From Gammaproteobacteria bacterium (lineage in GTDB: Bacteria > Pseudomonadota > Gammaproteobacteria > Arenicellales > JAANXG01): a stretch of DNA of 64,000 nucleotides. Every line of letters starts with the position of its first letter. The stretch's first letter is position 1. Both the position numbers and the translations under genes were made by a program. Below are positions 1-64,000 of the stretch, one piece after another. The DNA is taken from assembly GCA_024639325.1 (NCBI GenBank), contig JAHEIO010000009.1, positions 14-64,013 of the forward strand, in the 5' to 3' direction. The notes under the pieces are model-generated. The model was given only the letters and a program-made list of their open reading frames with translations. It was not told the DNA's origin and made no database searches.

Positions 1-498
1 CGGCATGTCAAACCTCATTACGTGTACCTCTCGTTGACCAGCGGCATCAAGGTCGGCGTCACCCGCAAGGCACAGATCCCGACCCGCTGGATAGATCAGG
101 GTGCCGTGAAAGCGCTTTTGTTGGCGGAGACCCCCTACCGGCAGGCTGCAGGATTGATAGAGGTGGCCTTGAAGGCGTACATCGCGGATAAGACCAATTG
201 GCGGAACATGCTGAAAAATGTGTTTGCCCACGCCACGTCGCTGGAAGAGGAAAAACTGAGGCTCAAAGAACTGATTCCCGATGAGCTCAAGCAGTATGGT
301 TCCGCGGACGATACGGTCACGTCGATCGATTACCCCGTATTGCACTATCCGGAAAAAGTCACCAGCTTGAAACTCGACAAAGTGCCCGAGATCGAAAAAC
401 AGCTCATCGGGATCAAGGGCCAGTACCTGATCTTCGACGACAATACGGTGATGAATGTGAGAAGCCATGCCGGCTATCAAATAACCCTGGAAGCATAG
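1..498 (+). CDS. DUF2797-like protein (5' end lies upstream of the window)
   Basis: Frame 1 is open from base 1 into the track ORF 22..498, so the gene is cut by the window edge. The segment SGIKVGVTRKAQIPTRWIDQGA recalls the DUF2797 family (memory, not searched). Confidence 0.55.
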   Translation, partial: RHVKPHYVYLSLTSGIKVGVTRKAQIPTRWIDQGAVKALLLAETPYRQAAGLIEVALKAYIADKTNWRNMLKNVFAHATSLEEEKLRLKELIPDELKQYGSADDTVTSIDYPVLHYPEKVTSLKLDKVPEIEKQLIGIKGQYLIFDDNTVMNVRSHAGYQITLEA

Positions 499-615
499 TG
501 CTAATAGTAAGGGGGCACGATACAAAACACCGCTCTGGCGCAAGTGTTCTAAGCTGGTTAAGTATTGTGTCCCCTGTGAATTAAATACTATGAATAACAA
601 TGAAGGACACGGGGC

Positions 616-993
616 ATGAACCAATCAAACTGTATTTTCTGCAATCCGCATTCTGATTGCATTTTTATGACGGAGCAATTGTGCTTCGCACGTTGGGACG
701 GCCACCCTGTCGGCAAAGGCCATGCTCTGATCATCCCGACACGCCACTTCTCCAGCTATTTCGAAGCGACCCTCGAAGAGAGACAGGCGCTTTGGAGTCT
801 TGTCGAGTCCGTGAAAAACCTGATTGTGGAAAAGTACGAGCCCGACGGGTTCAACATCGGCATCAACATCGGGTCCGCGGCGGGGCAGTCGGTCCTGCAT
901 TTGCATATCCATCTCATCCCGCGGTACCAAGGCGATATGCCCAACCCGAAAGGCGGGGTTCGGGGGGTTATTCCGGAGCGGCAAAAGTATTGA
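616..993 (+). CDS. HIT (histidine triad) family protein
   Basis: 125 aa with an N-terminal CIFC motif and the histidine triad HLHIHLIP near the C-terminus. The antisense ORF 625..984 is judged a GC-rich shadow. Confidence 0.9.
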   Translation: MNQSNCIFCNPHSDCIFMTEQLCFARWDGHPVGKGHALIIPTRHFSSYFEATLEERQALWSLVESVKNLIVEKYEPDGFNIGINIGSAAGQSVLHLHIHLIPRYQGDMPNPKGGVRGVIPERQKY

Positions 994-1152
994 ATTTTCC
1001 TAGGCTGAATGAGAAAAGTCGTCAGGAACCATTTCAGGGCTCCGAGGAATTGGATTCAATGCATGATGACGCCGCCGAGCTGGAGCAAGTCTGCCCAATT
1101 TCGGTGACGATTCCGGCGCGGATTCATAGATGCTGTATGTCAAGGGGGCCGC

Positions 1153-1782
1153 ATGATAGTTTCTTTGGTCAAACCGCTCCTAATCGAGATGTTTCCAATG
1201 AAAGACACGAATGACCTGGTGTTGCGCGCAATGCGCCTGGCCGAAAAGGCGCACCGCACCCGAGAGGCCGGGTCTCACTTTCGAAAAGGCCCGGGGAGCG
1301 TGGACAAGCCTTCCTATTTTCTGCACCTGACCGAGGTTGCCTGGATGCTGCAGGATGCCGGATACACCGCGCCGGTGGTGGCTGCGGGGTATCTGCACGA
1401 CGTGATCGAGGACTGTGACTACACCAGGGAGATGCTCGCAGCGGAAATCTCAAACGAGCGCGTGGTGAGTCTGGTGTGTGCGGTCACGGAGCCGGGAATG
1501 CACCAAACGTGGGAGGAGCGCAACGCGGTGTACCTTAAAAATATACGGCATGCGGCGGAGGACGTGCTCGCCCTGTCCTGCGCGGACAAGGCCTCCAACG
1601 TGAACGACATGAACCGGCTGAATGCGGAAGGGCATGCGGTCGGGGCGTTCACCAGCCGCGGCCACTCGAGCCAGCTCGGCAAGTTCGTCAGCCTGGATCG
1701 GGTGTACCGGGGAAAGGTGGCTGAATCCATTTACACGCGATACAGAGTGGCCCTGAATACGTTCGAAAGTTCGGGTTATTGA
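1153..1782 (+). CDS. HD-domain phosphohydrolase, RelA/SpoT-type hydrolase-like
   Basis: H...HD pattern (HLTEVAWML, AAGYLHDVIED). The ADKASN segment sits where SpoT-type hydrolase domains carry ADRLHN (memory-based). Start uncertain: ATG at 1153, 1189 or 1198. Confidence 0.7.
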   Translation: MIVSLVKPLLIEMFPMKDTNDLVLRAMRLAEKAHRTREAGSHFRKGPGSVDKPSYFLHLTEVAWMLQDAGYTAPVVAAGYLHDVIEDCDYTREMLAAEISNERVVSLVCAVTEPGMHQTWEERNAVYLKNIRHAAEDVLALSCADKASNVNDMNRLNAEGHAVGAFTSRGHSSQLGKFVSLDRVYRGKVAESIYTRYRVALNTFESSGY

Positions 1783-1920
1783 CTCATTTTGAAGCCAGAA
1801 CATGCGTTCCGTTTTCGCTTTGTAAATGCATATTTCACCCATTTGGGTGAGGATATTTTTGGATTTCAATGGTAGCTTTCATCGTACCTGTAATCTGTCT
1901 GAATCCATGGAGGGATAAGG

Positions 1921-3171
1921 ATGCATGGCCGAACATCGAATTGGCAACGGAATGCAACGAGGACGATCATTTTTCTTGGTTTGATTGCGGCGCTGGGTCA
2001 TGGATTCATCGATGACGCCGGTGCAGATATCGAAGTTTGGGGATGTCAACTCCCGCGAGAAGACTACCTGGCATTTGGCACGGAAAGCACGGGCGCGGAA
2101 ACCTGTGCATACGCGCATGTGCAAAGATTCGCTTCAGAAAAGCCGGATCCATGCATTGATGTTTATGGTCTCCCCGTTGAATATTGCGAGCGTAATTATC
2201 ATTCCGAGTGGTTGCATCACTATTTATGTATAAGGCGCTACTTCAGTTGCGAGGATGACACTTACCGAAGTACATCTTTACTTGACCAATGGACATATCA
2301 ATATCTTGGAAAAGCATGTTCCGACGCAAGCGTCATCGATCTGCTTACCGGGGAATGTAACTGTCCCGCTGGCACACTCTTGAAGCGCGGGCAATGTATC
2401 GTTCCGCCAGCCTGTGAGAATTCGGGCTCGGCTGTGGGAAACCCCTGTGATGCGGCAACAGGCAACAAGTACCAGGTGGAAACCGACTATTCGGTGAGCG
2501 ATACGGGCATTGACCTGACGCGGTCCTATCACAGTGCCCAGCGGCAGGATTTTGGTTTCGGTACCGGCTGGACGGCCGGATTTGTCAAAAAGCTCCTGAT
2601 CGATGGCGACAATCTGTTGATTCAGAGTGGTGCAGGCTGGCAGGACCCGTTCACCAGGCAGGGAGGCGAATGGCAAGGCGACCCGGATTCGGAATTCATC
2701 CTCGTGGAGGATGAAGGATTCACCCTGCAACTAAGGAACGGCGATACGGAAGAATACGACTATACCGGCAAACTTGTTTTTGAAAAGAGCGCGTCGGGCC
2801 TGACGACCATGTACCAATACGATGGGGAAGGCCGCGTGGCGGGAGTCACGGGTCCGTTCGGCCACACCCTGTCATTGACGTATGACGACAGCGGACACAT
2901 CGAGGCCGCGACGGTGCCGGGTAATCTGGTTTATCGCTATACCTATGAAAACAACAATCTTGCGAGGGTAGAGTATCCGGATGGCACATCCAGAATCTAT
3001 CACTACGAGGATACCGATCATCCCCACGCCCTCACCGGAATCACGGATGCCAATGGAGACCGGTTTGCGACCTTTGCCTACGACAGCGAGGGGCGTGCGA
3101 TAACGACCGAGCATGCTCAAACAGACAACAACTCACCGCAGGAGTCGTATCATTTGCGGTACGATCAATGA
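1921..3171 (+). CDS. RHS/YD-repeat protein, N-terminal fragment only
   Basis: GGAGGG (1909-1914) lies 6 nt before ATG 1921. The N-terminus is signal-like and there are 12 Cys in the first ~175 aa. Then come GNPCDAATGNKYQVETDY and repeated YD units (YDYTGKL, YQYDGEGRV, TYDDSGH, YTYENNNL, FAYDSEGR). The ORF stops after 416 aa with no RHS core or toxin domain. Confidence 0.8.
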   Translation: MHGRTSNWQRNATRTIIFLGLIAALGHGFIDDAGADIEVWGCQLPREDYLAFGTESTGAETCAYAHVQRFASEKPDPCIDVYGLPVEYCERNYHSEWLHHYLCIRRYFSCEDDTYRSTSLLDQWTYQYLGKACSDASVIDLLTGECNCPAGTLLKRGQCIVPPACENSGSAVGNPCDAATGNKYQVETDYSVSDTGIDLTRSYHSAQRQDFGFGTGWTAGFVKKLLIDGDNLLIQSGAGWQDPFTRQGGEWQGDPDSEFILVEDEGFTLQLRNGDTEEYDYTGKLVFEKSASGLTTMYQYDGEGRVAGVTGPFGHTLSLTYDDSGHIEAATVPGNLVYRYTYENNNLARVEYPDGTSRIYHYEDTDHPHALTGITDANGDRFATFAYDSEGRAITTEHAQTDNNSPQESYHLRYDQ

Positions 3172-3255
3172 GGAATGAGGCGCACTAAATACCCCACGTC
3201 CGGATATTAGCCCTCTAACGGTAGCCGTTCTCGGTATTGTCAGGTAGTGTTTCGT

Positions 3256-3534
3256 CTACTCTGACTTATTGAACAGGGCGGTGTCTTCCGCCTCTTCGAG
3301 TATCGTAACGGCCTGCTCGAAGGCTTTCACCGCCTCTTCGGTCTTGCCCTGGCTGAGCGCTTCGTTGCCCTGGTTCGTGAAGTTGGCCAGTTGTTCCTTT
3401 TTCTCATCGGTCATCGGATAGTTTTTTTCGGTCAACTCTTCGATTTGACTGGCCAGGGACTGCGGATCACTACTCCCGCAACCGGCCGCCAGCGTGATGG
3501 CGGCCGCGATTACAACAGCGACTAGTTTATTCAT
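3256..3534 (-). CDS. small lipoprotein, unknown function
   Basis: MNKLVAVVIAAAITLAAGC has a signal peptide plus lipobox (LAAG|C). ATG at 3534 is preferred over the GTG at 3546. The rest is a charged helical region. Confidence 0.6.
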   Translation of the reverse strand: MNKLVAVVIAAAITLAAGCGSSDPQSLASQIEELTEKNYPMTDEKKEQLANFTNQGNEALSQGKTEEAVKAFEQAVTILEEAEDTALFNKSE

Positions 3535-3654
3535 GTCGATTTCCACTCTTGTGTTATTGAATTCCTGAAATAGTCTGCGATTTTAAGGTAAAACTTGTGG
3601 TTTTGTATCCTGGTATTTCCAACGTATCCGCCGGTCGGTTTAAAATCGAAAGCT

Positions 3655-4407
3655 ATGCCTCCGTATAAACCGCAGCGCAGCCGAAATCTTTTCGATTCCG
3701 CGAGTGACAGGCCGTTCAAGTTGTCGCGTTCCAAGATCGATCTCTATCTGAACTGCCCGCGCTGTTTTTACATCGACCGGGTATTGGGCACGGGGCAGCC
3801 GCCGGGTTTTCCTTTCAATCTGAATTCCGCCGTGGATCATCTGCTCAAGAAAGAGTTCGATCATTATCGTGCGCTGGGTGAGCCGCACCCGCTGATGGTG
3901 GAATACGACGTCGATGCGATCCCTTATCAGCATGCGTCCCTCGACGAGTGGCGGGAGAATTTCAAGGGTGTTCAAGTGCTGCACGATCCGACCAACCTGC
4001 GCTTGACCGGCGCGGTGGACGATGTGTGGATCAACCCGGCGGGGGAGCTGATCGTGGTCGACTACAAGTCGACCAGCAAGAACGGCGAAATCACCCTCGA
4101 TGCGGCCTGGCAGATCGGTTACCGGCGGCAGATGGAGTTCTATCAATGGCTGCTGCGGTGCAAGGGGTTCCAGGTATCGAGCACGGGATACTTCGTCTAT
4201 GCCAACGGGGACAAAGGCAAGCCGGGATTCAACAATCGACTCGAATTCATAACCAAGTTGATACCATACGAGGGGAACGATGCCTGGGTGGAACCGGCTC
4301 TTCATGCGGTGCGTGCGTGTCTGGTCGCGGATCACATCCCGGCACCGGGCGAGGACTGTGACTATTGTGCGTTTCAAAGGGCGGTTCAGGCGCACCTGGA
4401 TACATGA
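3655..4407 (+). CDS. PD-(D/E)XK nuclease family protein with Cas4/AddB-like 4-Cys pattern
   Basis: CPRC near the N-terminus and CDYC near the C-terminus, with a VVDYKS core motif. Start taken at MPPYK (ATG 3655) rather than the track start 3595. Confidence 0.75.
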   Translation: MPPYKPQRSRNLFDSASDRPFKLSRSKIDLYLNCPRCFYIDRVLGTGQPPGFPFNLNSAVDHLLKKEFDHYRALGEPHPLMVEYDVDAIPYQHASLDEWRENFKGVQVLHDPTNLRLTGAVDDVWINPAGELIVVDYKSTSKNGEITLDAAWQIGYRRQMEFYQWLLRCKGFQVSSTGYFVYANGDKGKPGFNNRLEFITKLIPYEGNDAWVEPALHAVRACLVADHIPAPGEDCDYCAFQRAVQAHLDT

Positions 4408-4495
4408 CCCGGGTGCGTATCCTTACCGCCGGTATTGTGCTCAGATTGATCTGAGTCATGCCACATTTCCGGCCGGTGGGTAAGATTGTTGTCAA

Positions 4496-5056
4496 ATGAC
4501 AGCCGAGACCCGGTCGATGACGCCTGACGTTTTAAGAAATAGGTTCCCCGCTCTGGAAAAAGTGGCGGACGAGGCGCTCGAGCTCCTGCTTCGAACGGTT
4601 TCCGAGATCGAACTCGACTCTGGGGATCAGGTCATTTCGTCCGGGATCGAGAACGATACGATGTACTTCATTTGCGCCGGCCGCGTCAGGGTCAGTCTGG
4701 AGTCCGCGGATGAGTGCGTAATCCTGGGTGATTTCGGACCCGGCCAGTGGATCGGAGAGATGGGCATGATTCAGCCCGCCCCCGCCGCGGCGAGCGTGGT
4801 GGCGCTCGATGGCTGCGTCCTGCTCAGCTTGTCGCATGACGAGTTCATCGAACTGCGGCGAAGCTCACCGGCATTGACCAGCGTTCTCCTGCAAATGTTG
4901 TGCCGAGACCTGTCTGCGCGGCTGCACAAGACGGTTGCATTTATCGACAACGAAAAAATCGAGGGAGACTCGGATCCGGCCGCAGCGGTTGCACGAACGT
5001 CCCTGATCGAAGTCGCCAAAAGCCTGCTCGGCATAGCCGCCCGCAGTGGAGCCTGA
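4496..5056 (+). CDS. cyclic nucleotide-binding domain protein (no DNA-binding or effector domain seen)
   Basis: 186 aa with CAP_ED-like beta-roll segments (MYFICAGRVRVSL, GQWIGEMGMI). No HTH-like C-terminus. Confidence 0.75.
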   Translation: MTAETRSMTPDVLRNRFPALEKVADEALELLLRTVSEIELDSGDQVISSGIENDTMYFICAGRVRVSLESADECVILGDFGPGQWIGEMGMIQPAPAAASVVALDGCVLLSLSHDEFIELRRSSPALTSVLLQMLCRDLSARLHKTVAFIDNEKIEGDSDPAAAVARTSLIEVAKSLLGIAARSGA

Positions 5057-5058
5057 AT

Positions 5059-5544
5059 ATGGATCTGCCTGAATTCCTGCGCACCAACCCGGCCTTCGAG
5101 GGGTTTACCCAATCCGACATCACCGTGCTCGAACGGGCATTGCGCGTGGACCGGTTCCCGGCCAACCACGTGCTGTTGAGAGAAGGGAAGAAAGGCCACG
5201 AATTTTACATTTTGATGGACGGGCAGGTTCGGGTGTCTCACACGCACAAATCCGGTCGCGGTTTCGATGACCTCGGGGTATTGACCGCGGGCGATGTGTT
5301 CGGTCTGCAGTCGCTGATCGACGACCGGCGGAGATACTCCACCTGCCGCACGCTCACGCCGGTGGTCGTGGCGTCGCTGCCGAAGCCGGCCTTCGAACTG
5401 CTCTACAACCAGCACACCGAACTGGCGGAACATTTCCAGTACCTGGTGGCGGGCCAACTGGTGCGTGATCTGCGACGCCTGGACCGTGGCATCGTGGCTT
5501 CAGTGCACGCAGGAGAAGTCGACCCGCTGACGCACGTTCTTTAG
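5059..5544 (+). CDS. cyclic nucleotide-binding domain protein (second, stand-alone)
   Basis: ATG 5059 lies 2 nt after the previous stop. The 161 aa include FEGFTQSDITVLE, EFYILMDGQVRV and GDVFGLQSL, typical of cNMP-binding folds. The track ORF start 4900 is rejected because it overlaps the upstream gene. Confidence 0.75.
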   Translation: MDLPEFLRTNPAFEGFTQSDITVLERALRVDRFPANHVLLREGKKGHEFYILMDGQVRVSHTHKSGRGFDDLGVLTAGDVFGLQSLIDDRRRYSTCRTLTPVVVASLPKPAFELLYNQHTELAEHFQYLVAGQLVRDLRRLDRGIVASVHAGEVDPLTHVL

Positions 5545-5584
5545 CCCGCATATTGCACCGGTATCCCGGTGCAATATGCGGGCT
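5543..5584. terminator. perfect 19-bp stem-loop between convergent genes (putative bidirectional terminator / REP-like hairpin)
   Basis: agcccgcatattgcaccgg - tatc - ccggtgcaatatgcgggct. The arms are exact reverse complements. It starts inside the TAG stop of 5059..5544 and lies about 100 nt past the stop of the convergent ABC ATPase. There is no long U tract. Confidence 0.6.
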
Positions 5585-5682
5585 TGGTCATCTCGTCGCC
5601 CGCGAACGCGCTCAACGGCGTGGGCAGGGGCGAGAACGTGTTTGTCTCGTGCTGTACGAGGGCGACTACGCAGCGCATGGGG

Positions 5683-6660
5683 CTATCCTCGAGGGTAGTG
5701 GCAGGTGAGGGTGTGCGCGCCGCTGACGGTAAAGAGGGGAGGCGGGTTGGTGTCGCAGCCATCGCCGACAAAAGGGCAGCGGGTGTGGAACTCGCACCCT
5801 CCGGGTCGGTCCATCAGGCTTGGCACCTCGCCCTTCAGTTCGATGCGGCTGATTGCCGCGTCCGGGTCGGGTTCGGGGTTGGCCGAGAGCAGGGCCAGGG
5901 TGTAGGGGTGTCTCGGCTGCTCGAAGATATCGTCGGTGGGACCCAGTTCGACGAAGCGGCCCAGGTACATAATGGCGGTGTGGTCGGAGATGTGCCGCAC
6001 GATATTGAGATTGTGGGTGATGATGAACATGGCCACGCCGAGTTCGTCCTGCAGCCGGTTCAGCAGATTCAGGATCTCACCCTGCACCGAGACGTCCAGC
6101 CCGGCGGTAGGTTCGTCGGCGATGATCAGTTTCGGATTCAACGCAAGCGCCCTCGCTACGCCGACCCGGCGCGCCTGGCCGCCGCTCAGCTGATGGGGGT
6201 AGCGCGTCGAAAACTCCCGCGGCAGACCGACCATCTTGAGCAGCCGCGCACACTCGGCCTTGAGATCGCGCTCCGCCAGTTTGTGGATCTTGTAGGGCTC
6301 GGTGATCAGCGACCCGACGCTGAGGCGCGGGCTCAATGACCCCACCGGGTTCTGCCACATGAAAGAGATCTGTTTGCGGTAGGCCTGAAGCGCGGCGTGA
6401 TCCATGGTGGTGACCTCGGCGCCGCCAAACCTGACAGAGCCTTCCTCGGCGGGCAGCAGACCGGCGACCGCCAGTGCCAGCGTCGATTTGCCGGATCCGC
6501 TTTCGCCGACCAGGGTGAAGGTTTCGCCTTCCAAGATTGCGAACGAGGCGTCACGTACGGCATCGATGAACGGGTCTTCGATTCCCTGCACGAGCGCCTG
6601 AAAATTGGACTTCACGCGGAAGCGCACGCGCACGTTCTTGACCTCGAGGACGTCAGTCAT
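5683..6660 (-). CDS. peptide/opine-type ABC transporter ATP-binding protein (DppF/OppF-like)
   Basis: Walker A GESGSGKST, signature LSGGQARR, Walker B LIIADEPT. There is a C-terminal extension typical of Dpp/Opp ATPases. The start overlaps the upstream stop by 8 nt. Confidence 0.9.
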   Translation of the reverse strand: MTDVLEVKNVRVRFRVKSNFQALVQGIEDPFIDAVRDASFAILEGETFTLVGESGSGKSTLALAVAGLLPAEEGSVRFGGAEVTTMDHAALQAYRKQISFMWQNPVGSLSPRLSVGSLITEPYKIHKLAERDLKAECARLLKMVGLPREFSTRYPHQLSGGQARRVGVARALALNPKLIIADEPTAGLDVSVQGEILNLLNRLQDELGVAMFIITHNLNIVRHISDHTAIMYLGRFVELGPTDDIFEQPRHPYTLALLSANPEPDPDAAISRIELKGEVPSLMDRPGGCEFHTRCPFVGDGCDTNPPPLFTVSGAHTLTCHYPRG

Positions 6661-7633
6661 TGCCGGGTTTGGCTGCGAGGTGGCAGCTGACGAAGTGTCC
6701 GGAGTGGGACTCGATCCACGCTGGTACCAAGTGTTCGCACTGCGTCATGACGTGCTCACAGCGGTTCTTGAAGATGCAGCCTTGCGGAAGCGTAACCAGG
6801 TCGGGGATCTCGCCCGGGATGGTCGGCAGTGACCGGGTCTTGGTGGCGATGCTGGCCGGGTCGCAGCGCAGCAGTCTTTCCGTGTAAGGATGTGCGGGGT
6901 TGTGAAACACCTCGCGCGTGGTGCCTTCTTCAACCACCTCGCCCGCGTACATTACCACCACGTAGTCGCAGAGCTCGGCGATGACGCCGAGGTGGTGCGA
7001 GATGAAGAGGATGGAGCATCCGATGTCGGTCTGCAGTTTTTTCAGCAGGTGGATGATTTGCACTTCGAGGGTGGCGTCGAGTGCGGTGGTGGGCTCGTCC
7101 GCGATGAGCAGCGCGGGTTCGGCCTGCAGGGCCATGGCAATGGAAATGCGCTGCTGCATGCCCCCGGAGAACTCGTGGGGAAACTGCTTGAGGCGGCTGC
7201 CGGGGTCGGAGATGCCGACACTGGCCAGCATCTCGGTCGCGCGTTTGATCTTATGCGCACGGGACGCACTGCTGCGGTACTGGATGTCCACCATCTGGCG
7301 GCCGATGGACAGCACCGGATTCAAGGTGGACATCGGATCCTGGAACACGATGGAGATGCGGTCGCCGCGGAGCCGGCGCATTTCTTCCCGGGAGAGGCCC
7401 AGCAGGTCGCGGCCCTCGAAGGTGATGCTGCCGCACGGGATAATCGCGTTGGATGCGAGCAGCCGGATGATGGAGGAGATCAGCGTCGACTTGCCGCAGC
7501 CGCTTTCACCGACGACGCCGACAATGGACCCGCCCGGCACATCCATGTTCACGTGCCGCATCGCCTTCAGTTCGCCGCGGTCGGTGTGGTAGTGCACCGA
7601 CAGATCCCGAATGGTGAGGAGCGCGTCGTTCAA
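6653..7633 (-). CDS. peptide/opine-type ABC transporter ATP-binding protein (DppD/OppD-like)
   Basis: Walker A GESGCGKST, signature FSGGMQQR, Walker B LLIADEPT. The TTG start overlaps the upstream stop (TTGA). Confidence 0.9.
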   Translation of the reverse strand: MNDALLTIRDLSVHYHTDRGELKAMRHVNMDVPGGSIVGVVGESGCGKSTLISSIIRLLASNAIIPCGSITFEGRDLLGLSREEMRRLRGDRISIVFQDPMSTLNPVLSIGRQMVDIQYRSSASRAHKIKRATEMLASVGISDPGSRLKQFPHEFSGGMQQRISIAMALQAEPALLIADEPTTALDATLEVQIIHLLKKLQTDIGCSILFISHHLGVIAELCDYVVVMYAGEVVEEGTTREVFHNPAHPYTERLLRCDPASIATKTRSLPTIPGEIPDLVTLPQGCIFKNRCEHVMTQCEHLVPAWIESHSGHFVSCHLAAKPGND

Positions 7634-8466
7634 ATATTCTTCCTGAGCTTGGGGTCGATGAGGTCGCGCAGCGATTCCCCGAGAAATGTAAAGCCCAGGG
7701 TAATCAGCACCAGGGGAATGCTTCCCGCGATGATGGGCCAGGGCGTGTTGCGGATGAGGGTGTAGCCGTCATTGAGGATGCTGCCCCAGGACGGCGTGGG
7801 CGGCTTGACTCCCATGCCCAGAAAACTCAGGCCTGCCTCCAGCGCGATGACGGTGGGGATGTCCATGGACGCGAGGATCATCAGCGGACCGATTACATTG
7901 GGCAATACGTGCACACCGAGAATGCGCACCATCGAAGCGCCCATGGCCCGCTCCGCCTTGATGAACTCGTTGGACCTGATCGACAGAGTCTGCGTGCGTA
8001 CAACCCGGCCGTAGTTGGGGATGGTCGTCACCACGATGACGGCGATGACGGTTTCCAGCGAAGGGCCCACCAGCGCCACCGTGGCGAGCGCGAACATCAC
8101 GGTGGGGAAGGAGCGGATGGTGTCGAAGAACAGCATGATGATGTTGTCCAGCCAGCGCGGTCCGAACCCGGCGATCATGCCAAACAACACGCCGACGCCG
8201 AGGGCGGCGCCGATGGAGATCAGCGCCACCTTGAGCGCGACCTGACCGCCGTAAAGCACCCGCGAGAAGAGATCGCGCCCGAGCTGGTCTGTGCCGAGCA
8301 GGTGGGCGGCCGATGGGCCCTGCAGTCGGTCGACAATGCGCAGTTCGATGGGGTCGTAGGGCGCGATGACGCCGGCAAGCAGCGCACTGATCACGATCAG
8401 CACGACCAGGACGAGCCCGATCATGCCGAGCGGCTCGCGGGTTATTCGCCGCAGGATGTCGATCAC
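7630..8466 (-). CDS. ABC transporter permease (DppC/OppC-like)
   Basis: Multi-TM protein with a RRITREPLGMIGLVLV...APYDP N-terminus typical of DppC. I prefer the GTG at 8466, which forms a GTGA overlap with the upstream stop. The track start 8496 would give a 34-nt overlap. Confidence 0.85.
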   Translation of the reverse strand: MIDILRRITREPLGMIGLVLVVLIVISALLAGVIAPYDPIELRIVDRLQGPSAAHLLGTDQLGRDLFSRVLYGGQVALKVALISIGAALGVGVLFGMIAGFGPRWLDNIIMLFFDTIRSFPTVMFALATVALVGPSLETVIAVIVVTTIPNYGRVVRTQTLSIRSNEFIKAERAMGASMVRILGVHVLPNVIGPLMILASMDIPTVIALEAGLSFLGMGVKPPTPSWGSILNDGYTLIRNTPWPIIAGSIPLVLITLGFTFLGESLRDLIDPKLRKNI

Positions 8467-9407
8467 AGCGACGACCGGATGCGCGGATCGAGCCACGCGT
8501 TGACGAGGTCGGACAGCGTTGTGCTGATGACGAACAGGACGGTGCTGACCAGCACCGAACCCATGACTACCGGGTAGTTGCGGGTGGTGATGGAATCGAA
8601 GATGAGCTTGCCGATGCCGGGGCGCGCAAAGACGATCTCGGTAAACAGGGCCGCCGACAGCAGGAAGCCCATGCCGACGCCGATGACGGTGACGGTGGGC
8701 AGCACCGCCAGTTTGAGGGCATAGCGAAACACCACAACGCGCTCCGGCAGGCCGTAGGCGCGCGCGGTGCGGATATGGTTCTCGCCCATCACCTCCAACA
8801 TGGAGGCGCGCACCAGCCGCGCCAGGTAGCCGATCCAGGACAGGCCGATGGCGAGGGCGGGCAGTACGATGTGCCTAACCTGATCCCAGAAATTGCCTTG
8901 CTCACCCGCGCCCACCGCAGGGAACCAGTTCAAAGTGACGGCGAATATGAGCAGCGAGTACAGCGCCACCACGAATGCGGGTACGGTAATGCAGGCGACC
9001 GACAGTACGCCGGTGACGCGATCGATCAGCGTATTACGGTGCAGCGCCGAGTAGCAGCCGAGAGGGATGCCGATCACCATGGCGAAGCCTATGGCGGTGA
9101 AGATCAGCCAGAGCGTGTAGGGCAGCTGACCGAACACCATGTCGGCGACGGGCCGATTGGTGATGACGTCCATGCCGAGGTCGCCGCGAAACAGGTTGCC
9201 GAAGAACAGCAGGATCTGAATCGGCAGCGGTTGATCGAGGCCCATCCGGGCGGACATGCCGGCGATGAGTTCAGGCGTCGCGCGCGGCCCGAGCAGGATG
9301 CGTGCGGGATCGCCCGGCACCAGGTGGATCATGCAGAACAGCAGGGTCACCGCCAGCATGACGATAACCACACCGAGCGCGAGGCGCTTGATCAGGTAGA
9401 ACAGCAC
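8463..9407 (-). CDS. ABC transporter permease (DppB/OppB-like)
   Basis: MLFYLIKRLALGVVIVML...HLVPGDPA is a classic DppB/OppB N-terminus. There are about 6 hydrophobic segments. Confidence 0.9.
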   Translation of the reverse strand: MLFYLIKRLALGVVIVMLAVTLLFCMIHLVPGDPARILLGPRATPELIAGMSARMGLDQPLPIQILLFFGNLFRGDLGMDVITNRPVADMVFGQLPYTLWLIFTAIGFAMVIGIPLGCYSALHRNTLIDRVTGVLSVACITVPAFVVALYSLLIFAVTLNWFPAVGAGEQGNFWDQVRHIVLPALAIGLSWIGYLARLVRASMLEVMGENHIRTARAYGLPERVVVFRYALKLAVLPTVTVIGVGMGFLLSAALFTEIVFARPGIGKLIFDSITTRNYPVVMGSVLVSTVLFVISTTLSDLVNAWLDPRIRSSL

Positions 9408-9428
9408 TCGCGCCCCCGATCGGGGCGA

Positions 9429-11015
9429 TCAGGCCGCGGAGAAGTTGCGCAGCAGTGGCAGGCCGTCCGGCCGGAACGCCGGTTTAATGGTGTTGCGATA
9501 GATCACCGGCGTCGCCTCGTGGGTGATGAAGCGGTAGGCGCCGCTCTCTTCCATCATGTCCTGCATTTTCTGATACATCTGGTGGCGTGCGGCCTGGTCG
9601 GAGTTGGCTTTGGCAGCCGCTTCCAGTTTGTCGAACTCGGCGTCGCTGTACCACTCCCAGTTCCAGACGCCGCGCTGATCGGTGACGAACCACGCCGTGG
9701 CATAGGAGGGGTCCGGAGCCATGGAGAAGCGATTCAGGATGAGCTGCACATCCTTGTAGCGTTCGCCGGCGCTCTTGTCTCCGAGAGACCAGAATGCACC
9801 GGACTCGTGCAGGTTCACGTCGACGTTTATACCGGCCTGTGCACAAGTGGCTTGAATGACCTGTGCGGTGGTGACGTTGGCGGCCTTGTTGAGAACATCG
9901 AGCGTGACCGAGGCGCTGTCCATACCGGCGGCGGCGAGATATTCCTTCGCCTTGGTGATGTCGGCGGTGGGAGGAACCATACTTTTTTCACGGTGGCCGA
10001 TTAGCCCAGGCGCGATGATGCCGGTGGCCGCGCCGGCGGCGCCGAAGTAGGACGCCTGCAGAATCGAAGGCACGTCAATGCAGTGCTGGATGGCCTTGCG
10101 CAGGTTCTGATTGGAAGTCACCTCGTTCTCGACGTTCATTCCCACCCAAACGTAGTAAAGCGAGGGATAGTCTTCAACGGTCGAGTTCTCCGGTGGTGAT
10201 GCTTTTAGGTTGACCACCGCGCTCAGGGAAACCCGGGTGTAGTCGATGTCGCCGGATTCGAAGGCGATCTGCGCGGTGTTCTCGTCGTCGATCGGGAATA
10301 TGTGAATCTCGTCGAAGGCCGCGGTGCCGCCGTGCCAGTCCGGGTTGCGCGCAAGGATGGTCTTCTGCTTGGGCTGCCATTCCTTGTGCACGTAGGGACC
10401 GGAGCCGCAGGGGGTGGTGGTGTCGATCCTGCCGCCGGCTTCCTCCCACGCTTTCTTGCAGACGATGTTGCCAACGATATAGGGCAGGGCGATGTTCCAG
10501 GCGGGCGGGTAGGGCTCATCGAATACGATGGTGCCCTCGTACTTGCCGTCGACGACGACTTCTTTCAGTGAACCCCAGTCCGGCTTGTTGGTGGACTCGA
10601 CCTTTTCGTCGAGTATCCGCTCGAAGGAGTACTTGACGTCTTCGGCGGTCATCTCGCCGTAGCCGTTGGTGAACATGATGTCCTGCTTGAGCTTGAACTT
10701 GATGTGGGTATCGTCTAACTGCTCTAAGGACTCCGCTGCGTCGAGCTGCCAGCCCCATTCACGACCGGGCTTGTACTGGATCAGCTTGCTATAGATGCAG
10801 CTGTGAATTTCCTCGTCGGTGATTCCCTGGGAGAGCGCGGGGTCCAGGCTGCGCATGTCGGCGTAGGCGCGAACTTTCAGGATCTTCTTGCCCTGCGCGT
10901 AGACGATCTGTGGCAGTGCACCGGTGGCCGCGGCGAATCCCAGCGCGCCGGAAGTCTGCAGGAACTGCCTGCGATCGGGATTTAAAATCAGTTTGTTTCG
11001 CTGCTTCGTCTGCAT
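9429..11015 (-). CDS. ABC transporter substrate-binding protein, family 5 (peptide/nickel/opine type), Tat signal
   Basis: Start taken at ATG 11015 (MQTKQRNK...). A twin-arginine motif DRRQFLQTSGALGFAAATGA is followed by AQG. The length and composition fit family-5 SBPs. Confidence 0.85.
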   Translation of the reverse strand: MQTKQRNKLILNPDRRQFLQTSGALGFAAATGALPQIVYAQGKKILKVRAYADMRSLDPALSQGITDEEIHSCIYSKLIQYKPGREWGWQLDAAESLEQLDDTHIKFKLKQDIMFTNGYGEMTAEDVKYSFERILDEKVESTNKPDWGSLKEVVVDGKYEGTIVFDEPYPPAWNIALPYIVGNIVCKKAWEEAGGRIDTTTPCGSGPYVHKEWQPKQKTILARNPDWHGGTAAFDEIHIFPIDDENTAQIAFESGDIDYTRVSLSAVVNLKASPPENSTVEDYPSLYYVWVGMNVENEVTSNQNLRKAIQHCIDVPSILQASYFGAAGAATGIIAPGLIGHREKSMVPPTADITKAKEYLAAAGMDSASVTLDVLNKAANVTTAQVIQATCAQAGINVDVNLHESGAFWSLGDKSAGERYKDVQLILNRFSMAPDPSYATAWFVTDQRGVWNWEWYSDAEFDKLEAAAKANSDQAARHQMYQKMQDMMEESGAYRFITHEATPVIYRNTIKPAFRPDGLPLLRNFSAA

Positions 11016-11223
11016 TGCGTTCTCTCCTCCAGGGGTGGATCGGGACGGATCCCGATCGGTGGTGATATTTGATTCTGCAAAATTCGACGCGAATAACACA
11101 AGTGGGGATTTTTCCTGATACTTGCCGCCTGGCGGCAAATTATTATGATTGGTGAATTATTACAAGAGAAAACGGACGAAATCGAATTTACGTCAACCGG
11201 GACGATTTACAGTCTGTAGCAAT

Positions 11224-11985
11224 TCAGAAATCCTTCATACGCCGGGTGGTCTCCGGATTCAGGAATGCGTCCACCGTTGCTTCGGTTTCCAACTCGATGG
11301 CTCTGTTCAGATCGGTCATTGCAACCTGATTTAGCACGCGCTTCATCGCTCGCACCGATTCAGAAGGCAGGGCACTTAGCTTCCGGGCCACGGTAGCCGC
11401 TTCTTCCATCAGCCGGTCGCCGCTGACGACGCGCCACGCGACGCCGAATTGGAGCAGTTCACCGGCCTCGTACTGCTGTCCGAGGAACAGCATCTCGCGG
11501 GCCCTGTTGAGGCCGACCATCGCGGGCAGCAATGAGGTCACACCGCCGGTGGTGAATATGCCGAGCGAAACTTCGGGGAAAAATCCTCTGGCGCCATTGG
11601 CCCAGATGGGGAAGTCGCAGTTGATCGCCCATTCGAATCCGCCGCCCACCGCCCAGCCTTTGATGGCGCCGACCGTAGGCTTGGCTCCGAAGGCAATGCT
11701 GCGCGTCGCGTGTTGAATTGCCCCGACCAGATCGCGGGCTTCCGCTTCGTTTTCAGGTTGACTGTGTTCCTTGCGGTCGTCGCCGGCGCAGAATGCACGA
11801 CCCGCACCGGTAAAGATGATTGACCTCGTCGACCCGTCGGCATTGGCGTCGTCGAAGGCCCGCGCAACGTCGTCGATCAGCTGCCGGTTCATAGCGTTCA
11901 GGGAATCCGGCCGGTTCAGGGAGATGGTTCGCACACCGTGTTCATCGATCTCGCTCAGCACGGTCCGATAGTCGAATGGATTCAT
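11224..11985 (-). CDS. enoyl-CoA hydratase/isomerase (crotonase) family protein
   Basis: 253 aa with ISLNRPDSLNAM, FTGAGRAFCAGDD and GWAVGGGFEWAINCD crotonase-fold motifs. Overlaps the upstream ligase stop by 4 nt. Confidence 0.85.
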   Translation of the reverse strand: MNPFDYRTVLSEIDEHGVRTISLNRPDSLNAMNRQLIDDVARAFDDANADGSTRSIIFTGAGRAFCAGDDRKEHSQPENEAEARDLVGAIQHATRSIAFGAKPTVGAIKGWAVGGGFEWAINCDFPIWANGARGFFPEVSLGIFTTGGVTSLLPAMVGLNRAREMLFLGQQYEAGELLQFGVAWRVVSGDRLMEEAATVARKLSALPSESVRAMKRVLNQVAMTDLNRAIELETEATVDAFLNPETTRRMKDF

Positions 11986-13286
11986 CTATAGCTCCGGATG
12001 ACCCGCCGCGTTTTCCCTTCGGTTACCGGGAACGAACCGTGCGGCAGGGTAGTGACTTTTGCTGTGGCGCCCAGCCTGGATTTGATGACTTGCTCGATTG
12101 CATCGGCGAGCCCGATTTCGTTTTTCCGACCCTCGGCCAGTTCCACCCGGATCGGCAGAAAATCATGCGGCGGTTCGTGGTCGAGGACGATGCGGTAGTC
12201 GCCCGACAGTTCCGCGAAGCCTGTGACTACCGCGGCGACCATGCTCGGAAAGAGGTTGATTCCGCGAATGATTACCATGTCGTCGCTGCGGCCGATGACA
12301 CGGAAACGCATGCCGCTGCGGCCGCACTCGCAGGTGTTCGTTTCATCGACGGCAACGATGTCGCCGGTGCGAAAGCGAACCAGGGGTTGGCAATCCCTTC
12401 GCAGATGTGTCAGCACCAGTTCGCCCCGCTGGCCGGGTTCGATGTCGAACGGCGCTTCGCTCCCGGGGTCGATTAGTTCGGGATACAGGACGTCACCCGC
12501 CAGGAAGTGCAGCCGGGTATCGAGTGCACACTGCGCGGCGAAATTCGAGAAGACGTCCGATACCCCGTAGTTGGCGTTGCGCGGTTCCATGCCCCAGGTG
12601 ACGAGGATGCGCTCGCGCAGCGCGGGATCATCAAGCCCCGCCTCACCGCCGAACAGACCGAGCTTTAGCCCGAGGTCCCGGGGTCGAACGTCGGCGAATC
12701 GTTCCGCCAGTACACGCTCGAGGACCGCGGGGTAGGAGGGGGTGCAGGAGATGGCGTTGATGCCGATCTCACGGATCGTGCGGATCAACAGCTCCGTGTT
12801 TCCTGCGCCAAAAGGCACCACTGTCGCCCCGGTTCGCTCCAGTGTCAGATGGTCGGTCACCCCGCCCATCCACATCTGGTAGTTGAGGCAGTGGACGACC
12901 GTGTGCGCTGGGGTCAGCCCCGCGGCACGTTGGCTGCGCCCCCCAACCGACTCCACGATCCCGCAGTCCCTTTCGGACAGTGCAAGGTTCATGGCCTGAC
13001 CGGTCGTTCCGGATGTGCGGTGGAGTCGAGATACCGATTCAGGGCTGGTCGCCAGATAGTCCCCGAAAGGCGGGTGATTTGCCTGGGACTTCCGCAGCTG
13101 TGTTTTCGACGACAGCGGCAGCAACGGCAAATCGCGCAGGTCCTCAGGTGGATTACGTCCACGCCATAGTGCGTTGTAAAAAGAAGAATGGTGCAAAACA
13201 TGCTCGCGCTGCGCCGCCCAGGCCGACTGTTGATATGGCAGCAGTTCGGTCGGGGTCATCGTTTCTGCGTGTTGCAAAGGTATCAC
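11982..13286 (-). CDS. phenylacetate-CoA ligase family (PaaK / F390-synthetase-like) adenylating enzyme
   Basis: 434 aa with the AMP-binding motif TSGTTGQ, then PSY...FGGE, and GRSDDMVIIRGINLFPS near the C-terminus as in PaaK. It is more divergent than a canonical PaaK. Confidence 0.8.
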   Translation of the reverse strand: MIPLQHAETMTPTELLPYQQSAWAAQREHVLHHSSFYNALWRGRNPPEDLRDLPLLPLSSKTQLRKSQANHPPFGDYLATSPESVSRLHRTSGTTGQAMNLALSERDCGIVESVGGRSQRAAGLTPAHTVVHCLNYQMWMGGVTDHLTLERTGATVVPFGAGNTELLIRTIREIGINAISCTPSYPAVLERVLAERFADVRPRDLGLKLGLFGGEAGLDDPALRERILVTWGMEPRNANYGVSDVFSNFAAQCALDTRLHFLAGDVLYPELIDPGSEAPFDIEPGQRGELVLTHLRRDCQPLVRFRTGDIVAVDETNTCECGRSGMRFRVIGRSDDMVIIRGINLFPSMVAAVVTGFAELSGDYRIVLDHEPPHDFLPIRVELAEGRKNEIGLADAIEQVIKSRLGATAKVTTLPHGSFPVTEGKTRRVIRSYR

Positions 13287-13584
13287 GCGAGCTGGTATCG
13301 GAGCGGCGCCCTTGCCGGGATGCGTCGGCCTACATGATCATCGTGGGCATTCACCCGGGTCGAGATCGATGGAATTGCACCTCGATACCGGCGCGTAGTC
13401 GACAACGACTCCGCTGCCGCCGCAGCCCGAAATTACGGCAATCGTCAGGCATGCCGTCAGTGCCAACCATAGTCTTGTTTGCTTCATTCGTAATCTTTCT
13501 GTCAGGTTCCGTTGGGTTTATCTTTGGTCGACGGGTTACGCCAACATTTCATGTCAATTGTACACCGCGGCACCGACAATAGGT

Positions 13585-14811
13585 TCATTGCCGACGGAAC
13601 CTTCTTAGGCCGGCAATCAACAGTAACGTTGTCAGCGTGCACCATACCGCAAAAGCGAGGCTCACGTCTTCGATGCCGAAGCCCCGGTCGAGCATGGCGC
13701 CAATGGTGACCGGACCCATCGCGCTGGCAAAGACGCCCAGTGAACCCACCAGCGACTTGATTGCGCCAAGATACCGGGCGCCGTAGAGTTCGGCCCACAG
13801 GGCGCTGATTGCGGTGAAATAAATGCCGGTATTGATGCCGATCAGGACCATGTACGGGATCACCCATAAGGGATCCTTTGCGGGCACTAGCAGCAACAGC
13901 GCGGCGATCAACGGAGCGAGATAAAAAGGAACCACGCGGGCGGCGGTGAAGCGGTCGATCAACGGCCCCGCAATCAGCGACGTCATTACGGTGCAAAGTG
14001 CATATACCCAATAATTACTGGTCACCCAGAGGCCGGACCAGCCTTTGCCTTCGGCAAGCGAAAGATGGTGAAAAAAAAGTGCCGTGAGGACGTACGACGG
14101 AGTCAGCACTGCGGGAAGTATCAGATAAAAACGACCTTCGCTCAGCATCTCGCGCCGTGACTTGCTCACCAGGGTACGCTCGTCTTCCCTTTGCATCGCG
14201 CTGATATGTGCCGCATGACGTTCGCTCTGACCGCGCAGCAACCACAAAATGATCGCCAGCAACGAAATCACGCATAGTGCGGTCAGCAGGTAGGACGGGC
14301 GCCAGCCTGCCGCGGCAATGGCTATAACGGCAAGAAACGGCAGCACGGCCTCGCCGAGCGAAAATCCCATGGACGCGATCGCGATGGCCTTGCCTCGATC
14401 GCCGGTCATGTAGCGCGCCATTGATGTGATCGCCGCATGGCTGCTGAGTCCCTGGCCGAACTGGCGAAGTAAAAAAATTGCAAAGGTGAGTGCGATTACG
14501 GTTGGCGCAAGGCTGATCGTCACGCAAGCCAGGGCGAGACCCACCACAACGGCGGCGACATAGCGGCGAAGATCTACGCGGTCGATGAGTTGCCCGCTCC
14601 AGGGCAGGACGAGCGCGCTGGAAAGCGTGCCGATCAGGTAGATGCCGCCCCATTGGGTATGGGTCAGTTGGAAGGTTTGCCGTATTTCAGGCCCGAATAT
14701 CCCGATGAAATGGGTTTGCCCCGCACTCGATACCAATGTCAGCAGACACCCGAAGGCGAGAAAGCGGGCGTGGCGCCGCGCGAACGCGACGTATCCGTAA
14801 ACGAGTCGCAA
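13585..14811 (-). CDS. MFS transporter
   Basis: 408 aa with about 12 hydrophobic segments and an MFS-like loop (DRVDLRRY). The out-of-frame same-strand ORFs nested within or overlapping its 3' end are judged shadows. Confidence 0.8.
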   Translation of the reverse strand: MRLVYGYVAFARRHARFLAFGCLLTLVSSAGQTHFIGIFGPEIRQTFQLTHTQWGGIYLIGTLSSALVLPWSGQLIDRVDLRRYVAAVVVGLALACVTISLAPTVIALTFAIFLLRQFGQGLSSHAAITSMARYMTGDRGKAIAIASMGFSLGEAVLPFLAVIAIAAAGWRPSYLLTALCVISLLAIILWLLRGQSERHAAHISAMQREDERTLVSKSRREMLSEGRFYLILPAVLTPSYVLTALFFHHLSLAEGKGWSGLWVTSNYWVYALCTVMTSLIAGPLIDRFTAARVVPFYLAPLIAALLLLVPAKDPLWVIPYMVLIGINTGIYFTAISALWAELYGARYLGAIKSLVGSLGVFASAMGPVTIGAMLDRGFGIEDVSLAFAVWCTLTTLLLIAGLRRFRRQ

Positions 14812-14998
14812 TTAAAGGTGTCGGGAAGCTACCGGAGCCTGCCGGATCGATGTTTGCAGGTCGTGGGATGACACGCAATTACGCGCACCGGCGGCCGCCC
14901 TGGTGAGTCGAGGTGGTCATGACATTTGCTCCGCTTACTGCAAGAATCGTGGCCGTCCTGACTATACACGATGTCCGGGGAAACATGGATTCAACGCT

Positions 14999-15919
14999 AT
15001 GAGCGAACGACCATCGCTGCTGACTGCCAGTCTCGGCATGCTGCTGGTCGCGCTGCTGTGGGGCGCACAGGTGCCGGTGGTGAACCAGCTGGCGGAGAGG
15101 TGGGACCCGTTTTTTCTGGCCTTGGTGCGCTACCTCGTTGCGCTGCCCGTGATCTGGGTATTACTGCGCGTGTTTGAACCGGGCGGGCCTGCACTATCGC
15201 GAGGTAGTGTCGTCAGGCTGTTCGGGCTCGGCCTGGGCACCAGCGGCTTCGCCGTGTTTTATATGTTCGGCGTGGCGTGGTCGAACCCGGTAACCGCCGC
15301 GTTGATCGTTGCGGGCAGTCCGATAGTCAATGGTCTGGTTGCCTGGGGGATCGGGGGCGCTCGGCCTTCGAGTGGAGTGCTCGCGGGTCTGTTCCTGGTC
15401 GTTCCGGGCGGTGTCCTCGCCACTGTCGACTGGCGGGAAGGCGGTGCCGCATTGAACCTGAGCGGCGGCGAGCCGATGATCCTGTTCGCCATCATCTGCT
15501 GGGCCTGGTACTCGCTGATGGCGCAGCGATGGCTGCCGAATTGCTCGCAGTTTCGAATTACGGCATTGAGTGTGATTGCGACGCTTCCGATCTTGATCTT
15601 CGTGTACGGGTTGGCTGTATTGTTCGGGGCGACGTACAGGCCGCTCGACGGCATCAACAGCGTCGACCTTGTTCTGTTCTTCTATCTGGCGATAGGTGTG
15701 CTGGTCATTGCGGTTACATTGTGGCACCGGGGCGTCGCAATTATGGGTCTCGGCGTTGCTTCAATGTATCTCAATCTGGTCCCGATCGTGGCCATCCTGA
15801 TCGCCATGGTGCTGGGTGTCATGCCGCGTGCCGGGCAAATTATCGGAGGTGTGCTGGTGCTGGCAGGATTGATTGTCGCTCAGTTGGTCGACCGACGTGG
15901 ATCATTTCCACAGCGATGA
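14999..15919 (+). CDS. DMT superfamily (EamA-like) transporter
   Basis: Start taken at ATG 14999 (MSERPSLL). There are about 10 TM segments in two EamA-like halves. Confidence 0.8.
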   Translation: MSERPSLLTASLGMLLVALLWGAQVPVVNQLAERWDPFFLALVRYLVALPVIWVLLRVFEPGGPALSRGSVVRLFGLGLGTSGFAVFYMFGVAWSNPVTAALIVAGSPIVNGLVAWGIGGARPSSGVLAGLFLVVPGGVLATVDWREGGAALNLSGGEPMILFAIICWAWYSLMAQRWLPNCSQFRITALSVIATLPILIFVYGLAVLFGATYRPLDGINSVDLVLFFYLAIGVLVIAVTLWHRGVAIMGLGVASMYLNLVPIVAILIAMVLGVMPRAGQIIGGVLVLAGLIVAQLVDRRGSFPQR

Positions 15920-16079
15920 ACGCTGCGGGAGACCCAGTGAGTCTATCCCGAGGATGCTTGGCTCGTTCAGCTAATCGTGCTAGCTTGCATTAATTGCCAT
16001 TCAATCTTCGCCGGGCGGAAAATACGGCAATTGGATTCCGGCTGGTGGCACCAATCCGATCAACCTTTTGGCAAACGAA

Positions 16080-18329
16080 ATGAAAATTCTCAAGATAACG
16101 ACGCTGTTTGCCGCACTGCTATTTACCTGTTTGATGGTCACACAGGGTGGACAGGCTTCCGCCCGGAGCAGCGAGGCCGGGAGTGAAGAGGTCGTCGTTC
16201 CCGAGGCGCTTGGTCCTGAAGCCATCAGCGAACTGGTGTCGAAGCTCGACGCGGAACAGACGGAGGCATTGTCCAGTCTGATCACGCTGTTGAGCAAGTC
16301 CGCCGCCACCGTAGCGGAAACCCCCACTGCTGCCGGGGACGCTTCATTCATCGAGTCCATCGAAGGTCGGTTAGAGGGAATCGGCGACTATTTGGTGGCG
16401 CAGGCCGTCAATCTGCCCGAAATGTTTGCCGGTATCGGTACGGCAATTACATCCCTCTTTGAAGGCAGGGACTTCGACGGTGGCTTACTGCTGGTCGGTA
16501 TCTTCGTGCTCATCATCGTCATCGCCGCGGCAACGGAATGGGCCTACAATCGCGCCACCGTAAAGTGGCGCAGCGATATCCGGGAAACCAGTCCGGACGG
16601 TCTCGCTGATATCCTGAAGCTGCTCTCATTCCGGGCCCTGGTGCAGATCAGCAGCCTGATCGTTTTTACCGTTGCGGCGCTGTTCGCGGCACATCTTCTA
16701 TACACCAATGAACTGGATGAACTGATCGCCACGACGTTCTTCCTACATGCCGTTCTGATACCCCGATTTTCAGCGGCGATTCTACGCTTCGTTCTCGCTC
16801 CAAACCGTTCGGACCTGCGTCTGGTATCCACTGACGATCAGACGGCGAACTACATCTACAAGCAGATGGTTCTCATTGCAGCCGTCATTGGCGCGGTGCT
16901 GTTTGTTGCCGCCGCAATGAATTACTTCAGGATCGATGTTCGGGTAACGTTTCGATTCTGGGCAGGCCTGCTCATCACGGCCTGGGTCATCTATGTCACG
17001 TGGAGAGCGCGCAGTGGCCTGACCGACATCATCAAGGGCGACGAACAGCACCTGACCCCCGGGCTGGAACGGGTGGCCGCCTGGTGGCCCGGTTTATCCA
17101 TCATTTACATTGCCCTCGACTGGTTGACGAAGCAATTCTCGCTGAGCATGGGGGCGGAAACGATATCGCCGGGCCGCAGCGCGGTGTCGCTGGCGCTGAT
17201 CGTCGTTGCACCGTTTTTGGATACCATGGTGCGGGGAATAGCGGCAAATCTGGTACCGGCTATGGCCGGCGAGGGCGCCGTCGCGGAGAAAGCGTACAAG
17301 GAAACCCGCCTGTGTTACGTGCGCATGGGACGGGTAGTCTTATTTGCGCTGCTGATTATCCTAATCGCGAAGCTCAGGGGACTGAACCTCTACAACCTGA
17401 CCGAAACCGGTTTGGGCTCGACCATCGCCGCGAACGGCGTGGGTTTTCTTCTCGTCCTCGCGGCGGGCTACCTGGCCTGGGAGGTCACCAACCTCTGGAT
17501 CAATCGACGGCTGGCCCATGAAATCCCGGTGGAACAGGGTGCGACAGAGGGCGGTGAGGCGGGTGGTATGGGTCTGTCCCGCATGGCGACGATTCTGCCG
17601 ATTGTGCGCATGGCGCTGCAGGCCTCGATCATTACCATCACCGTGCTGCTGGCGCTGAGCCAGCTCGGTGTCAACATCACGCCGCTTCTGGCCGGCGCGG
17701 GCGTGCTGGGGCTGGCCATCGGCTTCGGTGCACAGACGCTGGTCAAGGATGTGGTATCGGGGGTTTTCTTTCTGTTGGACGACGCGTTCCGCGTCGGCGA
17801 GTACATCGATGTGGGCGGAACCGAAGGCACGGTCGAAAAGATCTTGATCAGGTCGCTGCAGCTGCGTGGCGCCACCGGCCCGGTGCACATCGTCCCCTAT
17901 GGCTCCATGTCCATGCTGACCAACATGAGCCGGGACTGGGTGACGATGAAATTGAAATTCACCGTGCCCTTCGATACCGATCTCGAAAAAGTGCGCAAGA
18001 TATTCAAAAAGATCGGCCAGCAACTCCAGGAAGTGCCCGAGTATGCCGAGGACCTGATTTCTCCCTTCAAATCGCAGGGTGGTGTTGATGTGACCGATGT
18101 CGGTATCGTCGTCCGGGGCAAATTTACCACCAAGCCGGGCGGGCAGTGGGGTCTGCGCAAGGAGATTTACACCCGGGTGCAGCGGGCGTTCGAGGAAAAC
18201 GGCATCGAATTTGCCCGCAAGGAAGTCCGGGTCCGCTGGTCTGACGACGAGGAAGAGCGGCCGCTCACCCCGGAACAAAAACAAGCCGTATCCGGCGCCG
18301 CGGCCGATGCCGCGGAGCGCCCGGCCTGA
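16080..18329 (+). CDS. mechanosensitive ion channel family protein (large MscS/MscK-like)
   Basis: Signal-like MKILKITTLFAALLFTCLMV at the N-terminus and many TM segments. The conserved MscS core is GFGAQTLVKDVVSGVFFLLDDAFRVGEYIDV. ATG 16080 is preferred to TTG 16068. Confidence 0.85.
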   Translation: MKILKITTLFAALLFTCLMVTQGGQASARSSEAGSEEVVVPEALGPEAISELVSKLDAEQTEALSSLITLLSKSAATVAETPTAAGDASFIESIEGRLEGIGDYLVAQAVNLPEMFAGIGTAITSLFEGRDFDGGLLLVGIFVLIIVIAAATEWAYNRATVKWRSDIRETSPDGLADILKLLSFRALVQISSLIVFTVAALFAAHLLYTNELDELIATTFFLHAVLIPRFSAAILRFVLAPNRSDLRLVSTDDQTANYIYKQMVLIAAVIGAVLFVAAAMNYFRIDVRVTFRFWAGLLITAWVIYVTWRARSGLTDIIKGDEQHLTPGLERVAAWWPGLSIIYIALDWLTKQFSLSMGAETISPGRSAVSLALIVVAPFLDTMVRGIAANLVPAMAGEGAVAEKAYKETRLCYVRMGRVVLFALLIILIAKLRGLNLYNLTETGLGSTIAANGVGFLLVLAAGYLAWEVTNLWINRRLAHEIPVEQGATEGGEAGGMGLSRMATILPIVRMALQASIITITVLLALSQLGVNITPLLAGAGVLGLAIGFGAQTLVKDVVSGVFFLLDDAFRVGEYIDVGGTEGTVEKILIRSLQLRGATGPVHIVPYGSMSMLTNMSRDWVTMKLKFTVPFDTDLEKVRKIFKKIGQQLQEVPEYAEDLISPFKSQGGVDVTDVGIVVRGKFTTKPGGQWGLRKEIYTRVQRAFEENGIEFARKEVRVRWSDDEEERPLTPEQKQAVSGAAADAAERPA

Positions 18330-18345
18330 TTGGCAGCCTAATTAC

Positions 18346-19296
18346 TTACACGACGCCGACCGGCGGCCGCGTTTTTACCCCGTGTATGGCCTGTGCCAAG
18401 ATTGCGGTCAGCACGATAGCGCCGCCCAGCAGCGTCAGTTGCGACGGTATCTCACCCACGCCCAGCCACACCCAGATCGGGCCGAGCACGACCTCGGTCA
18501 GTGACAACAAGGTAATTTCGGCGGCGGGAAGGTGGCGCGACCCCAGGGTAAATAGAATCAGACCCAGACCCGCCTGAACACACCCGAGCAGCGCGCACAA
18601 TAGAAGATCGTTGGATGAGAGCGCGAAGCCCGATTGTGCGCCGGACAGCATGAACGCACCGAACAGCCCGGCCCAGACCCCGGCCCAGCACACGGCGGGG
18701 GTCATGTCGACGGCTTTTCCCTTGCGCAGCGTTACGGAAAACGCGGCGAAGCCGGTGGCCGCGCCGAGTGCGAACAGGTTGCCGGCAAGCATACCCACGG
18801 CGGCGCCTTCCGCCACCATGACCGCGACGCCCGATGACGCGAGCAGCATGTAGAGCCAGGTCGAGGACTTGACGCGTTCGGCGATGAACAGTCGCGCGAA
18901 TATCGCGGCCAGGAACGGGGCGGCTGAAAGCACGAACAATGCGTTGGCGATGGTTGTGTGGGTCATCGCAAATATCCAGCAGGCGAACCCGATGGACAGG
19001 AACGCTCCGGCCAGCGCGGCATCGGGTCCGGCCCGCCTGAATGCCCCGGACAGGTCGCCTCGGTTTCTGGCACCGACGTAGAGCAGCAGCGTGACGACCA
19101 GGGCCAATGAACGGTAGAACAGTATCTGCCACTCCGTTGCATCATGCATCAGCCGAACCACCAGCCCGGCGATACTCCAGAAGCAACCGGCGATGAGCAC
19201 CAGAACCACGCCCTGGGCGTAGTGTTGATCGTGCGTTGCTAGGGGTTCGCTAGCGACCATGGAGCTTGTCCCGGGGAAGGAATGCGAAACATACAC
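18346..19296 (-). CDS. DMT superfamily (EamA-like) transporter
   Basis: About 10 TM segments. Start uncertain: 19296, or ATG 19260 (MVASEPL). Confidence 0.8.
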   Translation of the reverse strand: MYVSHSFPGTSSMVASEPLATHDQHYAQGVVLVLIAGCFWSIAGLVVRLMHDATEWQILFYRSLALVVTLLLYVGARNRGDLSGAFRRAGPDAALAGAFLSIGFACWIFAMTHTTIANALFVLSAAPFLAAIFARLFIAERVKSSTWLYMLLASSGVAVMVAEGAAVGMLAGNLFALGAATGFAAFSVTLRKGKAVDMTPAVCWAGVWAGLFGAFMLSGAQSGFALSSNDLLLCALLGCVQAGLGLILFTLGSRHLPAAEITLLSLTEVVLGPIWVWLGVGEIPSQLTLLGGAIVLTAILAQAIHGVKTRPPVGVV

Positions 19297-19387
19297 CGGT
19301 AACGCCGCCTTTCAAATCAAAATCGTTGCCATATACCGCGATTCGCTCGCGCTGGAGGTTTGGGTCAAAACAGCGTATGTTAAGCGG

Positions 19388-19666
19388 ATGAGTGAATCTA
19401 AACCCAAAACGGAAAAATCGGCGGATTGGGCCGTTCCTTTCAAGATCATTTCGGTGACCAAGTCAGAGGGTCCGGCGGGAAATGAACAGAAAGATTGGTA
19501 TCGTTATGTGATCAGCCAGGGCAACGATCCCATCATCGGGCACCGCCGCGGCACGCGCAAGAGCGTGGTGGCGGCGGCTGAAGAAATCGTATTCAGTCTG
19601 AACGAGCGCCTGGTTGGGAAACCGGGGCGGGTCCACGTAAAGTACAAGAAAGAAAGCAGCAATTAA
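19388..19666 (+). CDS. hypothetical small basic protein
   Basis: 92 aa from ATG 19388 (MSESKPKTEK...). The track start 19259 would overlap the divergent transporter. No family recognised. Confidence 0.4.
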   Translation: MSESKPKTEKSADWAVPFKIISVTKSEGPAGNEQKDWYRYVISQGNDPIIGHRRGTRKSVVAAAEEIVFSLNERLVGKPGRVHVKYKKESSN

Positions 19667-19689
19667 CGAATAGGAAACGCGCTCATCCC

Positions 19690-19718
19690 GGACCTCTCCC
19701 GAAGAAACCGGGGGAGGT
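19690..19718 (+). terminator. 11-bp stem-loop downstream of 19388..19666
   Basis: gacctctcccg - aagaaac - cgggggaggtc (10 Watson-Crick pairs plus 1 G.U). It begins 24 nt after the stop. No U tract, so its terminator function is uncertain. Confidence 0.35.
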
Positions 19719-19803
19719 CAGGTGCTGGTCACTCCACCGGTAATATAATCCATAACGTATTCTTCTTAAGCAACATGTTGTAGTGGATTTGGAGGCCGAC
19801 CCG

Positions 19804-20595
19804 ATGCCGAATTCGATATTGCTGGACGTTCAGAACGGAGTTGCCACGATAACGCTCAATCGCCCCGATCGACTCAACAGTTTCAATGAGGAGATGCATC
19901 TTGCGCTGCAGGAGGCGTTGCGGAATGTGAAGCATCGGATTCCAGAGGTCCGGGCACTCTTGCTGACGGGTGCGGGTAAAGCATTCTGTGCCGGACAGGA
20001 TTTGAGCGACAGGAATGTTGCACCCGGAGCTGAATCGCCGGACCTCGGATATTCCCTGGAGAAATTCTACAACCCCCTGGTTCGCGCATTGGGCGATTTG
20101 CCGCTGCCGGTGATATGCGCCGTCAACGGTGTGGCTGCCGGGGCCGGGGCGAACATCGCGCTGGCGTGCGATCTCGTCCTAGCGGCACGGTCGGCGAACT
20201 TCGTGCAGGCGTTCTGCAGGCTCGGTCTGTTGCCGGACTCGGGCGGCAGCTTTTTTCTGCCGAGAACCGTCGGCTCGGCCCGGGCTATGGGATTGGCGCT
20301 GCTGGGTGACAAGCTGAGCGCACAGCAGGCCGAGGAGTGGGGCCTGATCTGGCGCAGTGTAGATGATGACGTACTAGAGGGCGAAGCGTGGCAACTCGCC
20401 GAACACCTGGCGACGCAGCCAACGTCGGGTCTGGCACTGATCAAGAAGGCGATGCATGCATCGTCCGCCAATACCCTCGACGAGCAGCTCGACCTGGAGC
20501 GGGACCTGCAGCGTCAGGCGGGCGGCAGCGCCGACTATCGGGAGGGTGTGACCGCTTTCATGGAAAAGCGCCCGCCGGAATTCAAAGGTTACTGA
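19804..20595 (+). CDS. paaG: 2-(1,2-epoxy-1,2-dihydrophenyl)acetyl-CoA isomerase (PaaG-type crotonase)
   Basis: Collinear high similarity to E. coli PaaG as I recall it: TLNRPDRLNSFN, LLLTGAGKAFCAGQDLSDRNV, FYNPLVRAL, PVICAVNGVAAGAGA, ARAMGLALLG, LDLERDLQRQAG.SADYREGV.AF..KR.P.F.G. Confidence 0.85.
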   Translation: MPNSILLDVQNGVATITLNRPDRLNSFNEEMHLALQEALRNVKHRIPEVRALLLTGAGKAFCAGQDLSDRNVAPGAESPDLGYSLEKFYNPLVRALGDLPLPVICAVNGVAAGAGANIALACDLVLAARSANFVQAFCRLGLLPDSGGSFFLPRTVGSARAMGLALLGDKLSAQQAEEWGLIWRSVDDDVLEGEAWQLAEHLATQPTSGLALIKKAMHASSANTLDEQLDLERDLQRQAGGSADYREGVTAFMEKRPPEFKGY

Positions 20596-20596
20596 C

Positions 20597-22120
20597 TTGG
20601 CGCCGCTGCACGCTTCCGATACGGTAGCGGTTGTCGGTGCCGGTACCATGGGAACCGGCATTGCCCAGATTGCCGCCGCCGCCGGCCATCCGGTGCTGCT
20701 GTACGACCATTGGCCCGATGCCGTCGACCGTTCACTGACCGCCCTCGAGAAAACCCTGGAGCGTGTTGTCGCCAGGGGAAAGATGACCCCGGAGGAACGG
20801 TTGGCCTTGCTGGCCAGGATCACGCCGTGCGGCGAACTTGCCGCGTTGAAAACCGCAAGGCTTGTCGTCGAGGCCATCGTCGAGTCGCTCGAAATCAAAC
20901 GGAAGCTGTTTGCCGATGTCGAGAAGTTGGTCGACGACGAGGCCGTCCTTGCAACCAATACCTCATCGATTTCGATCACCGCCATCGCTTCGGGGCTGCA
21001 GCGTCCGGAACGGTTGGTTGGGATGCATTTTTTCAATCCGGTGCCGCTGATGGCCCTGGTCGAGATCATCAGCGGAGTTGCCACGGAACCGCGGGTCGCG
21101 GATATGGCCTACGAAAGGGCGGCTGCCTGGGGGAAAAGTCCCGTGTACGCCAGATCCACGCCTGGATTCATCGTCAACCGGGTTGCGCGACCGTTCTATG
21201 CCGAGGCGCTTCGCGTGCTGCAGGAGGGGGCGGCGGAACCTGAAACCCTGGACGCCCTCATGCGCGATGCGGGCGGCTTCCGCATGGGGCCGTTCGAACT
21301 GATGGACCTGATCGGACACGACGTCAATTTCGCGGTGACCCGCTCGGTGTTCGAGGCCCACTACTACGATCCGCGGTTCACACCTTCACTGATCCAGCAG
21401 GAACTGGTCGAGGCGGGATTCCTCGGGCGCAAATCCGGACGCGGGTTCTTTCGCTACGATGAAGCCGAGCGGCCGCAGCCGCAAACCGCGTCCGATGTCG
21501 ATGCTCCCTCGAGTATCGTCGCGCATGGTGATCTCGGGCCGTTGGCGCCGCTGGTCGAGTTGCTGGCGTCGAAAGGCATCGATGTCGGGCGAGCCTCGCA
21601 TGAGACCGGCGGCGGCTGGATCGAACTCGACGGCAGGGTTGCCGTTGCTATGACCGATGGACGCAGCGCCACCGAACGCATGGCGACCGAACTGAAAAAG
21701 CCGCTGGTGCTTGTGGACCTAGCCCGCGACCTGGCCCAGGCAACCCGGATCGGGCTGACACCGGCCGATCAGACCACGGAATCGGAACGCGACCTGGCGG
21801 TCGGATTGTTTCAGCTGCTCGATAAAGCGGTGTCGGTCATCGCCGATGTTCCGGGCATGCTCGTCATGCGCACCGTGTGCATGCTGGCCAACGAAGCCGC
21901 CGACGCCGTCAATCAGGGTGTGTGCGACACCGAGTCCGTCGACACCGCCATGCGAAAGGGGGTCAACTATCCGCAGGGTCCGATGGAATGGGCGCGGCGA
22001 ATCGGGCTCGGCTATGTGGTCGGTGTCCTGAGCAATCTGGCCACCGGCTATGGTGAGGATCGCTATCGGGTCTCGCCGTTGCTGCGCCGATTGCTGTTTG
22101 CAGAAGCCGGTCCGCGATGA
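20597..22120 (+). CDS. paaH: 3-hydroxyacyl-CoA dehydrogenase (PaaH/PaaC-type, long form)
   Basis: 507 aa. Rossmann motif VAVVGAGTMGTGIAQIAA, HFFNPVP motif and a duplicated C-terminal dimerisation domain. The TTG start lies 1 nt after the paaG stop. Confidence 0.8.
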   Translation: MAPLHASDTVAVVGAGTMGTGIAQIAAAAGHPVLLYDHWPDAVDRSLTALEKTLERVVARGKMTPEERLALLARITPCGELAALKTARLVVEAIVESLEIKRKLFADVEKLVDDEAVLATNTSSISITAIASGLQRPERLVGMHFFNPVPLMALVEIISGVATEPRVADMAYERAAAWGKSPVYARSTPGFIVNRVARPFYAEALRVLQEGAAEPETLDALMRDAGGFRMGPFELMDLIGHDVNFAVTRSVFEAHYYDPRFTPSLIQQELVEAGFLGRKSGRGFFRYDEAERPQPQTASDVDAPSSIVAHGDLGPLAPLVELLASKGIDVGRASHETGGGWIELDGRVAVAMTDGRSATERMATELKKPLVLVDLARDLAQATRIGLTPADQTTESERDLAVGLFQLLDKAVSVIADVPGMLVMRTVCMLANEAADAVNQGVCDTESVDTAMRKGVNYPQGPMEWARRIGLGYVVGVLSNLATGYGEDRYRVSPLLRRLLFAEAGPR

Positions 22121-22491
22121 GCGATATCGGTCAGGGTATCGCAATGATTATCGAACGGGCAGGCGAACAGATCAAACTAATTGCGCTGGTCAACGATGTG
22201 TCGCTGCGTAACCTGATCCCGGCGGAGCTGGCAAAGCAATTTTGCTTTTATCAGTCGAAGCCGCAAACAGCGTTCTCACCGGTCGCGGTGACCCCCGATG
22301 AACTGGGCGACGCCAGGGACGGTTCCTGCTGCATTGCCGAGGTGCGGTGCCTGGAGACCATCGCCAACGGCAAACCCAAGACACCGTTCATGTCGTTTGG
22401 GGATCGAATCGAGATCGACATGCTCGACGCCGACGGCAGCAGTATCTTCGGCAGGATTTATCAGCGCGTAACGCAGGACAATCGGCCATGA
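22117..22491 (+). pseudogene. fumarylacetoacetate hydrolase (FAH) family remnant
   Basis: 124 aa. LVNDVSLRNLIPAELAK...SKPQTAFSPVAVTPDELG and KPKTPFMSFGDRIEIDMLDADGSSIFG match the middle and the extreme C-terminus of ~330-aa FAH-family proteins (memory). The N-terminal third and about 90 internal residues are absent. ATGA overlaps are kept at both ends. Confidence 0.55.
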
Positions 22492-23300
22492 CAGCACAAC
22501 CACCCGGGACCATAGAAGCGGACCTGCAGTATCTCGCCAACGACGAGGGGCTGGCGGTGTACATCGCCTCCGCCGGCGGCGGGGAAATCCTTCCGCACGA
22601 GGGCAACTACTTAATGCAAAAAGTAATGGTCAAGAACGGCCGCAACCGGAATTTCGATCTGGATAGGGAAGGTTTCAAGCTGGTATCGCGGGTAAGTCGG
22701 GTGAGCGATTTCTATGACGAATCCCAGATCGCCGCGGTCTACGAAGCAGAGATCGAGGCGCTGGTGAAAGAACAGGCTGGGGCGACGCGGGTGGAGGTAT
22801 TCGACCATACCCGGCGCGCCACGTCGGACCAGGTGCGCAAGGCGAGAAAAACCCGCGAGCCCGCCTCGATCGTCCACAACGATTACACTGCGGATTCCGC
22901 TCCAAAGCGGCTGAGGGACCATCACCCGGATGACGCGGAGGCGCTCCTCGGGCGTCGTTTCGCCATAGTCAATGTCTGGCGTCCGATCAGGGGACCGGTG
23001 CGAAACTTCCCGCTTGCGTTTTGTGACGCTGCCAGCGTGGCTTCAGGTGACCTGGTTCCCGTGGAGCGTCAGGCGGAAGACCGTATCGGGGAGATTCAGC
23101 TCGCCTTGTACAATCCCAGTCACAGCTGGTACTACTTTCCCGCAATGAGGACGGAAGAGGCATTGCTGTTCAAGACCTACGACTCGGCGACGGACGGCCG
23201 CGCACGGTTTACTCCACACACCTCGTTCGCGGACCCCACCGCGGCGGATCAGGCACCGCCCCGGGAAAGCATAGAAACCCGCTGTTTCGTATTCTACTGA
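22488..23300 (+). CDS. CmcJ/NvfI-like oxidoreductase family protein
   Basis: Start ATG 22488 (MTAQPPG...). The pattern NFDLDREGFKL...SDFYDESQI..VYEAEIEALVKE..GATRVEVFDHTRR is typical of that family (memory). Confidence 0.65.
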   Translation: MTAQPPGTIEADLQYLANDEGLAVYIASAGGGEILPHEGNYLMQKVMVKNGRNRNFDLDREGFKLVSRVSRVSDFYDESQIAAVYEAEIEALVKEQAGATRVEVFDHTRRATSDQVRKARKTREPASIVHNDYTADSAPKRLRDHHPDDAEALLGRRFAIVNVWRPIRGPVRNFPLAFCDAASVASGDLVPVERQAEDRIGEIQLALYNPSHSWYYFPAMRTEEALLFKTYDSATDGRARFTPHTSFADPTAADQAPPRESIETRCFVFY

Positions 23301-23453
23301 ATGCGGCGGGAGCGCCGCTCCGATAAATCCTGGTACGTCGTTAAATATTCTTGCAGGAGGCACGCCTCGCGCCGATTCGATTCATTCCAACAGCGCTGCG
23401 CGGCGATCACTTCGAGCTAGAATAACGACCTGCCAACAACCCGGGGAGGATTA

Positions 23454-24551
23454 GTGGACTACGATATTGCCGTGATCGGTGGTGGTCTGGTCGGGTCGAG
23501 CATTGCCTATGGTTTGTCGAAAAAGGGGCACGGGGTAGCGCTTCTGGACGAAGGCGACCGGGCCTTCAGGGCCTCCCGCGGAAACTTTGGTTTGATCTGG
23601 GTACAGGGCAAGGGATGGGATTTCCCCGCGTACGCCAAATGGACCGATGAAGCGGCCGGCCTCTGGCCAGCTTTCGATGCCGAATTACAGGAATCGACCG
23701 GCGTGGATCTGGGCTACACACGGCCCGGCGGCATGGAATTTTGTTTCGACGAACGTGGCTGGAACGACCTGAACGACTGTATGGCCAGGGTGAGGACCAA
23801 TAGCGATGGTGCCTTCGAATACGAAATGCTTGAACACGCCGAACTCAGGAAACGCATACCCGAGGTTTCGTCAGCGGTGATCGGCGCCAGCTATTCGCCC
23901 CGTGACGGCCACGTCAATCCACTTTACCTGTTGCGTGCTCTACACCAGCGCCTGGATGCAGGCCGGGTCGATTACCTGCCCAACCGGCATGTCGACTCAA
24001 TCGAATGCTTGCACGGTGGATTCGAACTGCGGACGAACGATGAACGGCTTGCAGCCGGCAGGGTTGTGCTGTGCGCCGGGATTGACAACGTGCGCCTCGG
24101 TAAACTGCTGGGGCTGAACATCCCGGTGCGTCCAAACCGGGGACAGTTGCTCATCACCGAAAGGGTGCAGCATTTCTTGAACTATCCGACGTTGCAGGTC
24201 AGGCAAACGCGGGAAGGCAGCCTTCAGATTGGGGATTCCCAGGAGGATGCGGGACGGGACGACGGCACGACCACCGAAGTAATGAACCGTCTGGCATCCA
24301 GGGCGGTATCGATTTTCCCCATGCTGAAAACCGTACACGTCGTCCGCGCGTGGGCGGCGCTGCGCGTAATGACTCCGGATGGCAAGCCGGTGTATCAGCA
24401 ATCCTCCCACTGCCAAGGTGCATTTGGCATTGCGTGCCACAGCGGGGTGACGTTGGCTGCCATTCATGCCGGACCGGTGGCGGACTGGGTGGCCGGCGGC
24501 AATCCTCATCCGCTGATTGCTCGATTCCATCCGGACCGATTCGATGTTTAG
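23454..24551 (+). CDS. FAD-dependent oxidoreductase, DAO family (OoxB/HcnC/LhpB-like subunit)
   Basis: The N-terminal YDIAVIGGGLVGSSIAYGL is a dinucleotide-binding motif. 365 aa with a GTG start. Confidence 0.85.
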   Translation: MDYDIAVIGGGLVGSSIAYGLSKKGHGVALLDEGDRAFRASRGNFGLIWVQGKGWDFPAYAKWTDEAAGLWPAFDAELQESTGVDLGYTRPGGMEFCFDERGWNDLNDCMARVRTNSDGAFEYEMLEHAELRKRIPEVSSAVIGASYSPRDGHVNPLYLLRALHQRLDAGRVDYLPNRHVDSIECLHGGFELRTNDERLAAGRVVLCAGIDNVRLGKLLGLNIPVRPNRGQLLITERVQHFLNYPTLQVRQTREGSLQIGDSQEDAGRDDGTTTEVMNRLASRAVSIFPMLKTVHVVRAWAALRVMTPDGKPVYQQSSHCQGAFGIACHSGVTLAAIHAGPVADWVAGGNPHPLIARFHPDRFDV

Positions 24552-24858
24552 AACTCTGACAACGGTCCGCCGGAATTTGATCCGTTTCACGCTCGATGGG
24601 CAATTCCACCAGGCGCCGGCGGGAATCAGCGTTGCCGCGGCGCTGTTGACCGCTGTCCGGTTCAGCCGCCGCAGCGTCGTCTCCGGCCGCGGGCGCGGCC
24701 CGTATTGCATGATGGGCACGTGCTTTGATTGTCTGGTATGCATCGACGGCGAACCCAATCAGCAGGCGTGCATGGTGACGCTGCGGGAGGGCATGAATAT
24801 CGAAACACAGACCGGCATCAGGGATCTCGATACAGGAACCACAGCGGACATGGATTAA
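24544..24858 (+). CDS. (2Fe-2S)-binding small subunit (HcnA/LhpF-like)
   Basis: About 104 aa from ATG 24544, overlapping the upstream stop. Cys cluster GPYCMMGTCFDCLVCIDG...QACM. Confidence 0.8.
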   Translation: MFRTLTTVRRNLIRFTLDGQFHQAPAGISVAAALLTAVRFSRRSVVSGRGRGPYCMMGTCFDCLVCIDGEPNQQACMVTLREGMNIETQTGIRDLDTGTTADMD

Positions 24859-26232
24859 ATGAAAGCTCGATATTCACTCGTCGTCGTGGGAGCCGGACCG
24901 GCGGGAATGGCCGCGGCCAGGTGTGCGGCGGCGCACGGGGTCGATGTCGCGCTGCTGGATGAGCAGGAGCGACCGGGAGGGCAGATATATCGTAGCGTCG
25001 ATGATTCGCCGCTGTCTGATCCCTCTCTGCTGGGAAGCGACTACCTTTACGGTAGGCAGCATGTAGCAGAGTTCCGCAATGCGGATATCGACTACTTTCC
25101 AGGGACAACGGTATGGAATCTTGACCGGAATCGTGACGTCAGCGTGCTGGTTGACGGCAAGAGCCGGGGCCTTGGCGCCGACCGTATCGTTATTGCCACC
25201 GGTGCCCAGGAGCGGCCCATGCCGGTGCCGGGCTGGCAGTTGCCCGGCGTCATGACGGCCGGCGCCGGGCAGATCCTGCTCAAGTCCGCCGCCATCGTCC
25301 CTCCCGACGATGTCGTGCTGGCGGGCAGCGGACCCCTTCTTCTGTTAATGGCATCGCAGTACCTCAAAGCCGGCGTCGGGATCCAGGCAATCCTTGACAC
25401 CACGCCGCGAAGCAACCGGCCCGGTGCTGTCCGCCACCTGATCGGGGCATTGGAATCTGCATCGTACCTGGCCAAGGGTATGGGCCTGATCGCGTCGATA
25501 CGGCAGAGCAGGGTCCCGGTCTACAAAGAGGTCACCGCGCTGAACGCCCACGGTGATGAGGTGTTGGAGGCGGTGAGATTCAATAGCCGTGGTCGAGACC
25601 ATGAATTGCCCACGGGAACCCTGATGTTGCATATCGGCGTCATTCCCCAAGTGCACCTGGCGATGGCCGCGGATTGTGAAGTTCGCTGGGACGAAGCGCA
25701 GTTGTGTTGGCGGCCCGGCCTGGATCAATGGCTCTGCAGTACGGTCCCAGGAATTGGCATCGCCGGTGATGGCGCGGGGATTGTGGGGGCACGGGCATCG
25801 CAGCTGCAGGGCCGGCTTGCCGGGCTCCAATGCGTATACGAACTCGGTGCTTTGACCCGCGATCAACGCGACCTGAAGGCCGTTGCCATCAGAAAGACCC
25901 TCGACAAACATCTCGCCATTCGTCCGTTTCTGGATTCGATGTACCGGCCGTCGCCGGAATTCCTGACCCCGGTTGACGATACCATGGTGTGTCGGTGTGA
26001 GGAGGTCAGCGCCGGCGAGATCCGGGAGATTGCCAGGCTGGGTTGCCAGGGCCCGAATCAGGCCAAGGCATTCAGCCGCTGCGGCATGGGGCCGTGTCAG
26101 GGCCGTCAATGCGGCAGCACCGTCGCCGCGCTCATCGCGGAGGTGCAGGGACGCAAAATATCGGACGTGGGGTATTACCGTGTGCGGCCGCCGGTCAAGC
26201 CGATTACTCTGGGTCAGATGGGTAACTCGTAA
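24859..26232 (+). CDS. FAD/NAD(P)-binding oxidoreductase (OoxA/HcnB/LhpE-like subunit)
   Basis: YSLVVVGAGPAGMAAA motif. C-terminal Cys-rich BFD-like segment VCRCEEVSAGEI...CGMGPCQGRQC. The start directly abuts the previous stop. Confidence 0.85.
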   Translation: MKARYSLVVVGAGPAGMAAARCAAAHGVDVALLDEQERPGGQIYRSVDDSPLSDPSLLGSDYLYGRQHVAEFRNADIDYFPGTTVWNLDRNRDVSVLVDGKSRGLGADRIVIATGAQERPMPVPGWQLPGVMTAGAGQILLKSAAIVPPDDVVLAGSGPLLLLMASQYLKAGVGIQAILDTTPRSNRPGAVRHLIGALESASYLAKGMGLIASIRQSRVPVYKEVTALNAHGDEVLEAVRFNSRGRDHELPTGTLMLHIGVIPQVHLAMAADCEVRWDEAQLCWRPGLDQWLCSTVPGIGIAGDGAGIVGARASQLQGRLAGLQCVYELGALTRDQRDLKAVAIRKTLDKHLAIRPFLDSMYRPSPEFLTPVDDTMVCRCEEVSAGEIREIARLGCQGPNQAKAFSRCGMGPCQGRQCGSTVAALIAEVQGRKISDVGYYRVRPPVKPITLGQMGNS

Positions 26233-26334
26233 CGTGCGACGATTCGCGCCCAAGTGATCTACCTGGCATGGTCAATTAAGATGTGAACGATTCTCGGTGA
26301 ACTCTGTGATATTCAAAAAGTGAGGAGCCAAACT

Positions 26335-27156
26335 ATGCGTGAGGGACTGGTTACTGAAAAGGACATCGAAGACTTCGAAACAGACGGCGTTGTTTGCCTG
26401 CGCGGCGTGTTCGAGGCGGCATGGCTGGAAAAACTGGCGGCGGGGCTCGACAAGAACTTTGCCGATCCGGGTCCGGACGGCACGATGTATACAGAAAAGG
26501 GCGGGCCGGGGGGCTTCTATGACGACTACTGCAACTGGAGGCGTATACCGGAGTACCGCGCGTTCGTGTTGACCTCTCCTGCGGGCGAGGTCGCCGGGCG
26601 ACTGACCCGTTCCCGAACCGCGCGAATCTATCACGAGCACGTGCTGGTCAAGGAGCCCGGCACCCGGGAGGTCACCCCCTGGCACCATGATCTGACCTAC
26701 TACGGCGTCGACGGCGAGCAACTTTGTTCCATCTGGCTGCCGCTGGACCCGGTGCCGCAGTCGGCGTGCCCCGAGTTCGTCGCCGGGTCCCATCTCGGCG
26801 GAAAGTTGTATTACCCGCGCCTGTTCATCGATCACCGCAATTACGCCGACGGCGCCGATGGTTACGAGACCGTGCCCGACATCGAAAGCAATCGTAGCAA
26901 TCACACCATCCTGTCGTGGCAACTCGAGCCGGGCGATTGCATCGTGTTCCACATGCGCACCTTGCACGGCGCGCCGGGGACGAGCGATCTGAAGACGCGC
27001 CGACGGGGATTTTCCACCCGCTGGCTGGGGGATGACGCCCGCTTCGCCGTCCGTCCCTGGAAAACATCGCCGCCCTACCCGGAGGTCAGCCTCACCGCGG
27101 GCGAGCGCATGGAACACGCCTCATTTCCGGTGGTGTGGACGGCTCAGGACGGGTAA
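26335..27156 (+). CDS. phytanoyl-CoA dioxygenase (PhyH) family Fe(II)/2-oxoglutarate-type oxygenase
   Basis: GAGGAG lies 6 nt before ATG 26335. WHHD (HxD) motif and a distal His in FHMRTLHGAPG. Confidence 0.8.
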   Translation: MREGLVTEKDIEDFETDGVVCLRGVFEAAWLEKLAAGLDKNFADPGPDGTMYTEKGGPGGFYDDYCNWRRIPEYRAFVLTSPAGEVAGRLTRSRTARIYHEHVLVKEPGTREVTPWHHDLTYYGVDGEQLCSIWLPLDPVPQSACPEFVAGSHLGGKLYYPRLFIDHRNYADGADGYETVPDIESNRSNHTILSWQLEPGDCIVFHMRTLHGAPGTSDLKTRRRGFSTRWLGDDARFAVRPWKTSPPYPEVSLTAGERMEHASFPVVWTAQDG

Positions 27157-28749
27157 CTCGGGGAAAGAGAATGTCCGGTCGCGCTGCAGTATTTGCAGGA
27201 GTTCACCCTGCCAATCGAGCATTCTCCGCTGGGCCGCCCTCACCGTAACGGGATCGTCGCCCTCGCGCACAACGAATTCGGCCGCGGCGTCGTCCACGTC
27301 ACCAAGCGTTCTGGTCAACCCCGTTGCCAGGCTTCGACCCGAGACGTGCCAGGCTTCGGTGCCGCCGGTGAGCACGGCCACGGGCCGGTGCGTCAAATCG
27401 GCAAGATCCCGTGCGGCCAGCGACGCCAACCGGCCGTCCGGGCAGGTGGCAACCAGCATGTCCGAGGCGGGCATATCGTCCACCAGGTCGGGCAGGCGTG
27501 AACGCAGCGTCCACCAAGCGCCCGGAATGTGTCCGAGCACATACGTCGAGCTGTCGGCGAAATCCAGCACGAGTATGTTTTCCGACTGGATCCGCCGCGA
27601 CAGGTCTTCAGGGTTCATGGCGGCGGCATCGACACGGCTCAATTCGGGTATGTGCTCGCCCCGTGGCCCGGCGGCCAGCTCGTGTCCATGGACGCCGCCG
27701 TCCAGCACCGCGACATCCGGCCAACCCATCCGGCCAAGCCAGCTTGCGACGAGCGTCGACCGGGCGCCATCGTCATCGACCAGGCAGATTCGGGCGTTCA
27801 TGGTTGCGATATGATCCTCGTACAGGCCGATCAACTCGCCGCCGGGGATCCATATGGCGTCGGGCAGGTGGCCCGCTTCATATTCTTCGCGTGTCCTGAC
27901 GTCCACGACGTAGAGGGTCCTGTCCTGATCGGCCCGCCATCGATCGAGCTCGGCGGGCGTGATGCTTTCAACGCCGGTATCCACGGCCAGGCTCCGGGCC
28001 GCCTCCACCGCCAGGGCGGCTGCCTCAGCTGACGGCGGCTGCCCAACTAATTTCGAACCGGCTTCGCTCGGTTGGCCCGCCAGTTCCCAGCCGCGGACGC
28101 CGTTGGTAAGAACCAGCACCGGGTTGTCCAAACCGGCCTCGATCAGGGACTCACCGCCGAGCACGCCCCGCGTCACCGCGCCGCAGCCGACCACCACCGG
28201 CGTTCCGGGTTCGGAAACCAGATCATGTATCCGATACGGGAGTTCACCCAGCGGCACGTTGATCGCACCCGGAATGCTGCCGCCGCGGAATTCTTCCTCC
28301 GTGCGGCTGTCTATAACGACCAGCTTTTCGCCCGAACTCATTCTGGTGCTGAGTTCATCCGGTGATATGCGCGGAGGATGGTAGTGCTGATCCACGTAGA
28401 GCCCAAAGGCGTAGGTGGTCACGTAGTGGCCCCTGAACAACTCGAACCCGGATCCGGTGCAGTTGTAGACGCCCCCTTCGATAGTGGAGACATCGGTGTA
28501 GCCGGCCGCTTCCATGGTTCGCGCGGCCCTTGCCGCTAGCCCGCTGTCGTCATCACACAGCAACACCCGGGTGGTGTACCTTGGTACGAACCGCCTCATT
28601 CGCAGTTCGAGATGGCTCAACGGCAGGTTGATTGCCAGGAACAGGTGCGCGCGGGCGAATCGGCCGCGTTCGCGCACATCGAGCAGCGCGTACTCCCGGC
28701 CGTCATCGAGGATCTTTCTGAGTCCGTCGGGGTGTACCGATGTTGCCAT
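27121..28749 (-). CDS. multi-rhodanese (four tandem rhodanese-like domains) sulfurtransferase
   Basis: 542 aa with four repeats of the LLDVR / VIDSR / VVDVR / VLDF ... AxHIPGA pattern. Candidate active-site loops are CDDDSG, CGAVTRG, CLVDDDGARS and CPDGRLAS. The 3' end overlaps the convergent PhyH gene by 36 nt. Confidence 0.8.
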   Translation of the reverse strand: MATSVHPDGLRKILDDGREYALLDVRERGRFARAHLFLAINLPLSHLELRMRRFVPRYTTRVLLCDDDSGLAARAARTMEAAGYTDVSTIEGGVYNCTGSGFELFRGHYVTTYAFGLYVDQHYHPPRISPDELSTRMSSGEKLVVIDSRTEEEFRGGSIPGAINVPLGELPYRIHDLVSEPGTPVVVGCGAVTRGVLGGESLIEAGLDNPVLVLTNGVRGWELAGQPSEAGSKLVGQPPSAEAAALAVEAARSLAVDTGVESITPAELDRWRADQDRTLYVVDVRTREEYEAGHLPDAIWIPGGELIGLYEDHIATMNARICLVDDDGARSTLVASWLGRMGWPDVAVLDGGVHGHELAAGPRGEHIPELSRVDAAAMNPEDLSRRIQSENILVLDFADSSTYVLGHIPGAWWTLRSRLPDLVDDMPASDMLVATCPDGRLASLAARDLADLTHRPVAVLTGGTEAWHVSGRSLATGLTRTLGDVDDAAAEFVVREGDDPVTVRAAQRRMLDWQGELLQILQRDRTFSFPELPVLSRPHHRK

Positions 28750-28838
28750 CAGAGCGGCACGTTAAATGGATACGCAATAATATTTTTCGATCTGCGGGCA
28801 GCCTACGGCAGCCCGCTTGTGCCCGTTCAATGCCCGGA

Positions 28839-29615
28839 TCATCGAATCCGTCGCCAGTTACTTGTCGGCGGTTGCTTCTGGTGCCATCCGTAGTACGGGT
28901 GTCGGTTGACCATGGCGGGTACCTTGAAAAACCAGATCAGTATGGCGCCCGCGGCGAACCCGCCAATGTGGGCCCAGAATGCGGTGCCGCCGCCGCTCGC
29001 ACCAATGGATGCGAATCCACCGATGACCTGCAGCAGCAGCCAGTAACCCAGCATGAATATAGCGGGCACCGCGACCGTGTTCACTATAAAGCCGAGGAAG
29101 ATGAACAAGTGCACGTGCACGCGCGGATACAGCACGATGTAGGCGCCCATGACTCCTCCGATGGCACCGGACGCGCCGACCATGGGAATGGCGGACTGCG
29201 GATCGGAAAGGATCTGGCCGGCCGCGGCGGCCAGTCCGCAGAGTACGTAGAACACGGCGAATCGTACGTGCCCCATGGAATCCTCGACATTGTTGCCGAA
29301 GATCCACAGGAACCACATATTGCCCAGGATATGCATCCATCCGCCGTGCATGAACATGGAGGTCAACAAGGTGTAGGCGCTGGAAGAATCGGACAATACG
29401 CAGTAGGTCCCCGGCCCCACCTGGAAGGCGGTCCCCGGGGGCAGGGTATTGAGGAGTTCACCGGGTGTCAGGCCTAGAGTGCAGACCGATCTGGACAATG
29501 ATGGCTCGCTGCCCAATCCCTGAGCCAAAACCCACGCGATGGCGTTCAGGGCGATGATGCCGTAGGTGACATAGGGCGTTATGAAGTGGGGATTGTCATC
29601 TCGGATCGGAAACAT
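28839..29615 (-). CDS. rhomboid family intramembrane serine protease
   Basis: HGGWMHILGNMWFLWIFG and GASGAIGGVMGAY (catalytic Ser), plus a downstream AHIGGF (His). Multi-TM. Confidence 0.9.
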   Translation of the reverse strand: MFPIRDDNPHFITPYVTYGIIALNAIAWVLAQGLGSEPSLSRSVCTLGLTPGELLNTLPPGTAFQVGPGTYCVLSDSSSAYTLLTSMFMHGGWMHILGNMWFLWIFGNNVEDSMGHVRFAVFYVLCGLAAAAGQILSDPQSAIPMVGASGAIGGVMGAYIVLYPRVHVHLFIFLGFIVNTVAVPAIFMLGYWLLLQVIGGFASIGASGGGTAFWAHIGGFAAGAILIWFFKVPAMVNRHPYYGWHQKQPPTSNWRRIR

Positions 29616-29638
29616 GGGCAGATACCGGAAAGAACGGG

Positions 29639-30484
29639 CTAGTCCGGATTTGCGTCAGCGTACATGGCCTGGTTCTGGGCTGAAAGTATTCTCGAATGCC
29701 ACGCCATCGCCTCACGGGTCATATCGCCAGAGGGGGGCGGAACATGCCTAAAATGTCCATACCTGTCCCGTCCGCGAACCAGTACCGCAAAATCTTCCCT
29801 GGCGACCACCTGTCGCACGTGGGGCGCGATGTAGTTTATGGCCAGGCCGATCCTGCGTTCCCCGGAATGGTTGCAACCCGAGGCATGCAGCAGCTTACCG
29901 TGGTGGAGTGACATCTGCCCCGGTGCAAGCTGTGCAAGAACGGTTTTGTTTTCGTCGATCTCGATGTCGGCCTCCTGACCGCGCGTGAGGAAATTCGTTT
30001 CCTCGTTAGTATCCCGGTGGGGAAGCAATGCGCCTTTGTGGGAAGCGGGGACGAAGCGCATGCAGCCGTTGGTTTCCGTTGCCGGGCTCAACGCCAGCCA
30101 TGCGCTGACCTCGGCCTCGCTGTCCAGGCCCCAGTAGCGGAGATCCTGGTGCCAACTGACATAGCTCTCGCTGTGGGGCTCCTTGATGAAGAATGTCGCC
30201 CCCCAGACCAGGATGTCGGGGCCTAGGATGGATGCGACCGCATCCAGTATTCGGGGATGGCGTACGACGTCGTTTGCAAATGTAAAAATGACGTGCGGGT
30301 AGTTGAGCTGGGATTTGTTGCCAAGTTTGCTGCCCTCATTCTTCTTTTCCAGCGACTCCAGTACCTGCCGATAGTCGGCGGCCTCATCGGCACTCAAAAC
30401 ATCTACGGGAAAAAAATAGCCGTCGCTATCGAATTTCCCGGGGATGTCTGGGTAATCGTGGGCTGCCTTGAAGGATTCGCTCAT
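29639..30484 (-). CDS. phytanoyl-CoA dioxygenase (PhyH) family oxygenase
   Basis: Start taken at MSESFKAAH (ATG 30484). WHQDLRYW (HxD) and LHHGKLLHAS motifs. Confidence 0.8.
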   Translation of the reverse strand: MSESFKAAHDYPDIPGKFDSDGYFFPVDVLSADEAADYRQVLESLEKKNEGSKLGNKSQLNYPHVIFTFANDVVRHPRILDAVASILGPDILVWGATFFIKEPHSESYVSWHQDLRYWGLDSEAEVSAWLALSPATETNGCMRFVPASHKGALLPHRDTNEETNFLTRGQEADIEIDENKTVLAQLAPGQMSLHHGKLLHASGCNHSGERRIGLAINYIAPHVRQVVAREDFAVLVRGRDRYGHFRHVPPPSGDMTREAMAWHSRILSAQNQAMYADANPD

Positions 30485-30596
30485 TCCAGTATCCTCGCTT
30501 GAAACGATTTCGCTCTGTCGGGGTAGGGTAACTTTATCCACACACACACCCCGGGCGCAAGGCGCCTCGACCGGCTCGGTAAGGTATACGCGCTGC

Positions 30597-31481
30597 TTAT
30601 TTGTCCAGGCCTTCGGTTGCGGCCGGGCATTTGCCGGTATCGCTCTCCCCGGCGGCCGCAGCCGGCAGTTCGAAAGTGGTGGAGGCCCAGAGGCTTTCCC
30701 AAACCGCGTTGATGTCTTCCAGTGTTCGAGGGGTTGGTTCGATCACGTGAACGGCGTTCAGCAGAAACCGGCCACCGTCGCTGCGGGGCACCAGGGCCCG
30801 ACCGGTATCGTCCGTGGCTATCGTCGATCGTGTGGCGTCGCAACCGCCGTACTTTCTGAATACGGATATCTGCGCGGAAGCAAGCCCCTTGCCTTGCCAC
30901 AACAGCATCACCGCGATGTCGTCACCGGTTGAATCGGCGTACGGATTGGTTTCCAGCACAAGTTCCAACGGCATTCCCATGATCCTGTCCGCCCCGGCGG
31001 CGTCTCCGACCTGAACGAGCGCTTTTGCGTACCGTGTGTAGGCCTCGATGACTTTTCTGCGGGAAAGTCCCCGGCGCTTGTGTTCGTCGAGAACCCATGC
31101 ATTTCCCTCTTTGGTTGCGAAGCGTTCGAACTTTGAAAAATCTTCGTATACCGCGGATTGTGGCCTGGATTGGTAGGTGAGAATATGAAGATCTGCCCGC
31201 TGAACCGGGACGTTGACGGCTGGTAACTCTCCGAGCCTTCCGCTGACGGGTCTATTCCCCTTAGAATCGGTTATGCTGAGTTCCACGAACTTATCCGGAA
31301 TAAACGACTGCGGGTTACCTTTGAAGTGTTGACCCACATTCAAATTCGCAACGAGGTTTTCCGTGGTCGATATGTCAAAACGTACCGGTTCGATCCAGAA
31401 TTCATGTGCACCGGTGTAAGCGGGTAACAGGAATGATAAACACAACAAGTAGATGTGGCGGTATGTGCGGCGTACCTTCAT
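30597..31481 (-). CDS. DUF4198-domain periplasmic protein (Ni/Co-uptake associated family)
   Basis: A signal peptide is followed by AHEFWIEP, a characteristic DUF4198 N-terminus (memory). Confidence 0.7.
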   Translation of the reverse strand: MKVRRTYRHIYLLCLSFLLPAYTGAHEFWIEPVRFDISTTENLVANLNVGQHFKGNPQSFIPDKFVELSITDSKGNRPVSGRLGELPAVNVPVQRADLHILTYQSRPQSAVYEDFSKFERFATKEGNAWVLDEHKRRGLSRRKVIEAYTRYAKALVQVGDAAGADRIMGMPLELVLETNPYADSTGDDIAVMLLWQGKGLASAQISVFRKYGGCDATRSTIATDDTGRALVPRSDGGRFLLNAVHVIEPTPRTLEDINAVWESLWASTTFELPAAAAGESDTGKCPAATEGLDK

Positions 31482-31510
31482 TTCTTGAATAATCCCACAA
31501 GGTTGACCTC

Positions 31511-32677
31511 ATGATGTTCCGCTGCCGGCGCTTTCGTCAAGCCGGGGTGAATCGTAAGTCGTTCGCGTTTTGTTTCCTGGTTCTGCTCGTGAGCGCTGTC
31601 CCTTGCGTTGCCCACGAAATCAATCCGGCCCTCGTCGATCTGGCTTTCCGGGAAGACGGACGATATGAACTCAACGTAAAACTCAATCTAGAAGCGCTGA
31701 TGGCGGAAATCGGGCCGGAGCATTCCGACACCGCGGACTCCGCCAACAGCGAGAAGTACGAGGCGTTGAGGGCGCGGCCGCCGGAGGAACTGCGCGATGA
31801 ATTCGAGCGCTTCCGGAGTCGGTTCCTCAACGGCATCAGAGTGCGAGTGCAGGACGGTCAAATGCTCCAGCACGAAGTCAGGGCGATCCACCTTCCGGAG
31901 GTGGGGGACACCGACCTGGCGCGTATCTCGACAATCGTTCTCGAATCCACGGCACGGGTAACCGGTGAAAGTATCGTGTGGTCGTGGGACGGGCGATTCG
32001 GCGCCAACATCATTCGCGTCGTCGGGCCGGACGGGCAAGACCGCTATTCGGCTTACCTGACGGACGGTGCGCCGAGTGATCCGATCCCCGTCACCGGCGG
32101 GCCGCAACAGGGCATGGCGGCGGTAATCGCCAATTATCTCAAAATCGGGTTTACCCATATCCTGCCCCTGGGTCTGGATCACATCCTGTTCGTCGTCGGT
32201 CTGTTTTTGTTGAGCACCGCGCTGCGCCCCCTGGTTCTGCAGGTTACGAGCTTCACCGTAGCCCACACCATTACGCTCGCTTTGGGTTTCCTGGATATTG
32301 TTCAAATCCCGGCATCGATTGTCGAACCGCTGATTGCCGCGTCGATCGTATACGTGTGCATTGAAAACATCATGACCGACGAACTCCACAAATGGCGCAC
32401 GCTGGTGGTGTTCTGCTTCGGCCTGTTGCACGGGCTGGGATTTGCCGGCGTGCTTTCGGATGTCGGGGTGTCGTCCACATACTTCATGACGGCGCTGCTG
32501 GCGTTCAATATCGGGGTGGAGTTGGGACAGCTCGCGGTGATTGCCGGCTGTTTCGTTGTTTTAGGCTGGTTTCGCAATCAGCCCTGGTACCGGGCCGCGG
32601 TTACAATCCCGGCTTCGGCGGTGATTGGCCTGATTGGCGCGTACTGGTGCGTTCAGCGAATCTCACTGGCGCTGTAA
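31511..32677 (+). CDS. HupE/UreJ family metal transporter-like membrane protein with long periplasmic N-domain
   Basis: The C-terminal half has GLDHILFVVGL and LHGLGFAG motifs and about 6 TM segments. The start is uncertain because only 29 nt separate it from the divergent DUF4198 start. GTG 31547 is an alternative. Confidence 0.75.
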   Translation: MMFRCRRFRQAGVNRKSFAFCFLVLLVSAVPCVAHEINPALVDLAFREDGRYELNVKLNLEALMAEIGPEHSDTADSANSEKYEALRARPPEELRDEFERFRSRFLNGIRVRVQDGQMLQHEVRAIHLPEVGDTDLARISTIVLESTARVTGESIVWSWDGRFGANIIRVVGPDGQDRYSAYLTDGAPSDPIPVTGGPQQGMAAVIANYLKIGFTHILPLGLDHILFVVGLFLLSTALRPLVLQVTSFTVAHTITLALGFLDIVQIPASIVEPLIAASIVYVCIENIMTDELHKWRTLVVFCFGLLHGLGFAGVLSDVGVSSTYFMTALLAFNIGVELGQLAVIAGCFVVLGWFRNQPWYRAAVTIPASAVIGLIGAYWCVQRISLAL

Positions 32678-33013
32678 GGTGATCAACCCGCATTTCTCAA
32701 CAGGCAGCTATATAAGCTTTTTTATCATTCGAAGGTCCGCTGCAAGTTGCCGCATACCAAAACAACCGTACAATGGCACCAGGGTATGATCATCCGGGGC
32801 CGTGGACCTCATCTGATCCTGAGCTCGTCCTTCGAAGTAGAAGTGCCGGAGATCCCCCGCGGCGCCTCGTTCTTCGTGCAACAAGCCGGCCCGAATCACT
32901 TGGCTGGCCCAATGCTTGCATGAAAATATGCAAGGGGGGGTTACGCCCGGCGTGACCGGCAGTGTAAGCTCAGCACCGCTAAACAATCATATTTAAAAGA
33001 GAGAGAACCAGTC

Positions 33014-33646
33014 ATGATGCTGATCGATTTTCTGTTCCGCTGGGGACACGTGCTGTTTGGGATTACCTGGATCGGATTGCTCTACTATTTCAATTTCGTC
33101 CAGGGAGAATACTTTAAGGAGGCGACCGCGGATGCGAAGGCGGACGCCACCAAAAAACTCGCACCGCGAGCGCTGTGGTGGTTTCGATGGGGGGCCATGT
33201 TCACGTTCCTGACGGGCCTGTATCTGTACGGAATGTTGGGCGGCGGGTTTAACCAGTACATCACCCTGGGCGCGCTCATGGGAACGTTTATGTTTCTGAA
33301 CGTCTGGTTGATAATCTGGCCAAACCAGAAAATCGTGTGCGGACTGGTGGAGGGCGACGCGGCGGCCGCGGGTCCCAAGGCACTACTGGCCTCTCGAACC
33401 AACACGCTGTTTTCCGCCCCCATGTTGTTTGGTATGCTGGGCTCCAAACACGGCACCTATTCGATGTCCGGTCTTGAGGGTATCAGTCTCGGCGATGCCG
33501 GATTTATGATCGCGCTGCTTGCTATCCTGGCCCTGGAGGCAAATGCCATATTTGGCAAGCTGGGTCCGATCGCGACCGTAAAGGGGGTCATCCACTCCAG
33601 TCTGGTGCTGACTATCGTGCTGTTCGGGATTGTTCATTTTCTCTAG
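33014..33646 (+). CDS. integral membrane protein with PuuD-N-terminal-like motif, function unknown
   Basis: 210 aa with 5-6 TM segments. FRWGHVLFGITWIGLLYYFNF resembles the membrane domain of urate hydroxylase PuuD-type proteins (memory only). Confidence 0.6.
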   Translation: MMLIDFLFRWGHVLFGITWIGLLYYFNFVQGEYFKEATADAKADATKKLAPRALWWFRWGAMFTFLTGLYLYGMLGGGFNQYITLGALMGTFMFLNVWLIIWPNQKIVCGLVEGDAAAAGPKALLASRTNTLFSAPMLFGMLGSKHGTYSMSGLEGISLGDAGFMIALLAILALEANAIFGKLGPIATVKGVIHSSLVLTIVLFGIVHFL

Positions 33647-33728
33647 CCGGCTAGCCCGCATATAACGGGCTGGACGTATTCCAAGGCCAAGGGGGCGGTT
33701 TTCGGAAAAGAACCCGGACCTTTAACTG

Positions 33729-34808
33729 TTACTCGGTGGTACGCGTCTGAGGCGTGGACCTCTGCGCCCGACGATAGCGCTGGGGACTCATGCCGGTCCA
33801 GTTGCGGAATGCGCGAGAAAACGCCGACAACTCGGAGTATCCGAGAAGCAGCGCAACCTCGGTCAGCGGCATGTCCGAGTCCTTGATGTAGTGCAGCGAC
33901 AGCTCCTGTCTGGCGGCGCGGACTAGGTCCTGGAACGACAACCCGTGTGCGTTCAGTTCGTTTTGAAACCGGCATTCGGAAATGCCAAACAGACGGGCGA
34001 TCTGTGCCAGGCTGGGGGGGGTAGTGCTGAGGTTCAGTTTTATCTGATTGCGAACGATGGAAGCGAAAGTCTCGGGATTGTCGTGAAGCTCGCAGCGAGA
34101 CCTCAGAAACGGTTCAATGATGGAAAAAAGGTACGGGTCCTGGTCGGGCATTCGAGCGTCCAGATCACTGCGCCTGAAAGCCATGGCATTGGTGCGCCGG
34201 CCGAACAGTACGGGTGCGCCGAATACGTTCTCGTGTTCCGAATCGAATTGCGGCGCAGGGTGCTCGAAACGGATCTCGAGTGGTGACCAGCCCTTGCCGA
34301 GAGCGCTGCGGAACACATTCCAGAACATTCCCATCGACAGCTCGGCATCCTGTCTGCGGTCGCTGATGCGCGGATCATAGATCCTGTAGCTGAGCCAGAG
34401 AATGTCGCCGTCCTGGATGAGACTGAAGCTAGACTGCTCCTGGTGCGCCGGAAAATAAGTCTCCATGTTGCGCAGCGCGGCGGAAAGCGTCGGGGAGCTG
34501 ATTGCGGCGTAGCCGATGGCACCCAGCTTTTTGGGCTCGAACTGTGCGCCGAAGTGAAGACCGAAATTGTCATTGCCGGTTTGCCGGGCGGCCTCGGTGA
34601 ACAGCTGACAGAACTGTTGCAGGCTGATCTCCCGTATTGGACTGCCGAGATCCTCGACACTGAGCGCGGTAGAGCCGAAGATCGAATCCACATCACCATG
34701 ATTTAGCTCGATCATATCGGCCACACCCGTTGCGGCTGACGCAAGTACTTTCGACGGCTCTGCAATAGTGTTCATATTGCCGCTGCTTGGCAGTTGCTTT
34801 CGATTCAA
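33729..34808 (-). CDS. AraC family transcriptional regulator (N-terminal ligand/arabinose-binding-like domain + C-terminal HTH_18)
   Basis: The C-terminal tandem HTH is SLAQIARLFGISECRFQNELN...PLTEVALLLGYSELSAFSRAFRNWTGMSPQRYR. It is divergent from the BMC/ABC operon. Start 34808 or ATG 34775. Confidence 0.9.
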   Translation of the reverse strand: MNRKQLPSSGNMNTIAEPSKVLASAATGVADMIELNHGDVDSIFGSTALSVEDLGSPIREISLQQFCQLFTEAARQTGNDNFGLHFGAQFEPKKLGAIGYAAISSPTLSAALRNMETYFPAHQEQSSFSLIQDGDILWLSYRIYDPRISDRRQDAELSMGMFWNVFRSALGKGWSPLEIRFEHPAPQFDSEHENVFGAPVLFGRRTNAMAFRRSDLDARMPDQDPYLFSIIEPFLRSRCELHDNPETFASIVRNQIKLNLSTTPPSLAQIARLFGISECRFQNELNAHGLSFQDLVRAARQELSLHYIKDSDMPLTEVALLLGYSELSAFSRAFRNWTGMSPQRYRRAQRSTPQTRTTE

Positions 34809-34928
34809 CCTGCTCCGAGCGGCATAGCGCCGTCCACATCACAGGCTTTAAGCGGTCAGAATGTCTTAATATTCACCCGAAATCAACCGGCGCGGCGGCG
34901 ATAACCAGGGACTTGGACGGGGAAATAC

Positions 34929-34989
34929 TGTCAAATTCTAGAGAAAAGCTGTCAAGCGGGGTTGCAATAAAGCGGGCAAACTCAATAAT
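34929..34989 (+). promoter_or_regulatory. direct TGTCAA repeats (21-bp spacing) abutting a sigma70-like promoter for the ABC/BMC operon
   Basis: TGTCAA at 34929-34934 and 34950-34955. TTGCAA (34962-34967), a 16-nt spacer, then AATAAT (34984-34989). AGGAGG RBS before ATG 35044. Also AAGCGGG at 34954 and 34970. Confidence 0.4.
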
Positions 34990-35043
34990 GGGGCGAAATA
35001 AAGAAGATAAATCTCAACAGCCATACCAAACAGGAGGATACAG

Positions 35044-36177
35044 ATGAAGCTCACCCGGAGACAATTCAATAAAACCGCAGCCGCCACCGTAGGCTTGGCC
35101 GCAATGAGCCCGCTTCACCGGGCCCTCGCAGATCGTAATGATCAGATGAATATACTGTGTTGGGAGGGGTACAACTCGGACGAAGTGCTGGGCCCTTTTC
35201 GCGACGCGAATGCCGGTGCCACGGTGCGGGCGGAGAGTGGAACGTCTGATCCGGACATGATCAACAAGCTCCGTGCAGGTGAAGTCAACGTATGGGACCT
35301 GATCAATGTGAACCAGCCCTGGGCAAGTGCACAGCTGTATCCCGAAAAATTGATTAAGCCGCTCAACAAGGATCGGTTCATGCCTTATTTCGAGAGGATG
35401 CTGCCGGAATTTTCGGGTCCATATCCCCTGGCCTTCGCCGACGACGGTGAACTCATCGGCATGCCCCAGCGGTATGGTCCGTTCAGCTTCGTGGTCAATA
35501 CGGACAAGATAAGCCGAGGCATGGCGGAAGATCAGGGTTGGAAACTGTTTCTGGATCCCGGTCTGAACCAGCGTTACGGTATCCTCACTTATGACAACTG
35601 GAACATCATGCACATGTGCCTGACCGGCGACCAAAATCCTTTCGACCCAATGGACGACGCCGGACTGGAGACCTTCAAGGGCACGGCGGAAGCCGTTTTT
35701 GCGGGCGCCAAGCTGCTGACGGACGACCTGGTGGCCATGAACACCGCGCTGATCAACGGGGAAATCGACGCTTATTTCACGGGGGGCACCTATACCGCGT
35801 CTCCCGCACGCCTGGATGGTGCGACCAATATCCGGGGAATTACGCCGAATTCCGGTCCGGTTGACGGCAAGGGCGGCGTTGTCTGGATCGAACTCACCTC
35901 GGCCGTAAACAATCCCGACCCGTCGATACTGGCGGAAGATTTCCTCGAATTCGTGCAGGATCCCGAAATCTGCAAGGCGGTGAGCTTTGCGGAGGGTACT
36001 TACAACCCCGTGAGCCAGATGGGCGATTCGAAGGTATTTGCCCAGTACGACGAAGATGAACTCGATGCAATACAGTGGGACAGCCTCGGCGAAGAGATGG
36101 CGCGATCGCTGGATTATCAGGTCGTTGCCTCCTACGACAAGCTGAACGAGATCTACAACGCTGCCAAGCGGGGTTGA
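35044..36177 (+). CDS. ABC transporter substrate-binding protein, PotD/PotF-like (polyamine/amine family), Tat signal
   Basis: MKLTRRQFNKTAAATVGLAAMSPLHRALA is a twin-arginine signal. The size and composition fit PotD-family receptors. Confidence 0.8.
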   Translation: MKLTRRQFNKTAAATVGLAAMSPLHRALADRNDQMNILCWEGYNSDEVLGPFRDANAGATVRAESGTSDPDMINKLRAGEVNVWDLINVNQPWASAQLYPEKLIKPLNKDRFMPYFERMLPEFSGPYPLAFADDGELIGMPQRYGPFSFVVNTDKISRGMAEDQGWKLFLDPGLNQRYGILTYDNWNIMHMCLTGDQNPFDPMDDAGLETFKGTAEAVFAGAKLLTDDLVAMNTALINGEIDAYFTGGTYTASPARLDGATNIRGITPNSGPVDGKGGVVWIELTSAVNNPDPSILAEDFLEFVQDPEICKAVSFAEGTYNPVSQMGDSKVFAQYDEDELDAIQWDSLGEEMARSLDYQVVASYDKLNEIYNAAKRG

Positions 36178-36197
36178 TACGCTCCTTCCAGGCCCTA

Positions 36198-36225
36198 CCG
36201 ACCGGGCAGCACGATGCCCGGTCGG
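36198..36225 (+). other. intercistronic stem-loop between the SBP and ATPase genes
   Basis: ccgaccgggc - agcacgat - gcccggtcgg is a perfect 10-bp stem (11 bp if a36208 pairs with t36215). There is no U tract. Confidence 0.6.
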
Positions 36226-36259
36226 GGACGCCTAAAGCCTGCTCAATAATCTTTCTCCC

Positions 36260-37345
36260 ATGCCGCCGGAACCGATACTTCGCCTTGAAAATATCGTCAA
36301 GCGCTTCGGCGCCTTTACGGCGCTCCACCATATTGATCTGGAAATCGATGAAGGCGAGTTTCTGACCATAGTCGGGCCGTCCGGCTGCGGTAAAACCACC
36401 CTGATCCGACTGCTGGTTGGAATCGATGAACCGACAGAAGGCCGAATCTGGTTGCGCGACAAGCGCATAGAAAAAGTGCCCGCAAATCTGCGGCCGACCT
36501 GCATGGTGTTTCAGTCGCTGGCGCTGTTCCCGCATCGTTCCGTGGGAGAAAACATAGAATTTCCATTGAAGATTCGCGGTGAGACTGCGTCTCGGCGCAA
36601 GGAACGGGCGCTAGAGCTGCTCGACCTGCTTCATTTGCCCCACGATTTCTATGACAAAAGGATCAACCAGTGCTCGGGCGGAGAGCGTCAGCGGATTGCG
36701 CTGGCACGGGCGTTGGCGTTCGATCCGGAAATCTTGTTCTTCGACGAACCGCTTTCAGCACTGGATTTCCGCTTGCGCAAAAAACTGGAAAAGGAACTCA
36801 AGGATCTTCACGAACGCACGGGCAAAACTTTCGTGTACATTACCCACAGCCTGGAAGAGGCGATGGTCATGTCAGACCGAATCGCCATCATGAGACAGGG
36901 GCGCTTCGAGCAGATCGCCGTGACGGACGAGATTTATGCGCGTCCGATCAGCAGGTTCGTGGCCGAGTTCATGGGCGAGGTGAATCTGTTCGACGTGGAG
37001 GGAACGGCTTCGGGCGGCCTGCGCGGGCGAGGTGTGGAAATACAAGCCAACGCCACGGGTGGGGGTACGGAGCTCACTTTGCCGCAAGGGACGCAAGGCG
37101 CCCTGATGGTGCGTCCGGAGTCGGTGCGATTTCTCCACCCGGGCCAAACCGCGGATTTTATCGTGCGGGGGATTCTACGCGCGTCCTACGCGCTTGGTTC
37201 CCGCACGCAGTACAAGGTCGAATCCTCCGAAGGAATCGAACTCGCGGTGGAAAAGCTCAGGCAGGACCGGTTTATGGGAAACGTGGGGGACGAGGTCGTG
37301 CTGGGTTTCGATATGCAGAACACGCATATGATCAGGGAGCGCTAG
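36260..37345 (+). CDS. ABC transporter ATP-binding protein (PotA-like, with C-terminal TOBE-like domain)
   Basis: Walker A GPSGCGKTT, signature CSGGERQR, Walker B ILFFDEPLSALD. 361 aa. Confidence 0.9.
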   Translation: MPPEPILRLENIVKRFGAFTALHHIDLEIDEGEFLTIVGPSGCGKTTLIRLLVGIDEPTEGRIWLRDKRIEKVPANLRPTCMVFQSLALFPHRSVGENIEFPLKIRGETASRRKERALELLDLLHLPHDFYDKRINQCSGGERQRIALARALAFDPEILFFDEPLSALDFRLRKKLEKELKDLHERTGKTFVYITHSLEEAMVMSDRIAIMRQGRFEQIAVTDEIYARPISRFVAEFMGEVNLFDVEGTASGGLRGRGVEIQANATGGGTELTLPQGTQGALMVRPESVRFLHPGQTADFIVRGILRASYALGSRTQYKVESSEGIELAVEKLRQDRFMGNVGDEVVLGFDMQNTHMIRER

Positions 37346-37349
37346 CGGT

Positions 37350-38204
37350 TTGGAACGTTCAGACCGCAAAATCGGCTTTCTGAGCGCCGTTCCGATCACC
37401 GTGATCCTGATGCTCAGCTTCACGGCGCCTCTGCTGGTGGTCCTGCTGTTTTCCGTGATGCCTCCGAAGGTGTTTACCCTTGCTCACGTGCCGGACTTTT
37501 CGTCCTACGGCGTGCTCTTCAGCCAGGGCTACTACCGGTCCCTGCTCTGGTCCCTTGGCACGGCGCTGGCGGCAACGGTCCTGTTGTTTCTGATTTGCTG
37601 GCCGCTGGCTTTTGCCATGGCCAAGGTGTTCAAGGGATTCACTCTGTTCATTACCGTCGCCGTGGTAATCACCCTGTTCGTGTCCGAGAATATCAGGTTG
37701 TTCGGTTGGGTTCTTACCCTGATGAAGGGGGGGTTGATCGAAGGGCATCTCCGGGCATGGGTGGGCTGGAGTTTCGAGGGCGCGCTCTACAACGTTCCCG
37801 TGATCATCTTCGGACTGGTTTACGTCTATTTTCCGTTCATGCTGTTTCCTCTGGTCCAGGGGATTTCAATGGTCCCGGATGACGCGCGCCAGGCGGCGGC
37901 GGACCTGGGCGCAACCAGACGGCAGATATTCTGGGAAGTCGATCTACCGCTGTCGGCGCCGGGCATCGTCATCGGATCGCTGCTGACATTCGTGCTGGGT
38001 GCGGGGGCACTGGCCGAATCCAAGCTGCTTGGCGGTCAGGCGGTTATCGTTATCGCCGATGAGATCGAAACGGCTTTCACCTACGGTCAGAACTGGCCTT
38101 TGGGATCGGCCTTATCGATCATACTCATCATTATTATCGGGTCTTTGGCGGTGTTCGGGGTCAGCCGGGTGGATCTGGACAAGATAATGGGCAGGCGGCG
38201 CTGA
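37350..38204 (+). CDS. ABC transporter permease (PotB-like)
   Basis: 284 aa with 6 TM segments and an EAA-type loop DDARQAAADLGATRRQIFWEV. TTG start 4 nt after the upstream stop. Confidence 0.85.
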   Translation: MERSDRKIGFLSAVPITVILMLSFTAPLLVVLLFSVMPPKVFTLAHVPDFSSYGVLFSQGYYRSLLWSLGTALAATVLLFLICWPLAFAMAKVFKGFTLFITVAVVITLFVSENIRLFGWVLTLMKGGLIEGHLRAWVGWSFEGALYNVPVIIFGLVYVYFPFMLFPLVQGISMVPDDARQAAADLGATRRQIFWEVDLPLSAPGIVIGSLLTFVLGAGALAESKLLGGQAVIVIADEIETAFTYGQNWPLGSALSIILIIIIGSLAVFGVSRVDLDKIMGRRR

Positions 38205-39016
38205 TGCGGATCGGCCGAGCGACACGGATTGCACTCTATCTCTATGGCGTTCTTGTCATAGCGTTTCTGTATCTTCCTCTCCTGTCAGTGGGATTTGCTT
38301 CGGTGTCCAAGGCGCGGTACCTGACATTTCCCATAAAACGCTACGCTTTTCAGTGGTACGGCAAGGCGCTGGAGAGCTACACCGTCCAGGATCTGCTGTG
38401 GACGTCGTTGAGCATTGCCGGCATCGTGACCGTGATTAGCATGATCGTCGGTTTTTTCGGTGCCTTGGCGTTCGCCAGGTATCAGTGGCGTTTTCGCGGC
38501 GTGTTCCAGAAGCTCATCCTGTTGCCCATCTTTTTCCCCCAGGCCGTCCTTGGGCTGGCCTTGTTGATGTGGTTCAACTCGATTGGCATCATTCCGGACT
38601 GGAAGACGGCGGTGGTGGCTCATCTCGTCTGGATATCGCCGATTGCGACGCTGGTCATCGCAATTCGTGCGTACAGTTTTGATCCCGCGCTTGAAGAGGC
38701 CGCCCGCGACATGGGAGCCTCGACCTGGGTGGTATTGAAGGAGGTAACCGGACCGCTGCTGATGCCGGGTGTGATTTCGGCGGGATTGTTTTCATTCCTG
38801 TTGAGCTGGGGAAACTTCCCTTTGTCATTGTTTACAACCGGGGCCGATTCAACATTGCCGGAATGGCTTTATGCCAAGATGGTGTCGGGTTATTCCCCGC
38901 TGGTGCCCACCGTGGGCATACTTTCCATCGCGACGTCGATGATACTCTTGATCGTCGCGTTTACTATTTACTGGTTCGTCCGCTCGGCTCGCGAAAGGGG
39001 TGCGCGGATCATTTGA
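38204..39016 (+). CDS. ABC transporter permease (PotC-like)
   Basis: 270 aa with 6 TM segments and an EAA-type loop LEEAARDMGASTWVVLKEV. The ATG overlaps the upstream TGA by 1 nt. Confidence 0.85.
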   Translation: MRIGRATRIALYLYGVLVIAFLYLPLLSVGFASVSKARYLTFPIKRYAFQWYGKALESYTVQDLLWTSLSIAGIVTVISMIVGFFGALAFARYQWRFRGVFQKLILLPIFFPQAVLGLALLMWFNSIGIIPDWKTAVVAHLVWISPIATLVIAIRAYSFDPALEEAARDMGASTWVVLKEVTGPLLMPGVISAGLFSFLLSWGNFPLSLFTTGADSTLPEWLYAKMVSGYSPLVPTVGILSIATSMILLIVAFTIYWFVRSARERGARII

Positions 39017-39038
39017 CACCAATTACGGAGGTGCTGAT

Positions 39039-39818
39039 ATGTTGACATCCATCAAGGATCGTTCGGTCATCGTTACCGGCGGTTCCAAAGGTATAGGTAA
39101 GGGCATCGCCCAGGTGTTTGCCGCGCAGGGGGCCAAGGTCATGATCGCCGCGCGGGGCGAAGTGGCCGGCGCCGCCGCCGCCGCCGAATTACAGGCGGCC
39201 GGTGGAACGGCGGATTTCTGCCGGTGCGACGTCTCCGACTGGGACTCCGTGCAGCACCTTGTGGACAGGACGGTTGACGCTTTCGGCGGACTCGACGTCA
39301 TGTGTGCGAACGCCGGGGCCTTTCCCCAGACCAAAATGATCGATATGGATCCCGAGGAGTGGGACGACGTCATGGCTACTAATCTCAAGAGCGCATTTCT
39401 GTGCGTCAAGGCCTGTATCCCGCAGTTCGACAAAGCGGGCGGAGGCCGAGTAGTCTTGACGTCTTCCATTACCGGTCCGGTTACGGGCTATCCCGGTTGG
39501 TCGCACTACGGTGCATCGAAATCCGGACAGCTGGGTTTTTTGAAAACCGCGTGCATGGAACTGTCAAAATACAACGTTACCATCAACGCGGTGATGCCGG
39601 GCAACATCTACACCGAGGGGCTGAAGGATCTGGGCCAGGATTATCTGAACACCATGGCGGCCTCAATTCCGCTCAAGCGGCTCGGCGACGTCAAGGATAT
39701 TGGCAACGCCGCTCTGTTCTTCGCCTCTGACGAAGCGGGGTACATCACCGGCCAGACCATGGTGGTCGATGGCGGCCAGATCATACCCGAGTCCCTGGAA
39801 GCCATCGAGGAAATCTGA
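39039..39818 (+). CDS. short-chain dehydrogenase/reductase (candidate amino-ketone / amino-alcohol dehydrogenase)
   Basis: GGAGG RBS before ATG 39039. TGGSKGIGKG cofactor motif, NAG, and the catalytic YGASK. Confidence 0.85.
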   Translation: MLTSIKDRSVIVTGGSKGIGKGIAQVFAAQGAKVMIAARGEVAGAAAAAELQAAGGTADFCRCDVSDWDSVQHLVDRTVDAFGGLDVMCANAGAFPQTKMIDMDPEEWDDVMATNLKSAFLCVKACIPQFDKAGGGRVVLTSSITGPVTGYPGWSHYGASKSGQLGFLKTACMELSKYNVTINAVMPGNIYTEGLKDLGQDYLNTMAASIPLKRLGDVKDIGNAALFFASDEAGYITGQTMVVDGGQIIPESLEAIEEI

Positions 39819-39850
39819 CTTCATCACGGATCGTTAGCCGGGATACGACA

Positions 39851-40858
39851 ATGCCAGAAAGTGCCACGCCTTACGATGTAATGATAGAGCGCCTGGGCGT
39901 TCTTGCCAATCAGTCCCTCGGGCTATGGGATTTGCCGGAGGGCGCAACGGCGCGCCTGATCAACGTATCGGAAAATGCCACCTACCTCGTCGAGGCTCCG
40001 AACGGGTTCAAATCGATTCTTCGAGTGCATCGCGAAGACTATCACACACGCAACGCAATCAGTTGCGAGCACGCCTGGTCCAAAGCGCTCGACGAAGAGG
40101 GCGGGGTCCACACTCCGGATATTCTTCCGGGCCGTGACGGCAGCGGCATCCAGACCGCTTCGGTGGATGGTTTACCCGGCGAACGCCACATGGCCATGTT
40201 CGAGTTCCTGGAAGGCGAACATCCCGAAGAGGACGCGGACCACCTGGTGGAGTCGTTCGAGGAATTGGGCGAGATAGCCGCACGGACGCACAATCATTCC
40301 GTGGCATGGGTGCGCCCGGCCAATTTCGAACGGCTCGTTTGGGACCTCGACACCGTATTCGGTCCGCGGGCGTACTGGGGTGACTGGCGAGATGCGCCCG
40401 GCGTAACGGAGCAGATAAAATCGCTGCTCGAGCGGCTTCAGTCCGTCGTCGTTCGGCGCTTGACAGAATTTGGCAAAGGGGCTGAGCGATTCGGCCTGAT
40501 CCACGCCGACATGCGGCTGGCCAACCTGATCATAAGCGACGGAACAACCAGGCTCATCGATTTCGATGATTGCGGGCTGGGTTGGTTCATGTATGACTTC
40601 GCTGCCGGGATCAGCTTCATGGAGGACCATCCACAGATACCCGCTCTGAAGGACGCGTGGGTTCGGGGTTACAGAAAAGTACGCGGGCTGAGCGCCGCAG
40701 ATGAAGATGAGATCGATACCTTCGTCATGCTGCGCCGCCTGGCCCTGCTGGCCTGGATAGGCTCCCATATCGAGGTCGATACGGCAAAGGAGCTTGCACC
40801 CGCATTCGCACCCGTCACGGCGGAGTTGGCGGAAATTTATCTTGCCCATCAGGAATGA
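39851..40858 (+). CDS. APH/choline-kinase-fold phosphotransferase (candidate amino-alcohol kinase)
   Basis: Brenner motif HADMRLANL and the metal-binding IDFDD. 335 aa. It occupies the same position and has the same fold as the amino-propanol kinase of RMM-type BMC loci (established literature). Confidence 0.8.
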   Translation: MPESATPYDVMIERLGVLANQSLGLWDLPEGATARLINVSENATYLVEAPNGFKSILRVHREDYHTRNAISCEHAWSKALDEEGGVHTPDILPGRDGSGIQTASVDGLPGERHMAMFEFLEGEHPEEDADHLVESFEELGEIAARTHNHSVAWVRPANFERLVWDLDTVFGPRAYWGDWRDAPGVTEQIKSLLERLQSVVVRRLTEFGKGAERFGLIHADMRLANLIISDGTTRLIDFDDCGLGWFMYDFAAGISFMEDHPQIPALKDAWVRGYRKVRGLSAADEDEIDTFVMLRRLALLAWIGSHIEVDTAKELAPAFAPVTAELAEIYLAHQE

Positions 40859-40888
40859 GCGATCGCCGCCGAGCGCTTCGACTACCAA

Positions 40889-40914
40889 TGTCAATTCGCC
40901 GCAGTTAGTGTCAA
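40889..40914 (+). promoter_or_regulatory. second pair of direct TGTCAA repeats (20-bp spacing) in the 253-nt gap upstream of the aminotransferase-AldDh-shell genes
   Basis: TGTCAA at 40889-40894 and 40909-40914, in the same orientation as the pair at 34929/34950. Confidence 0.35.
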
Positions 40915-41111
40915 GTTTCAAAGCCGCGCCTGTGCCACGCTAGATCTCGGAATGCATCGAGGCGGCGCCGTCTGGGCACTTTTCGCGGTCACATCACTTC
41001 ATCCTTCGGCAAGCCGTGACCATGCCGCGGCACCTGCGGCAAAGTGCCTTTAACGTCGTCAGGCCGCATCGATGCCGCCGCGCACTGGGTAACGAACCGG
41101 GAGGCAACACC

Positions 41112-42383
41112 ATGAGCGAAGCAAAACTCGAATTCCTGGATAGATCGAGGGCATTCTGGAATCCCGGGAAGACGCAGGATTGGCAGGACATGGGCGTCGA
41201 CCTCGTGATCGACCGGCGGGAGGGATATTACCTGTTCGATATGGATGGACGGCGCCTTATCGATCTGCATTTGAATGGAGGCACGTACAATTTGGGCCAT
41301 CGGAATCCTGAACTGGTGGAGGCGCTGAAGGCCGGCAGTGCCCGTTTCGATATGGGTAATCACCATTTCCCCGCACTTGCCCGCACCGCGCTGGCCGAAG
41401 CGCTTGCAGCCTGCGCACCGGCACCGAATATGGTGTACACCGCGTACGGTTCGGGTGGTGGTGAAGCCATCGATATTGCCATCAAAACCGCCCGCCACGC
41501 CAAGCAAAGACGCAAGATCGTGTCCATCGTCAAGGCCTACCACGGGCACACGGGTCTGGCGCTGAAAACCGGTGACGACCGGTTTTCCAAACTGTTTCTG
41601 TCAGAGGATACGCTGGGTGAGTTCGTGCAGGTCCCGTTCAACGACCTCAATGCCATGGAAGATGCCCTGCGCGGGCGGGACGTCGCAGCCGTAATCATGG
41701 AAACCATCCCGGCAACCTACGGTTTTCCGATGCCGCAGGAGGGTTATCTGCCCAATGTCAAGAAGCTCTGCGAAAAGTACGATGCCCTGTACATTGCCGA
41801 CGAGGTTCAGACGGGCCTGATGCGATGCGGTGAGCTCTGGGCATGCACGAAATACGGCATCGAGCCGGACATCATGGTGACGGGCAAGGGCATCGGCGGC
41901 GGCATGTATCCGATCGCCTGCACCTGTATCGGTGAGCATTGCGGCGGCTGGCTGACTGAAGATGGATTCGGCCACATCTCCACCGGCGGCGGCGCCGAAC
42001 TCGGTTGCATCGTGGCGATGAAAGTCCTCGAGATCGTGCAGCGCCCGGAAGTGAGGACCATGGTTCGATACGTTTCCGACTACATGCGCGCGGGGCTGGA
42101 CCGGATCATGACCGAGTACCCCGACTTCTTCATTGGGATCCGTCAGCACGGCGTCGTGATGGGCCTCGAGTTCAATCACGAGCAGGGAGCAAAACCGGTG
42201 ATGAAAAACCTATACGACAACGGCGTGTGGGCTATTTTTTCGACCCTCGATCCACGCGTGCTGCAGTTCAAGCCAGGCCTGCTCATGACCCAGGCCGACT
42301 GTGAAGAAGTATTGCGGCGGGTCGAGATCGGCATCGGTCTCGCCCGGGATGAAGTCATGGGCCGCCACAGGAAGAGCGCCTGA
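41112..42383 (+). CDS. class-III aminotransferase-fold PLP enzyme (candidate amino-alcohol-phosphate phospho-lyase)
   Basis: Start ATG 41112 (MSEAKLEF). ADEVQTGLMRCG and VTGKGIGGG (PLP-Lys region). About 423 aa. Phospho-lyases of amino-alcohol phosphates share this fold. Confidence 0.8.
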   Translation: MSEAKLEFLDRSRAFWNPGKTQDWQDMGVDLVIDRREGYYLFDMDGRRLIDLHLNGGTYNLGHRNPELVEALKAGSARFDMGNHHFPALARTALAEALAACAPAPNMVYTAYGSGGGEAIDIAIKTARHAKQRRKIVSIVKAYHGHTGLALKTGDDRFSKLFLSEDTLGEFVQVPFNDLNAMEDALRGRDVAAVIMETIPATYGFPMPQEGYLPNVKKLCEKYDALYIADEVQTGLMRCGELWACTKYGIEPDIMVTGKGIGGGMYPIACTCIGEHCGGWLTEDGFGHISTGGGAELGCIVAMKVLEIVQRPEVRTMVRYVSDYMRAGLDRIMTEYPDFFIGIRQHGVVMGLEFNHEQGAKPVMKNLYDNGVWAIFSTLDPRVLQFKPGLLMTQADCEEVLRRVEIGIGLARDEVMGRHRKSA

Positions 42384-43954
42384 TGGAACCCCAAGCGAGG
42401 ACCCTGGTCGATATATCGGGCAGCCACGCCGCGCTGGCGGGACGCGCCGACATGGTGCTGGAAAGGGCGCGCTGGGCGGCGGAAGTTTTCCAGCGTTATG
42501 ATCGTGAGTCGACCATGGCGATAGCCGATGCCGTTGCCGCGGCGGCACACGATAGCGCCGAAAGATTCGCCGACTGGGCGGTGCGGGAAACGGGATTCGG
42601 CGTTGCTGCACACAAGAAACTTAAGAACCAGTTGACGTCCCGGCCTTTGGTGGATTTTTATCGAAACGACGACTACGTCAATCCGCGCATCGACGAGGCG
42701 CGAAAGATCGTCGAGATCCCCCGGCCCGCCGGCGTAATCCTGGCGCTTACTCCTTCGACCAACCCCATAGCCACGCTCAACTACAAGGTTCTGATCTCGC
42801 TGATGACGCGCAACGCGATCGTTATCAGCCCGCATCCGGCGGCGCGCGAATGCAGCGTCGATGCGGCCCGCGCACTCGGCGAGGCCGCGATGGATGCGGG
42901 CGCCCCCGACGGCGCCATCCAGATCATAGAGAATCCCGGCATTCCTCTAGTCGAAGAACTCATGGTGTCGCCCAAGACCTCGGTGATCCTCGCCACCGGC
43001 GGCACGGCGATGGTGCGTTCCGCCTACTCGTCGTCGAATCCGGCAATTGGCGTCGGACCCGGCAACGCACCGGTGTTCGTTGATTCAACCGCGGACATCG
43101 ACAAGGCGGCAAAGCGTATCGTGGAGTCGAAATCTTTCGACAACTCGGCGTTGTGTACGAACGAGAGCGTCCTGATTACCCTGGAAGACGTCGATGCGCG
43201 CTTGCGCCGTTCGTTCAAGCAGGCAAAGGCTTACATTTGCGACGCCGACGACGTCGACCGCTTGCGACGGTATTTGTTTCACGATCGTGGATTCAATATC
43301 GAATGCATTGGTCGGGATGCCGCGTGGATTGCACAGGAATGCGGTATCCGTGTACCCGACGGCACGCTGGTTCTGCTGGCGCCTATTGCGCAGATTGGCG
43401 TTGAGGAGCCGCTTTCGAGGGAGAAACTGTGTCCGGTGCTTGCCTATCATGTGGTCAAGCGCCGCAACCAGGCGATCACGCAGGCTCGCGCGGTGCTGCG
43501 CCTTGCCGGCGCCGGCCACTCCGCCGCCGTGCACGCCATGGACGAGCAGGTGGCGATGGCATTTGCGTCCGCGGTGGAGGCTTATCGGGTCGTCGTGAAT
43601 ACCCCCTGTACCCAGGGCGCCGCCGGTTTTCAGACCGCGCTGGCACCTACTTTCACCGTGGGCACCGGATTTTACGGCCGCAGTTCAATTGGAGAGAATA
43701 TAGGGCCAGGACACCTCGTGCACTGGACTCGCCTGGCCTATAACTCGGATGCGTCTGAATATTTCGGCAACTACCGCGGGTTGAAACCGGGTTTCAGCGG
43801 CCCGCTGCCCGAGGCGCCCTCCGACGGTGTGCCGGGATCCAACGGATACCGGGCGAGACGCGCGGAAGCCGATGCCGGTGTTTTTTCCGGCGTAACGCGT
43901 GAGGAGTTGCGGCGCATGATTGCCGAAGAACTTCGCGCGGTGCTTAGGAAGTAG
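42383..43954 (+). CDS. CoA-acylating aldehyde dehydrogenase (EutE/PduP-type) with C-terminal encapsulation-peptide-like tail
   Basis: ILATGGTAMVRSAYSSSNPAIGVGPGNAPV and the catalytic-Cys segment FDNSALCTNES. A Pro/Gly-rich linker is followed by the amphipathic TREELRRMIAEELRAVLRK at the C-terminus. The ATG overlaps the upstream TGA. Confidence 0.9.
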   Translation: MEPQARTLVDISGSHAALAGRADMVLERARWAAEVFQRYDRESTMAIADAVAAAAHDSAERFADWAVRETGFGVAAHKKLKNQLTSRPLVDFYRNDDYVNPRIDEARKIVEIPRPAGVILALTPSTNPIATLNYKVLISLMTRNAIVISPHPAARECSVDAARALGEAAMDAGAPDGAIQIIENPGIPLVEELMVSPKTSVILATGGTAMVRSAYSSSNPAIGVGPGNAPVFVDSTADIDKAAKRIVESKSFDNSALCTNESVLITLEDVDARLRRSFKQAKAYICDADDVDRLRRYLFHDRGFNIECIGRDAAWIAQECGIRVPDGTLVLLAPIAQIGVEEPLSREKLCPVLAYHVVKRRNQAITQARAVLRLAGAGHSAAVHAMDEQVAMAFASAVEAYRVVVNTPCTQGAAGFQTALAPTFTVGTGFYGRSSIGENIGPGHLVHWTRLAYNSDASEYFGNYRGLKPGFSGPLPEAPSDGVPGSNGYRARRAEADAGVFSGVTREELRRMIAEELRAVLRK

Positions 43955-43963
43955 GCGGACAGC

Positions 43964-44575
43964 ATGGCGGAACTGCGTTCGTTCATTTTTATAGATCAGT
44001 TGCAGCCGCAGACGCTGGCCTATATCGCGACCTGGATGCGGGGTTCATTGCCGCGTCGAAACATGGCCGCACAAATTATCGAGGTATCGCCCGGACTGGA
44101 TATCGAGGCGCTGACCGATGTTGCACTCAAGGGCGCCAACATCAAAGTCGGACTGCTCGTAGTCGAGCGCCAGTATGGGTACTTGGAGTTTCACTCCCGA
44201 TCCACCGCCGAGGTCAAGGCCGGCGCGCAGGCCCTGCTGGATGCGCTGGGCGCGAGCGTCGAGGATGCCACGCCACCACAGATTCTCGGTTCCAAGGTCG
44301 TTACTCGCGTCGACCACCAGCATGCCTTTCTGATCAATCGCAACAAGCTTGGTTCCATGGTGCTTGGCAACGAGTCGCTGTACCTGCTGGAGTGTCGTCC
44401 CGCGTCTTACGCCATTTTGGCCTGCAACGAAGCGGAGAAAGAAGCCAACATCAAAGTCATCGACTACCGAATGATCGGCGCCAACGGGCGGCTCTATCTC
44501 TCCGGCGACGAGGCCGAGATCCGAAATGCGCGCAGCGTAGCCGAGGCTGTACTTCACGAAGGCGGGGTGGCCTAG
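43964..44575 (+). CDS. tandem BMC-domain shell protein (BMC-T type) 1
   Basis: 203 aa with two BMC-like halves (IIEVSPGLDIEALTDVALKGANIKV... and LLECRPASYAILACNEAEKEANIKV...). The N-terminus MAELRSFIFIDQLQPQ is as I recall for RMM-locus BMC-T proteins. Confidence 0.8.
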   Translation: MAELRSFIFIDQLQPQTLAYIATWMRGSLPRRNMAAQIIEVSPGLDIEALTDVALKGANIKVGLLVVERQYGYLEFHSRSTAEVKAGAQALLDALGASVEDATPPQILGSKVVTRVDHQHAFLINRNKLGSMVLGNESLYLLECRPASYAILACNEAEKEANIKVIDYRMIGANGRLYLSGDEAEIRNARSVAEAVLHEGGVA

Positions 44576-44578
44576 GAA

Positions 44579-45028
44579 ATGGTCGACGAACTGCGCCAGG
44601 CGATCCGAAGCATTCTGCTCGAGGAGCTTGCTGCACATGGAGTCGGGCCGACTCCGCAGTCCGCGCCGGGGATTCACGTCGAGGAGGTCGAGATCAATTC
44701 CGACGTAGACCTGGCACAATTCGTTCGACGCTTGCTGCAGCTCGCCCGCGACGGCGGCGCACTCTCGGCAATCGAATCGGGGCGCCACGTATTCAGGTTG
44801 CGCACAGCCAGTGCCCCGCAGCGGTCGGTGCAACCGCCGGTGGCATCCAGTCGAACGCCGGTTGGCGGTACGATGACGTTCGACGCGGGCCTCATCACTG
44901 AAAAACAGGTTCGCAATCTTCCTGAAAATATCTCAGTGGTAAGGGTGGGCGGCAGCGTGCGGCTCACGCCGCTGGCCAGCGATGCCATGCGGCGCGCGGG
45001 GATTAAAATAGAAAAGGTGACATCATGA
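44579..45028 (+). CDS. BMC-associated protein of unknown function with N-terminal encapsulation-peptide-like helix
   Basis: 149 aa: an amphipathic MVDELRQAIRSILLEELAA, then a Pro/Ser-rich linker, then a ~50-aa C-terminal module LITEKQVRNLPENISVVRVGGSVRLTPLASDAMRRAGIKIEKV. The start is 3 nt after the BMC-T stop and the end overlaps the BMC-P start (ATGA). Confidence 0.7.
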   Translation: MVDELRQAIRSILLEELAAHGVGPTPQSAPGIHVEEVEINSDVDLAQFVRRLLQLARDGGALSAIESGRHVFRLRTASAPQRSVQPPVASSRTPVGGTMTFDAGLITEKQVRNLPENISVVRVGGSVRLTPLASDAMRRAGIKIEKVTS

Positions 45029-45267
45029 TTCGTGGACGCATAACGGGCCGAATCTGGTCCAGCAAACACATCGAAACCCTGCCCAACGGAGCGCTTCTTG
45101 AAGTGACTCTCGATACCGGCGGCAGTCTGATCGCGCTGGATCCGCTCGGATGCGCCGAAGGTGAAGCCGTTCTCGTGACTCAGGGCTCGGTTGCCGCGGG
45201 CTACTTTACCAAGTCCAAAGCACCGATAGATGCGCTGATCATCGGGTCTATCGATGAACAGGGCTGA
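45025..45267 (+). CDS. BMC-P pentameric vertex protein (EutN/CcmL family)
   Basis: 80 aa. MIRGRITGRIWSSKHIETLPNGALLEV...ALDPLGCAEGEAVLVTQGSVAA...PIDALIIGSID is collinear with EutN/CcmL. Confidence 0.9.
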   Translation: MIRGRITGRIWSSKHIETLPNGALLEVTLDTGGSLIALDPLGCAEGEAVLVTQGSVAAGYFTKSKAPIDALIIGSIDEQG

Positions 45268-45324
45268 CCCAGGCGCAGCTATATTGTCAACGGCCAACAG
45301 GCCACAACTTTAGGAGAACACAAC

Positions 45325-45609
45325 ATGTCGAATCAGGCTATCGGAATGATCGAGACCCGCGGCTACGTTCCGGCGCTGGCCAGCGCCGACGCGATGGTCA
45401 AAGCAGCCAATGTCGAAATCGTATCACGCAATGAAGTCGGAGGCGGACTGGTATCCGTAGTGATCAAGGGCGACGTCGGTGCCGTCAAGGCGGCGACGGA
45501 AGCCGGCTCCGAGGCGGCTAATCAGGTTGGCGAAGTGGTCGCAGTACACGTTATTCCCAGGCCCCACCAGGACCTGAACCAGCATTTCAGTCTGGCGGCC
45601 GGCAAGTGA
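45325..45609 (+). CDS. BMC-H hexameric shell protein (PduA/EutM/CcmK-like)
   Basis: 94 aa. Canonical AIGMIETRGYVPALASADAMVKAANVEIV...GGGLVSVVIKGDVGAVKAATEAG..A. AGGAG RBS. Confidence 0.95.
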   Translation: MSNQAIGMIETRGYVPALASADAMVKAANVEIVSRNEVGGGLVSVVIKGDVGAVKAATEAGSEAANQVGEVVAVHVIPRPHQDLNQHFSLAAGK

Positions 45610-45642
45610 CGCCGGGTTGGGTCGGGAGAGGCGAGTGCTGAC

Positions 45643-46272
45643 ATGACCGAGTTGAGGGTCTATCTGCCAATCCACGATCTGCAATCCCAGTTCTCCGCTT
45701 ATCTGAGCACGCCGATGCGGGCCAGGGGATATCCGCCTTTCGAAGGACAGCACAGTCTTATCATCGAGGTGTCTCCGGCGCTCGCCATACACCGAATATC
45801 AGACCTCGCCCTGAAGGCGGCGCCCGATATGGAACCGGGCATTCTGTTCACTGAAAGACAGTACGGATTGCTGGAACTGCATTCTTCGGATCGGGATGAG
45901 CTGGATGCGGCGGGCAAGGCGATCCTCAAGGGTATAGGCGCAATTGCAGGAGACCAGCTCGCGCCCGCCATCCTGTTCGAAGACATCATCGAGAATTTAT
46001 CGGACCAGCACGCAATCATTTTGAACCGCTCCCGCTCTGCCTCCATGCTGGTCCCGGGCTCGTCGCTGCTTCTTTACGAAATGAGCCCCGCGCTGTTCGC
46101 CTGTGTCGCCGCCAACGAAGCGGAACGCGCCGCGCCTGCAGCGATCCTCAACGACGTTCAGATGATGGGGGTGTCGGGTCGCATCTTCATGTCCGGCGAT
46201 ACCGGTGACCTGACCAGGGCGCGGGATGCCATTACGCGGACGCTGAAAGCGGTCAAGGGGCGCAAGAAATGA
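45643..46272 (+). CDS. tandem BMC-domain shell protein (BMC-T type) 2, paralog of 43964..44575
   Basis: 209 aa. It shares MxELR...I..LQ.Q..AY..T.MR, IIEVSPAL, ERQYGLLELHS, DQHAIILNR and NEAER with BMC-T 1. 13 of the first 27 residues are identical by hand alignment. Confidence 0.8.
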   Translation: MTELRVYLPIHDLQSQFSAYLSTPMRARGYPPFEGQHSLIIEVSPALAIHRISDLALKAAPDMEPGILFTERQYGLLELHSSDRDELDAAGKAILKGIGAIAGDQLAPAILFEDIIENLSDQHAIILNRSRSASMLVPGSSLLLYEMSPALFACVAANEAERAAPAAILNDVQMMGVSGRIFMSGDTGDLTRARDAITRTLKAVKGRKK

Positions 46273-46943
46273 GCAACTGGAAAAACGCTTACAGGTCATT
46301 TTATTACGCGAACGCCGACGAGCCGGAAGACCCGGTTCTGGCGCCGCGCGAGACCGCGCTGCTGGTGATCGATATTCAGAATACCTACATGGAGGTGCCC
46401 GGCGATGCCGCCGAGGCAGCACGATGGGGCCCGTTTTTTTCCAGGATGCACGAAACGGTTATTCCCAATACGGCTGCGTTGATCGAATTGTGCAGAGCAA
46501 GGAACATCGAGGTCATCTTCGCGCGCATTGCTTGCCTTACGGAAGACGGCCGGGATCGGTCTCTGAGCCAGAAGAAACCCGGCTTCAATTACCTGTTGCT
46601 GCCGAAGGACCGCGAGGACAGCCAGCTTGTGCCCCAACTACAGCCCAAAGGCGACGAGATAGTCATGCTGAAGACCACGGACAGCGCTTTGACAGGTTCG
46701 AACCTGCGGTTGATCCTGAACAACATGGGCATTCGAAACGTCGTCTTGGCGGGTATTTTTACGGATCAATGCGTCAGCAGCACAGTGCGCAGTCTCGCTG
46801 ACGAAAGCTTCAACGTACTGGTGGTCGACGACTGCTGCGCCGCGGCGACAATGGAACTGCACGACCACGAACTGGAAATCATAAATATGATCTACTGTCA
46901 CGTGGTTCAGTCCGAGGATATCCGGTCTTTCATCCGTAATTGA
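46269..46943 (+). CDS. isochorismatase-family cysteine hydrolase
   Basis: 224 aa. Candidate triad elements are LLVIDIQN (Asp), LKTTDSA (Lys) and FTDQCVSST (Cys). ATGA overlap with the BMC-T 2 stop. Confidence 0.85.
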   Translation: MSNWKNAYRSFYYANADEPEDPVLAPRETALLVIDIQNTYMEVPGDAAEAARWGPFFSRMHETVIPNTAALIELCRARNIEVIFARIACLTEDGRDRSLSQKKPGFNYLLLPKDREDSQLVPQLQPKGDEIVMLKTTDSALTGSNLRLILNNMGIRNVVLAGIFTDQCVSSTVRSLADESFNVLVVDDCCAAATMELHDHELEIINMIYCHVVQSEDIRSFIRN

Positions 46944-46981
46944 TGGCAAAAGCTGAAAAGATCCGTTAAAACCATGCCGGC

Positions 46982-48181
46982 ATGCCACGCGCGGAAGCAA
47001 AAATCATCGGCCTTGTCAGCACGGGACATTTTTTCAGCCATTTCTACCTGCTGCTGCTGCCGCCGCTGTTCCCCATTTTGCGCGACTATTATGGCGTCGG
47101 TTTTACCGAACTCGGTTTTGCACTGACCGCCTACAGTATCGCGACGGCCTGTACCCAGGTCCCTGCCGGATATATCGTAGACCGCCATGGTGCACGAAGG
47201 CTGTTGATCGCCGGACTGCTGCTCGAATCTTTCGCCATCGCCGGCATCGGTTTGTTCAATACGTTCAACGCGTTCATCGTGATGCTGGTGGTCGCCGGGG
47301 TAGCCAATTCCGTGTACCACCCCGCCGACTATTCGATACTGAACCGGGCGGTGAATAAATCGCGCATGGGCCGCGCATTTTCAATACATACGTTCGCCGG
47401 GTACCTTGGTGAAGCCGTCGCTCCAGTTACGATCCTTGCCCTCATGGTTTGGGTGGACTGGCACACGGCTCTGATCGTGTGCGGCATCGGAGGTGGTATC
47501 GCCGCCGTATTCCTGGCGTTCAATTCCCCTTTGCTGGACGCCGCGCCGAATCCCGATGAATGTCCTCAGGCCGGCGCGAACGGTGGAGGTCTGCGCTTGC
47601 TGATATCCCTGCCCATCGTCATGGGGCTGCTTTTTTTCATAGGCATATCCATCACCGGCCGCGGCATCACCGGTTTTGGCGTCAGCGCAATGACCGAACT
47701 CCACGCGATTTCCCTGGCCAGTGCGGGTGCCCTGTTGTCCTGCTACCTGTTCGCCATGCCCGTGGGTGTGTTGGTGGGAGGCTGGGTCGCGGACAGTACA
47801 TCGCAGCACGGCCGCATGGCGGCCGTATGCTTCAGCGTGGTTTGTTTTGTCATGTTCGCCGTTGCCGCATTGCCGCTGCCGCCGACAGTCATAGGGATGC
47901 TGTTCGGAATTGCCGGTTTGTTTTCCGGAATGGTGGCGCCGTCGCGTGACATGCTGATACGTTCCATTACGCCGCCCAAAGAAACCGGCAAGGTGTTTGC
48001 ATTTGTCTCCACCGGGTATAACATCGGCGGCATTCTGGGGCCTCCGTTGTTCGGGTATTTGCTCGATCACTACTCGCCCCGGTCACTGTTCTGGGTGGTC
48101 GGTGTGGCGGCCCTGATGACGATGCTGACCGTGATGTTTGCCGCCGGGCGGCACATACGTCCCGCGGCGGCGAATGGATGA
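46982..48181 (+). CDS. MFS transporter
   Basis: 399 aa with about 12 TM segments and an MFS loop GYIVDRHGARRLL. Confidence 0.85.
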   Translation: MPRAEAKIIGLVSTGHFFSHFYLLLLPPLFPILRDYYGVGFTELGFALTAYSIATACTQVPAGYIVDRHGARRLLIAGLLLESFAIAGIGLFNTFNAFIVMLVVAGVANSVYHPADYSILNRAVNKSRMGRAFSIHTFAGYLGEAVAPVTILALMVWVDWHTALIVCGIGGGIAAVFLAFNSPLLDAAPNPDECPQAGANGGGLRLLISLPIVMGLLFFIGISITGRGITGFGVSAMTELHAISLASAGALLSCYLFAMPVGVLVGGWVADSTSQHGRMAAVCFSVVCFVMFAVAALPLPPTVIGMLFGIAGLFSGMVAPSRDMLIRSITPPKETGKVFAFVSTGYNIGGILGPPLFGYLLDHYSPRSLFWVVGVAALMTMLTVMFAAGRHIRPAAANG

Positions 48182-48188
48182 AAAACGA

Positions 48189-49628
48189 ATGAGTTTGAGA
48201 AGAATAGGCCGAATCGTACTGCTGAGTGTATTCACTGCCCTGGTGGTTGGGGGCTGCGCAACCAACCCGGTGACCGGAAAGCAGAATTTCGTCCTCATGA
48301 GTGAGGATCAGGAGATCGATCTGGGAAAGCAGTATCACGGGCAGGTCATGAAGCAGTACAAAGAGTACCGCGACCCGGAGCTGACCGCGCTGGTGAACAA
48401 GCTGGGTGGGGAGCTTGCCGCAAACAGCCATCGCGGTGATCTAAATTTTCATTTCACCGTGCTGGACAGCCCCGAGGTCAACGCGTTTGCGCTCCCCGGC
48501 GGATATATCTATATCACGCGTGGCATCGTTGCCTACATGAACAGTGAGGAAGAGCTGGCCGGAGTGCTCGGCCATGAGATCGGGCATGTAACGGCCCGGC
48601 ACAGCGTTCGGCAGCACGCCGCTTCCACAACCGCCGGGCTGCTCGGTGCGGTTGCCACTGTCGCCACCGGCAGCCAGGGGGTCGGGCAGTTGTCCGGCCA
48701 GCTGGGCGGCGCGCTGGTAAGCGGGTATGGTCGCGGCCACGAGCTGGAGGCGGACCGTCTCGGCGCCGAGTACCTGGCCCGCACCGGATATGATCCCGAT
48801 ATGATGCTGGAGGTCGTGGGCATACTCAAAGACCAGGAAGAATTCGAGATCCAGCGGGCAAAGGAGGAGGGGCGCCCGCCCCGTATCTATCACGGTGTGT
48901 TTGCCAGCCACCCCCGAAATGACCAGCGGCTCCAGGAAGTCGTCAAGGCGGCAGAAAAATACAGTAACCCGCAGGCCAAACGAACGGATCCCGATACGTT
49001 CATCACCATGCTCGAAGGCGTTACCTTCGGTGACAGCGAAGAGCAGGGCATCGTTCGGGGGAATCGCTTCTATCACCTCCCCCTGGACTTCCGCATCGAG
49101 TTTCCGTCCGGTTGGCGAATACAGAACACTCAGGATCAACTCCTTGCGGTCAAACCGGATGATAGCGCCGTATTCCTGGTAATACTCGACAGCCGGGCCG
49201 GGCGCGAGTCAGCCGGGGCGTATCTGCGGCGAAATTTCGACAACCTGAGACAGGGTAAGGTGCTCGATGCGGACAGTTATGCGGGCCTGATACAGGGCAA
49301 GAGTCCCTTCGGCACCGGCACCATCAGGGTGGCTGCCCGCCTCCACGACGCCAACGTGTTCGTGGTACAAGGTGCAGCGAGGGGGAGTATCCCGGAAGAT
49401 GCGTTCTTCGATACGGTGAGGAGCATCCGCCGCCTCGATTCTTCGGAACGCGCGCTCGCAGTGGAAAAGCGGATCAAGGTGATTCGGGTCCGGGCCGGAG
49501 ACACATTTGCATCGCTGGCCAGGCGAAGCGACCTTGGGGTATACGCAGAAGCACAGCTTCGCCTGATGAATGGCATGTATCCTGACGGTCAACCGCGGGC
49601 GGGGCAACTTATCAAGATTGTGCAGTAG
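48189..49628 (+). CDS. M48 family metalloprotease lipoprotein with C-terminal LysM domain
   Basis: Start ATG 48189 (MSLRRIGRIVLLSVFTALVVGGC, lipobox). Zinc motif HEIGHV. C-terminal LysM-like IRVRAGDTFASLARR...GQLIKIV. Confidence 0.85.
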   Translation: MSLRRIGRIVLLSVFTALVVGGCATNPVTGKQNFVLMSEDQEIDLGKQYHGQVMKQYKEYRDPELTALVNKLGGELAANSHRGDLNFHFTVLDSPEVNAFALPGGYIYITRGIVAYMNSEEELAGVLGHEIGHVTARHSVRQHAASTTAGLLGAVATVATGSQGVGQLSGQLGGALVSGYGRGHELEADRLGAEYLARTGYDPDMMLEVVGILKDQEEFEIQRAKEEGRPPRIYHGVFASHPRNDQRLQEVVKAAEKYSNPQAKRTDPDTFITMLEGVTFGDSEEQGIVRGNRFYHLPLDFRIEFPSGWRIQNTQDQLLAVKPDDSAVFLVILDSRAGRESAGAYLRRNFDNLRQGKVLDADSYAGLIQGKSPFGTGTIRVAARLHDANVFVVQGAARGSIPEDAFFDTVRSIRRLDSSERALAVEKRIKVIRVRAGDTFASLARRSDLGVYAEAQLRLMNGMYPDGQPRAGQLIKIVQ

Positions 49629-49803
49629 GAATCGCGCCTAACTCCTTCAAACAAAAGGCAGATTATACATCTAAGTGTGCTATTATTCTTGTATATACCG
49701 GCAACTTGGGGTACACCTGAGATAGTGAGAATCTGGAAGGACCACTCAAAAATCAAGAAATTCTATTCCAGGTACCCGTTGAACCTTGTGGGGTGAATAC
49801 GAT

Positions 49804-52800
49804 ATGACAACCCGGGCGTGGGGTTGTTTTGGCTTGGTCAAGTGCGGCTCGCGCCTCGTGGGCCTTTTGGCCTTGGCGTCTACGGGCCCTGCGTTCGGCC
49901 TGGGTTTGGGCGAAATGCGCGTGCAATCGGGCCTCGGTGAGCCCCTTGTAGCGGAAATCGAGTTATCGACGGCTTCAGCCATTGAGCTTTCGACACTCGA
50001 AGTGACGCTCGGAGCGGAGGATGTGTTCAATAACGCCGGTGTGATCCGTCACCAGTTCCTGACACAACTCGAATTCGAAGTGATCGAATCCACGCCACCC
50101 GTGATCAGGGTCACGTCGGTTCAGCCCATAAGCGAACCGTTCCTTCATATCATCATTCGAACCCGTTGGGAATTCGGCATGCTGCTGAGTGAGTACACTG
50201 CGCTGCTGGACCCGCCGTTGTATGCGCAGCAGCAGCCGGGCTCGATAAGCACGCCCGTTGTTCTCGAAGAACCGGATACGGGCCAGGCCGTCGAGCCGGC
50301 TTCGATCCCGCAAGCGGAGGTGTCTGGGATGCCGGCTGGCAGTTTTCAGTACGGTCCAGTGGCTCCCGGCGACAATCTTTGGGGTATCGCATCGCTAGTC
50401 GACACCGCCGGCCTCGATGCCAACATATTCCAGGTGATGATCGCTCTGTTGAGACAAAACCCGGATGCTTTCATAGACAATAACATCAACCAACTGAAAA
50501 GCGGCGAAACGCTAACGCTGGAGGACTACCAATCGATCCTGCTGATCTCGAAGGCGGAGGCCGGCAGGTCTTACAAGGCCCAGATCGAACGGTGGCAAGG
50601 GGCGGGGCCGAGCACCGTGATCGCTGCGCGGCCTGACGCGGCGCCGCCGCGGTCTGGACTGGTTCAGGCGCAAGCAGAAGCCCCGGCCGAGACCGCGACA
50701 CCGGAGGTGGTGGAAGTCGAGCCTTCGATGGAACAAGGCGCGGCAGGGGCCGCGGACCAGGACGCCGCGGATATGCAAGCCAAAGCGCAACCAACCGACC
50801 CGGATAAATACGTATTCAAGATCACACCTCCGGCATCCGACGCGGCGGGCGATGCATCCGAGGTAGCGGGCGAAGTGGATATGGAGGTCGCAGCCATGAG
50901 GGCGGCAATTGACAGGGAGATCGCCGCTTTGCGACAGCAGGTCGTGAAGCTCGAAAACGAGCAGCGGGTATCGAAAGCCCTTTCCACTAAAGAAGGTGAC
51001 ATAGAATCGATAAAAGCGGAGGCTGAAAAGGAAATAACCACGCTCAGGGAACAGATTGGCTTCCTCAAACAGGCTGGGGCTGACCAGGAAATACTGGCGT
51101 TGCGCGGACAGCTCGCCGCCCTCAGGCGGCAGGAAACGATGACGAAAGAGGCTTCCAGCGCTTCCGCCGCGTTGGCGGAAGCTGAGCAGGAAATCCGCGA
51201 ATTGCGTGCGCAGGTTGCGGCTCTGGCAAAAAGCGACTCCGCCGAGGCAGTGCCGGGGCAGAAGGACTTCAGCGACCTGAGCGATCAGGTAGATGTTTCG
51301 CAATCACCCGCGGTTGCGGCAACTGCTTCGCCCAATGTCAAAGTTGAAATCGACTCGATCAGAGCGGGAGCGAACCAGCAGATTACCGCCATGCGTGAAC
51401 AGATGGAGGCCATGCGCGCGGAAATGGGACAGCTTCTGGCCGCCCAGAAGCTTCGCGACGCGCAAAACACGGAACTCGAGAAGCGGATCGCGTCCCTGGC
51501 GGGCATGCTCGAAGGCAGGGTCGAATCGAGTACGCTTGCATCGTTGACTGCATCCGGGAACGGCAGCTCGAGCGCCCAGACGAAATCGCGCGCAGCGGCA
51601 GGTTCAGACAGTGACGGTAAATCCGTTTGGGAAAAGTGGTTCGACAAGCTGCCTGAAGACGACGAGTCCCGTATCGCGCTCGCCGCCGGGATTCTGCTGA
51701 TCTTGCTGTTGCTCTGGCTGCTCATTCGTCGGCATAGGGCCTTGATGAGAATGGAACAGAGCATTTTGATGGCTAGCGGAAACATGGATGAAGCAGCCAG
51801 CCAGTTATCGGAGTTCAAATCGAAAAAGCCCCGTTACCTGAGCGATCTGAGCATCGCCGGAATGGGAAGGATGGAAGCGGCCGAGGTCGACCCGTTGGCC
51901 GAAGCCGAGGTGTATCTGGCGTATGGACGAGCCGCGCAGGCGTTAGAGGTGCTAAAGGAAGCGTCTAGCCGGAATCCGGATCGCGAGGAGCTGAAGCTGA
52001 AGCTTCTGGAGGTCTATCAACACCAGGGCGATGTCGACTCCTTCGACGATCTCGTAGCGGAGATGGATCTAAGAGAGGAAGACATGGACCAGGCGACATG
52101 GAGCAAGGTTGTCGAGTTGAAGCTCAAAATGCAGGAGAAAACCCCCTCGCAAACGCCTGAACTGGATGAGCAAAACGACTCGCAGGAAAGCGAATCCACA
52201 CCAAGCGAATCCACACCAAGCGAATCCACACCAAGCGAATCCGCGGACCGGGAACTGCCGCTCGACGAAAGTATTGAAAAGCAGAATTCGCAAGAAAAAA
52301 TATCGGCTTCCGAATTACCTCGAGACGTACTCGCAAAAGCGTCCGTTCCCGTCGATCCAGCGCTGCGACCGTTTCCCGAGCCGGATGAGAATGCGCGTGT
52401 CGGTGAAGAAGTTTTGGGTACGCTCGGGCGGGCCGATGAGTCCGGCAGCGGTTCGCGTTCCGAAACCATACCTCCGGGCGCAAGCTCGGACGATTCGGAC
52501 ATGATGAACTTCGCTACCTCGGAATCCTCGGAGTTGGATTTCGATCTGGAGTCGGATCTGGAAAAGCCGCTCGACCCCGAGTCCGATTCCGCCGCTCCGG
52601 CTGCAGCCGATGAATCGAAGCAAACTTTCACTCTGGAATCCAGCGACACGGAGGAAGAGGGCGGCGATTTGAACGAAGTGTTGATCAAGACCGAACTTGC
52701 CGAGGCATATATGAATATGGGCGACAGGGATGAGGCGCTTCGTATACTCAGAGAGATCGTCGAAGTCGCAAACCCGGATGAGAAAATGCAGATTAACGAG

Positions 52801-52824
52801 TTGATGAAGCGCGCTAATCAATAA
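49804..52824 (+). CDS. fimV: FimV/HubP-family polar landmark protein
   Basis: N-terminal GLGLGEMRVQSGLGEPLVAEIEL, LysM (GDNLWGIA...LKSGETLTL), long acidic coiled-coil, one TM (IALAAGILLILLLLWLLIRRHR) and TPR-like repeats. The conserved FimV C-terminal motif is IKTELAEAYMNMGDRDEALRILREIV. ATG 49804 is preferred to TTG 49786. Confidence 0.85.
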   Translation: MTTRAWGCFGLVKCGSRLVGLLALASTGPAFGLGLGEMRVQSGLGEPLVAEIELSTASAIELSTLEVTLGAEDVFNNAGVIRHQFLTQLEFEVIESTPPVIRVTSVQPISEPFLHIIIRTRWEFGMLLSEYTALLDPPLYAQQQPGSISTPVVLEEPDTGQAVEPASIPQAEVSGMPAGSFQYGPVAPGDNLWGIASLVDTAGLDANIFQVMIALLRQNPDAFIDNNINQLKSGETLTLEDYQSILLISKAEAGRSYKAQIERWQGAGPSTVIAARPDAAPPRSGLVQAQAEAPAETATPEVVEVEPSMEQGAAGAADQDAADMQAKAQPTDPDKYVFKITPPASDAAGDASEVAGEVDMEVAAMRAAIDREIAALRQQVVKLENEQRVSKALSTKEGDIESIKAEAEKEITTLREQIGFLKQAGADQEILALRGQLAALRRQETMTKEASSASAALAEAEQEIRELRAQVAALAKSDSAEAVPGQKDFSDLSDQVDVSQSPAVAATASPNVKVEIDSIRAGANQQITAMREQMEAMRAEMGQLLAAQKLRDAQNTELEKRIASLAGMLEGRVESSTLASLTASGNGSSSAQTKSRAAAGSDSDGKSVWEKWFDKLPEDDESRIALAAGILLILLLLWLLIRRHRALMRMEQSILMASGNMDEAASQLSEFKSKKPRYLSDLSIAGMGRMEAAEVDPLAEAEVYLAYGRAAQALEVLKEASSRNPDREELKLKLLEVYQHQGDVDSFDDLVAEMDLREEDMDQATWSKVVELKLKMQEKTPSQTPELDEQNDSQESESTPSESTPSESTPSESADRELPLDESIEKQNSQEKISASELPRDVLAKASVPVDPALRPFPEPDENARVGEEVLGTLGRADESGSGSRSETIPPGASSDDSDMMNFATSESSELDFDLESDLEKPLDPESDSAAPAAADESKQTFTLESSDTEEEGGDLNEVLIKTELAEAYMNMGDRDEALRILREIVEVANPDEKMQINELMKRANQ
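52189..52242 (+). repeat. 15-bp tandem repeat x3.6 inside fimV
   Basis: agcgaatccacacca x3 (52189-52233) plus a partial agcgaatcc. It encodes SESTPSESTPSESTPSES. Confidence 0.95.
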
Positions 52825-52854
52825 GACTTACCCGTTCGCGGGAACCGGGGTTTT

Positions 52855-53574
52855 TTATTGCCGGTGCACGCGAAAAAATTCTGCAGCCCAGTCCGCAATC
52901 AGTTTGCTGTCGGCCTGCTGCGCCAGGGATCTGCGTGCAGCCTCGGTGCGATCCACGGGAAATAGGACGCCGCCACGCAGATCGAGCAAATCGATCATGT
53001 ACTCCTCGCTGAACTCGGGGTGAAACTGAACGGTCAGCACGATGTCGTCGTAACGCACGGCACCAATCGGGCAAAACTCGTTGCCACCGATGATTTTCGC
53101 GGTGTCCGGCACGGCAATCACCTGGTCCTGGTGCATGACCATGACGGGGACCTGTCTTCCGGCGTCGTTGGTTCCGAGTCGCATGTGGTAGGTGTGTACT
53201 CCTATCCCCCATCCCTGATCAGATTTCAACGCTTTCCCTCCCAACGCCTCGGCGGCGATCTGATGGCCGAAACAGATGCCGAACTGGGGTTTGCCGGCAG
53301 CGGTGGCGCGACGAATGAAATCCTCGAGGGGCTCGATCCAGTGCAGCTCATCGTATACACCATGCCGCGATCCCGAGTAGATGTAGCCGTCGAATGCCTG
53401 GACGGGGGGCAACACCTCGCCCGTGACGGGCGACACGCCGGTAAATACGGCCTCCGGCATGAAAGGCGATAGCCACTGTGCAATCATTTTGGGGTAGTAG
53501 GGATATTTTTCGTTGAGCTCCTCGGGTATTTCACCAAGTTCGAAGACCGCGATTTTCATTGGCTTATTGTTCAT
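52855..53574 (-). CDS. class I (type 1) glutamine amidotransferase-like protein
   Basis: 239 aa. GICFGHQ nucleophile-elbow motif and a downstream QFHPEF. Confidence 0.85.
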   Translation of the reverse strand: MNNKPMKIAVFELGEIPEELNEKYPYYPKMIAQWLSPFMPEAVFTGVSPVTGEVLPPVQAFDGYIYSGSRHGVYDELHWIEPLEDFIRRATAAGKPQFGICFGHQIAAEALGGKALKSDQGWGIGVHTYHMRLGTNDAGRQVPVMVMHQDQVIAVPDTAKIIGGNEFCPIGAVRYDDIVLTVQFHPEFSEEYMIDLLDLRGGVLFPVDRTEAARRSLAQQADSKLIADWAAEFFRVHRQ

Positions 53575-53743
53575 TCTTGCCTGACTAGAACGCTTTGACG
53601 ATCAGATCATTCAGCTCCCGGAATGCGAACGAAGCCGCCGCGTTCACGATCGCGAGCTTGTCAGGCATCGATCGGAGGGAATCGTCGAGCAATGCGGACT
53701 AGGGACGACGACACGAATCGGTTGTTTCTATCCCTAAGGTTCT

Positions 53744-55108
53744 TCAGGGCGCCACCGCGGGCAGCCCGGCCAGCGCCATGGCCAACTCCGATTCGTCGTA
53801 GGGCTGATCATCGAGCTGTCCGGCCGCATAATCCATGTAAGCCTGCATGTCGAAATGACCGTGCCCGCATAGGTTGAACAGAATGGTCCTGCTTCTGCCT
53901 TCCTCCCGGCAACGAATGGCCTCGTCCAGAGTCGCTTTTATCGCGTGGTTGGCTTCCGGGGCGGGAATGATGCCCTCGGCTCTGGCGAACTGCAGGCCGG
54001 CTTCGAAGCATTCCACCTGCTGGTAGGCACGGGGTTCAATTTCCCCAAGCCGGGTCAGGTGGCTCACCATCGGGGCCATGCCGTGATAGCGCAGACCGCC
54101 CGCATGGAACCCCGGCGGGACGAACGACGCGCCAAGGGTATGCATTTTGACCAGTGGGGTAAGTTGCGCGGTATCGCCGAAGTCATAGGCGTACTTGCCG
54201 CGGGTAAGGGTGGGGCAGTTTGCCGGCTCGACCGCGATGATCTCCACCTCGCGGCCGTTGCGCAGTTTCTCACCGATGAACGGGAACGCGATACCCGCGA
54301 AATTGCTGCCGCCACCGGTACAGCCGATGACGATGTCCGGGTAGGTGTCCGCTTTTTCGAGCTGCAGCCAGGCCTCCTGTCCGATAACGGTCTGATGCAT
54401 GAGGACGTGATTGAGCACGCTGCCCAGCGCGTATTTGGTGTCGTCGGCCTGGGCGGCGCACTCCACCGCCTCGCTTATAGCGATGCCGAGGCTGCCCGTG
54501 CTGTCCGGGTGCTCCGCCAGTATTGCCCGTCCCGCGGCGGTCAACTCGCTCGGGCTGGCTATGCACTGTGCACCGAACGTCTCCATGAACGCACGTCGGT
54601 AAGGTTTCTGGTCGAAGCTGACGCGCACCATGAAGACCTCGATGTCGAGACCGAACATGCATCCCGCCAGAGCCAGTGACGAGCCCCATTGCCCCGCGCC
54701 GGTTTCGGTAACCATGCGTTTGACACCTTCTTCCTTGCAGTAGAACGCTTGCGCAACGGCGGTGTTGGGTTTGTGGCTGCCGGCCGGGCTGACCCCCTCG
54801 TACTTGTAGAATATCTTAGCCGGAGTATTCAGCTCCCTTTCGAGCCTGCGCGCACGGTACAGCGGCGTCGGCCGCCACTGTTTGAGCGCGTCGCGAACCG
54901 GTTGGGGAATTTCTATGTTTCGCTCGGTGCTGACCTCCTGCTCGATCACCGACATCGTAAACAGCGGCGCCAGGTCGTCAGGCCCGATCGGATCCCCGGT
55001 CCCCGGGTGCAGCACCGGCGGTGGCGGAACCGGCAAATCCGCGGCTATGTTGTACCAGAAGCGGGGGATCTCATTTTCTTCCAGTGTATATTTTATTTGT
55101 TCCTGCAT
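53744..55108 (-). CDS. TrpB-like PLP-dependent enzyme (tryptophan synthase beta-like, TrpB2 clade)
   Basis: Start taken at [11 protein letters not shown] (ATG 55108). [19 protein letters not shown] (PLP-Lys) and [11 protein letters not shown] motifs. Confidence 0.85.
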
Positions 55109-55251
55109 GGCGGAATAATTGACGCGTATTTGTTTGGTTTCTTCGGTACCGGTTCTCAAGTAAGAACCCTACCCATTGTAACCTCGCTTGGGGAATGGGC
55201 GTAGTCTATACGATACTGTATTGCGGGGACTACATTTGATATGCTGAACTC

Positions 55252-55539
55252 ATGCGTCATTGGTGTAGCCGGTCCGGGGTAGCGATATGGGCCTCCTGTC
55301 TGGTGCCCAATCATATTCACCTGATTGCGTGTCCCGGCGATGCGAAAGGTTTGAGCAAAGCAATCGGTGGGGCGCACCGTCGCTACACGTGTGCAATAAA
55401 TTTACGAGAAGATTGGCGCGGCTATTTGTGGCAAGGGCGATTCGCTTCCATTCCCATCGACGAAATGTACTTATTGACGTCGGTGCGCTGCGTGGAGTCA
55501 AACCCTGTTCGCGCGGGGTTGGGTGCATCCGCAATCTAA
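55252..55539 (+). pseudogene. IS200-like / REP-associated tyrosine transposase (Y1) fragment
   Basis: ASCLVPNHIHLIACP (HUH region), RGYLWQGRFASIPI and VESNPVRAGL match the middle of Y1 transposases. About 55 N-terminal residues and the C-terminal end are missing. Confidence 0.65.
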
Positions 55540-55807
55540 AAAAACAGAAACCGGGAACGAAAGTTTACGCGAGTTAAGTATGGTATCCCCATAATTGCGG
55601 TGGCTTTGTCGATGTGGACCCTGTATGGTCGCGCCACCTCCCGAGTGGGAGCTATACGTTCTGACCTTTCACGTGTTTTTTCATCATCCGTTATCTGGTT
55701 AGCAGCGTCACGTGGATACCGGGGAAAAGCCGGTTCTACGATCCGAGTGAGCCAGATCCGGTGATGCCACAGCGCATCCCGCCGAAGTTCGTTTTAGTTA
55801 CCTTTCA

Positions 55808-56368
55808 ATGAATTCGCCGAATAAGTCCATTCAACGGCACATCCATCATGCGGACAGTGTGTCGCACCAGCATCAACTGCTGCATCACCACCTGGGCAAC
55901 GTGGACGTAACCCAGGCACTCATCTTCACCGCCACAAAACGCGCCGCCGAAAAGCTGGCAAAGAACCTGAGGGCGCAGAAGCACACGAGTGCCGCACTGC
56001 ACGGTGATATGAGCCAGAGCAAGCGTAAACGGACCGTAGAAAACATGCGCCAGGGCAAGCTTCGATTGCCGGTGGCAACCGAGGTTGCCGCGCGCGGCCT
56101 TGATATCAAAGGCATCAGTCATGTGATCAACTTCGATATCCCCATGGCGGCCGAGGACTATATGCATCGCATCGGGCGAACCGGCCGCGCAGGCGGCAAG
56201 GGCAATGCGATCTCTCTGGTGGGGCCGGGTGACTGGGATAAACTCGGCAGGGTCGAGCGCCTTACCGGGCAAAAGATCAAACGAAGTGTCGTGGAGGGCC
56301 TGGAACCCGACACCTCGGAGCCGCGACTCAAACGTAGCGGGAGCGCGGGTCCTAGATCCGGAAATTGA
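55808..56368 (+). pseudogene. DEAD-box RNA helicase C-terminal domain fragment (RhlE-like)
   Basis: ALIFTATKRAAEKLAKNL...AALHGDMSQSKR...ATEVAARGLDI..ISHVINFDIP...YMHRIGRTGRAG are helicase motifs IV-VI. The whole N-terminal DEAD domain (motifs Q, I-III) is absent upstream. Confidence 0.7.
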
Positions 56369-56702
56369 GGGAAAAGCGTGCCGCGGTGCCGTGGAAAGAG
56401 GAGTAGCAGCGGTCGAGGGTTCGCGTCCGGGCATGAAGCGCGGCCTGCTCAACGCGTCAGTCGAAGAACTCGGTCTGCGAGGAAAAACGCGAGCCGAACC
56501 GGGGGCGCGCTTCACAGATAGTCGATGTTCGAAACGGTGGGCGACCAGGGCGCCTACCGGCCGATACAAGACTGTTGCCGTGAGTGCCGGACGTCGCCGG
56601 GCCGCGGGTGACCGGGCGATCGATTTCACGGATAATCCCGGCTAACCTCGAATTGACGCGGCTGCATATTGCCGTTGCGGAGAGCGAATTGAGACCGTTC
56701 GA

Positions 56703-58604
56703 TTGATCGATAAGATTTTCAATTGGCTGGAAAACCTAAGCGATCCATTTCCGGTCGAACCGCCGGAAAAGCCGCCGGATACGCTCCTGGGCTTCCTGGT
56801 TCACTACTCTTGGCCGTTCTGGCCCCTGCTGCTCATGGTGTCGGTATTCGCAACGATCGTTGCCATCGTTGAGGTCGGCCTGTTTGCATTCGTCGGCAAC
56901 CTGGTGGACTGGCTGGTAGCGTCCGATCGGGCGTCCTTCTGGTCGGAGCACAAATATTATCTCATCGGCATGAGTGTGCTGGTACTGATCGTACTTCCGA
57001 TATTGAAATTCGGCTACGAATCCGTCGTTCACCAGGGACTGCTGGGCAACTTTGCCATGCGCACGCGGTGGCAGGCGCACCGTTACCTGCTGAGGCAAAG
57101 CGTGGAGTTCTTTCAGGACGATTTTGCCGGCCGGGTGGCCACCAAGATGATGCAGACGGCGCTGGCGGTGCGGGAAGTCGTCATGAAACTGACCGAGGTG
57201 CTGGTTTATATCGGCGTGTACTTCACGGCCGCGCTGGTGTTATTTGCATCGAGTGACCTCAGGCTTTCCGCGCCGATGATCCTCTGGCTGGCAGGCTATT
57301 TGATTGCCCTGCGGTACTTCATACCTCGCCTGCGCGCCGTCTCGATGGCGCAGGCGGAGGCGCGCTCGGCCGTAACCGGCCGCGTGGTCGACAGCTACAC
57401 CAATATCGGTACGGTAAAGATGTTCGCCCACGCCGCTCACGAGGACGAATACGCCCGCGCGAGCATGGGTGCTTTTCTCGACAACGTCTATCTGCAGATG
57501 CGTTTGTCCACGCTGTTGACCGCCGCATTGAACTGGCTCAACGCCGCCCTGCTCTTTTCGGTGGCCGCGATGTCGATCTGGCTGTGGCACCTCGGCACGA
57601 TCACGACCGGGGCCATCGCGTTTGCCGTGGGGCTGGTGTTGAGGCTGCAGGGGATGTCTCAGTGGATACTGTGGGAGATCTACGCGCTGTTCGAGAATAT
57701 CGGAGTGGTGCAGGACGGCATCCAAACCCTAGCCCGCGACAGAAAGATCGTGGACGTTCCGAATGCCCCGGTGCTGCACGTGCGCGAGGGGACTATCCGC
57801 TACGATGCAATCCATTTCAACTACGGCAAGGTCAGGACGGATATCGCCTCCGGCGTGATCGACGATTTCTCGTTCACGATTCAAGCCGGGGAGAAGATCG
57901 GGTTGGTGGGGCGATCCGGTTCGGGCAAGTCCACGCTGGTCAGCCTGCTACTTCGTTTCTACGACCTGGAGGCAGGCAGAATTCTCATCGACGATCAGGA
58001 TATCTCAAGGGTGCAGCAGGACAGCCTCCGTTCCGAGATCGGCATGGTTACCCAGGACACCTCCCTGATGCATCGCTCGGTCATCGACAACATTCGCTAT
58101 GGCCGCAGTGACGCGACGATGGAAGAAGTGATCGCCGCCGCGAAAAAGGCCCATGCCCACGAATTCATCGTCGGCCTGGAGGATGCCATGGAGAGAACCG
58201 GCTATGAGGCGCATGTCGGCGAGCGCGGCGTGAAGCTGTCGGGCGGGCAGCGGCAACGCATCGCCATAGCGCGCGTGCTTTTGAAAAACGCACCCATCCT
58301 GGTTCTGGACGAGGCCACCAGCGCCCTTGATTCGGAGGTCGAGGCCGCCATTCAGGAGAATCTCTACAGCCTGATGCAGAACAAGACCGTCATTGCCATC
58401 GCCCACAGGTTGTCGACCATCGCGGCCATGGACCGACTGGTGGTCATGGACGCCGGAAAGCTCGTGGAGCAAGGGTCGCACGAGGAACTGCTCAGGCACC
58501 GCGGCCACTATGCCAATCTGTGGGCACATCAGTCCGGCGGTTTTCTCACCGAGCAGGCGTTCGATGGACCAATTGCGAACCGCATCGACGTGCCCGCGAC
58601 CTGA
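56703..58604 (+). CDS. ABC transporter permease/ATP-binding fusion protein (exporter type)
   Basis: 633 aa: an N-terminal 6-TM domain, then Walker A GRSGSGKST, signature LSGGQRQR and Walker B ILVLDEATS. TTG start. Confidence 0.85.
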   Translation: MIDKIFNWLENLSDPFPVEPPEKPPDTLLGFLVHYSWPFWPLLLMVSVFATIVAIVEVGLFAFVGNLVDWLVASDRASFWSEHKYYLIGMSVLVLIVLPILKFGYESVVHQGLLGNFAMRTRWQAHRYLLRQSVEFFQDDFAGRVATKMMQTALAVREVVMKLTEVLVYIGVYFTAALVLFASSDLRLSAPMILWLAGYLIALRYFIPRLRAVSMAQAEARSAVTGRVVDSYTNIGTVKMFAHAAHEDEYARASMGAFLDNVYLQMRLSTLLTAALNWLNAALLFSVAAMSIWLWHLGTITTGAIAFAVGLVLRLQGMSQWILWEIYALFENIGVVQDGIQTLARDRKIVDVPNAPVLHVREGTIRYDAIHFNYGKVRTDIASGVIDDFSFTIQAGEKIGLVGRSGSGKSTLVSLLLRFYDLEAGRILIDDQDISRVQQDSLRSEIGMVTQDTSLMHRSVIDNIRYGRSDATMEEVIAAAKKAHAHEFIVGLEDAMERTGYEAHVGERGVKLSGGQRQRIAIARVLLKNAPILVLDEATSALDSEVEAAIQENLYSLMQNKTVIAIAHRLSTIAAMDRLVVMDAGKLVEQGSHEELLRHRGHYANLWAHQSGGFLTEQAFDGPIANRIDVPAT

Positions 58605-58899
58605 AGGCGTTGGACTCCAGCCAAAGTACGGCTCTTCGTGAAAGTATGAGCCTTCGTGTTGTTACCGGCTGATATATGTTGAATAATCCACCACTAATTA
58701 AGGACCCGTTGACTGCCGGTTCGAACGGATTAACAATAATTCGGGGAAGATGCCGATCAACGCGAGGCCAAGTCATTGCGAACGAAGTGAAGCAATCCAG
58801 TGTCGCTGGAATTCCGTCGCGCATGGAGTGCGACGTCGCTCCGCTCCTCACAATGACCAACCATATCAGAACAAACCAGAGTTTTCGTAGATAAGCTAA

Positions 58900-60150
58900 G
58901 TGCAGTACTCCGCTTTTTCCATTTTTTGGCAGGGCCTCAAAGGCCACACGGGCTGGAAACCCATGTGGCGAGATCCCGAACCCCGACGGGAATACGACAT
59001 CATTATTATCGGAGGAGGCGGCCACGGCCTCTCCACGGCGTACTATCTCGCCCGCGAGCACGGACTGACCAACATCGCCGTGCTGGAGAAGGGCTGGATA
59101 GGCAGCGGCAATGTCGGACGCAACACCACCATCATCCGTTCGAACTACATGCTGCCGCCGAACACCCACTTCTACGAGAAGTCGATGCAGCTGTGGGAGG
59201 GCCTTGAGCAGGACTTCAACTTCAACGCCATGGTCAGCCAGCGCGGCGTGATCAATCTGTTTCATTCCGATCCCCAGCGCGATGCGTTCGCACGCCGGGG
59301 CAACGCCATGCGGCTGGCCGGTATCGACGCCGAACTGCTGGATCCGGATCAGCTGCGCGAGCTGGTGCCCGTACTGGATTTCGACAACGCCCGATTTCCG
59401 ATCCAGGGCGGACTGATGCAGCGGCGCGGCGGCACCGTTCGGCATGATGCGGTGGCGTGGGGCTACGCCAGAGGTGCGGACAGCCGGGGTGTGGACATTA
59501 TCCAGAATTGCGAGGTCATGGACATCCGCGTGGAGGGCGGCAGGGCGGTGGGCGTGGAAACTTCCCGGGGATATTTCGCGGCCAAGAAAATCGGCATCGC
59601 GGTTGCCGGCCACACTTCCCGCCTCGCTCAAATGGCCGGCATCGAACTGCCCATCGAGAGCCACGTGTTGCAGGCCTTCGTCAGCGAGGGGATCAAGCCC
59701 CTCATCGACACCGTGGTCACCTTCGGCGCCGGGCATTTCTATATTTCGCAATCCGATAAGGGCGGGCTCGTTTTCGGCGGTGATCTCGACGGCTACAACT
59801 CCTACGCCCAGCGCGGCAACCTGCCGATGATGGAACACGTGATGGCGGGCGGCATGGCCGTCATGCCCGCTATCGGACGGTTGCGGATGCTGCGCCACTG
59901 GGGCGGCATCATGGACATGAGTTTCGACGGCAGCCCGTTTATCTGCAAGACCGGCATAGAAGGGCTTTATCTCAACGGCGGGTGGTGCTACGGCGGATTC
60001 AAGGCGACGCCGGCATCCGGCTGGTGCTTCGCCCACACCATAGCCCGGGACGAACCACACCCTCTCAACGCCGACTTCACCATCGACCGCTTCGAAAAGG
60101 GTCGCATGCTCGACGAGAAGGGCGTCGGGCCGAATCCCTGGATCCAGTAG
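58900..60150 (+). CDS. soxB: sarcosine oxidase subunit beta
   Basis: W.PMWRDPEPRREYDIIIIGGGGHGLSTAYYLAREHG.TN.AVLEKGW.G.GN.GRNTTIIRSNY is collinear with heterotetrameric SoxB. GTG start. Confidence 0.9.
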   Translation: MQYSAFSIFWQGLKGHTGWKPMWRDPEPRREYDIIIIGGGGHGLSTAYYLAREHGLTNIAVLEKGWIGSGNVGRNTTIIRSNYMLPPNTHFYEKSMQLWEGLEQDFNFNAMVSQRGVINLFHSDPQRDAFARRGNAMRLAGIDAELLDPDQLRELVPVLDFDNARFPIQGGLMQRRGGTVRHDAVAWGYARGADSRGVDIIQNCEVMDIRVEGGRAVGVETSRGYFAAKKIGIAVAGHTSRLAQMAGIELPIESHVLQAFVSEGIKPLIDTVVTFGAGHFYISQSDKGGLVFGGDLDGYNSYAQRGNLPMMEHVMAGGMAVMPAIGRLRMLRHWGGIMDMSFDGSPFICKTGIEGLYLNGGWCYGGFKATPASGWCFAHTIARDEPHPLNADFTIDRFEKGRMLDEKGVGPNPWIQ

Positions 60151-60158
60151 GAGTCATC

Positions 60159-60443
60159 GTGCACAGGATCAACTGCCCCTGGTGCGGCACGCGGGACGAA
60201 GCCGAGTTTCAATACCAGGGCGATGCCACGGTGAAGCGACCCGATGCGGACGCGCCGGAGCAGGACTTTTTTCGCTACGTGTATATCCGTGGCAATCCCA
60301 AAGGCTGGCACACGGAGTGGTGGCATCACATTGGCGGCTGTCGGCAATGGGTCAAAGTCGTGCGCAACACGCTGACCCACGAGATCGCCGCCTGCGGAGG
60401 ACCTCATGACGATCTCGAGGTCCCGGGCGGGGAGGGCGGATGA
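60159..60443 (+). CDS. soxD: sarcosine oxidase subunit delta
   Basis: GTG 60159 preceded by AGGAG. INCPWCGTRDEAEF...GD zinc-ribbon-like N-terminus and a length of ~94 aa, typical of SoxD. Confidence 0.85.
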   Translation: MHRINCPWCGTRDEAEFQYQGDATVKRPDADAPEQDFFRYVYIRGNPKGWHTEWWHHIGGCRQWVKVVRNTLTHEIAACGGPHDDLEVPGGEGG

Positions 60444-63418
60444 GCACGCAGATCAATCGACTCGCTACGGGCGGCCTCATCGAAAGAGGCAGGCCTGTCG
60501 GGTTCAGTTTCGACGGCAAAACCTATTCCGGCTATGCCGGCGACTCGCTCGCCTCGGCGCTGCTCGCCAACGGCATCGCACTCCTGGGGCGGAGCTTCAA
60601 ATATCACCGTCCCCGCGGCGTGCTTTGCGCCGGGTCCGAAGAACCGAACGCGCTGGTCGAGCTGAGGACGGGTCCGCGCCGGGAGCCGAACACCCGCGCC
60701 ACCATGGTGGAGATCTTCGAGGGACTGGAGGCGCGGAGCCAGAACCGGTATCCATCGCTCAAAGTCGATCTGGCGTCCGCCAATCAGCTGTTCGGAAGAT
60801 TTTTCACTACGGGGTTCTACTACAAGACCTTTATGTGGCCCCCGTCGTTCTGGGAGTCGGTTTACGAGAAGCTGATCCGCCGCTCCGCCGGATTGGGCAG
60901 GGCGGCCGTCGATCCGGACCCCGACCTCTACGAGCACGGGCACGCGCATTGCGACGTGCTCGTCGTTGGCGGCGGCCCCGCCGGTCTGGCGGCGGCCCTG
61001 GCGGCGGCGGAGACGGGCGCGCGGGTGCTGGTCGCCGAGGAAATGCCGCACTTGGGCGGCAACCTGTTACTGCACAGCGAGGTGATAAACGGTGTTCCGG
61101 CTTCGGACTGGGTGCGGCAGGCCGTGGAGTCCTTGTCGGCCATGGCGGATGTCACGCTCATGAGGCGCACTACCGTGACGGGTTACTACGACCACAATGT
61201 GCTGGTCGCCCTTGAACGTGCGAACGATCACGTGGCCGTGCCGCCGGCGCACCAGCCGCGCCAGCGGCTATGGACGATCCGCGCCGGTGAAGTGGTGTTG
61301 GCAACGGGCGCGCACGAACGTCCGATGGTGTTCGACGACAACGACAAACCGGGCATCATGCTGTCTTCCGCGGTACGACGCTACGTCGATCGATATGCCG
61401 TCGCACCGGGTCGGCGCTTCGCGATCTGCACCAACAACGACGACGCCTACAAAACCGCCATGCTGCTTAAGAAGCACGGTTTGCGCGTCCCGGTCATCGC
61501 GGATGTTCGACTCGATCCGGGCCCGGTGGCGGAGGCGGCCCGCGCGGAGGGCATCCGGGTCGAGACCGGTATGCTGCCGATGAAGGCGCACGGACATCAT
61601 CGCGTCGCCGCACTGTCTCTCCAGCGGCCGAGCGGATTGTTTGCCGAAAAAGTCGAATGCGACTGCGTCGCGGTGTCCGGCGGTTACTCGCCCAATGTGC
61701 ACCTGGCCAGTCAGACCGGCGCGTCCCCGATATGGCGCGAGGACATCCAGGGATTCGTGCCGGATGCCCCGATTCGCCGGGAGCGCTCCGCGGGGGCCGG
61801 CCGCGGTACCTTCGATCTTTCCGGGTGTCTGAATGAAGGCCACGTTGCCGGCCTGGACGCGGCGGAGGATGCGGGCTTCGAAGCGTCGGACTCGAGCGCT
61901 GCACCGGCGGCCGACCCGGAAACGAGCACACCGATCGAGGCCATGTGGCGCGCCCCCGGCACGGGCAAGGCCTTCGTTGATTTTCAGAACGACGTCACCG
62001 CGCAGGATATCCACCAGGCCCGGCAGGAGGGCTACGTGTCCGTGGAGCACACCAAGCGATACACGACCCTCGGCATGGCCACGGACCAGGGCAAGACTTC
62101 GAACGTCAACGGTATGGCGCTGCTGGCCATGGCGCGCGGGCAGGCAATCCGTTCGGTTGGTACGACGCGGTTACGGCCGCCGTATTCACCGGTCGCGATC
62201 GGCGCCTTTGCCGGCCACGAGCGCGGCAAGACATATCAACCGGTGCGCCGCAGCGCCATGCACGCCTGCCACGAGAGGCTGGGCGCGACGTTCGTTGAGG
62301 CCGGCCAGTGGCTGCGGCCCCAGTACTACCCGCGTCCGGGCGAGGACATCATGGCGGCGATATGGCGCGAGACCGATCAGGTGCGCAAGACCGTCGGCAT
62401 GTGCGACGTGTCCACGCTGGGCAAGATCGACATCTTCGGCAGCGACGCCGGGGAATTCCTCAACCGGGTCTATATCAACGGCTGGAAGCTGCTGCCGGTC
62501 GGCAAGGCCCGCTACGGTCTGATGCTGCGTGAAGACGGGTACGTATTCGACGACGGCACGACCTCGCGGCTGGCCGAAGATCACTATTTCATGACGACCA
62601 CGACGGCCAACGCGGCCAGGGTGCTGGCGCACCTGGAGCACGCATCGCAGGTGCTGTGGCCCGATCTGGAGGTGCATTTCTGCTCGGCTACCGAGCAGTG
62701 GTGCGGGGTGGCGGTTGCGGGACCGAACTCGCGTAACGTGCTGGCGGACGCGTTCGACGGCGCCGTCGAAATTTCCGGCGAAGCGCTGCCTTTCATGGGC
62801 GTCAGGGAATTCGACTGGAACGATGCCCGCGCCCGCATATTCCGCATCAGCTTTTCCGGAGAACTGGCCTACGAGGTCAACGTGCCCTGGCGCTTTGGCG
62901 AATCCATGTGGCAATCGATCTACAACGCCGGTGTGCCCCACGGCCTCATTCCCTACGGTACGGAAGCGCTGGGCGTGCTGCGCATAGAAAAGGGACACGT
63001 CGCCGGCAACGAACTCGACGGCCGCACCACCGCAGCCGACATGGGCCTGGGGCGAATGATGTCCAACAAAAAGCACTTCATCGGATTGCCGCTGTCCCAG
63101 CGAGAGGGCATGGTCGATCCGGATCGTCCCGCACTGGCGGGCTTCAGGATGGTCGGCGCCGAGGGGCGTTTGCGCGGCGGCGCTCACCTGGTCGAAGACC
63201 CGGAAAAAGCGAGTACGGAAACCAGCCTGGGCTGGATCACCTCGGTGGGCGACAGCCCGGCGGTGGGTACCTGGATCGGTCTCGGCTACGTCAAGGGCGG
63301 TCTGTCCCGCAAGGGCGAGCGGCTCTACGCCGTTTACCCACTGAAGGATGAAGCGGTGGAGGTGGAAGTCTGCCATCCGGTATTCGTCGATCCCGACGGG
63401 GAGCGGCTGCGTGTCTGA
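60440..63418 (+). CDS. soxA: sarcosine oxidase subunit alpha
   Basis: 992 aa. F.FDGK.Y.GY.GD.LASALLANG, CDVLVVGGGPAGLAAA, and a C-terminal aminomethyltransferase (GcvT-like) folate-binding domain. ATGA overlap with soxD. Confidence 0.9.
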   Translation: MSTQINRLATGGLIERGRPVGFSFDGKTYSGYAGDSLASALLANGIALLGRSFKYHRPRGVLCAGSEEPNALVELRTGPRREPNTRATMVEIFEGLEARSQNRYPSLKVDLASANQLFGRFFTTGFYYKTFMWPPSFWESVYEKLIRRSAGLGRAAVDPDPDLYEHGHAHCDVLVVGGGPAGLAAALAAAETGARVLVAEEMPHLGGNLLLHSEVINGVPASDWVRQAVESLSAMADVTLMRRTTVTGYYDHNVLVALERANDHVAVPPAHQPRQRLWTIRAGEVVLATGAHERPMVFDDNDKPGIMLSSAVRRYVDRYAVAPGRRFAICTNNDDAYKTAMLLKKHGLRVPVIADVRLDPGPVAEAARAEGIRVETGMLPMKAHGHHRVAALSLQRPSGLFAEKVECDCVAVSGGYSPNVHLASQTGASPIWREDIQGFVPDAPIRRERSAGAGRGTFDLSGCLNEGHVAGLDAAEDAGFEASDSSAAPAADPETSTPIEAMWRAPGTGKAFVDFQNDVTAQDIHQARQEGYVSVEHTKRYTTLGMATDQGKTSNVNGMALLAMARGQAIRSVGTTRLRPPYSPVAIGAFAGHERGKTYQPVRRSAMHACHERLGATFVEAGQWLRPQYYPRPGEDIMAAIWRETDQVRKTVGMCDVSTLGKIDIFGSDAGEFLNRVYINGWKLLPVGKARYGLMLREDGYVFDDGTTSRLAEDHYFMTTTTANAARVLAHLEHASQVLWPDLEVHFCSATEQWCGVAVAGPNSRNVLADAFDGAVEISGEALPFMGVREFDWNDARARIFRISFSGELAYEVNVPWRFGESMWQSIYNAGVPHGLIPYGTEALGVLRIEKGHVAGNELDGRTTAADMGLGRMMSNKKHFIGLPLSQREGMVDPDRPALAGFRMVGAEGRLRGGAHLVEDPEKASTETSLGWITSVGDSPAVGTWIGLGYVKGGLSRKGERLYAVYPLKDEAVEVEVCHPVFVDPDGERLRV

Positions 63419-63983
63419 TTCGTCATCGACTTTCGATGCGGTCTTTCCGCTGGATGGCTTCGCGGAGCCGAAGTCCTCGGAGCAGATCGAGGTGTCGGTC
63501 GTTCCGGGCCTGACATTCGTACAGCTGTTTGCAAGAAATGGCAAAGCGTCGAAAGTGTGCAAACGGCTCGATATCAGCGGCAAGCCCGGACGCGCGACCG
63601 TGCAGAAGGAATTCACCGCGATGCCGCTGTCGTCGGGGCACTGGATGCTCGTATCCGGGGAATCGACACACAAAGGCGGCCTCGCCGCTAATGTTGCCGC
63701 CCGTGTCGAAGACCGGGGTTATGTGTCCGAGCAGGGGGATTCCCGGGTCTGCGTCCGGTTGCGCGGTCCAAAGGCACGCCGTGTGATGGCCAAGGGCTGC
63801 CGGCTCGATCTGCATCCTGATGCATTCAAGGCCGGATTTTGTGCCCAGACCGTCATGGCGCAGGTGGGTGTTATCCTTCACCAGGTCGATGAAACACCGA
63901 CTTACGATTTGCTGGTTTACTCGGGCTTTGCCCGATCATTCTGGCAGTGGATCTCGGAGGCGGCCGCCGAGTTTGCGGACTGA
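63411..63983 (+). CDS. soxG: sarcosine oxidase subunit gamma
   Basis: GTG 63411 overlaps the soxA stop. About 190 aa. The position and size fit SoxG. Sequence similarity is judged only loosely. Confidence 0.7.
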   Translation: MSDSSSTFDAVFPLDGFAEPKSSEQIEVSVVPGLTFVQLFARNGKASKVCKRLDISGKPGRATVQKEFTAMPLSSGHWMLVSGESTHKGGLAANVAARVEDRGYVSEQGDSRVCVRLRGPKARRVMAKGCRLDLHPDAFKAGFCAQTVMAQVGVILHQVDETPTYDLLVYSGFARSFWQWISEAAAEFAD

Positions 63984-64000
63984 CTTACATAAAGGGGACA

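Follow-up and report, generated by a model that had tools for sequence, protein, structure and literature searches.

An intact RMM2/AAUM2-type microcompartment locus, probably for the breakdown of a small amino alcohol, in an uncultured gammaproteobacterium

Results

All 16 ORFs described at 33729-48181 of the window (the whole stretch of DNA that was analysed, 64,000 nt) were confirmed at their coordinates and on their strands. Together they make up a microcompartment (BMC) locus that has the RMM enzyme set; the genes of a Pot-like ABC importer and, divergently, of an AraC regulator lie in front of it (Table 1). This upholds the preliminary description. Its gene-by-gene content stood up for ORFs, strands and families, with caveats for the SBP and the start codons, each of the motifs that it listed (TGGSKGIG, YGASK, HADMRLANL, IDFDD and FDNSALCTNES) was found in the sequence, and its two gaps, of 82 nt (36178-36259) and 253 nt, were both correct. 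The cluster is a real, intact gene set for a protein-shelled organelle, without a broken ORF and with junctions that are tight or overlapping.

Table 1. Features of the microcompartment locus and its flanks, in window coordinates
Feature	Position	Strand	Basis or remark
AraC-family regulator, QhpR-like	33729..34775	-	Pfam Arabinose_bd E 2.5e-48, HTH_18
Divergent intergenic control region, regulator / transporter-BMC operon	34776..35043		From sequence; putative function
Tat-exported periplasmic SBP, distant PotD/PotF-like	35044..36177	+	Signal, profile, near-identical proteins, operon context
ABC ATPase, PotA/PhnT2-like	36260..37345	+	Pfam ABC_tran E 1.9e-32, TOBE_2
ABC permease 1	37350..38204	+	Pfam BPD_transp_1; in 31 related loci
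ABC permease 2	38204..39016	+	Pfam BPD_transp_1 E 4.8e-11; in 31 related loci
SDR, (S)-1-amino-2-propanol dehydrogenase orthologue	39039..39818	+	PDB 6ci8, 6ci9; adh_short E 8e-56
APH-fold kinase, M. smegmatis (S)-1-amino-2-propanol kinase orthologue	39851..40858	+	PDB 6ef6; Pfam APH E 5e-28
Intergenic gap, 253 nt	40859..41111		Without recognisable element
Class-III-fold PLP enzyme, RMM 'AutA' type, signature enzyme	41112..42383	+	Aminotran_3 E 2e-71
CoA-acylating aldehyde dehydrogenase (AldDh)	42383..43954	+	Pfam Aldedh
AldDh C-terminal encapsulation peptide (EP)	Residues ~504-523, nt 43892-43951	+	Conserved tail
BMC-Tdp trimer 1 (rmmT1, MSM0275-like), 203 aa	43964..44575	+	PDB 5l39 E 4.5e-83
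149-aa RMM-specific protein, function unassigned	44579..45028	+	N-terminal EP-like amphipathic helix, then two small domains
BMC-P pentamer (vertex), 80 aa	45025..45267	+	Pfam EutN_CcmL E 9.3e-18
BMC-H hexamer (facet), 94 aa	45325..45609	+	Pfam BMC E 4.2e-27
BMC-Tdp trimer 2 (rmmT2, MSM0271-like), 209 aa	45643..46272	+	PDB 5suh E 9.3e-83, then CcmP
Isochorismatase-family cysteine hydrolase	46269..46943	+	Pfam Isochorismatase E 4.9e-34
MFS transporter	46982..48181	+	Pfam MFS_1

The regulator reached 298.6 bits against the NCBIfam model NF049968 (QhpR), above its curated cutoff of 250. Its ORF is open to TTG 34808, and the true start is likely ATG 34775, which gives 348 aa as called in the related locus L085. 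A promoter search of the divergent control region returned one weak sigma-70-like match (34962-34989, +), no better than shuffled expectation. The SBP begins with a twin-arginine signal (MKLTRRQFNK). Single-sequence scans of it against Pfam, NCBIfam and PDB gave no match, a profile search of PDB gave weak similarity (PotD-type 8y5h best at E 0.0017, 1pot at E 0.49), and proteins near-identical to it carry precomputed PF13416/PF13343 matches and are named 'PotD/PotF family' by NCBI; its AF2 model, with a pLDDT of 53, was too poor for use. These matches hint weakly at a Pot-like affiliation. The ATPase scored ~300 bits against the NCBIfam models PhnT2, PotA and potA, each time under the equivalog cutoff.

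The best PDB matches of the SDR are the M. smegmatis RMM SDR structures 6ci8 (E 1.6e-90) and 6ci9 (E 1.3e-89), followed by 3rih and 3pk0. Its ORF is open from GTG 39000, and the conserved start MLTSIK corresponds to ATG 39039; the latter is likely the true start, in which case the SDR would not overlap permease 2. The kinase matches PDB 6ef6 with an E-value of 3.6e-82 and 44.6% identity over 314 positions, and its second-best match lies at E 9e-12. The 253-nt gap that follows matches no Rfam family, has a folding z-score of +1.7, no stabler than shuffles, and differs in length between relatives. Beyond it, the class-III PLP enzyme likely starts at ATG 41112 and not at the upstream GTG 41016, judging from the MS[EQ]AK that is conserved in 38 relatives. 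Its PLP motifs DEVQTG and TGK(259)GIGGG are present, with the catalytic Lys kept.

In NCBIfam, the AldDh matches the AdhE N-domain and acetylating acetaldehyde dehydrogenase. Behind a variable P/S/G linker it ends in the EP tail T(R/K)(D/E)ELRR(L/M)IAEELR, which was found in all informative relatives, 38 of the 39 with an AldDh C-terminus on the contig (in L039 the contig end truncates it), and also in Rhodococcus RHA1. No encapsulation peptide was seen in the other three enzymes (kinase, SDR and PLP enzyme). For the 149-aa protein, Pfam, NCBIfam and PDB gave no match and Foldseek no significant one; its AF2 model (pLDDT 72.8) places a helix at residues 2-19. It has a syntenic homologue in RHA1 (29% identity, E 1e-9) and belongs to a family of 733 cluster representatives.

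The shell set consists of one H, one P and two distinct Tdp proteins. Of the shell ORFs proposed in the preliminary description, BMC-P and BMC-H matched the BMC HMMs, tandem protein 1 did so with its C-terminal domain only, and tandem protein 2 did not (nothing significant in Pfam, E 0.19) and was recognised by PDB homology instead. After 5l39, trimer 1 matches HO-5816, CcmP and CsoS1D, and by such homology the assignment of both tandem proteins to BMC-Tdp is unambiguous. The BMC-P and BMC-H are 46% and 72% identical, respectively, to their RHA1 RMM counterparts. Both trimers, like kinase and SDR, are clear orthologues of solved M. smegmatis RMM proteins.

Translationally coupled to rmmT2 is the hydrolase gene, whose product shows weak BiuH and RutB similarity in NCBIfam and nothing else; of 35 related loci with space for the gene, 22 have it. 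The MFS gene, earlier counted as part of the locus, is not conserved with it: its only other occurrence next to the locus is in a 97%-identical relative (L001), and it is a lineage-specific neighbour that probably lies outside the system.

Discussion

Of 34 informative proteobacterial loci, 30 share the whole architecture, down to the ABC importer and the AraC gene. The same gene order was seen in ~30 species-level genomes from Alpha- and Gammaproteobacteria, at median protein identities of 43-85%; conservation is highest for the class-III PLP enzyme (median 85%). In 29 related loci the AraC gene is a divergently oriented direct neighbour. The suggestion that this could be a new kind of locus did not survive, as the type, with the same genes and hosts, was already catalogued in 2021. 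In that catalogue (Sutter et al. 2021, PMC8217296, Supplementary Data 2), RMM1 occurs 'in various Actinobacteria and Proteobacteria', RMM2 is RMM1-like with a different gene order in various Proteobacteria, and the RMM shell complement is one H, one P and two distinct Tdp; the RMM2 lengths given are 203 aa for T1 and mostly 209 aa for T2 (one of 214 aa). In the shell-protein trees of PMC8217296, three proteins from Pelagicola CECT 8287 (PEL8287_02587, _02589 and _02591) carry the type RMM2. An Acidiferrobacter locus (tag prefix CL386) and Roseovarius nubinhibens are likewise typed RMM2, with a T1 of 203 aa, a T2 of 209 aa and a P of ~80 aa. One of our related loci, L040, is that of Roseovarius (Pelagicola) litorisediminis CECT 8287, and its gene order from AraC to isochorismatase is exactly that of the window, so that novelty is refuted; by gene content and order, the locus is an ordinary member of the catalogued RMM2/AAUM2 type. 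Nor is 'complete metabolosome' apt, as neither a phosphotransacylase (PTAC) nor an alcohol dehydrogenase was found among the locus ORFs with Pfam; an incomplete core is a known trait of the RMM type (PMC4207490; PMC11626177). Lacking these two enzymes, the locus does not account for CoA and NAD+ recycling, a point against the working proposed below.

How might such an organelle work? Its function is probably the breakdown of a small amino alcohol, and the sequence of amino alcohol to aldehyde that had been proposed remains the best available reading. An amine-responsive, AraC/QhpR-like activator would switch on the divergent operon, and the PotD-like SBP, PotA-like ATPase and two permeases would import a small amino alcohol or aminoketone, most likely (S)-1-amino-2-propanol or aminoacetone. 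By orthology to characterised enzymes, the SDR would interconvert aminoacetone and 1-amino-2-propanol, and the kinase would form 1-amino-2-propanol O-phosphate. From this the PLP enzyme may eliminate phosphate and ammonia to give propionaldehyde, which the AldDh, brought into the shell by its EP, would convert to propionyl-CoA. The predicted shell would confine the aldehyde; besides a hexamer and a pentamer it contains two trimers that differ from each other, both stacked and gated, and these are the likely route for larger molecules. The 149-aa protein, with an EP-like helix of its own, could speculatively be a core adaptor or scaffold. We consider it likely that the window holds, on the chromosome of an uncultured gammaproteobacterium from the neighbourhood of the Arenicellales, an RMM2/AAUM2 locus that works on aminopropanol in this way.

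The step of the class-III enzyme has been read in other ways. We take the 6ef6 enzyme to phosphorylate (S)-1-amino-2-propanol (Mallette & Kimber 2018), and because of this a route that transaminates the free amine would be redundant next to a kinase that is a clear 6ef6 orthologue. Two such routes have been proposed for the same organelle, with the enzyme as a true aminotransferase: aminoacetone is transaminated to methylglyoxal, whose oxidation gives pyruvyl-CoA (Axen et al. 2014, PMC4207490), or 1-amino-2-propanol is transaminated to lactaldehyde and then yields lactyl-CoA, in which case the acyl product would be the substrate of the APH protein (Ravcheev et al. 2019, PMC6620236). Homology leans towards them. 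The nearest characterised homologues are real transaminases (the putrescine aminotransferase YgjG, E 1.5e-51, PigE, and the ArgD/OAT group), and the mycobacterial AutA has the same homology profile. Close kinship to known phospho-lyases is lacking: ETNPPL, representing the ethanolamine-phosphate phospho-lyases to which the enzyme had been likened, is distant (E 1e-27) and the RHA1 lyase is 24% identical, both of which count against a lyase. However, Gln385 stands where the 'tiRiePPL' (xxRxxPPL) motif of YgjG has Arg, and Gln is found in 41 of 41 family members; in class-III transaminases the keto-acid co-substrate is bound through its carboxylate by this Arg, whose loss thus argues against an ordinary transaminase. 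Furthermore, a 51% homologue on a Pseudomonas plasmid, not part of any BMC, has an APH kinase as its neighbour. In the RMM-like locus of RHA1 pRHL2, the same slot holds an enzyme that truly belongs to the phospho-lyase family (5g4i, E 2.4e-94) and carries the EP of the AldDh; a kinase and shell of this kind are thus paired with a phospho-lyase in nature. A true aminotransferase therefore seems quite unlikely to us, and we regard the enzyme as a candidate amino-alcohol-phosphate phospho-lyase.

The same chemistry could also serve ethanolamine (via acetaldehyde to acetyl-CoA), another short amino alcohol, or a scavenged diamine-derived compound taken up by the Pot-like importer. That importer is polyamine- or aminoethylphosphonate-like, the nearest named families of the AldDh are acetylating acetaldehyde dehydrogenases, rhizobial homologues of the PLP enzyme lie in phosphonate- or phosphoester-like contexts, and the variant in RHA1 has a linked ethanolamine permease; the specificity of the kinase, too, could differ from that of the 6ef6 enzyme, given their modest identity. 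Still, this is an unlikely alternative, as an orthologue of the secondary-alcohol (aminopropanol/aminoacetone) SDR (E 1e-90), kept in 35 relatives, would be pointless with ethanolamine, and kinase, SDR and both trimers track the mycobacterial aminopropanol system. Finally, it is hardly credible that the locus has decayed and lost its function, or that transporter and BMC genes came to lie side by side by chance: apart from the internal gap of 253 nt and the weakly annotated SBP, nothing was found to speak for it, while intact ORFs, tight junctions and retained catalytic motifs speak against it, and the conservation across relatives effectively refutes it.

Among these relatives the locus is not uniform. 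The uptake module is swapped or the SDR missing in some, and one locus (L023) carries an OpuAC-type ABC system, a point in favour of other substrates, together with a DeoR regulator. Such exchanges and losses hint at substrate variation within the RMM2 type.

Membership of the RMM2 type

The locus is a member of RMM2 (AAUM2), a bacterial microcompartment (BMC) type to which the text of the 2021 catalogue assigns 32 loci (Sutter et al. 2021, Nat Commun 12:3809; PMC8217296). The assignment follows from the locus of Roseovarius (Pelagicola) litorisediminis CECT 8287, which is typed RMM2 in the catalogue trees and has exactly the gene order of the window, at 61-84% protein identity: an AraC regulator, then the binding protein (SBP), ATPase and two permeases of an ABC importer, an SDR, a kinase, a class-III aminotransferase-fold (PLP) enzyme, a CoA-acylating aldehyde dehydrogenase (AldDh), a tandem-BMC protein (T1), a hypothetical protein (149 aa in the window), a pentamer (BMC-P), a hexamer (BMC-H), a second tandem-BMC protein (T2) and an isochorismatase-family hydrolase. 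The catalogue lists this strain with PEL8287_02587 (T1, 203 aa), PEL8287_02589 (P) and PEL8287_02591 (T2, 209 aa; PMC8217296), and the spacing of these locus tags (T1, +1, P, +1, T2) agrees with the order T-149aa-P-H-T. The T1, T2 and P proteins of the window measure 203, 209 and 80 aa, and are 83%, 80% and 76% identical to their catalogued CECT 8287 counterparts. Also named there as RMM2 are an Acidiferrobacter locus (locus-tag prefix CL386, rmmT1 of 203 aa) and that of Roseovarius nubinhibens (rmmT2 of 209 aa, rmmP of 81 aa; PMC8217296).

[quoted passage not shown] A preliminary description, made from the sequence alone, had left it undecided whether the architecture was catalogued, and a reading of it as new has to be given up now that a catalogued type is seen to have the same gene content and host range. 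Locus diagrams aside, the portion of the catalogue text available to us does not discuss the ABC importer, the AraC/QhpR-like regulator or the isochorismatase-family gene, all of which are conserved with the type here. A literature search found no experimental paper on RMM2, and no other BMC genes were seen within the 64-kb window.

Scanning with the AldDh, at one genome per species, gave 40 proteobacterial loci at 59-97% identity. The nearest AldDh is that of the uncultured gammaproteobacterium FCS_Gamma_070 (97%), followed by those of Arenicellales MAGs (81-85%). The synteny search in Proteobacteria that the preliminary description had proposed (tblastn) recovered one conserved block, running from the AraC gene on the minus strand through the importer, enzyme and shell genes to the second trimer. 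Of the 34 loci that extend far enough upstream, 30 have the importer adjacent; AraC was found in 29 loci and the isochorismatase-family gene in 22 of 35; the MFS gene occurs only in the window and its 97%-identical relative. Gammaproteobacterial hosts are Arenicellales, Competibacteraceae, Acidiferrobacter, Arhodomonas and Spiribacter, and those grouped here as alphaproteobacterial are Mesorhizobium, Aquamicrobium, Fodinicurvata, Roseovarius and other Paracoccaceae, Tepidamorphus, Stappiaceae and the sponge-associated Spongiihabitans. Median identities are highest for the PLP enzyme and BMC-H (both 85%), T1 (82%) and the SBP and SDR (78%), and lower for AldDh (69%), kinase (63%), AraC (62%) and the 149-aa protein (43%). 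Conservation of this kind excludes a decayed or chance cluster. Relatives with altered gene content are included in the table below.

Coordinates of features in the window and in related loci (locus coordinates for the latter unless an accession is given)
Sequence	Coordinates	Strand	Feature
Window	33729-46943		RMM2/AAUM2 locus
Window	34775	-	AraC gene, refined start codon
Window	35044-36177		SBP gene
Window	39039		SDR gene, refined start codon
Window	40859-41111		253-nt gap
Window	41112-42383		PLP-enzyme gene, refined start codon at 41112
Window	42264-42266		Gln385 codon of the PLP enzyme
Window	44579-45028		gene of the 149-aa protein
Window	to 48181		MFS gene
Window	1-4000		lower GC (0.53 vs ~0.60 elsewhere)
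Window	1921-3171		RHS-repeat/DUF6531 fragment
Window	3595-4407		PD-(D/E)XK nuclease gene
Window	23454-26232		second DAO gene and Pyr_redox_2/BFD pair, opine-oxidase-like
Window	27121-28749	-	protein with four rhodanese domains
Window	48138-49628	+	M48 peptidase with LysM domain; mechanical TTG start overlaps the MFS gene
Window	49786-52824	+	FimV-like protein with TPR repeats
Window	58900-64000		heterotetrameric sarcosine-oxidase-like set
Window	58900-60150		DAO beta subunit of that set
Window	60440-63418		alpha subunit of that set, with GCV_T
L013, RMM2 relative	4174-8300		two GMC oxidoreductases and a different isochorismatase upstream
L015, RMM2 relative	~6552		extra BMC-H ahead of the SDR
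L023, RMM2 relative	2367-7079		OpuAC-type ABC system, DeoR regulator, no SDR
L027, RMM2 relative	1057-8730		~6.6-kb insertion between kinase and PLP enzyme
RHA1 pRHL2	NC_008270.1, ~400.5-407.5 kb		RMM-like locus
L081 (RHA1 pRHL2, NC_008270.1 392985-411548)	7560-14490		phospho-lyase with AldDh tail; second copy of T-hypothetical-P-H
L082, Phyllobacterium zundukense plasmid	5706-8263		PLP-enzyme homologue outside a BMC locus
L084, Mesorhizobium mediterraneum plasmid	5706-8242		PLP-enzyme homologue outside a BMC locus

Gene content and orthology with the mycobacterial system

ORF listing and translation reproduced every gene of the preliminary description at its coordinates, and the motifs it had quoted and both of its intergenic gaps (82 nt and 253 nt) are present in the sequence; start codons were refined through conservation in relatives and the gene call of a related locus (L085). 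Pfam assigns Arabinose_bd and HTH_18 domains to the AraC protein, ABC_tran and TOBE_2 domains to the ABC ATPase, BPD_transp_1 to both permeases, and the SDR, APH-fold kinase, Aminotran_3, Aldedh (PF00171), isochorismatase and MFS families to the remaining proteins. The hexamer and pentamer matched PF00936 and PF03319 (EutN_CcmL) at E 4.2e-27 and 9.3e-18, respectively. The tandem-BMC proteins are poorly detected by PF00936, with one domain at E 5e-9 and the other protein at E 0.19. Against the PDB, T1 matched M. smegmatis MSM0275 (5l39) at E 4.5e-83 and T2 matched MSM0271 (5suh) at E 9e-83, with CcmP, CsoS1D and HO-5816 as the next matches, and the two are therefore different double-stacking BMC-Tdp trimers. 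They are also mutually paralogous: each has a different M. smegmatis trimer as its counterpart (E ~1e-83) and matches the remaining one far more weakly (E ~1e-36 to 1e-40). With a hexamer, a pentamer and two trimers lying within 2.3 kb and adjoining the AldDh, the cluster qualifies as a BMC locus in the general sense.

The SDR matched PDB 6ci8/6ci9 at E ~1e-90, and the kinase matched 6ef6 at E 3.6e-82 with 44.6% identity, its next PDB match reaching only E 9e-12. On sequence comparison the kinase is unambiguously orthologous to the aminopropanol kinase of known structure, and the enzymes and shell proteins of the window are one-to-one orthologues of the mycobacterial RMM/AAUM system. Pfam, together with PDB orthology for the SDR and kinase, thus confirms the RMM enzyme set, and the amino-alcohol logic that the preliminary description had drawn from it agrees with the orthology of SDR, kinase and both trimers with mycobacterial RMM/AAUM proteins. 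Its account of the locus is accurate, and its interpretation of that logic sensible.

With RMM1 (AAUM1) of M. smegmatis and Rhodococcus (MSMEG_0269-0277), the window shares these orthologues (SDR, 6ci8/6ci9; kinase, 6ef6; trimers, 5l39 and 5suh), a YgjG-like class-III subfamily (M. fortuitum AutA), the AldDh encapsulation peptide (EP), the core order AT-AldDh-T-hyp-P-H-T, with AT the class-III enzyme, and the absence of a phosphotransacylase (PTAC) and an alcohol dehydrogenase. The organisation of RMM1 (GntR, APC permease, AT, AldDh, shell, kinase, SDR, with alpha/beta hydrolases) is nevertheless not matched: the SDR and kinase genes lie upstream of the shell genes in the window and downstream in RMM1, an ABC importer stands in place of the APC/GabP permease, an AraC/QhpR-like regulator in that of GntR, and an isochorismatase-family hydrolase in that of the alpha/beta hydrolases.

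The RMM-like locus on plasmid pRHL2 of Rhodococcus jostii RHA1 is related in AldDh (46%, with the same EP), kinase (40%), T1 (64%), T2 (63%), a 145-aa hypothetical protein (29%), P (46%) and H (72%), and carries a GntR regulator and a downstream ethanolamine permease. Its class-III enzyme, unlike that of the window, belongs to the ETNPPL/A1RDF1-type phospho-lyase family (5g4i, E 2.4e-94; 6tor, E 1.2e-87). This phospho-lyase ends in the exact 31-residue tail of the AldDh, encapsulation helix included, and T-hypothetical-P-H is repeated behind it in an identical copy that has the same WP accessions; the arrangement looks like a duplication that grafted the AldDh targeting peptide onto the phospho-lyase.

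In EUT and PDU metabolosomes an aldehyde intermediate is likewise oxidised by an EP-tagged CoA-acylating AldDh, but the window has no B12- or glycyl-radical signature enzyme, PTAC or alcohol dehydrogenase. Its aldehyde would instead be made via an ATP-dependent kinase and a PLP enzyme, and its trimers are of the Tdp type, as in carboxysomes. The metabolosome had been described as complete, which holds for the AldDh but not for PTAC (PF06130/PF01515) and alcohol dehydrogenase: neither a PTAC nor an Fe/Zn-ADH family was matched by the ORFs of 33.7-48.2 kb or by those scanned elsewhere in the window. NAD+ regeneration is listed as unexplained for RMM/AAUM among other types (PMC11626177). The SDR might serve as an NAD(P)H recycler.

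The PLP enzyme and the reaction pathway

For RMM, phosphorylation followed by phospho-lyase cleavage to propionaldehyde was reportedly proposed by Mallette and Kimber in 2018. Two further proposals invoke transamination, either of aminoacetone to methylglyoxal (Axen 2014, PMC4207490) or of aminopropanol to lactaldehyde (Ravcheev 2019, PMC6620236). Among the three, the sequences examined here favour the phosphorylation and phospho-lyase route, because the kinase is orthologous to the solved aminopropanol kinase, because the motif Arg of the PLP enzyme is replaced by an invariant Gln, because a 51% homologue of this enzyme directly adjoins an APH kinase on a Pseudomonas plasmid that lacks BMC genes, and because a genuine phospho-lyase-family enzyme fills the class-III slot of RHA1 pRHL2. 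The PLP enzyme retains the catalytic Lys259 and DEVQTG. Its vlQfkPGL aligns with tiRiePPL of YgjG, so that Gln385 takes the place of the Arg in the class-III aminotransferase motif xxRxxPPL, and the same Gln occurs in all 41 family members compared, among them non-BMC homologues at 51-58% identity. In aminotransferases the motif Arg (GabT R398, OAT R413) binds the carboxylate group of the co-substrate, be it a keto acid or an amino acid, and its absence here thus speaks against an ordinary transaminase. At this position the RHA1 phospho-lyase-family enzyme carries a Lys.

By overall similarity the PLP enzyme is nearest to YgjG (E 1.5e-51 in the PDB search), reaching ETNPPL (6tor) at only E 1e-27, and is 24% identical to the RHA1 phospho-lyase-family enzyme. 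With these values the preliminary reading of the enzyme as a phospho-lyase does not stand as far as membership of the ETNPPL/A1RDF1 family is concerned, although a phospho-lyase route would still be the favoured one: distance from known phospho-lyases lowers the case that the enzyme is an ETNPPL, not that it may act as a phospho-lyase. Taking the nearness to YgjG together with the loss of the Arg, we regard a transaminase route as quite improbable. The RHA1 enzyme had suggested that the class-III enzyme of RMM2 differs from that of RMM1, an idea ruled out by M. fortuitum AutA, which has the same YgjG/PigE homologue profile as the PLP enzyme of the window. RMM1 and RMM2 therefore share one class-III subfamily, a candidate lyase in both. 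Outside BMC loci, homologues of the PLP enzyme at 56-58% identity occur on plasmids of Phyllobacterium zundukense and Mesorhizobium mediterraneum. In both cases an Opp-type ABC transporter precedes the homologue, which shows translational coupling with a gene of the alkaline-phosphatase family; one of the two also has a PhnF regulator and a DUF1045 gene nearby, and the setting of both is phosphoester/phosphonate-like.

The kinase and lyase might also act on a substrate other than aminopropanol, such as ethanolamine or a different amino alcohol. In favour of this are the modest identity of the kinase, the Pot/PhnT2-like importer and the swapping of modules in relatives (in one of them an OpuAC-type ABC system and a DeoR regulator are found and the SDR is missing), while the conserved SDR of the aminopropanol type speaks against it, and on balance we consider a different substrate unlikely. 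The importer has the four-gene layout of PotABCD and PotFGHI (binding protein, TOBE-domain ATPase and two BPD_transp_1 permeases), but its SBP has diverged to the point where PotD is reached by a profile search alone. Single-sequence Pfam, NCBIfam and PDB scans gave no match for the SBP, which carries a twin-arginine signal; its family profile weakly matched the PotD-type 8y5h (E 0.0017), and near-identical proteins have precomputed PF13416/PF13343 matches and NCBI 'PotD/PotF family' names. The SBP family varies unusually little, its 120 best-matching database clusters being 78-100% identical with a mean column identity of 84%; since the alignment (27 sequences) was consequently shallow, the AF2 model reached a pLDDT of 53, too low for use. 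The ATPase scored ~300 bits against NCBIfam PotA, potA and PhnT2, all below the curated cutoffs of 356-482 bits. Presumably the ligand of the importer is an amino alcohol and not a polyamine. The AraC regulator matched NCBIfam NF049968 (QhpR) with 298.6 bits (cutoff 250), and from this family name we infer amine sensing.

Encapsulation and the 149-aa protein

The AldDh ends in T(R/K)(D/E)ELRR(L/M)IAEELR..L after a variable Pro/Ser/Gly-rich linker, a tail kept in RHA1 and in every relative whose C-terminus lies on the contig. Its layout is that of a textbook EP as defined in the catalogue text available to us (PMC8217296). A conserved N-terminal helix of the 149-aa protein, (D/E)LRQxIRSILxEEL, resembles this peptide. 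In the AF2 model, residues 2-19 form this helix; a small alpha/beta domain follows, and a disordered linker joins it to the C-terminal domain, which is small, rich in beta structure and carries an invariant TPLAxD motif. No family was found for it in Pfam, NCBIfam or PDB searches, and a fold search with the model gave no match. The protein family itself is sizeable: 733 cluster representatives, nearly all of 135-175 aa, match at E <= 1e-3, and 458 of them reach E <= 1e-10. Its homologues include the RHA1 hypothetical protein that occupies the corresponding position (29% identity, E 1e-9).

Terminal extensions are absent from the PLP enzyme, kinase and SDR. Either the shell encloses only the AldDh and any cargo that the 149-aa protein may draw in, or cargo recruitment follows a different route. 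One could go further and suppose that, with only the AldDh and the 149-aa protein EP-tagged, the 149-aa family is a dedicated adaptor that draws the EP-less, Arg-less, YgjG-like PLP enzyme into the RMM2 shell, that this enzyme represents an independently evolved lineage of amino-alcohol-phosphate lyases, and that the importer is a high-affinity system for an environmental amino alcohol, not necessarily aminopropanol; we doubt that all parts of this proposal would hold jointly.

Non-coding sequence and surroundings

An RNA element in the 253-nt gap was rejected: neither the gap nor the rest of the window has an Rfam match, and the gap shows no folding beyond that of shuffled sequence (z +1.7). 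Among relatives the length of the corresponding gap varies. Promoter scans gave counts no better than shuffles, and terminator scans mostly intragenic matches. The locus is surrounded by ordinary chromosomal genes, and within the window no tRNA, integrase or GC anomaly marks its borders as signs of horizontal transfer. The low-GC first 4000 nt of the window are possibly a toxin-cassette remnant.

Implications

The public BMC catalogue has covered this type since 2021, together with its gene order and its range of proteobacterial hosts, and GenBank contains a MAG at 97% identity. The locus described here is a clean, complete example of RMM2, a type for which several cultured carriers exist. Those recovered in this analysis are Roseovarius litorisediminis CECT 8287, R. 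aestuarii KCTC 22174, Fodinicurvata fenggangensis DSM 21160, Aquamicrobium soli KCTC 52165, Acidimangrovimonas pyrenivorans KCTC 62192 and Spiribacter onubensis. It offers testable handles in the invariant Gln at the transaminase Arg position, the EPs on two proteins only and the conserved 149-aa family. Furthermore, the ligand of the conserved ABC importer would reveal the natural substrate.

Follow-up and report, generated by a model that had tools for sequence, protein, structure and literature searches.

In the window, the 64,000-nt stretch of gammaproteobacterial DNA that was analysed, a gene for an AraC/XylS-family regulator lies divergent to two consecutive units of genes (Table 1). Unit 1 has a predicted role in amino alcohol uptake and cytosolic activation, and the same gene set follows the regulator in several of the compared loci, designated by L numbers (L001-L004, L007, L009, L017, L020, L042, L086, and L090). 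Unit 2, whose start codon (ATG at 41112) L002 and L004 share, is predicted to provide the lumen enzymes and the shell of a microcompartment.

Table 1. Features of the locus, with coordinates in the window; O1 and O2 denote the candidate operators.
Feature	Position	Strand	Description
Regulator gene, AraC/XylS family	33729..34775	-	N-terminal PF12625, C-terminal double HTH
Putative promoter of regulator gene	34858..34886	-	TTGATT (34886-34881), 17-nt spacer, CATTCT (34863-34858)
O1 distal half-site TGTCAA	34929..34934	+	Extended form TGTCAAATT
O1 proximal half-site TGTCAAG(C)	34950..34956	+	21 bp from distal half-site
Alternative sigma-70-like promoter TTGCAA-16-AATAAT	34962..34989	+	From consensus scan; proposed in the earlier note
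-10-like hexamer CAAACT (O1)	34977..34982	+	Family-wide position, 21 nt after proximal repeat
Unit 1	35044..40858	+	Periplasmic binding protein, ABC ATPase (TOBE_2), two permeases, SDR dehydrogenase, APH-family kinase
O2 distal half-site TGTCAA	40889..40894	+	Extended form TGTCAATTC
O2 proximal half-site TGTCAAG	40909..40915	+	20 bp from distal half-site
Extended -10-like element TGcCACGCT (O2)	40933..40941	+	Hexamer 40936-40941; same position as at other sites
Lineage-specific leader insertion, ~150 nt	40943..41095	+	Between O2 promoter and RBS
Unit 2, enzymes	41112..46943	+	Class-III aminotransferase-fold enzyme, acylating aldehyde dehydrogenase (AldDh), isochorismatase-family hydrolase
Unit 2, shell and other	41112..46943	+	CcmP-like BMC-T, 149-aa unknown protein, BMC-P, BMC-H, second BMC-T

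The shell set described for RMM/AAUM (aminoacetone / 1-amino-2-propanol) microcompartments in the supplement of Sutter 2021 was found at the locus, with one BMC-H, one BMC-P, and two CcmP-like BMC-T proteins; these were recognised by PF00936 and PF03319, the CcmP-like proteins scoring 206 and 179 bits, under the NCBIfam cut-off of 340. The enzyme set was also present (SDR, APH-type kinase, class-III aminotransferase-fold enzyme, and acylating AldDh). Actinobacterial RMM1/AAUM loci (Mycobacterium smegmatis, Rhodococcus) carry the same enzymes and shell proteins (Sutter 2021 supplement); their regulator is described as belonging to the GntR family, and they include an amino-acid permease (Axen 2014, PMC4207490), whereas the locus described here has an AraC-family regulator with a predicted TGTCAA operator, and a PotABCD-like ABC importer. 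The GntR regulator characterises the actinobacterial subtype and is not a defining trait of RMM/AAUM loci as such.

The regulator matched PF12625 (2.5e-48) and PF12833, with a double HTH (PF12833 and PF00165) at residues 270-347. Its start is likely the ATG at 34775, which is conserved in L002 and L004; the mechanical ORF extends to a TTG at 34808. The protein passed the NCBIfam QhpR equivalog model (298.7 bits versus a cut-off of 250), and QhpR, the quinohemoprotein amine dehydrogenase regulator, is likewise tied to amine catabolism. However, no qhp genes were found next to the regulator in any locus examined; since the genes around it encode the ABC transporter, the SDR, the kinase, and microcompartment proteins, the database name "QhpR" looks over-extended, and is misleading, for the regulator's clade.

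The hexamer TGTCAA occurs on the plus strand at 34929, 34950, 40889, 40909, and 45285, in agreement with the coordinates and orientation given in the earlier note, and recomputing the distances returned the spacings that it had listed for the two pairs, 21 bp (34929/34950) and 20 bp (40889/40909). As the total number of copies in the window was at chance level (24 observed versus 23.6 expected), the signal lies in their arrangement and not in their abundance. Indeed, these two were the only plus-strand pairs within 60 bp in the 64 kb, and TGTCAA was the sole hexamer forming a direct pair at 19-22 bp in both gaps. Coincidence, with two hexamer pairs arising in AT-richer intergenic sequence and being spotted in hindsight, would fit the unremarkable total and the presence of some paired hexamer in about 20-24% of shuffled gaps, but none of 20,000 dinucleotide-preserving shuffles of both gaps produced any hexamer that was paired in both.

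Other candidate sites were discarded. A minus-strand pair (39013/39042) was attributed to chance, with a 29-bp spacing and a position within coding sequence. A relaxed scan of the whole window (≤2 mismatches) added a single candidate, which lies within the coding sequence of the SDR and lacks a -10. The single copy at 45285 is present as previously described but was rejected as a site, because none of 14 orthologous BMC-P/BMC-H junctions carries it; chance is the best explanation for this copy.

To describe conservation, we used a survey set of 45 non-redundant loci with an ortholog of the regulator (463 kb; 47-92% identity), from Alpha- and Gammaproteobacteria and with several gene orders; the regulator was found in all of them. 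These loci contained 32 direct TGTCAA pairs at 20-22 bp, against 0.11 expected, making TGTCAA the top-ranked hexamer. All pairs were intergenic and co-oriented with the downstream gene, which encoded the transporter SBP, the SDR, the kinase, the aminotransferase-like lyase, or AldDh, with a site-to-start distance of 68-236 nt. Coincidence is thereby left with next to no probability, and we regard it as already refuted by conservation in the ortholog loci.

Of the 29 loci covering the region before the SBP gene, about 26 have kept an O1-type site there, and of the 19 covering the region before the aminotransferase-like gene, 18 have a pair. L009 and L045 show no recognisable site ahead of the SBP gene, and L040 shows none ahead of the aminotransferase-like gene. 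Phylogenetic footprinting, as the earlier note had suggested, showed that L002 and L004 have the two pairs at unchanged distances of 21 and 20 bp; moreover, spacing and orientation were retained even where the surrounding non-coding DNA had fully diverged and gene order differed, and the sites tracked the regulon across at least four gene orders. In L087, the regulator and the SBP site were retained, with no shell genes within 10 kb. Both sites were present in two cultured strains, Arhodomonas sp. SL1 and Stappia indica. Overall, dozens of related bacteria share the two TGTCAA pairs, located at the corresponding two promoters.

No TGTCAA pairs were found in 35 loci with a paralog of the regulator (40-46% identity, 482 kb), nor in two control plasmid loci with aminotransferase homologs and other regulators. 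The latter are weaker controls, used in place of actinobacterial regulator-negative loci: a search for homologs of the aminotransferase-like protein gave, among the best 120, only proteobacterial matches, above 82% identity, and no actinobacterial loci. Every locus came from a search with either the regulator or the aminotransferase-like gene, and all those of this microcompartment type carried the regulator, so that the link between motif and regulator is a correlative one.

The refined motif was TGTCAArTy-N11-13-TGTCAAGC, with one strongly conserved 6-8 bp box per half-site and no conservation between the repeats at +10 to +15. Of 34 exact sites, 26 had a spacing of 21 bp, 5 had 20 bp, and 3 had 22 bp, and the G at +6 of the proximal half-site was invariant (34/34). 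At the transporter promoter the spacing was 21 bp, with the distal site often an imperfect TGTTAA; at the enzyme/shell promoter, exact repeats were found at 20, 21, or 22 bp. In 29 of the 34 sites, an A and a T matching positions 2 and 6 of a -10-like hexamer lay at +28/+29 from the start of the proximal repeat, which places this hexamer 21-22 nt after the repeat; each of the other offsets had 0-6 sites. No TTGACA-like -35 was present at the expected place in the ortholog sites. Judging from the predicted -10, the proximal repeat would sit at about -40 to -35, which is the geometry of a class II activator.

In the first gap, the blocks CTGTCAAAT and CTGTCAAGC were invariant in an alignment with a mean column identity of 64%, and transcription is predicted to start near 34989. 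The TTGCAA-16-AATAAT element proposed previously does exist, but it does not hold as a family-wide promoter, its AATAAT (34984-34989) being conserved in the window's own clade only; it matches a minor peak of 6 sites at +35 from the proximal repeat start. Such a promoter would place the start near 34996 and, in the window's clade, would shift the geometry of this gap by 7 bp. On the regulator side of the same gap, the blocks CAGAATGTCyTAA and AAATCAA were invariant in the window, L002, L003, and L004, and were not conserved in more distant loci. These blocks were rejected as a third operator, given their 19-bp spacing, their poor match, and their restriction to the window's clade, and more likely represent the regulator's own promoter.

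The second gap was compared using the repeats and a shared CCTGTGCCACGCT as anchors. Its 20-bp spacing was common to L001, L002, L004, L007, and L009, and the extended -10 took the forms TGcCACGCT, TGtCATCGT, TGtCACTCT, and TGtCACGCT in the window, L004, L002, L007, and L009; from this element, a transcription start is predicted near 40948. The gap (40859-41111, 253 nt) is the only long internal one, as the earlier note had remarked, although its length is inflated by the leader insertion. Indeed, the distance from the distal repeat to the ATG was 223 nt in the window and 212 nt in L001, where the insertion is 87% identical, versus 78-112 nt in 17 other loci. No repeat copies of the insertion were observed elsewhere in the window or in the loci compared, ruling out a REP/MITE element on present evidence, and a fold z-score of 0.07 versus shuffles likewise ruled out a structured leader. 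An Rfam scan of 30-50 kb at E <= 1 returned no RNA family, and thus no known riboswitch in either gap; taken together, the repeat search, Rfam, and fold z-score gave no evidence of a function for the insertion.

The -10-like element at a fixed distance (29/34) argues for an internal promoter upstream of the aminotransferase-like gene and hence for two co-regulated units, as had been proposed. No terminator was found in a scan between the kinase gene, which ends unit 1, and O2, so that read-through may add to the internal promoter, or the latter may only supplement read-through. The same missing terminator, together with the established ability of unliganded AraC to repress by looping, would suit a regulator that binds here as a repressor or loop-former, with O2 serving as a roadblock or modulator within one long transcript. 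We consider this very unlikely, because O2-type sites in 18 loci have the -10-like hexamer at a constant distance (21-22 nt) from the proximal repeat, because the site heads operons without an upstream co-oriented gene in the rearranged loci L035, L039, L044, L045, and L073, and because a -35 position without a consensus is typical of activator-dependent promoters.

It is instead highly probable that the TGTCAA pairs are operators of the adjacent AraC/XylS-family regulator, which would activate two promoters. The candidate operator first put forward for the window is thus supported by conservation, by its co-occurrence with the regulator ortholog, and by its absence from paralog and control loci. 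A dimer of the regulator, probably loaded with an amine-derived inducer through the PF12625 domain, would bind two co-oriented half-sites about two helical turns apart. The promoter has a recognisable -10 and lacks a -35 consensus; with the proximal half-site at about -40 to -35, the regulator would recruit RNA polymerase as a class II activator. The O1 promoter would drive the transporter-SDR-kinase genes, and the internal O2 promoter the genes for the aminotransferase-like lyase, the aldehyde dehydrogenase, and the shell. One signal, acting through two promoters, would then switch on both uptake/activation and organelle formation.

This arrangement resembles that of known systems. Among the AraC/XylS-family class II activators, AraC at pBAD (I1-I2) and XylS at Pm use direct half-sites about 21 bp apart, the proximal one abutting or overlapping a -35 region that matches the consensus poorly. 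Shared with them are the co-oriented half-sites at about 21 bp, a ligand/dimerisation domain joined to a double HTH, and the divergent adjacent regulator gene; if the predicted -10 is right, the proximal half-site would likewise sit at a poor -35 region. Unlike in these systems, each half-site has one conserved box and not two, its sequence differs, the spacing tolerates 20, 21, or 22 bp, and the N-terminal domain is PF12625 instead of the AraC cupin.

The operator of E. coli FeaR reportedly has the consensus TGNCA-N8-AAA in two copies. Its sites at feaB (TGTCAcagctgacAAAgcgaaTGTCAcagcgaaaAAA) and tynA (TGGCA...TGGCA) are 21-bp direct repeats with a TGnCA box, as at the present locus, and both regulators are tied to amine-to-aldehyde pathways. 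However, no AAA box is conserved here 8 nt after the TGTCA box, the information content not exceeding about 0.2 bits, whether over +11 to +13 following the distal box, where the matrix ends, or over +12 to +24 following the proximal one; the proximal box at feaB starts 37 nt before a -10-like TACACT, read from the sequence, versus 27-28 nt here; and across the second HTH the two proteins are 31% identical. FeaR responds to the aldehyde product, which activates it (PMC11542736).

With regard to microcompartments, EutR is the AraC-family regulator of the EUT1 locus. To our knowledge, the operators of PocR and EutR are unrelated to the TGTCAA operator. Both are substrate-responsive AraC-family activators encoded at the edge of a metabolosome locus, a placement similar to that observed here. 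PocR, which regulates the PDU microcompartment locus (Axen 2014, PMC4207490), has a PocR domain where the present regulator has PF12625, and the NCBIfam PocR match covers the HTH only (E = 2.5e-6).

The repeats could also be genuine operators bound by another factor, such as a PhoB/OmpR-type response regulator or another global regulator. Pho boxes, bound by PhoB, consist of CTGTCAT direct repeats with an 11-bp period. The core CTGTCA resembles such a half-site, the pathway has a phosphorylated intermediate, and the association with the AraC gene is correlative; the period, however, is 20-22 bp, without an intermediate repeat or any conservation at +10 to +15 between the boxes. Moreover, the motif occurs wherever the AraC ortholog does, across classes and gene orders, is absent beside paralogs and in controls, and no response-regulator gene is conserved in the loci, all of which makes another factor highly improbable. 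As judged from sequence, the TGTCAA pairs almost certainly serve the adjacent AraC-type regulator, predicted to control an amino-alcohol-degrading protein organelle, in what would be a gene switch of a well-known type.

The proteobacterial form of RMM/AAUM has already been catalogued, and Sutter 2021 mentions no AraC regulator or operator. We found no description of its regulation in the literature searched, and nothing on a TGTCAA operator in literature on QhpR, TGTCAA with AraC, AraC with 1-amino-2-propanol, or the FeaR operator. It is conceivable, though unlikely, that regulator and operator form a self-contained module spread across Alpha- and Gammaproteobacteria, in which the differences between promoters are tuned and do not reflect drift. 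If so, the inducer threshold or the timing for uptake/activation would differ from that for shell assembly, and by analogy with FeaR the compound sensed might be a carbonyl intermediate from further down the pathway instead of the amino alcohol. With the predicted activator, the 27-28 bp operator consensus, and the two predicted promoters, it becomes directly testable in Stappia indica and Arhodomonas sp. SL1 which compound is the inducer and when the organelle forms. Finally, the operator consensus would let members of the regulon be predicted from sequence alone, and the system would offer an orthogonal, amine-responsive expression switch for microcompartment engineering.

The window carries a bacterial microcompartment locus of the RMM/AAUM (aminoacetone / 1-amino-2-propanol) type, and its gene content agrees with the descriptions of RMM1/RMM2 (Axen 2014, PMC4207490; Sutter 2021 supplement). 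The closest genomes were those of uncultured Gammaproteobacteria and Arenicellales MAGs. The AraC/XylS-family regulator scored 298.7 bits against the NCBIfam QhpR equivalog (cut-off 250); qhp (quinohemoprotein amine dehydrogenase) genes did not adjoin it in any locus examined, and the QhpR name appears to be over-propagated for its clade. At the thresholds applied, neither Pfam nor NCBIfam gave a match to the periplasmic binding protein; it is a divergent amine-binding protein of the PotD/PotF-like kind, and its ligand could indicate the substrate imported. Its orthologs in two related loci (L087 and L090) gave weak SBP_bac_1 and SBP_bac_6 matches only.

Features of the microcompartment locus and its predicted promoter elements (window coordinates)
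Feature	Coordinates	Strand	Remark
AraC/XylS regulator (PF12625 + PF12833)	33729-34775	-	conserved ATG at 34775
Predicted -10 CAAACT	34977-34982	+	predicted start near 34989
Periplasmic binding protein	35044-36177	+	
ABC ATPase with TOBE_2	36260-37345	+	
Two permeases	37350-39016	+	
SDR dehydrogenase	39000-39818	+	
APH-family kinase	39851-40858	+	
253-nt gap	40859-41111		
Predicted -10 element TGcCACGCT	40933-40941	+	predicted start near 40948
Class-III aminotransferase-fold enzyme	41112-42383	+	
Acylating aldehyde dehydrogenase (AldDh)	42383-43954	+	
CcmP-like BMC-T, 149-aa unknown protein, BMC-P, BMC-H, second BMC-T	43964-46272	+	
Isochorismatase-family protein	46269-46943	+	

TGTCAA occurred on the + strand of the window at 34929 and 34950, between the regulator and binding-protein genes (gap 1; pair O1), at 40889 and 40909, upstream of the aminotransferase gene (gap 2; pair O2), and at 45285. 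The positions of all five copies, the shared orientation of the four paired ones, and the 21-bp and 20-bp spacings were exactly those that an earlier note had described. With 24 copies on the two strands of the window and 23.6 expected, the hexamer itself was not overrepresented, and therefore any significance lies in its arrangement. O1 and O2 were the only + strand pairs within 60 bp in the 64 kb, and TGTCAA alone among hexamers formed a direct pair at 19-22 bp in both non-coding gaps. Chance, already considered unlikely in the note, produced no such outcome: some hexamer pair was present in about 20-24% of single shuffled gaps, and when both gaps were shuffled 20,000 times with dinucleotides preserved, no hexamer was ever paired in both. 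Rescanning the entire window with up to 2 mismatches allowed gave no additional candidate apart from one in the SDR coding region, which lacks a -10. The fifth copy, at 45285, is present but was missing at 14 orthologous BMC-P/BMC-H junctions, so it is best regarded as a chance copy and not a site.

Phylogenetic footprinting, one of the checks proposed in the earlier note, was performed on loci fetched via the regulator (4 genome and 80 metagenome loci) and showed that the pairs are kept in orthologous loci. Both were conserved, with unchanged spacings of 21 bp and 20 bp, in L002 and L004 (regulators 85% and 77% identical, respectively), while in L003 the first pair was present and the contig stops before the second. 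In the gap 1 alignment, CTGTCAAAT and CTGTCAAGC formed invariant blocks, with a mean column identity of 64% around them. Both sites were also present in Stappia indica (GCA_020177335.1) and Arhodomonas sp. SL1 (GCA_052060015.1). Exact pairs were found in most loci with a regulator identity of at least 47-48%, and in none of those with paralogs of 40-46% identity. Across 45 non-redundant ortholog loci (463 kb), 32 TGTCAA direct pairs at 20-22 bp were counted versus 0.11 expected, which ranked TGTCAA first among all hexamers; no pairs were detected in 35 paralog loci (482 kb), nor in two plasmid loci with other regulators and aminotransferase homologs 51-58% identical.

The paralogous regulators of L046-L084 (40-46% identity) adjoin an APH-type kinase and a distant (~24% identical) class-III aminotransferase, in loci without shell genes and without TGTCAA pairs; they therefore presumably use another operator, for a non-compartmentalised pathway. 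In Stappia indica (L090), the publicly annotated kinase ORF extends across the O2 operator and -10 (9921-9972); either the 3' end of the kinase gene overlaps the internal promoter, or the stop was called too late.

The motif was described from 34 exact non-redundant sites. The distal half-site reads TGTCAA-r-T-y and the proximal half-site TGTCAA-G-C-n-G-G, with G at +6 in all 34; no conserved bases were found between the repeats in these sites. Most of the sites (26) had a spacing of 21 bp; 3 had 22 bp, and the 5 with 20 bp were all aminotransferase promoters of the window's clade. Counted from the first base of the proximal repeat, 29 of the 34 sites had at +28/+29 an A and a T four apart, spaced like the second and sixth bases of a -10 hexamer (0-6 sites at other offsets), and G was frequent two or three nt upstream of this -10-like hexamer. 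The proximal repeat is therefore placed at about -40 to -35, and the -35 position reads AAGCnG, not TTGACA. Judged from sequence, the predicted anatomy is that of an activator-dependent class II promoter.

The promoter-like element TTGCAA-16-AATAAT, previously pointed out in gap 1, is present but conserved in the window's clade only, and corresponds to a minor peak at +35; it is possibly an alternative or second promoter for this gap. On the minus strand, the blocks CAGAATGTCyTAA and AAATCAA (34858-34886), invariant in the window and L002-L004 and not found in more distant loci, would fit a clade-specific TTGATT-17-CATTCT promoter of the regulator gene.

Two variants of the sites were observed. 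In L030 (9837/9816/9795) and L045 (8101/8081/8060), the half-site occurs three times in tandem, 20-21 bp apart, which suggests possible higher-order or alternative occupancy. At the regulator-side promoter of L012, L014, L018, L019, L020, L031, L086, L087, and L090, the distal half-site is TGTTAA; it precedes the binding-protein gene, or the SDR gene in L031. In the TGTTAA loci covering it (L020, L031, L086, and L090), the aminotransferase promoter retains an exact TGTCAA pair, and the two promoters may differ in affinity.

At least four gene orders were found by tblastn of the window's proteins against the loci. The regulator was divergent from transporter-SDR-kinase, from SDR-kinase or from kinase, each followed by the aminotransferase (and AldDh-shell in the first case); divergent from AldDh-shell, with aminotransferase-kinase elsewhere; or convergent with the shell operon. 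In all of them, pairs (≤1 mismatch) were located upstream of a regulon gene and always co-oriented with it. Sites preceded the binding-protein gene in about 26 of the 29 loci covering the region (≤2 mismatches allowed in three), the aminotransferase-like gene in 18 of 19, AldDh, where split from the aminotransferase, in 7, and SDR or kinase in 5. In Rhodospirillaceae bacterium KN72 (L087; GCA_012926505.1), regulator and transporter are retained, and the binding-protein gene still has its upstream site. In the region 522-9798, the regulator and transporter genes, together with those for SDR, kinase, and isochorismatase, precede B12-dependent diol dehydratase subunits; aminotransferase, AldDh, and shell genes were absent within 10 kb. 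Since the site is kept with the regulator though the shell genes are replaced, the motif follows the regulator. This arrangement recalls the "RMM2/PDU2" association (Axen 2014, PMC4207490).

In gap 2, the distal repeat is 223 nt upstream of the ATG in the window and 212 nt in L001, whereas 17 other loci have 78-112 nt. The window and L004 align over the repeats, the -10 and CCTGTGCCACGCT, after which the window has about 150 extra nt (40943-41095), downstream of the O2 promoter and ahead of the aminotransferase RBS. This GC-rich, partly palindromic insertion is shared with L001 alone, in which it is 87% identical versus 97-99% for the flanking genes. It had no repeat copy in any sequence compared and no Rfam match, and folded no better than shuffles (z-score 0.07). 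We interpret it as an expansion of the leader specific to this lineage. No terminator-like site was found before O2, and read-through from the first promoter is therefore possible.

The predicted architecture matches the established one of AraC/XylS class II activators. Among the systems checked, the nearest sequence-level analogue was FeaR of E. coli, at whose feaB and tynA promoters a TGTCA/TGGCA box recurs after 21 bp. However, the AAA box of FeaR is not conserved at the sites described here, its proximal box lies ~10 bp further from the -10, and its 31% identity to the regulator covers one HTH only. The actinobacterial RMM1 locus is reported to have a GntR regulator (Axen 2014, PMC4207490). 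In the literature library searched, no description of the present pairing of regulator and operator was found.

Overall, comparative sequence evidence supports the interpretation of the pairs as candidate AraC operators. The putative TGTCAA operator is a new, well-defined case of a familiar operator class, and in this respect not surprising; it is useful for the study and engineering of this microcompartment.

Follow-up and report, generated by a model that had tools for sequence, protein, structure and literature searches.

Within the window (the whole stretch of 64,000 nucleotides that was analysed), an aldehyde dehydrogenase (AldDh) gene lies directly upstream of a set of shell genes, and the question raised by this locus is whether the last residues of the enzyme address it to the microcompartment encoded next to it. 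An earlier note, made from the letters of this DNA, had proposed that AldDh ends in a helix resembling an encapsulation peptide (EP), namely a short terminal amphipathic helix which, carried on a poorly conserved linker, targets a protein into shells (Kinney 2012; Aussignargues 2015, PMC4594438). Our analysis indicates that the last 17–19 residues of AldDh are very probably a C-terminal EP, by which the enzyme would be brought into the lumen of an RMM2/AAUM2-type microcompartment for amino-alcohol breakdown whose shell genes follow immediately downstream.

The operon and its dehydrogenase

The genes of the operon follow one another in the order SDR, APH kinase, class-III aminotransferase, AldDh, BMC-T, 149-aa protein, BMC-P, BMC-H and BMC-T (Table 1), and this order recurs in essentially all of the 80 related loci compared, which all belong to Proteobacteria. 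Both content and order agree with the RMM2/AAUM2 locus type as described in the supplement of PMC8217296 (Axen 2014; Sutter 2021). Specifically, its SDR, APH-type kinase, class-III aminotransferase and AldDh are found together here, as judged by Pfam and by synteny over the 80 loci, and Pfam or homology also identifies one BMC-H, one BMC-P and two BMC-T proteins, putatively of the dp class, in a proteobacterial host. The operon at ~39000..46272 encodes a complete and probably functional amino-alcohol microcompartment. The aminotransferase-like enzyme, presumed to carry out the aldehyde-forming step, has no terminal extension (423 aa, compared to 424 aa in the shell-less locus L086), and its stop codon overlaps the AldDh start by one base. 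Transporter genes were also observed on the flanks of the operon.

Table 1. Positions of the operon genes and of the segments of AldDh and of the 149-aa protein, numbered along the window
Feature	Coordinates	Strand	Remarks
Short-chain dehydrogenase (SDR)	39000..39818	+	PF13561, PF00106
APH-family kinase, 335 aa	39851..40858	+	PF01636; also 335 aa in the shell-less locus L086
Class-III aminotransferase-like enzyme, 423 aa	41112..42383	+	PF00202
Aldehyde dehydrogenase CDS, 523 aa, CoA-acylating type I (AdhE/EutE-like)	42383..43954	+	PF00171 Aldedh, E 1.8e-25
AldDh catalytic domain, residues ~17–453	42431..43741	+	PDB alignments end at 452–455; last predicted strand 448–453; frequency 0.77 in 80 orthologs
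Variable segment opening the C-terminal extension (454–472)	43742..43798	+	Commonest-residue frequency 0.41, entropy 2.58 bits
Pro-rich island GPLPEAPSDGVPG, highly conserved (473–485)	43799..43837	+	Frequency 0.87; candidate short linear binding motif
Hypervariable, length-variable linker, residues 486–504	43838..43894	+	Frequency 0.33, entropy 2.95 bits; pLDDT <50, no secondary structure
Predicted EP TREELRRMIAEELRAVLRK, residues 505–523	43895..43951	+	Core 509–517 LRRMIAEEL
BMC-T shell protein, tandem BMC domain, RMM T1 type, 203 aa	43964..44575	+	Pfam BMC, E 4.8e-9; homologs with PF27545 CsoS1D_N
149-aa protein, no Pfam family	44579..45028	+	N-terminal EP-like helix, middle domain ~33–74, small C-terminal domain ~97–147
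Amphipathic helix opening the 149-aa protein (2–19)	44582..44635	+	Core 9–17 IRSILLEEL
BMC-P pentamer protein, 80 aa	45025..45267	+	PF03319 EutN_CcmL, E 9.3e-18
BMC-H hexamer protein, 94 aa	45325..45609	+	PF00936, E 4.2e-27
Second BMC-T shell protein, 209 aa	45643..46272	+	Weak BMC match, E 0.19; L090 homolog with PF27545 CsoS1D_N; position kept in all loci

AldDh retains the catalytic Cys258. A PDB search with its sequence retrieved 5j78 (2.9e-89), 3k9d (8.6e-87) and AdhE N-domains (~1e-85), in a range from 1e-82 to 3e-89, compared to 1.3e-46 for PduP (5jfl), so that by this search its PF00171 domain is nearer to EutE(EUT2)/AdhE than to PduP. In addition, the alignments to structures start at residues ~22–27 and finish at ~453, which leaves no N-terminal extension and places the putative EP at the C-terminus. 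Type I BMC AldDhs (IPR013357 group) have been reported to carry C-terminal EPs (Sutter 2021, PMC8217296). The earlier note had made the choice of terminus depend on BMC type; the PDB search and PMC8217296 indicate that it is not a matter of BMC type alone and that a C-terminal position is expected from the enzyme clade, type I AdhE/EutE-like.

The stretch GPLPEAPSDGVPGSNGYRARRAEADAGVFSGV, previously described as Pro/Gly/Ser-rich and as preceding the tail helix, is found as quoted in the ORF translation. Its description as a poorly conserved linker applies only to residues 486–504, where the commonest-residue frequency falls to 0.33; residues 473–485 form instead a Pro-rich island which, at 0.87, is the best-conserved part of the extension and exceeds the catalytic domain (0.77). 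The spacing between the Pro-rich motif and the helix core ranges from 19 to 38 residues in 78 orthologs, a 19-residue variation in length. In the AlphaFold2 (AF2) model of the AldDh monomer, which is of moderate quality (mean pLDDT 69.6, built from 31 close sequences), residues 469–503 are unstructured (pLDDT <50), just ahead of the terminal helix.

The island follows the consensus GPLPxAPxDGVPG, with G473 and G482 invariant and A478 and P479 kept at 99%. Its third codon positions are free (0.51) and its pLDDT is ~32. It is confined to AldDh within 1.55 Mb of related loci, and P0150, P0151 and P0157, which bear the helix but are more distantly related, do not have it. We regard the island as a candidate short linear binding motif.

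The tail helix

Translation of positions 43895–43954 on the plus strand gives TREELRRMIAEELRAVLRK followed by the stop codon, confirming the tail that had been read as closing the AldDh ORF. Rather than being disordered or non-amphipathic, either of which would count against an EP, this terminal peptide is modelled by AF2 as a helix spanning residues 506–522 (pLDDT 62–84), which stops one residue short of the stop codon and so falls in the range of ~15–20 residues typical of EPs, and it contains the most amphipathic 15-mer of the enzyme. Specifically, the Eisenberg hydrophobic moment of the 15-mer core ELRRMIAEELRAVLR is 0.709, ranking first among the 509 windows of AldDh. The moment of the whole 19-mer, 0.447 at 100 degrees, is not significant, being equalled or exceeded by 17% of its own shuffles. 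The amphipathicity noticed earlier, read from an i/i+3/i+4 hydrophobic pattern, is genuine but less pronounced than the earlier note suggested. The periodicity peaks at ~90 degrees, corresponding to an i/i+4 stripe made of L509, I513, L517 and L521; this face is not cleanly apolar, as two invariant charged residues, R510 and E516, fall inside the hydrophobic arc or on its border.

The helix has a narrow hydrophobic face, a net charge of +2 and four acidic residues, and it is composed of 29.4% ILV and 52.9% KRDEQN, with 0% Pro and no aromatics; the family means for the orthologous tail helices are 32.4% ILV and 52.6% KRDEQN. Published AldDh EPs contain 35.8 ± 5.8% ILV and 45.7 ± 8.1% charged or polar residues (PMC4594438). 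The tail thus shows the composition of an EP (roughly a third of the residues being ILV and roughly half charged or polar, with Pro absent), within ~1 SD of the published values.

The tail helix is found at the extreme C-terminus in all 79 complete orthologs (79/79, from 80 loci), with R510 and E516 invariant, I513 kept at 97% and L517 at 95%. Its conservation is on a par with that of the catalytic domain: over the 80 orthologs the commonest-residue frequency is 0.71–0.76 in the helix, compared to 0.77 in the catalytic domain and 0.33 in the linker 486–504. As in the catalytic blocks, codon positions 1 and 2 are conserved and position 3 is free (0.51), from which we conclude that selection acts at the protein level. 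The hydrophobic pattern by itself would be insufficient to exclude a chance origin of the helix, which is excluded because the helix is conserved across orthologs. A minus-strand ORF overlapping the tail (43771..43986) was discarded as spurious, the codon-position conservation fitting the plus-strand frame.

Shell genes are present in 80/80 of the close loci. Among distant relatives, P0150, P0151, P0155 and P0157 carry the helix and have adjoining shell genes (4/4), and P0153 and P0160 have neither the helix nor shell genes nearby; these tail-less controls are weak, P0160 having an Asp in place of the catalytic Cys258 and lying on a 5.2-kb contig, and the contig of P0161 is too short to judge. 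In this small sample, in which P0160 is atypical, the helix is thus present on BMC-associated homologs and absent from the others. Altogether, a conserved helix placed after a hypervariable linker, the shell-gene context and the tracking of shell genes by the helix in distant relatives support the proposal that the tail is an EP.

What the data show is the peptide and its conservation in orthologs, a predicted helix on a tether predicted to be disordered, the gene context, the correlation with shell genes and a likeness to validated EPs; from these we infer the encapsulation of AldDh, the orientation of the helix and its binding partner. The amphipathic helix would be held on a flexible tether of ~50 residues. 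As in PduP, PduD and CcmN, its hydrophobic stripe (L509, M512, I513, L517, V520 and L521), framed by R510 and E516, would dock against a shell protein from the luminal side. The most probable docking partner is the single BMC-H protein, if the analogy with PduA/J/K and CcmK2 applies. While the cargo core assembles, copies of the helix may in addition associate with one another.

A matching helix on the 149-aa protein

An ORF occupies the position between BMC-T and BMC-P in 77/77 of the loci holding both flanking genes. The AF2 model of the 149-aa protein encoded here displays a helix at residues 2–19 and two small domains on low-confidence linkers, and R6, R10, E15 and E16 are invariant in the alignment of the family. 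The N-terminal helix aligns with the AldDh tail in register and with no gap, residues 9–17 (IRSILLEEL) facing AldDh 509–517 (LRRMIAEEL), the common core being hydrophobic-R-x-hydrophobic-hydrophobic-x-E-E-L. When position-specific scoring matrices (PSSMs) were run over all 928 ORFs in the window, the tail of AldDh and the N-terminus of the 149-aa protein were reciprocal best non-self matches, by a small margin over the next-best random ORF (15.1 compared to 14.9, and 12.7 compared to 12.2). The HMM of the 149-aa family matched AldDh C-terminal helices with E values of 3.5e-5 and 9.8e-5; in the opposite direction, an HMM of 80 AldDh helices searched against the six-frame ORFs of the window retrieved AldDh itself alone, the 149-aa protein scoring E 9.1. 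Across 1.55 Mb of related loci, these two proteins were the only ones found to carry the core motif.

The resemblance between the two helices that the earlier note had pointed out is therefore real, as the PSSMs and the family HMM indicate; its register, written as (D/E)ELR(R/Q)xI...EEL with a 3-residue gap, has to be corrected. Since only ungapped PSSMs and the reverse HMM search brought out the relation, the gapped alignment is not the one supported. As the N-terminus of the 149-aa protein carries the same core motif, it would be expected either at the same docking site or paired with the AldDh helix.

The second of these options leads to an alternative which is a variant of the EP model, and which we consider unlikely while still giving it real weight. 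It holds that the helix chiefly drives cargo–cargo association, forming a short coiled coil with its counterpart on the 149-aa protein or with further AldDh tails and nucleating the core before shell closure. This reading would account for the presence, at each locus, of exactly two proteins with the core motif, encoded two genes apart, and for the divergent locus L082, where the two helices have changed in step (AldDh ...LLREILTEELG, small protein ...LVTQILTEELG); the i/i+4 stripe, with its periodicity of ~90 degrees, is compatible with helix–helix packing as well. However, alike helices are equally expected if both bind one shell site, and the helix is just ~4.5 turns long.

It is very improbable that the tail serves the oligomerisation or regulation of AldDh itself, for instance as an autoinhibitory or filament-forming helix of the kind found in AdhE-like enzymes, and has nothing to do with the microcompartment. 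The catalytic domain is AdhE-like, AdhE forms higher-order assemblies, and the helix is conserved to the level of the catalytic domain, all of which would suit such a function. However, a hypervariable tether predicted to be disordered is unusual for a part packing on its own domain, and the solved non-BMC relatives finish at the equivalent of residue ~454; moreover, the same motif occurs on a non-enzyme protein of the shell-gene cluster, and among distant relatives the helix goes together with shell genes. Even less credible is a MinD/FtsA-type membrane-targeting helix tethering AldDh to the inner membrane near a transporter, since a terminal, amphipathic helix with a net charge of +2, in an operon flanked by transporter genes, is offset by four acidic residues (one of them an invariant Glu within the apolar arc), by the lack of aromatics, by the narrow hydrophobic face and by the match of the tail to BMC EPs.

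As regards the rest of the 149-aa protein, Pfam at E <= 10 returned DUF4129 alone (0.11), and a Foldseek search of the model against the PDB gave no match at E <= 0.001 (best 0.08). A profile search of PDB sequences had a designed repeat protein as its sole match (E 0.003), which we rejected as spurious. Nor was a likeness of the C-terminal domain to the EutQ N-terminus supported: with E. coli K-12 EutQ the HMM E value was 0.15, for a match outside the proper region, and the pairwise score was attained by 1254/2000 shuffles. The EutT N-terminus gave a weak signal against the same domain (HMM E 0.018 with an 11-sequence set; 33/2000 shuffles). Other BMC AldDhs carry a domain of the same kind as a C-terminal appendage, and Pfam searches on these AldDhs assigned no family to it.

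Comparison with known encapsulation peptides

The predicted EP is closest to those of other type I BMC AldDhs (EUT2, GRM1 and others; PMC4594438, PMC8217296), with which it shares enzyme clade, terminus, length of ~17 residues, composition and a variable linker. The clade members P0187 (...KIKAIVSEVLRQFRS) and P0198 (...VEEIVKRVLLELKK) also finish in comparable helices. In contrast to other type I EPs, the tail described here is far more conserved than usual, with R510 and E516 invariant, and the other type I representatives examined showed no Pro-rich island.

A likeness also extends to the experimentally validated EPs of Salmonella Pdu, whose sequences were taken from PMC5405515: with the PSSM of the AldDh core, p is ~0.001 for PduP IRTILSEQL and for PduD LRQIIEDVL. 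These are likewise amphipathic helices on a linker, sharing the core hydrophobic-R-x-hydrophobic-hydrophobic-x-acidic-x-L. However, they are N-terminal, PduP is a type II AldDh and the shell proteins differ. The EP of CcmN from the beta-carboxysome (Kinney 2012, via PMC4594438) is, like the present one, a C-terminal amphipathic helix of ~17 residues placed after a long variable linker; it binds the major BMC-H and is required for assembly (PMC4594438). It differs in belonging to an anabolic organelle, in its 11.8% aromatics and 5.9% Pro (PMC4594438) and in having no sequence similarity to the tail. CcmN is a non-enzymatic assembly protein and therefore a possible analogue of the 149-aa protein.

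The 149-aa protein is in this respect a candidate EP-bearing adaptor or scaffold. With its EP-like helix, middle domain and C-terminal domain it could bring in EP-less enzymes, above all the aminotransferase-like enzyme. We tentatively extend this to the idea, possible though doubtful, that the AldDh extension is bipartite, with a helix and a Pro-rich motif, fixed in the RMM2 clade and predicted to be unstructured, that would bind a second partner, and that the locus encodes a dedicated assembly adaptor; if true, the 149-aa protein would be a metabolosome counterpart of CcmN or CsoS2.

C-terminal EPs on type I AldDhs are already known (PMC8217296), and the tail described here adds a further probable case. 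Its main import is to confirm the microcompartment operon, the core dehydrogenase of which would be addressed to the lumen. The practical value is modest, the conserved C-terminal tag of ~17 residues and the matched N-terminal tag being candidates for the loading of RMM-type shells. More interesting leads are the conserved Pro-rich motif in the tether and the conserved three-part protein with the same helix, which together make the entry of EP-less enzymes into RMM-type metabolosomes directly testable.

The literature searched, whose scope did not include the primary papers of Mallette and Kimber, yielded no experiments on any RMM-type EP. The RMM1/AAUM system of Mycobacterium smegmatis (Mallette and Kimber, cited in PMC8217296) has the same pathway enzymes and the same shell set (one BMC-H, one BMC-P and two BMC-T) but differs in gene order and in host phylum. 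Finally, the more distant relative P0157, which has a T1-type shell gene next to it and is devoid of the Pro-rich island, ends in ...QDELRRIVLEELKTVMGHR.

The C-terminal extension of the aldehyde dehydrogenase

The 523-aa ORF of the aldehyde dehydrogenase (AldDh) ends, at 43895-43954 on the plus strand, with TREELRRMIAEELRAVLRK and the stop codon, and the Pro/Gly/Ser-rich stretch that the earlier note had quoted ahead of this tail is present as quoted. Among relatives of known structure, the acetylating acetaldehyde dehydrogenase 5j78, Listeria 3k9d and the N-terminal domains of AdhE match best (E 1e-82 to 3e-89), and all these alignments end at query residues 452-455, while PduP structures match far more weakly (E 1e-46). 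AldDh is therefore assigned to the AdhE/EutE-like branch, that is type I, in which the encapsulation peptide (EP, a short terminal amphipathic helix loading cargo into a bacterial microcompartment, BMC) lies at the C-terminus, type II carrying it at the N-terminus (Sutter et al., PMC8217296). The C-terminal extension comprises the 70 residues 454-523.

Features of the operon and segments of AldDh; frequency is the segment mean for the commonest residue in the window AldDh plus 79 orthologs
Feature	Position	Strand	Basis or frequency
Short-chain dehydrogenase (SDR)	39000..39818	+	Pfam
APH-family kinase	39851..40858	+	Pfam
Class-III aminotransferase-like enzyme	41112..42383	+	Pfam
AldDh	42383..43954	+	Pfam PF00171
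Catalytic domain	residues 17-453		0.77
First variable segment	residues 454-472		0.41
Pro-rich island	residues 473-485 (43799..43837)		0.87
Variable linker	residues 486-504		0.33
Helix	residues 505-523		0.71
First BMC-T, tandem-domain	43964..44575	+	
149-aa protein, without Pfam family	44579..45028	+	
BMC-P	45025..45267	+	
BMC-H	45325..45609	+	
Second BMC-T	45643..46272	+	
Isochorismatase-family protein, then MFS transporter	3' of second BMC-T, within 46269..48181	+	

A linker had been described ahead of the helix. Its later part is indeed variable, and the spacing between the Pro-rich motif and the helix core ranges from 19 to 38 residues among orthologs, but its start is a conserved 13-residue island, GPLPEAPSDGVPG (consensus GPLPxAPxDGVPG), which exceeds the catalytic domain in conservation and is predicted to be unstructured. 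The island is limited to the clade at >=60% identity, is missing from more distant helix-bearing relatives and, in 1.55 Mb of related loci, was seen on AldDh only.

Within the helix, all orthologs share R510 and E516; I513 is retained by 97%, L517 by 95%, and A514 and R518 by 90%, while substitutions at the hydrophobic positions 509, 512, 520 and 521 are limited to L, I, M, V and A. At third codon positions the helix and the island are as free (0.51) as two catalytic blocks; the constraint thus acts on the protein and not on an RNA or DNA element. The AlphaFold2 model of AldDh that had been proposed as a check, a moderate one (31-sequence alignment, mean pLDDT 69.6), predicts a helix at 506-522 (pLDDT 62-84) following residues 469-503, which have no structure (pLDDT <50).

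The amphipathic character proposed for the tail holds for its core, the 15-mer ELRRMIAEELRAVLR, whose Eisenberg moment of 0.709 is the highest among all 509 windows of AldDh, but the full 19-mer does not stand out at 100 degrees (0.447, reached by 17% of shuffles); the periodicity peaks near 90 degrees, corresponding to an i/i+4 stripe. With 29% ILV, 53% charged or polar residues, no Pro and no aromatics, the composition lies within about one standard deviation of published AldDh EP values, and a membrane anchor is an unlikely role for this helix.

A position-specific matrix was built on the nine-residue core LRRMIAEEL and applied to EP sequences from PMC5405515, with random 20-mers from the window as background. 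It picks PduP IRTILSEQL and PduD LRQIIEDVL, at scores that only about 0.1% of random 20-mers reach; its likeness to EutC and E. coli EutE is not significant.

Locus type and natural controls

Every operon gene is on the plus strand. Three junctions have a stop codon overlapping the next start, namely aminotransferase/AldDh (42381..42385), 149-aa protein/BMC-P (45025..45028) and second BMC-T/isochorismatase (46269..46272), and between the AldDh stop and the first BMC-T start there are only 9 bases, which suggests translational coupling. The upstream flank (from 35044 to 39016) encodes an apparent periplasmic binding protein, an ABC ATPase (Walker A GPSGCGKT) and two permeases. Together with the downstream isochorismatase-family hydrolase, which tblastn finds in many but not all related loci, and the MFS transporter, these genes may have roles in substrate uptake and in a side reaction.

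The locus fits the published gene content and shell set of the RMM/AAUM amino-alcohol microcompartment (PMC8217296 supplement; PMC4207490), specifically the proteobacterial RMM2/AAUM2 type. Scanning one genome per species gave 80 related loci, all in Proteobacteria, the closest from a gammaproteobacterial MAG (97% identity) and the next from Arenicellales; essentially all keep the order SDR, kinase, aminotransferase, AldDh, first BMC-T, 149-aa protein, BMC-P, BMC-H, second BMC-T (tblastn). The locus of one relative (L090, AldDh P0151) differs in carrying diol dehydratase subunit genes (539..3240, minus strand) on the opposite strand beside its RMM-type operon, the arrangement that Axen et al. 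originally named RMM2/PDU2; no such genes were found in the window within 36000..52000.

AldDh relatives, taken as representatives at 50% clustering, provided natural controls. The terminal helix is kept in P0150, P0151, P0155 and P0157, each adjoined by shell genes. P0153 (472 aa), which retains the catalytic Cys, lacks an EP-like tail; its neighbours are 2-oxoacid dehydrogenase genes, and no shell gene is present in 11.7 kb. P0160 (451 aa) belongs to a shell-less version of the same pathway (L086: aminotransferase, AldDh, kinase, then SDR on the opposite strand), in which the aminotransferase (424 versus 423 aa) and the kinase (335 versus 335 aa) match the window in length and AldDh alone is shorter, by 72 residues, lacking the whole C-terminal extension; this metagenome contig (ENA) spans only 5.2 kb, Asp replaces the catalytic Cys, and P0160 may be a degenerate or non-acylating paralog. 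An intrinsic oligomerisation element is an unlikely reading of a tail distributed in this way.

A matching helix on the 149-aa protein and the proposed role

An ORF of the 149-aa kind stands between BMC-T and BMC-P in 77/77 loci with both flanking genes. Its N-terminus is a predicted helix (2-19) with R6, R10, E15 and E16 invariant. The likeness of the AldDh tail to this N-terminus had been drawn as a gapped alignment, which did not stand, but the core aligns without gaps (AldDh 509-517 LRRMIAEEL, 149-aa protein 9-17 IRSILLEEL) and both families have their invariant columns at the same places. With reciprocal matrices the two are mutual best non-self matches among 928 six-frame ORFs of the 64-kb window, by small margins over the next random ORF, and an HMM of the 149-aa N-termini matches C-terminal helices of AldDh relatives (E 3.5e-5 and 9.8e-5). 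The 20,500 ORFs in the 1.55 Mb of related loci show the motif nowhere but at the C-termini of AldDhs and the N-termini of the 149-aa family; the presumed aldehyde-forming enzyme, aminotransferase-like, has no extension. The two helices have changed in concert in the divergent locus L082 (AldDh ...LLREILTEELG; 97-aa relative of the 149-aa protein ...LVTQILTEELG).

The AldDh tail displays every feature of an EP that can be read at sequence level, and its C-terminal position fits the enzyme's clade. On these grounds it is very probably, as the earlier note had proposed, a C-terminal EP loading the dehydrogenase into the microcompartment encoded downstream. The helix would dock on a shell protein, probably BMC-H; this partner, the geometry and encapsulation itself are taken by analogy from PduP, PduD and CcmN. 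In a variant compatible with this EP role, the AldDh helix and its counterpart on the 149-aa protein would pair and form a cargo core. Both the RMM2 locus type and C-terminal EPs on BMC AldDhs are already catalogued; the leads worth following here are the Pro-rich island, which adds to the first reading, and the 149-aa protein with its EP-like helix.

Other domains of the 149-aa protein

Besides the EP-like helix, the 149-aa protein has a middle alpha/beta domain, missing from the 97-aa relative in L082 (2333..2626), and a small C-terminal domain (...R-[FL]-TPLA-x-D-x-x-R-x-x-G-I-x-I-ER); it belongs to no Pfam family and matches nothing in the PDB by fold or by sequence. The C-terminal domain (44867..45025) resembles the C-terminal appendage of other type I AldDhs, with HMM matches to P0176 at 8.4e-5 and to P0218, P0196 and P0163 at 0.02-0.05 in a 299-sequence set. 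Six type I AldDhs (P0163, P0171, P0176, P0181, P0196 and P0218) end not in a helix but in such a domain of ~45 aa (...FV.E.D[VI]R.A......I.IGP.T[IL][IV]TP.AR[ED]...). Against E. coli proteins, this domain gave no match to the EutQ N-terminus and a weak one to the N-terminus of EutT.
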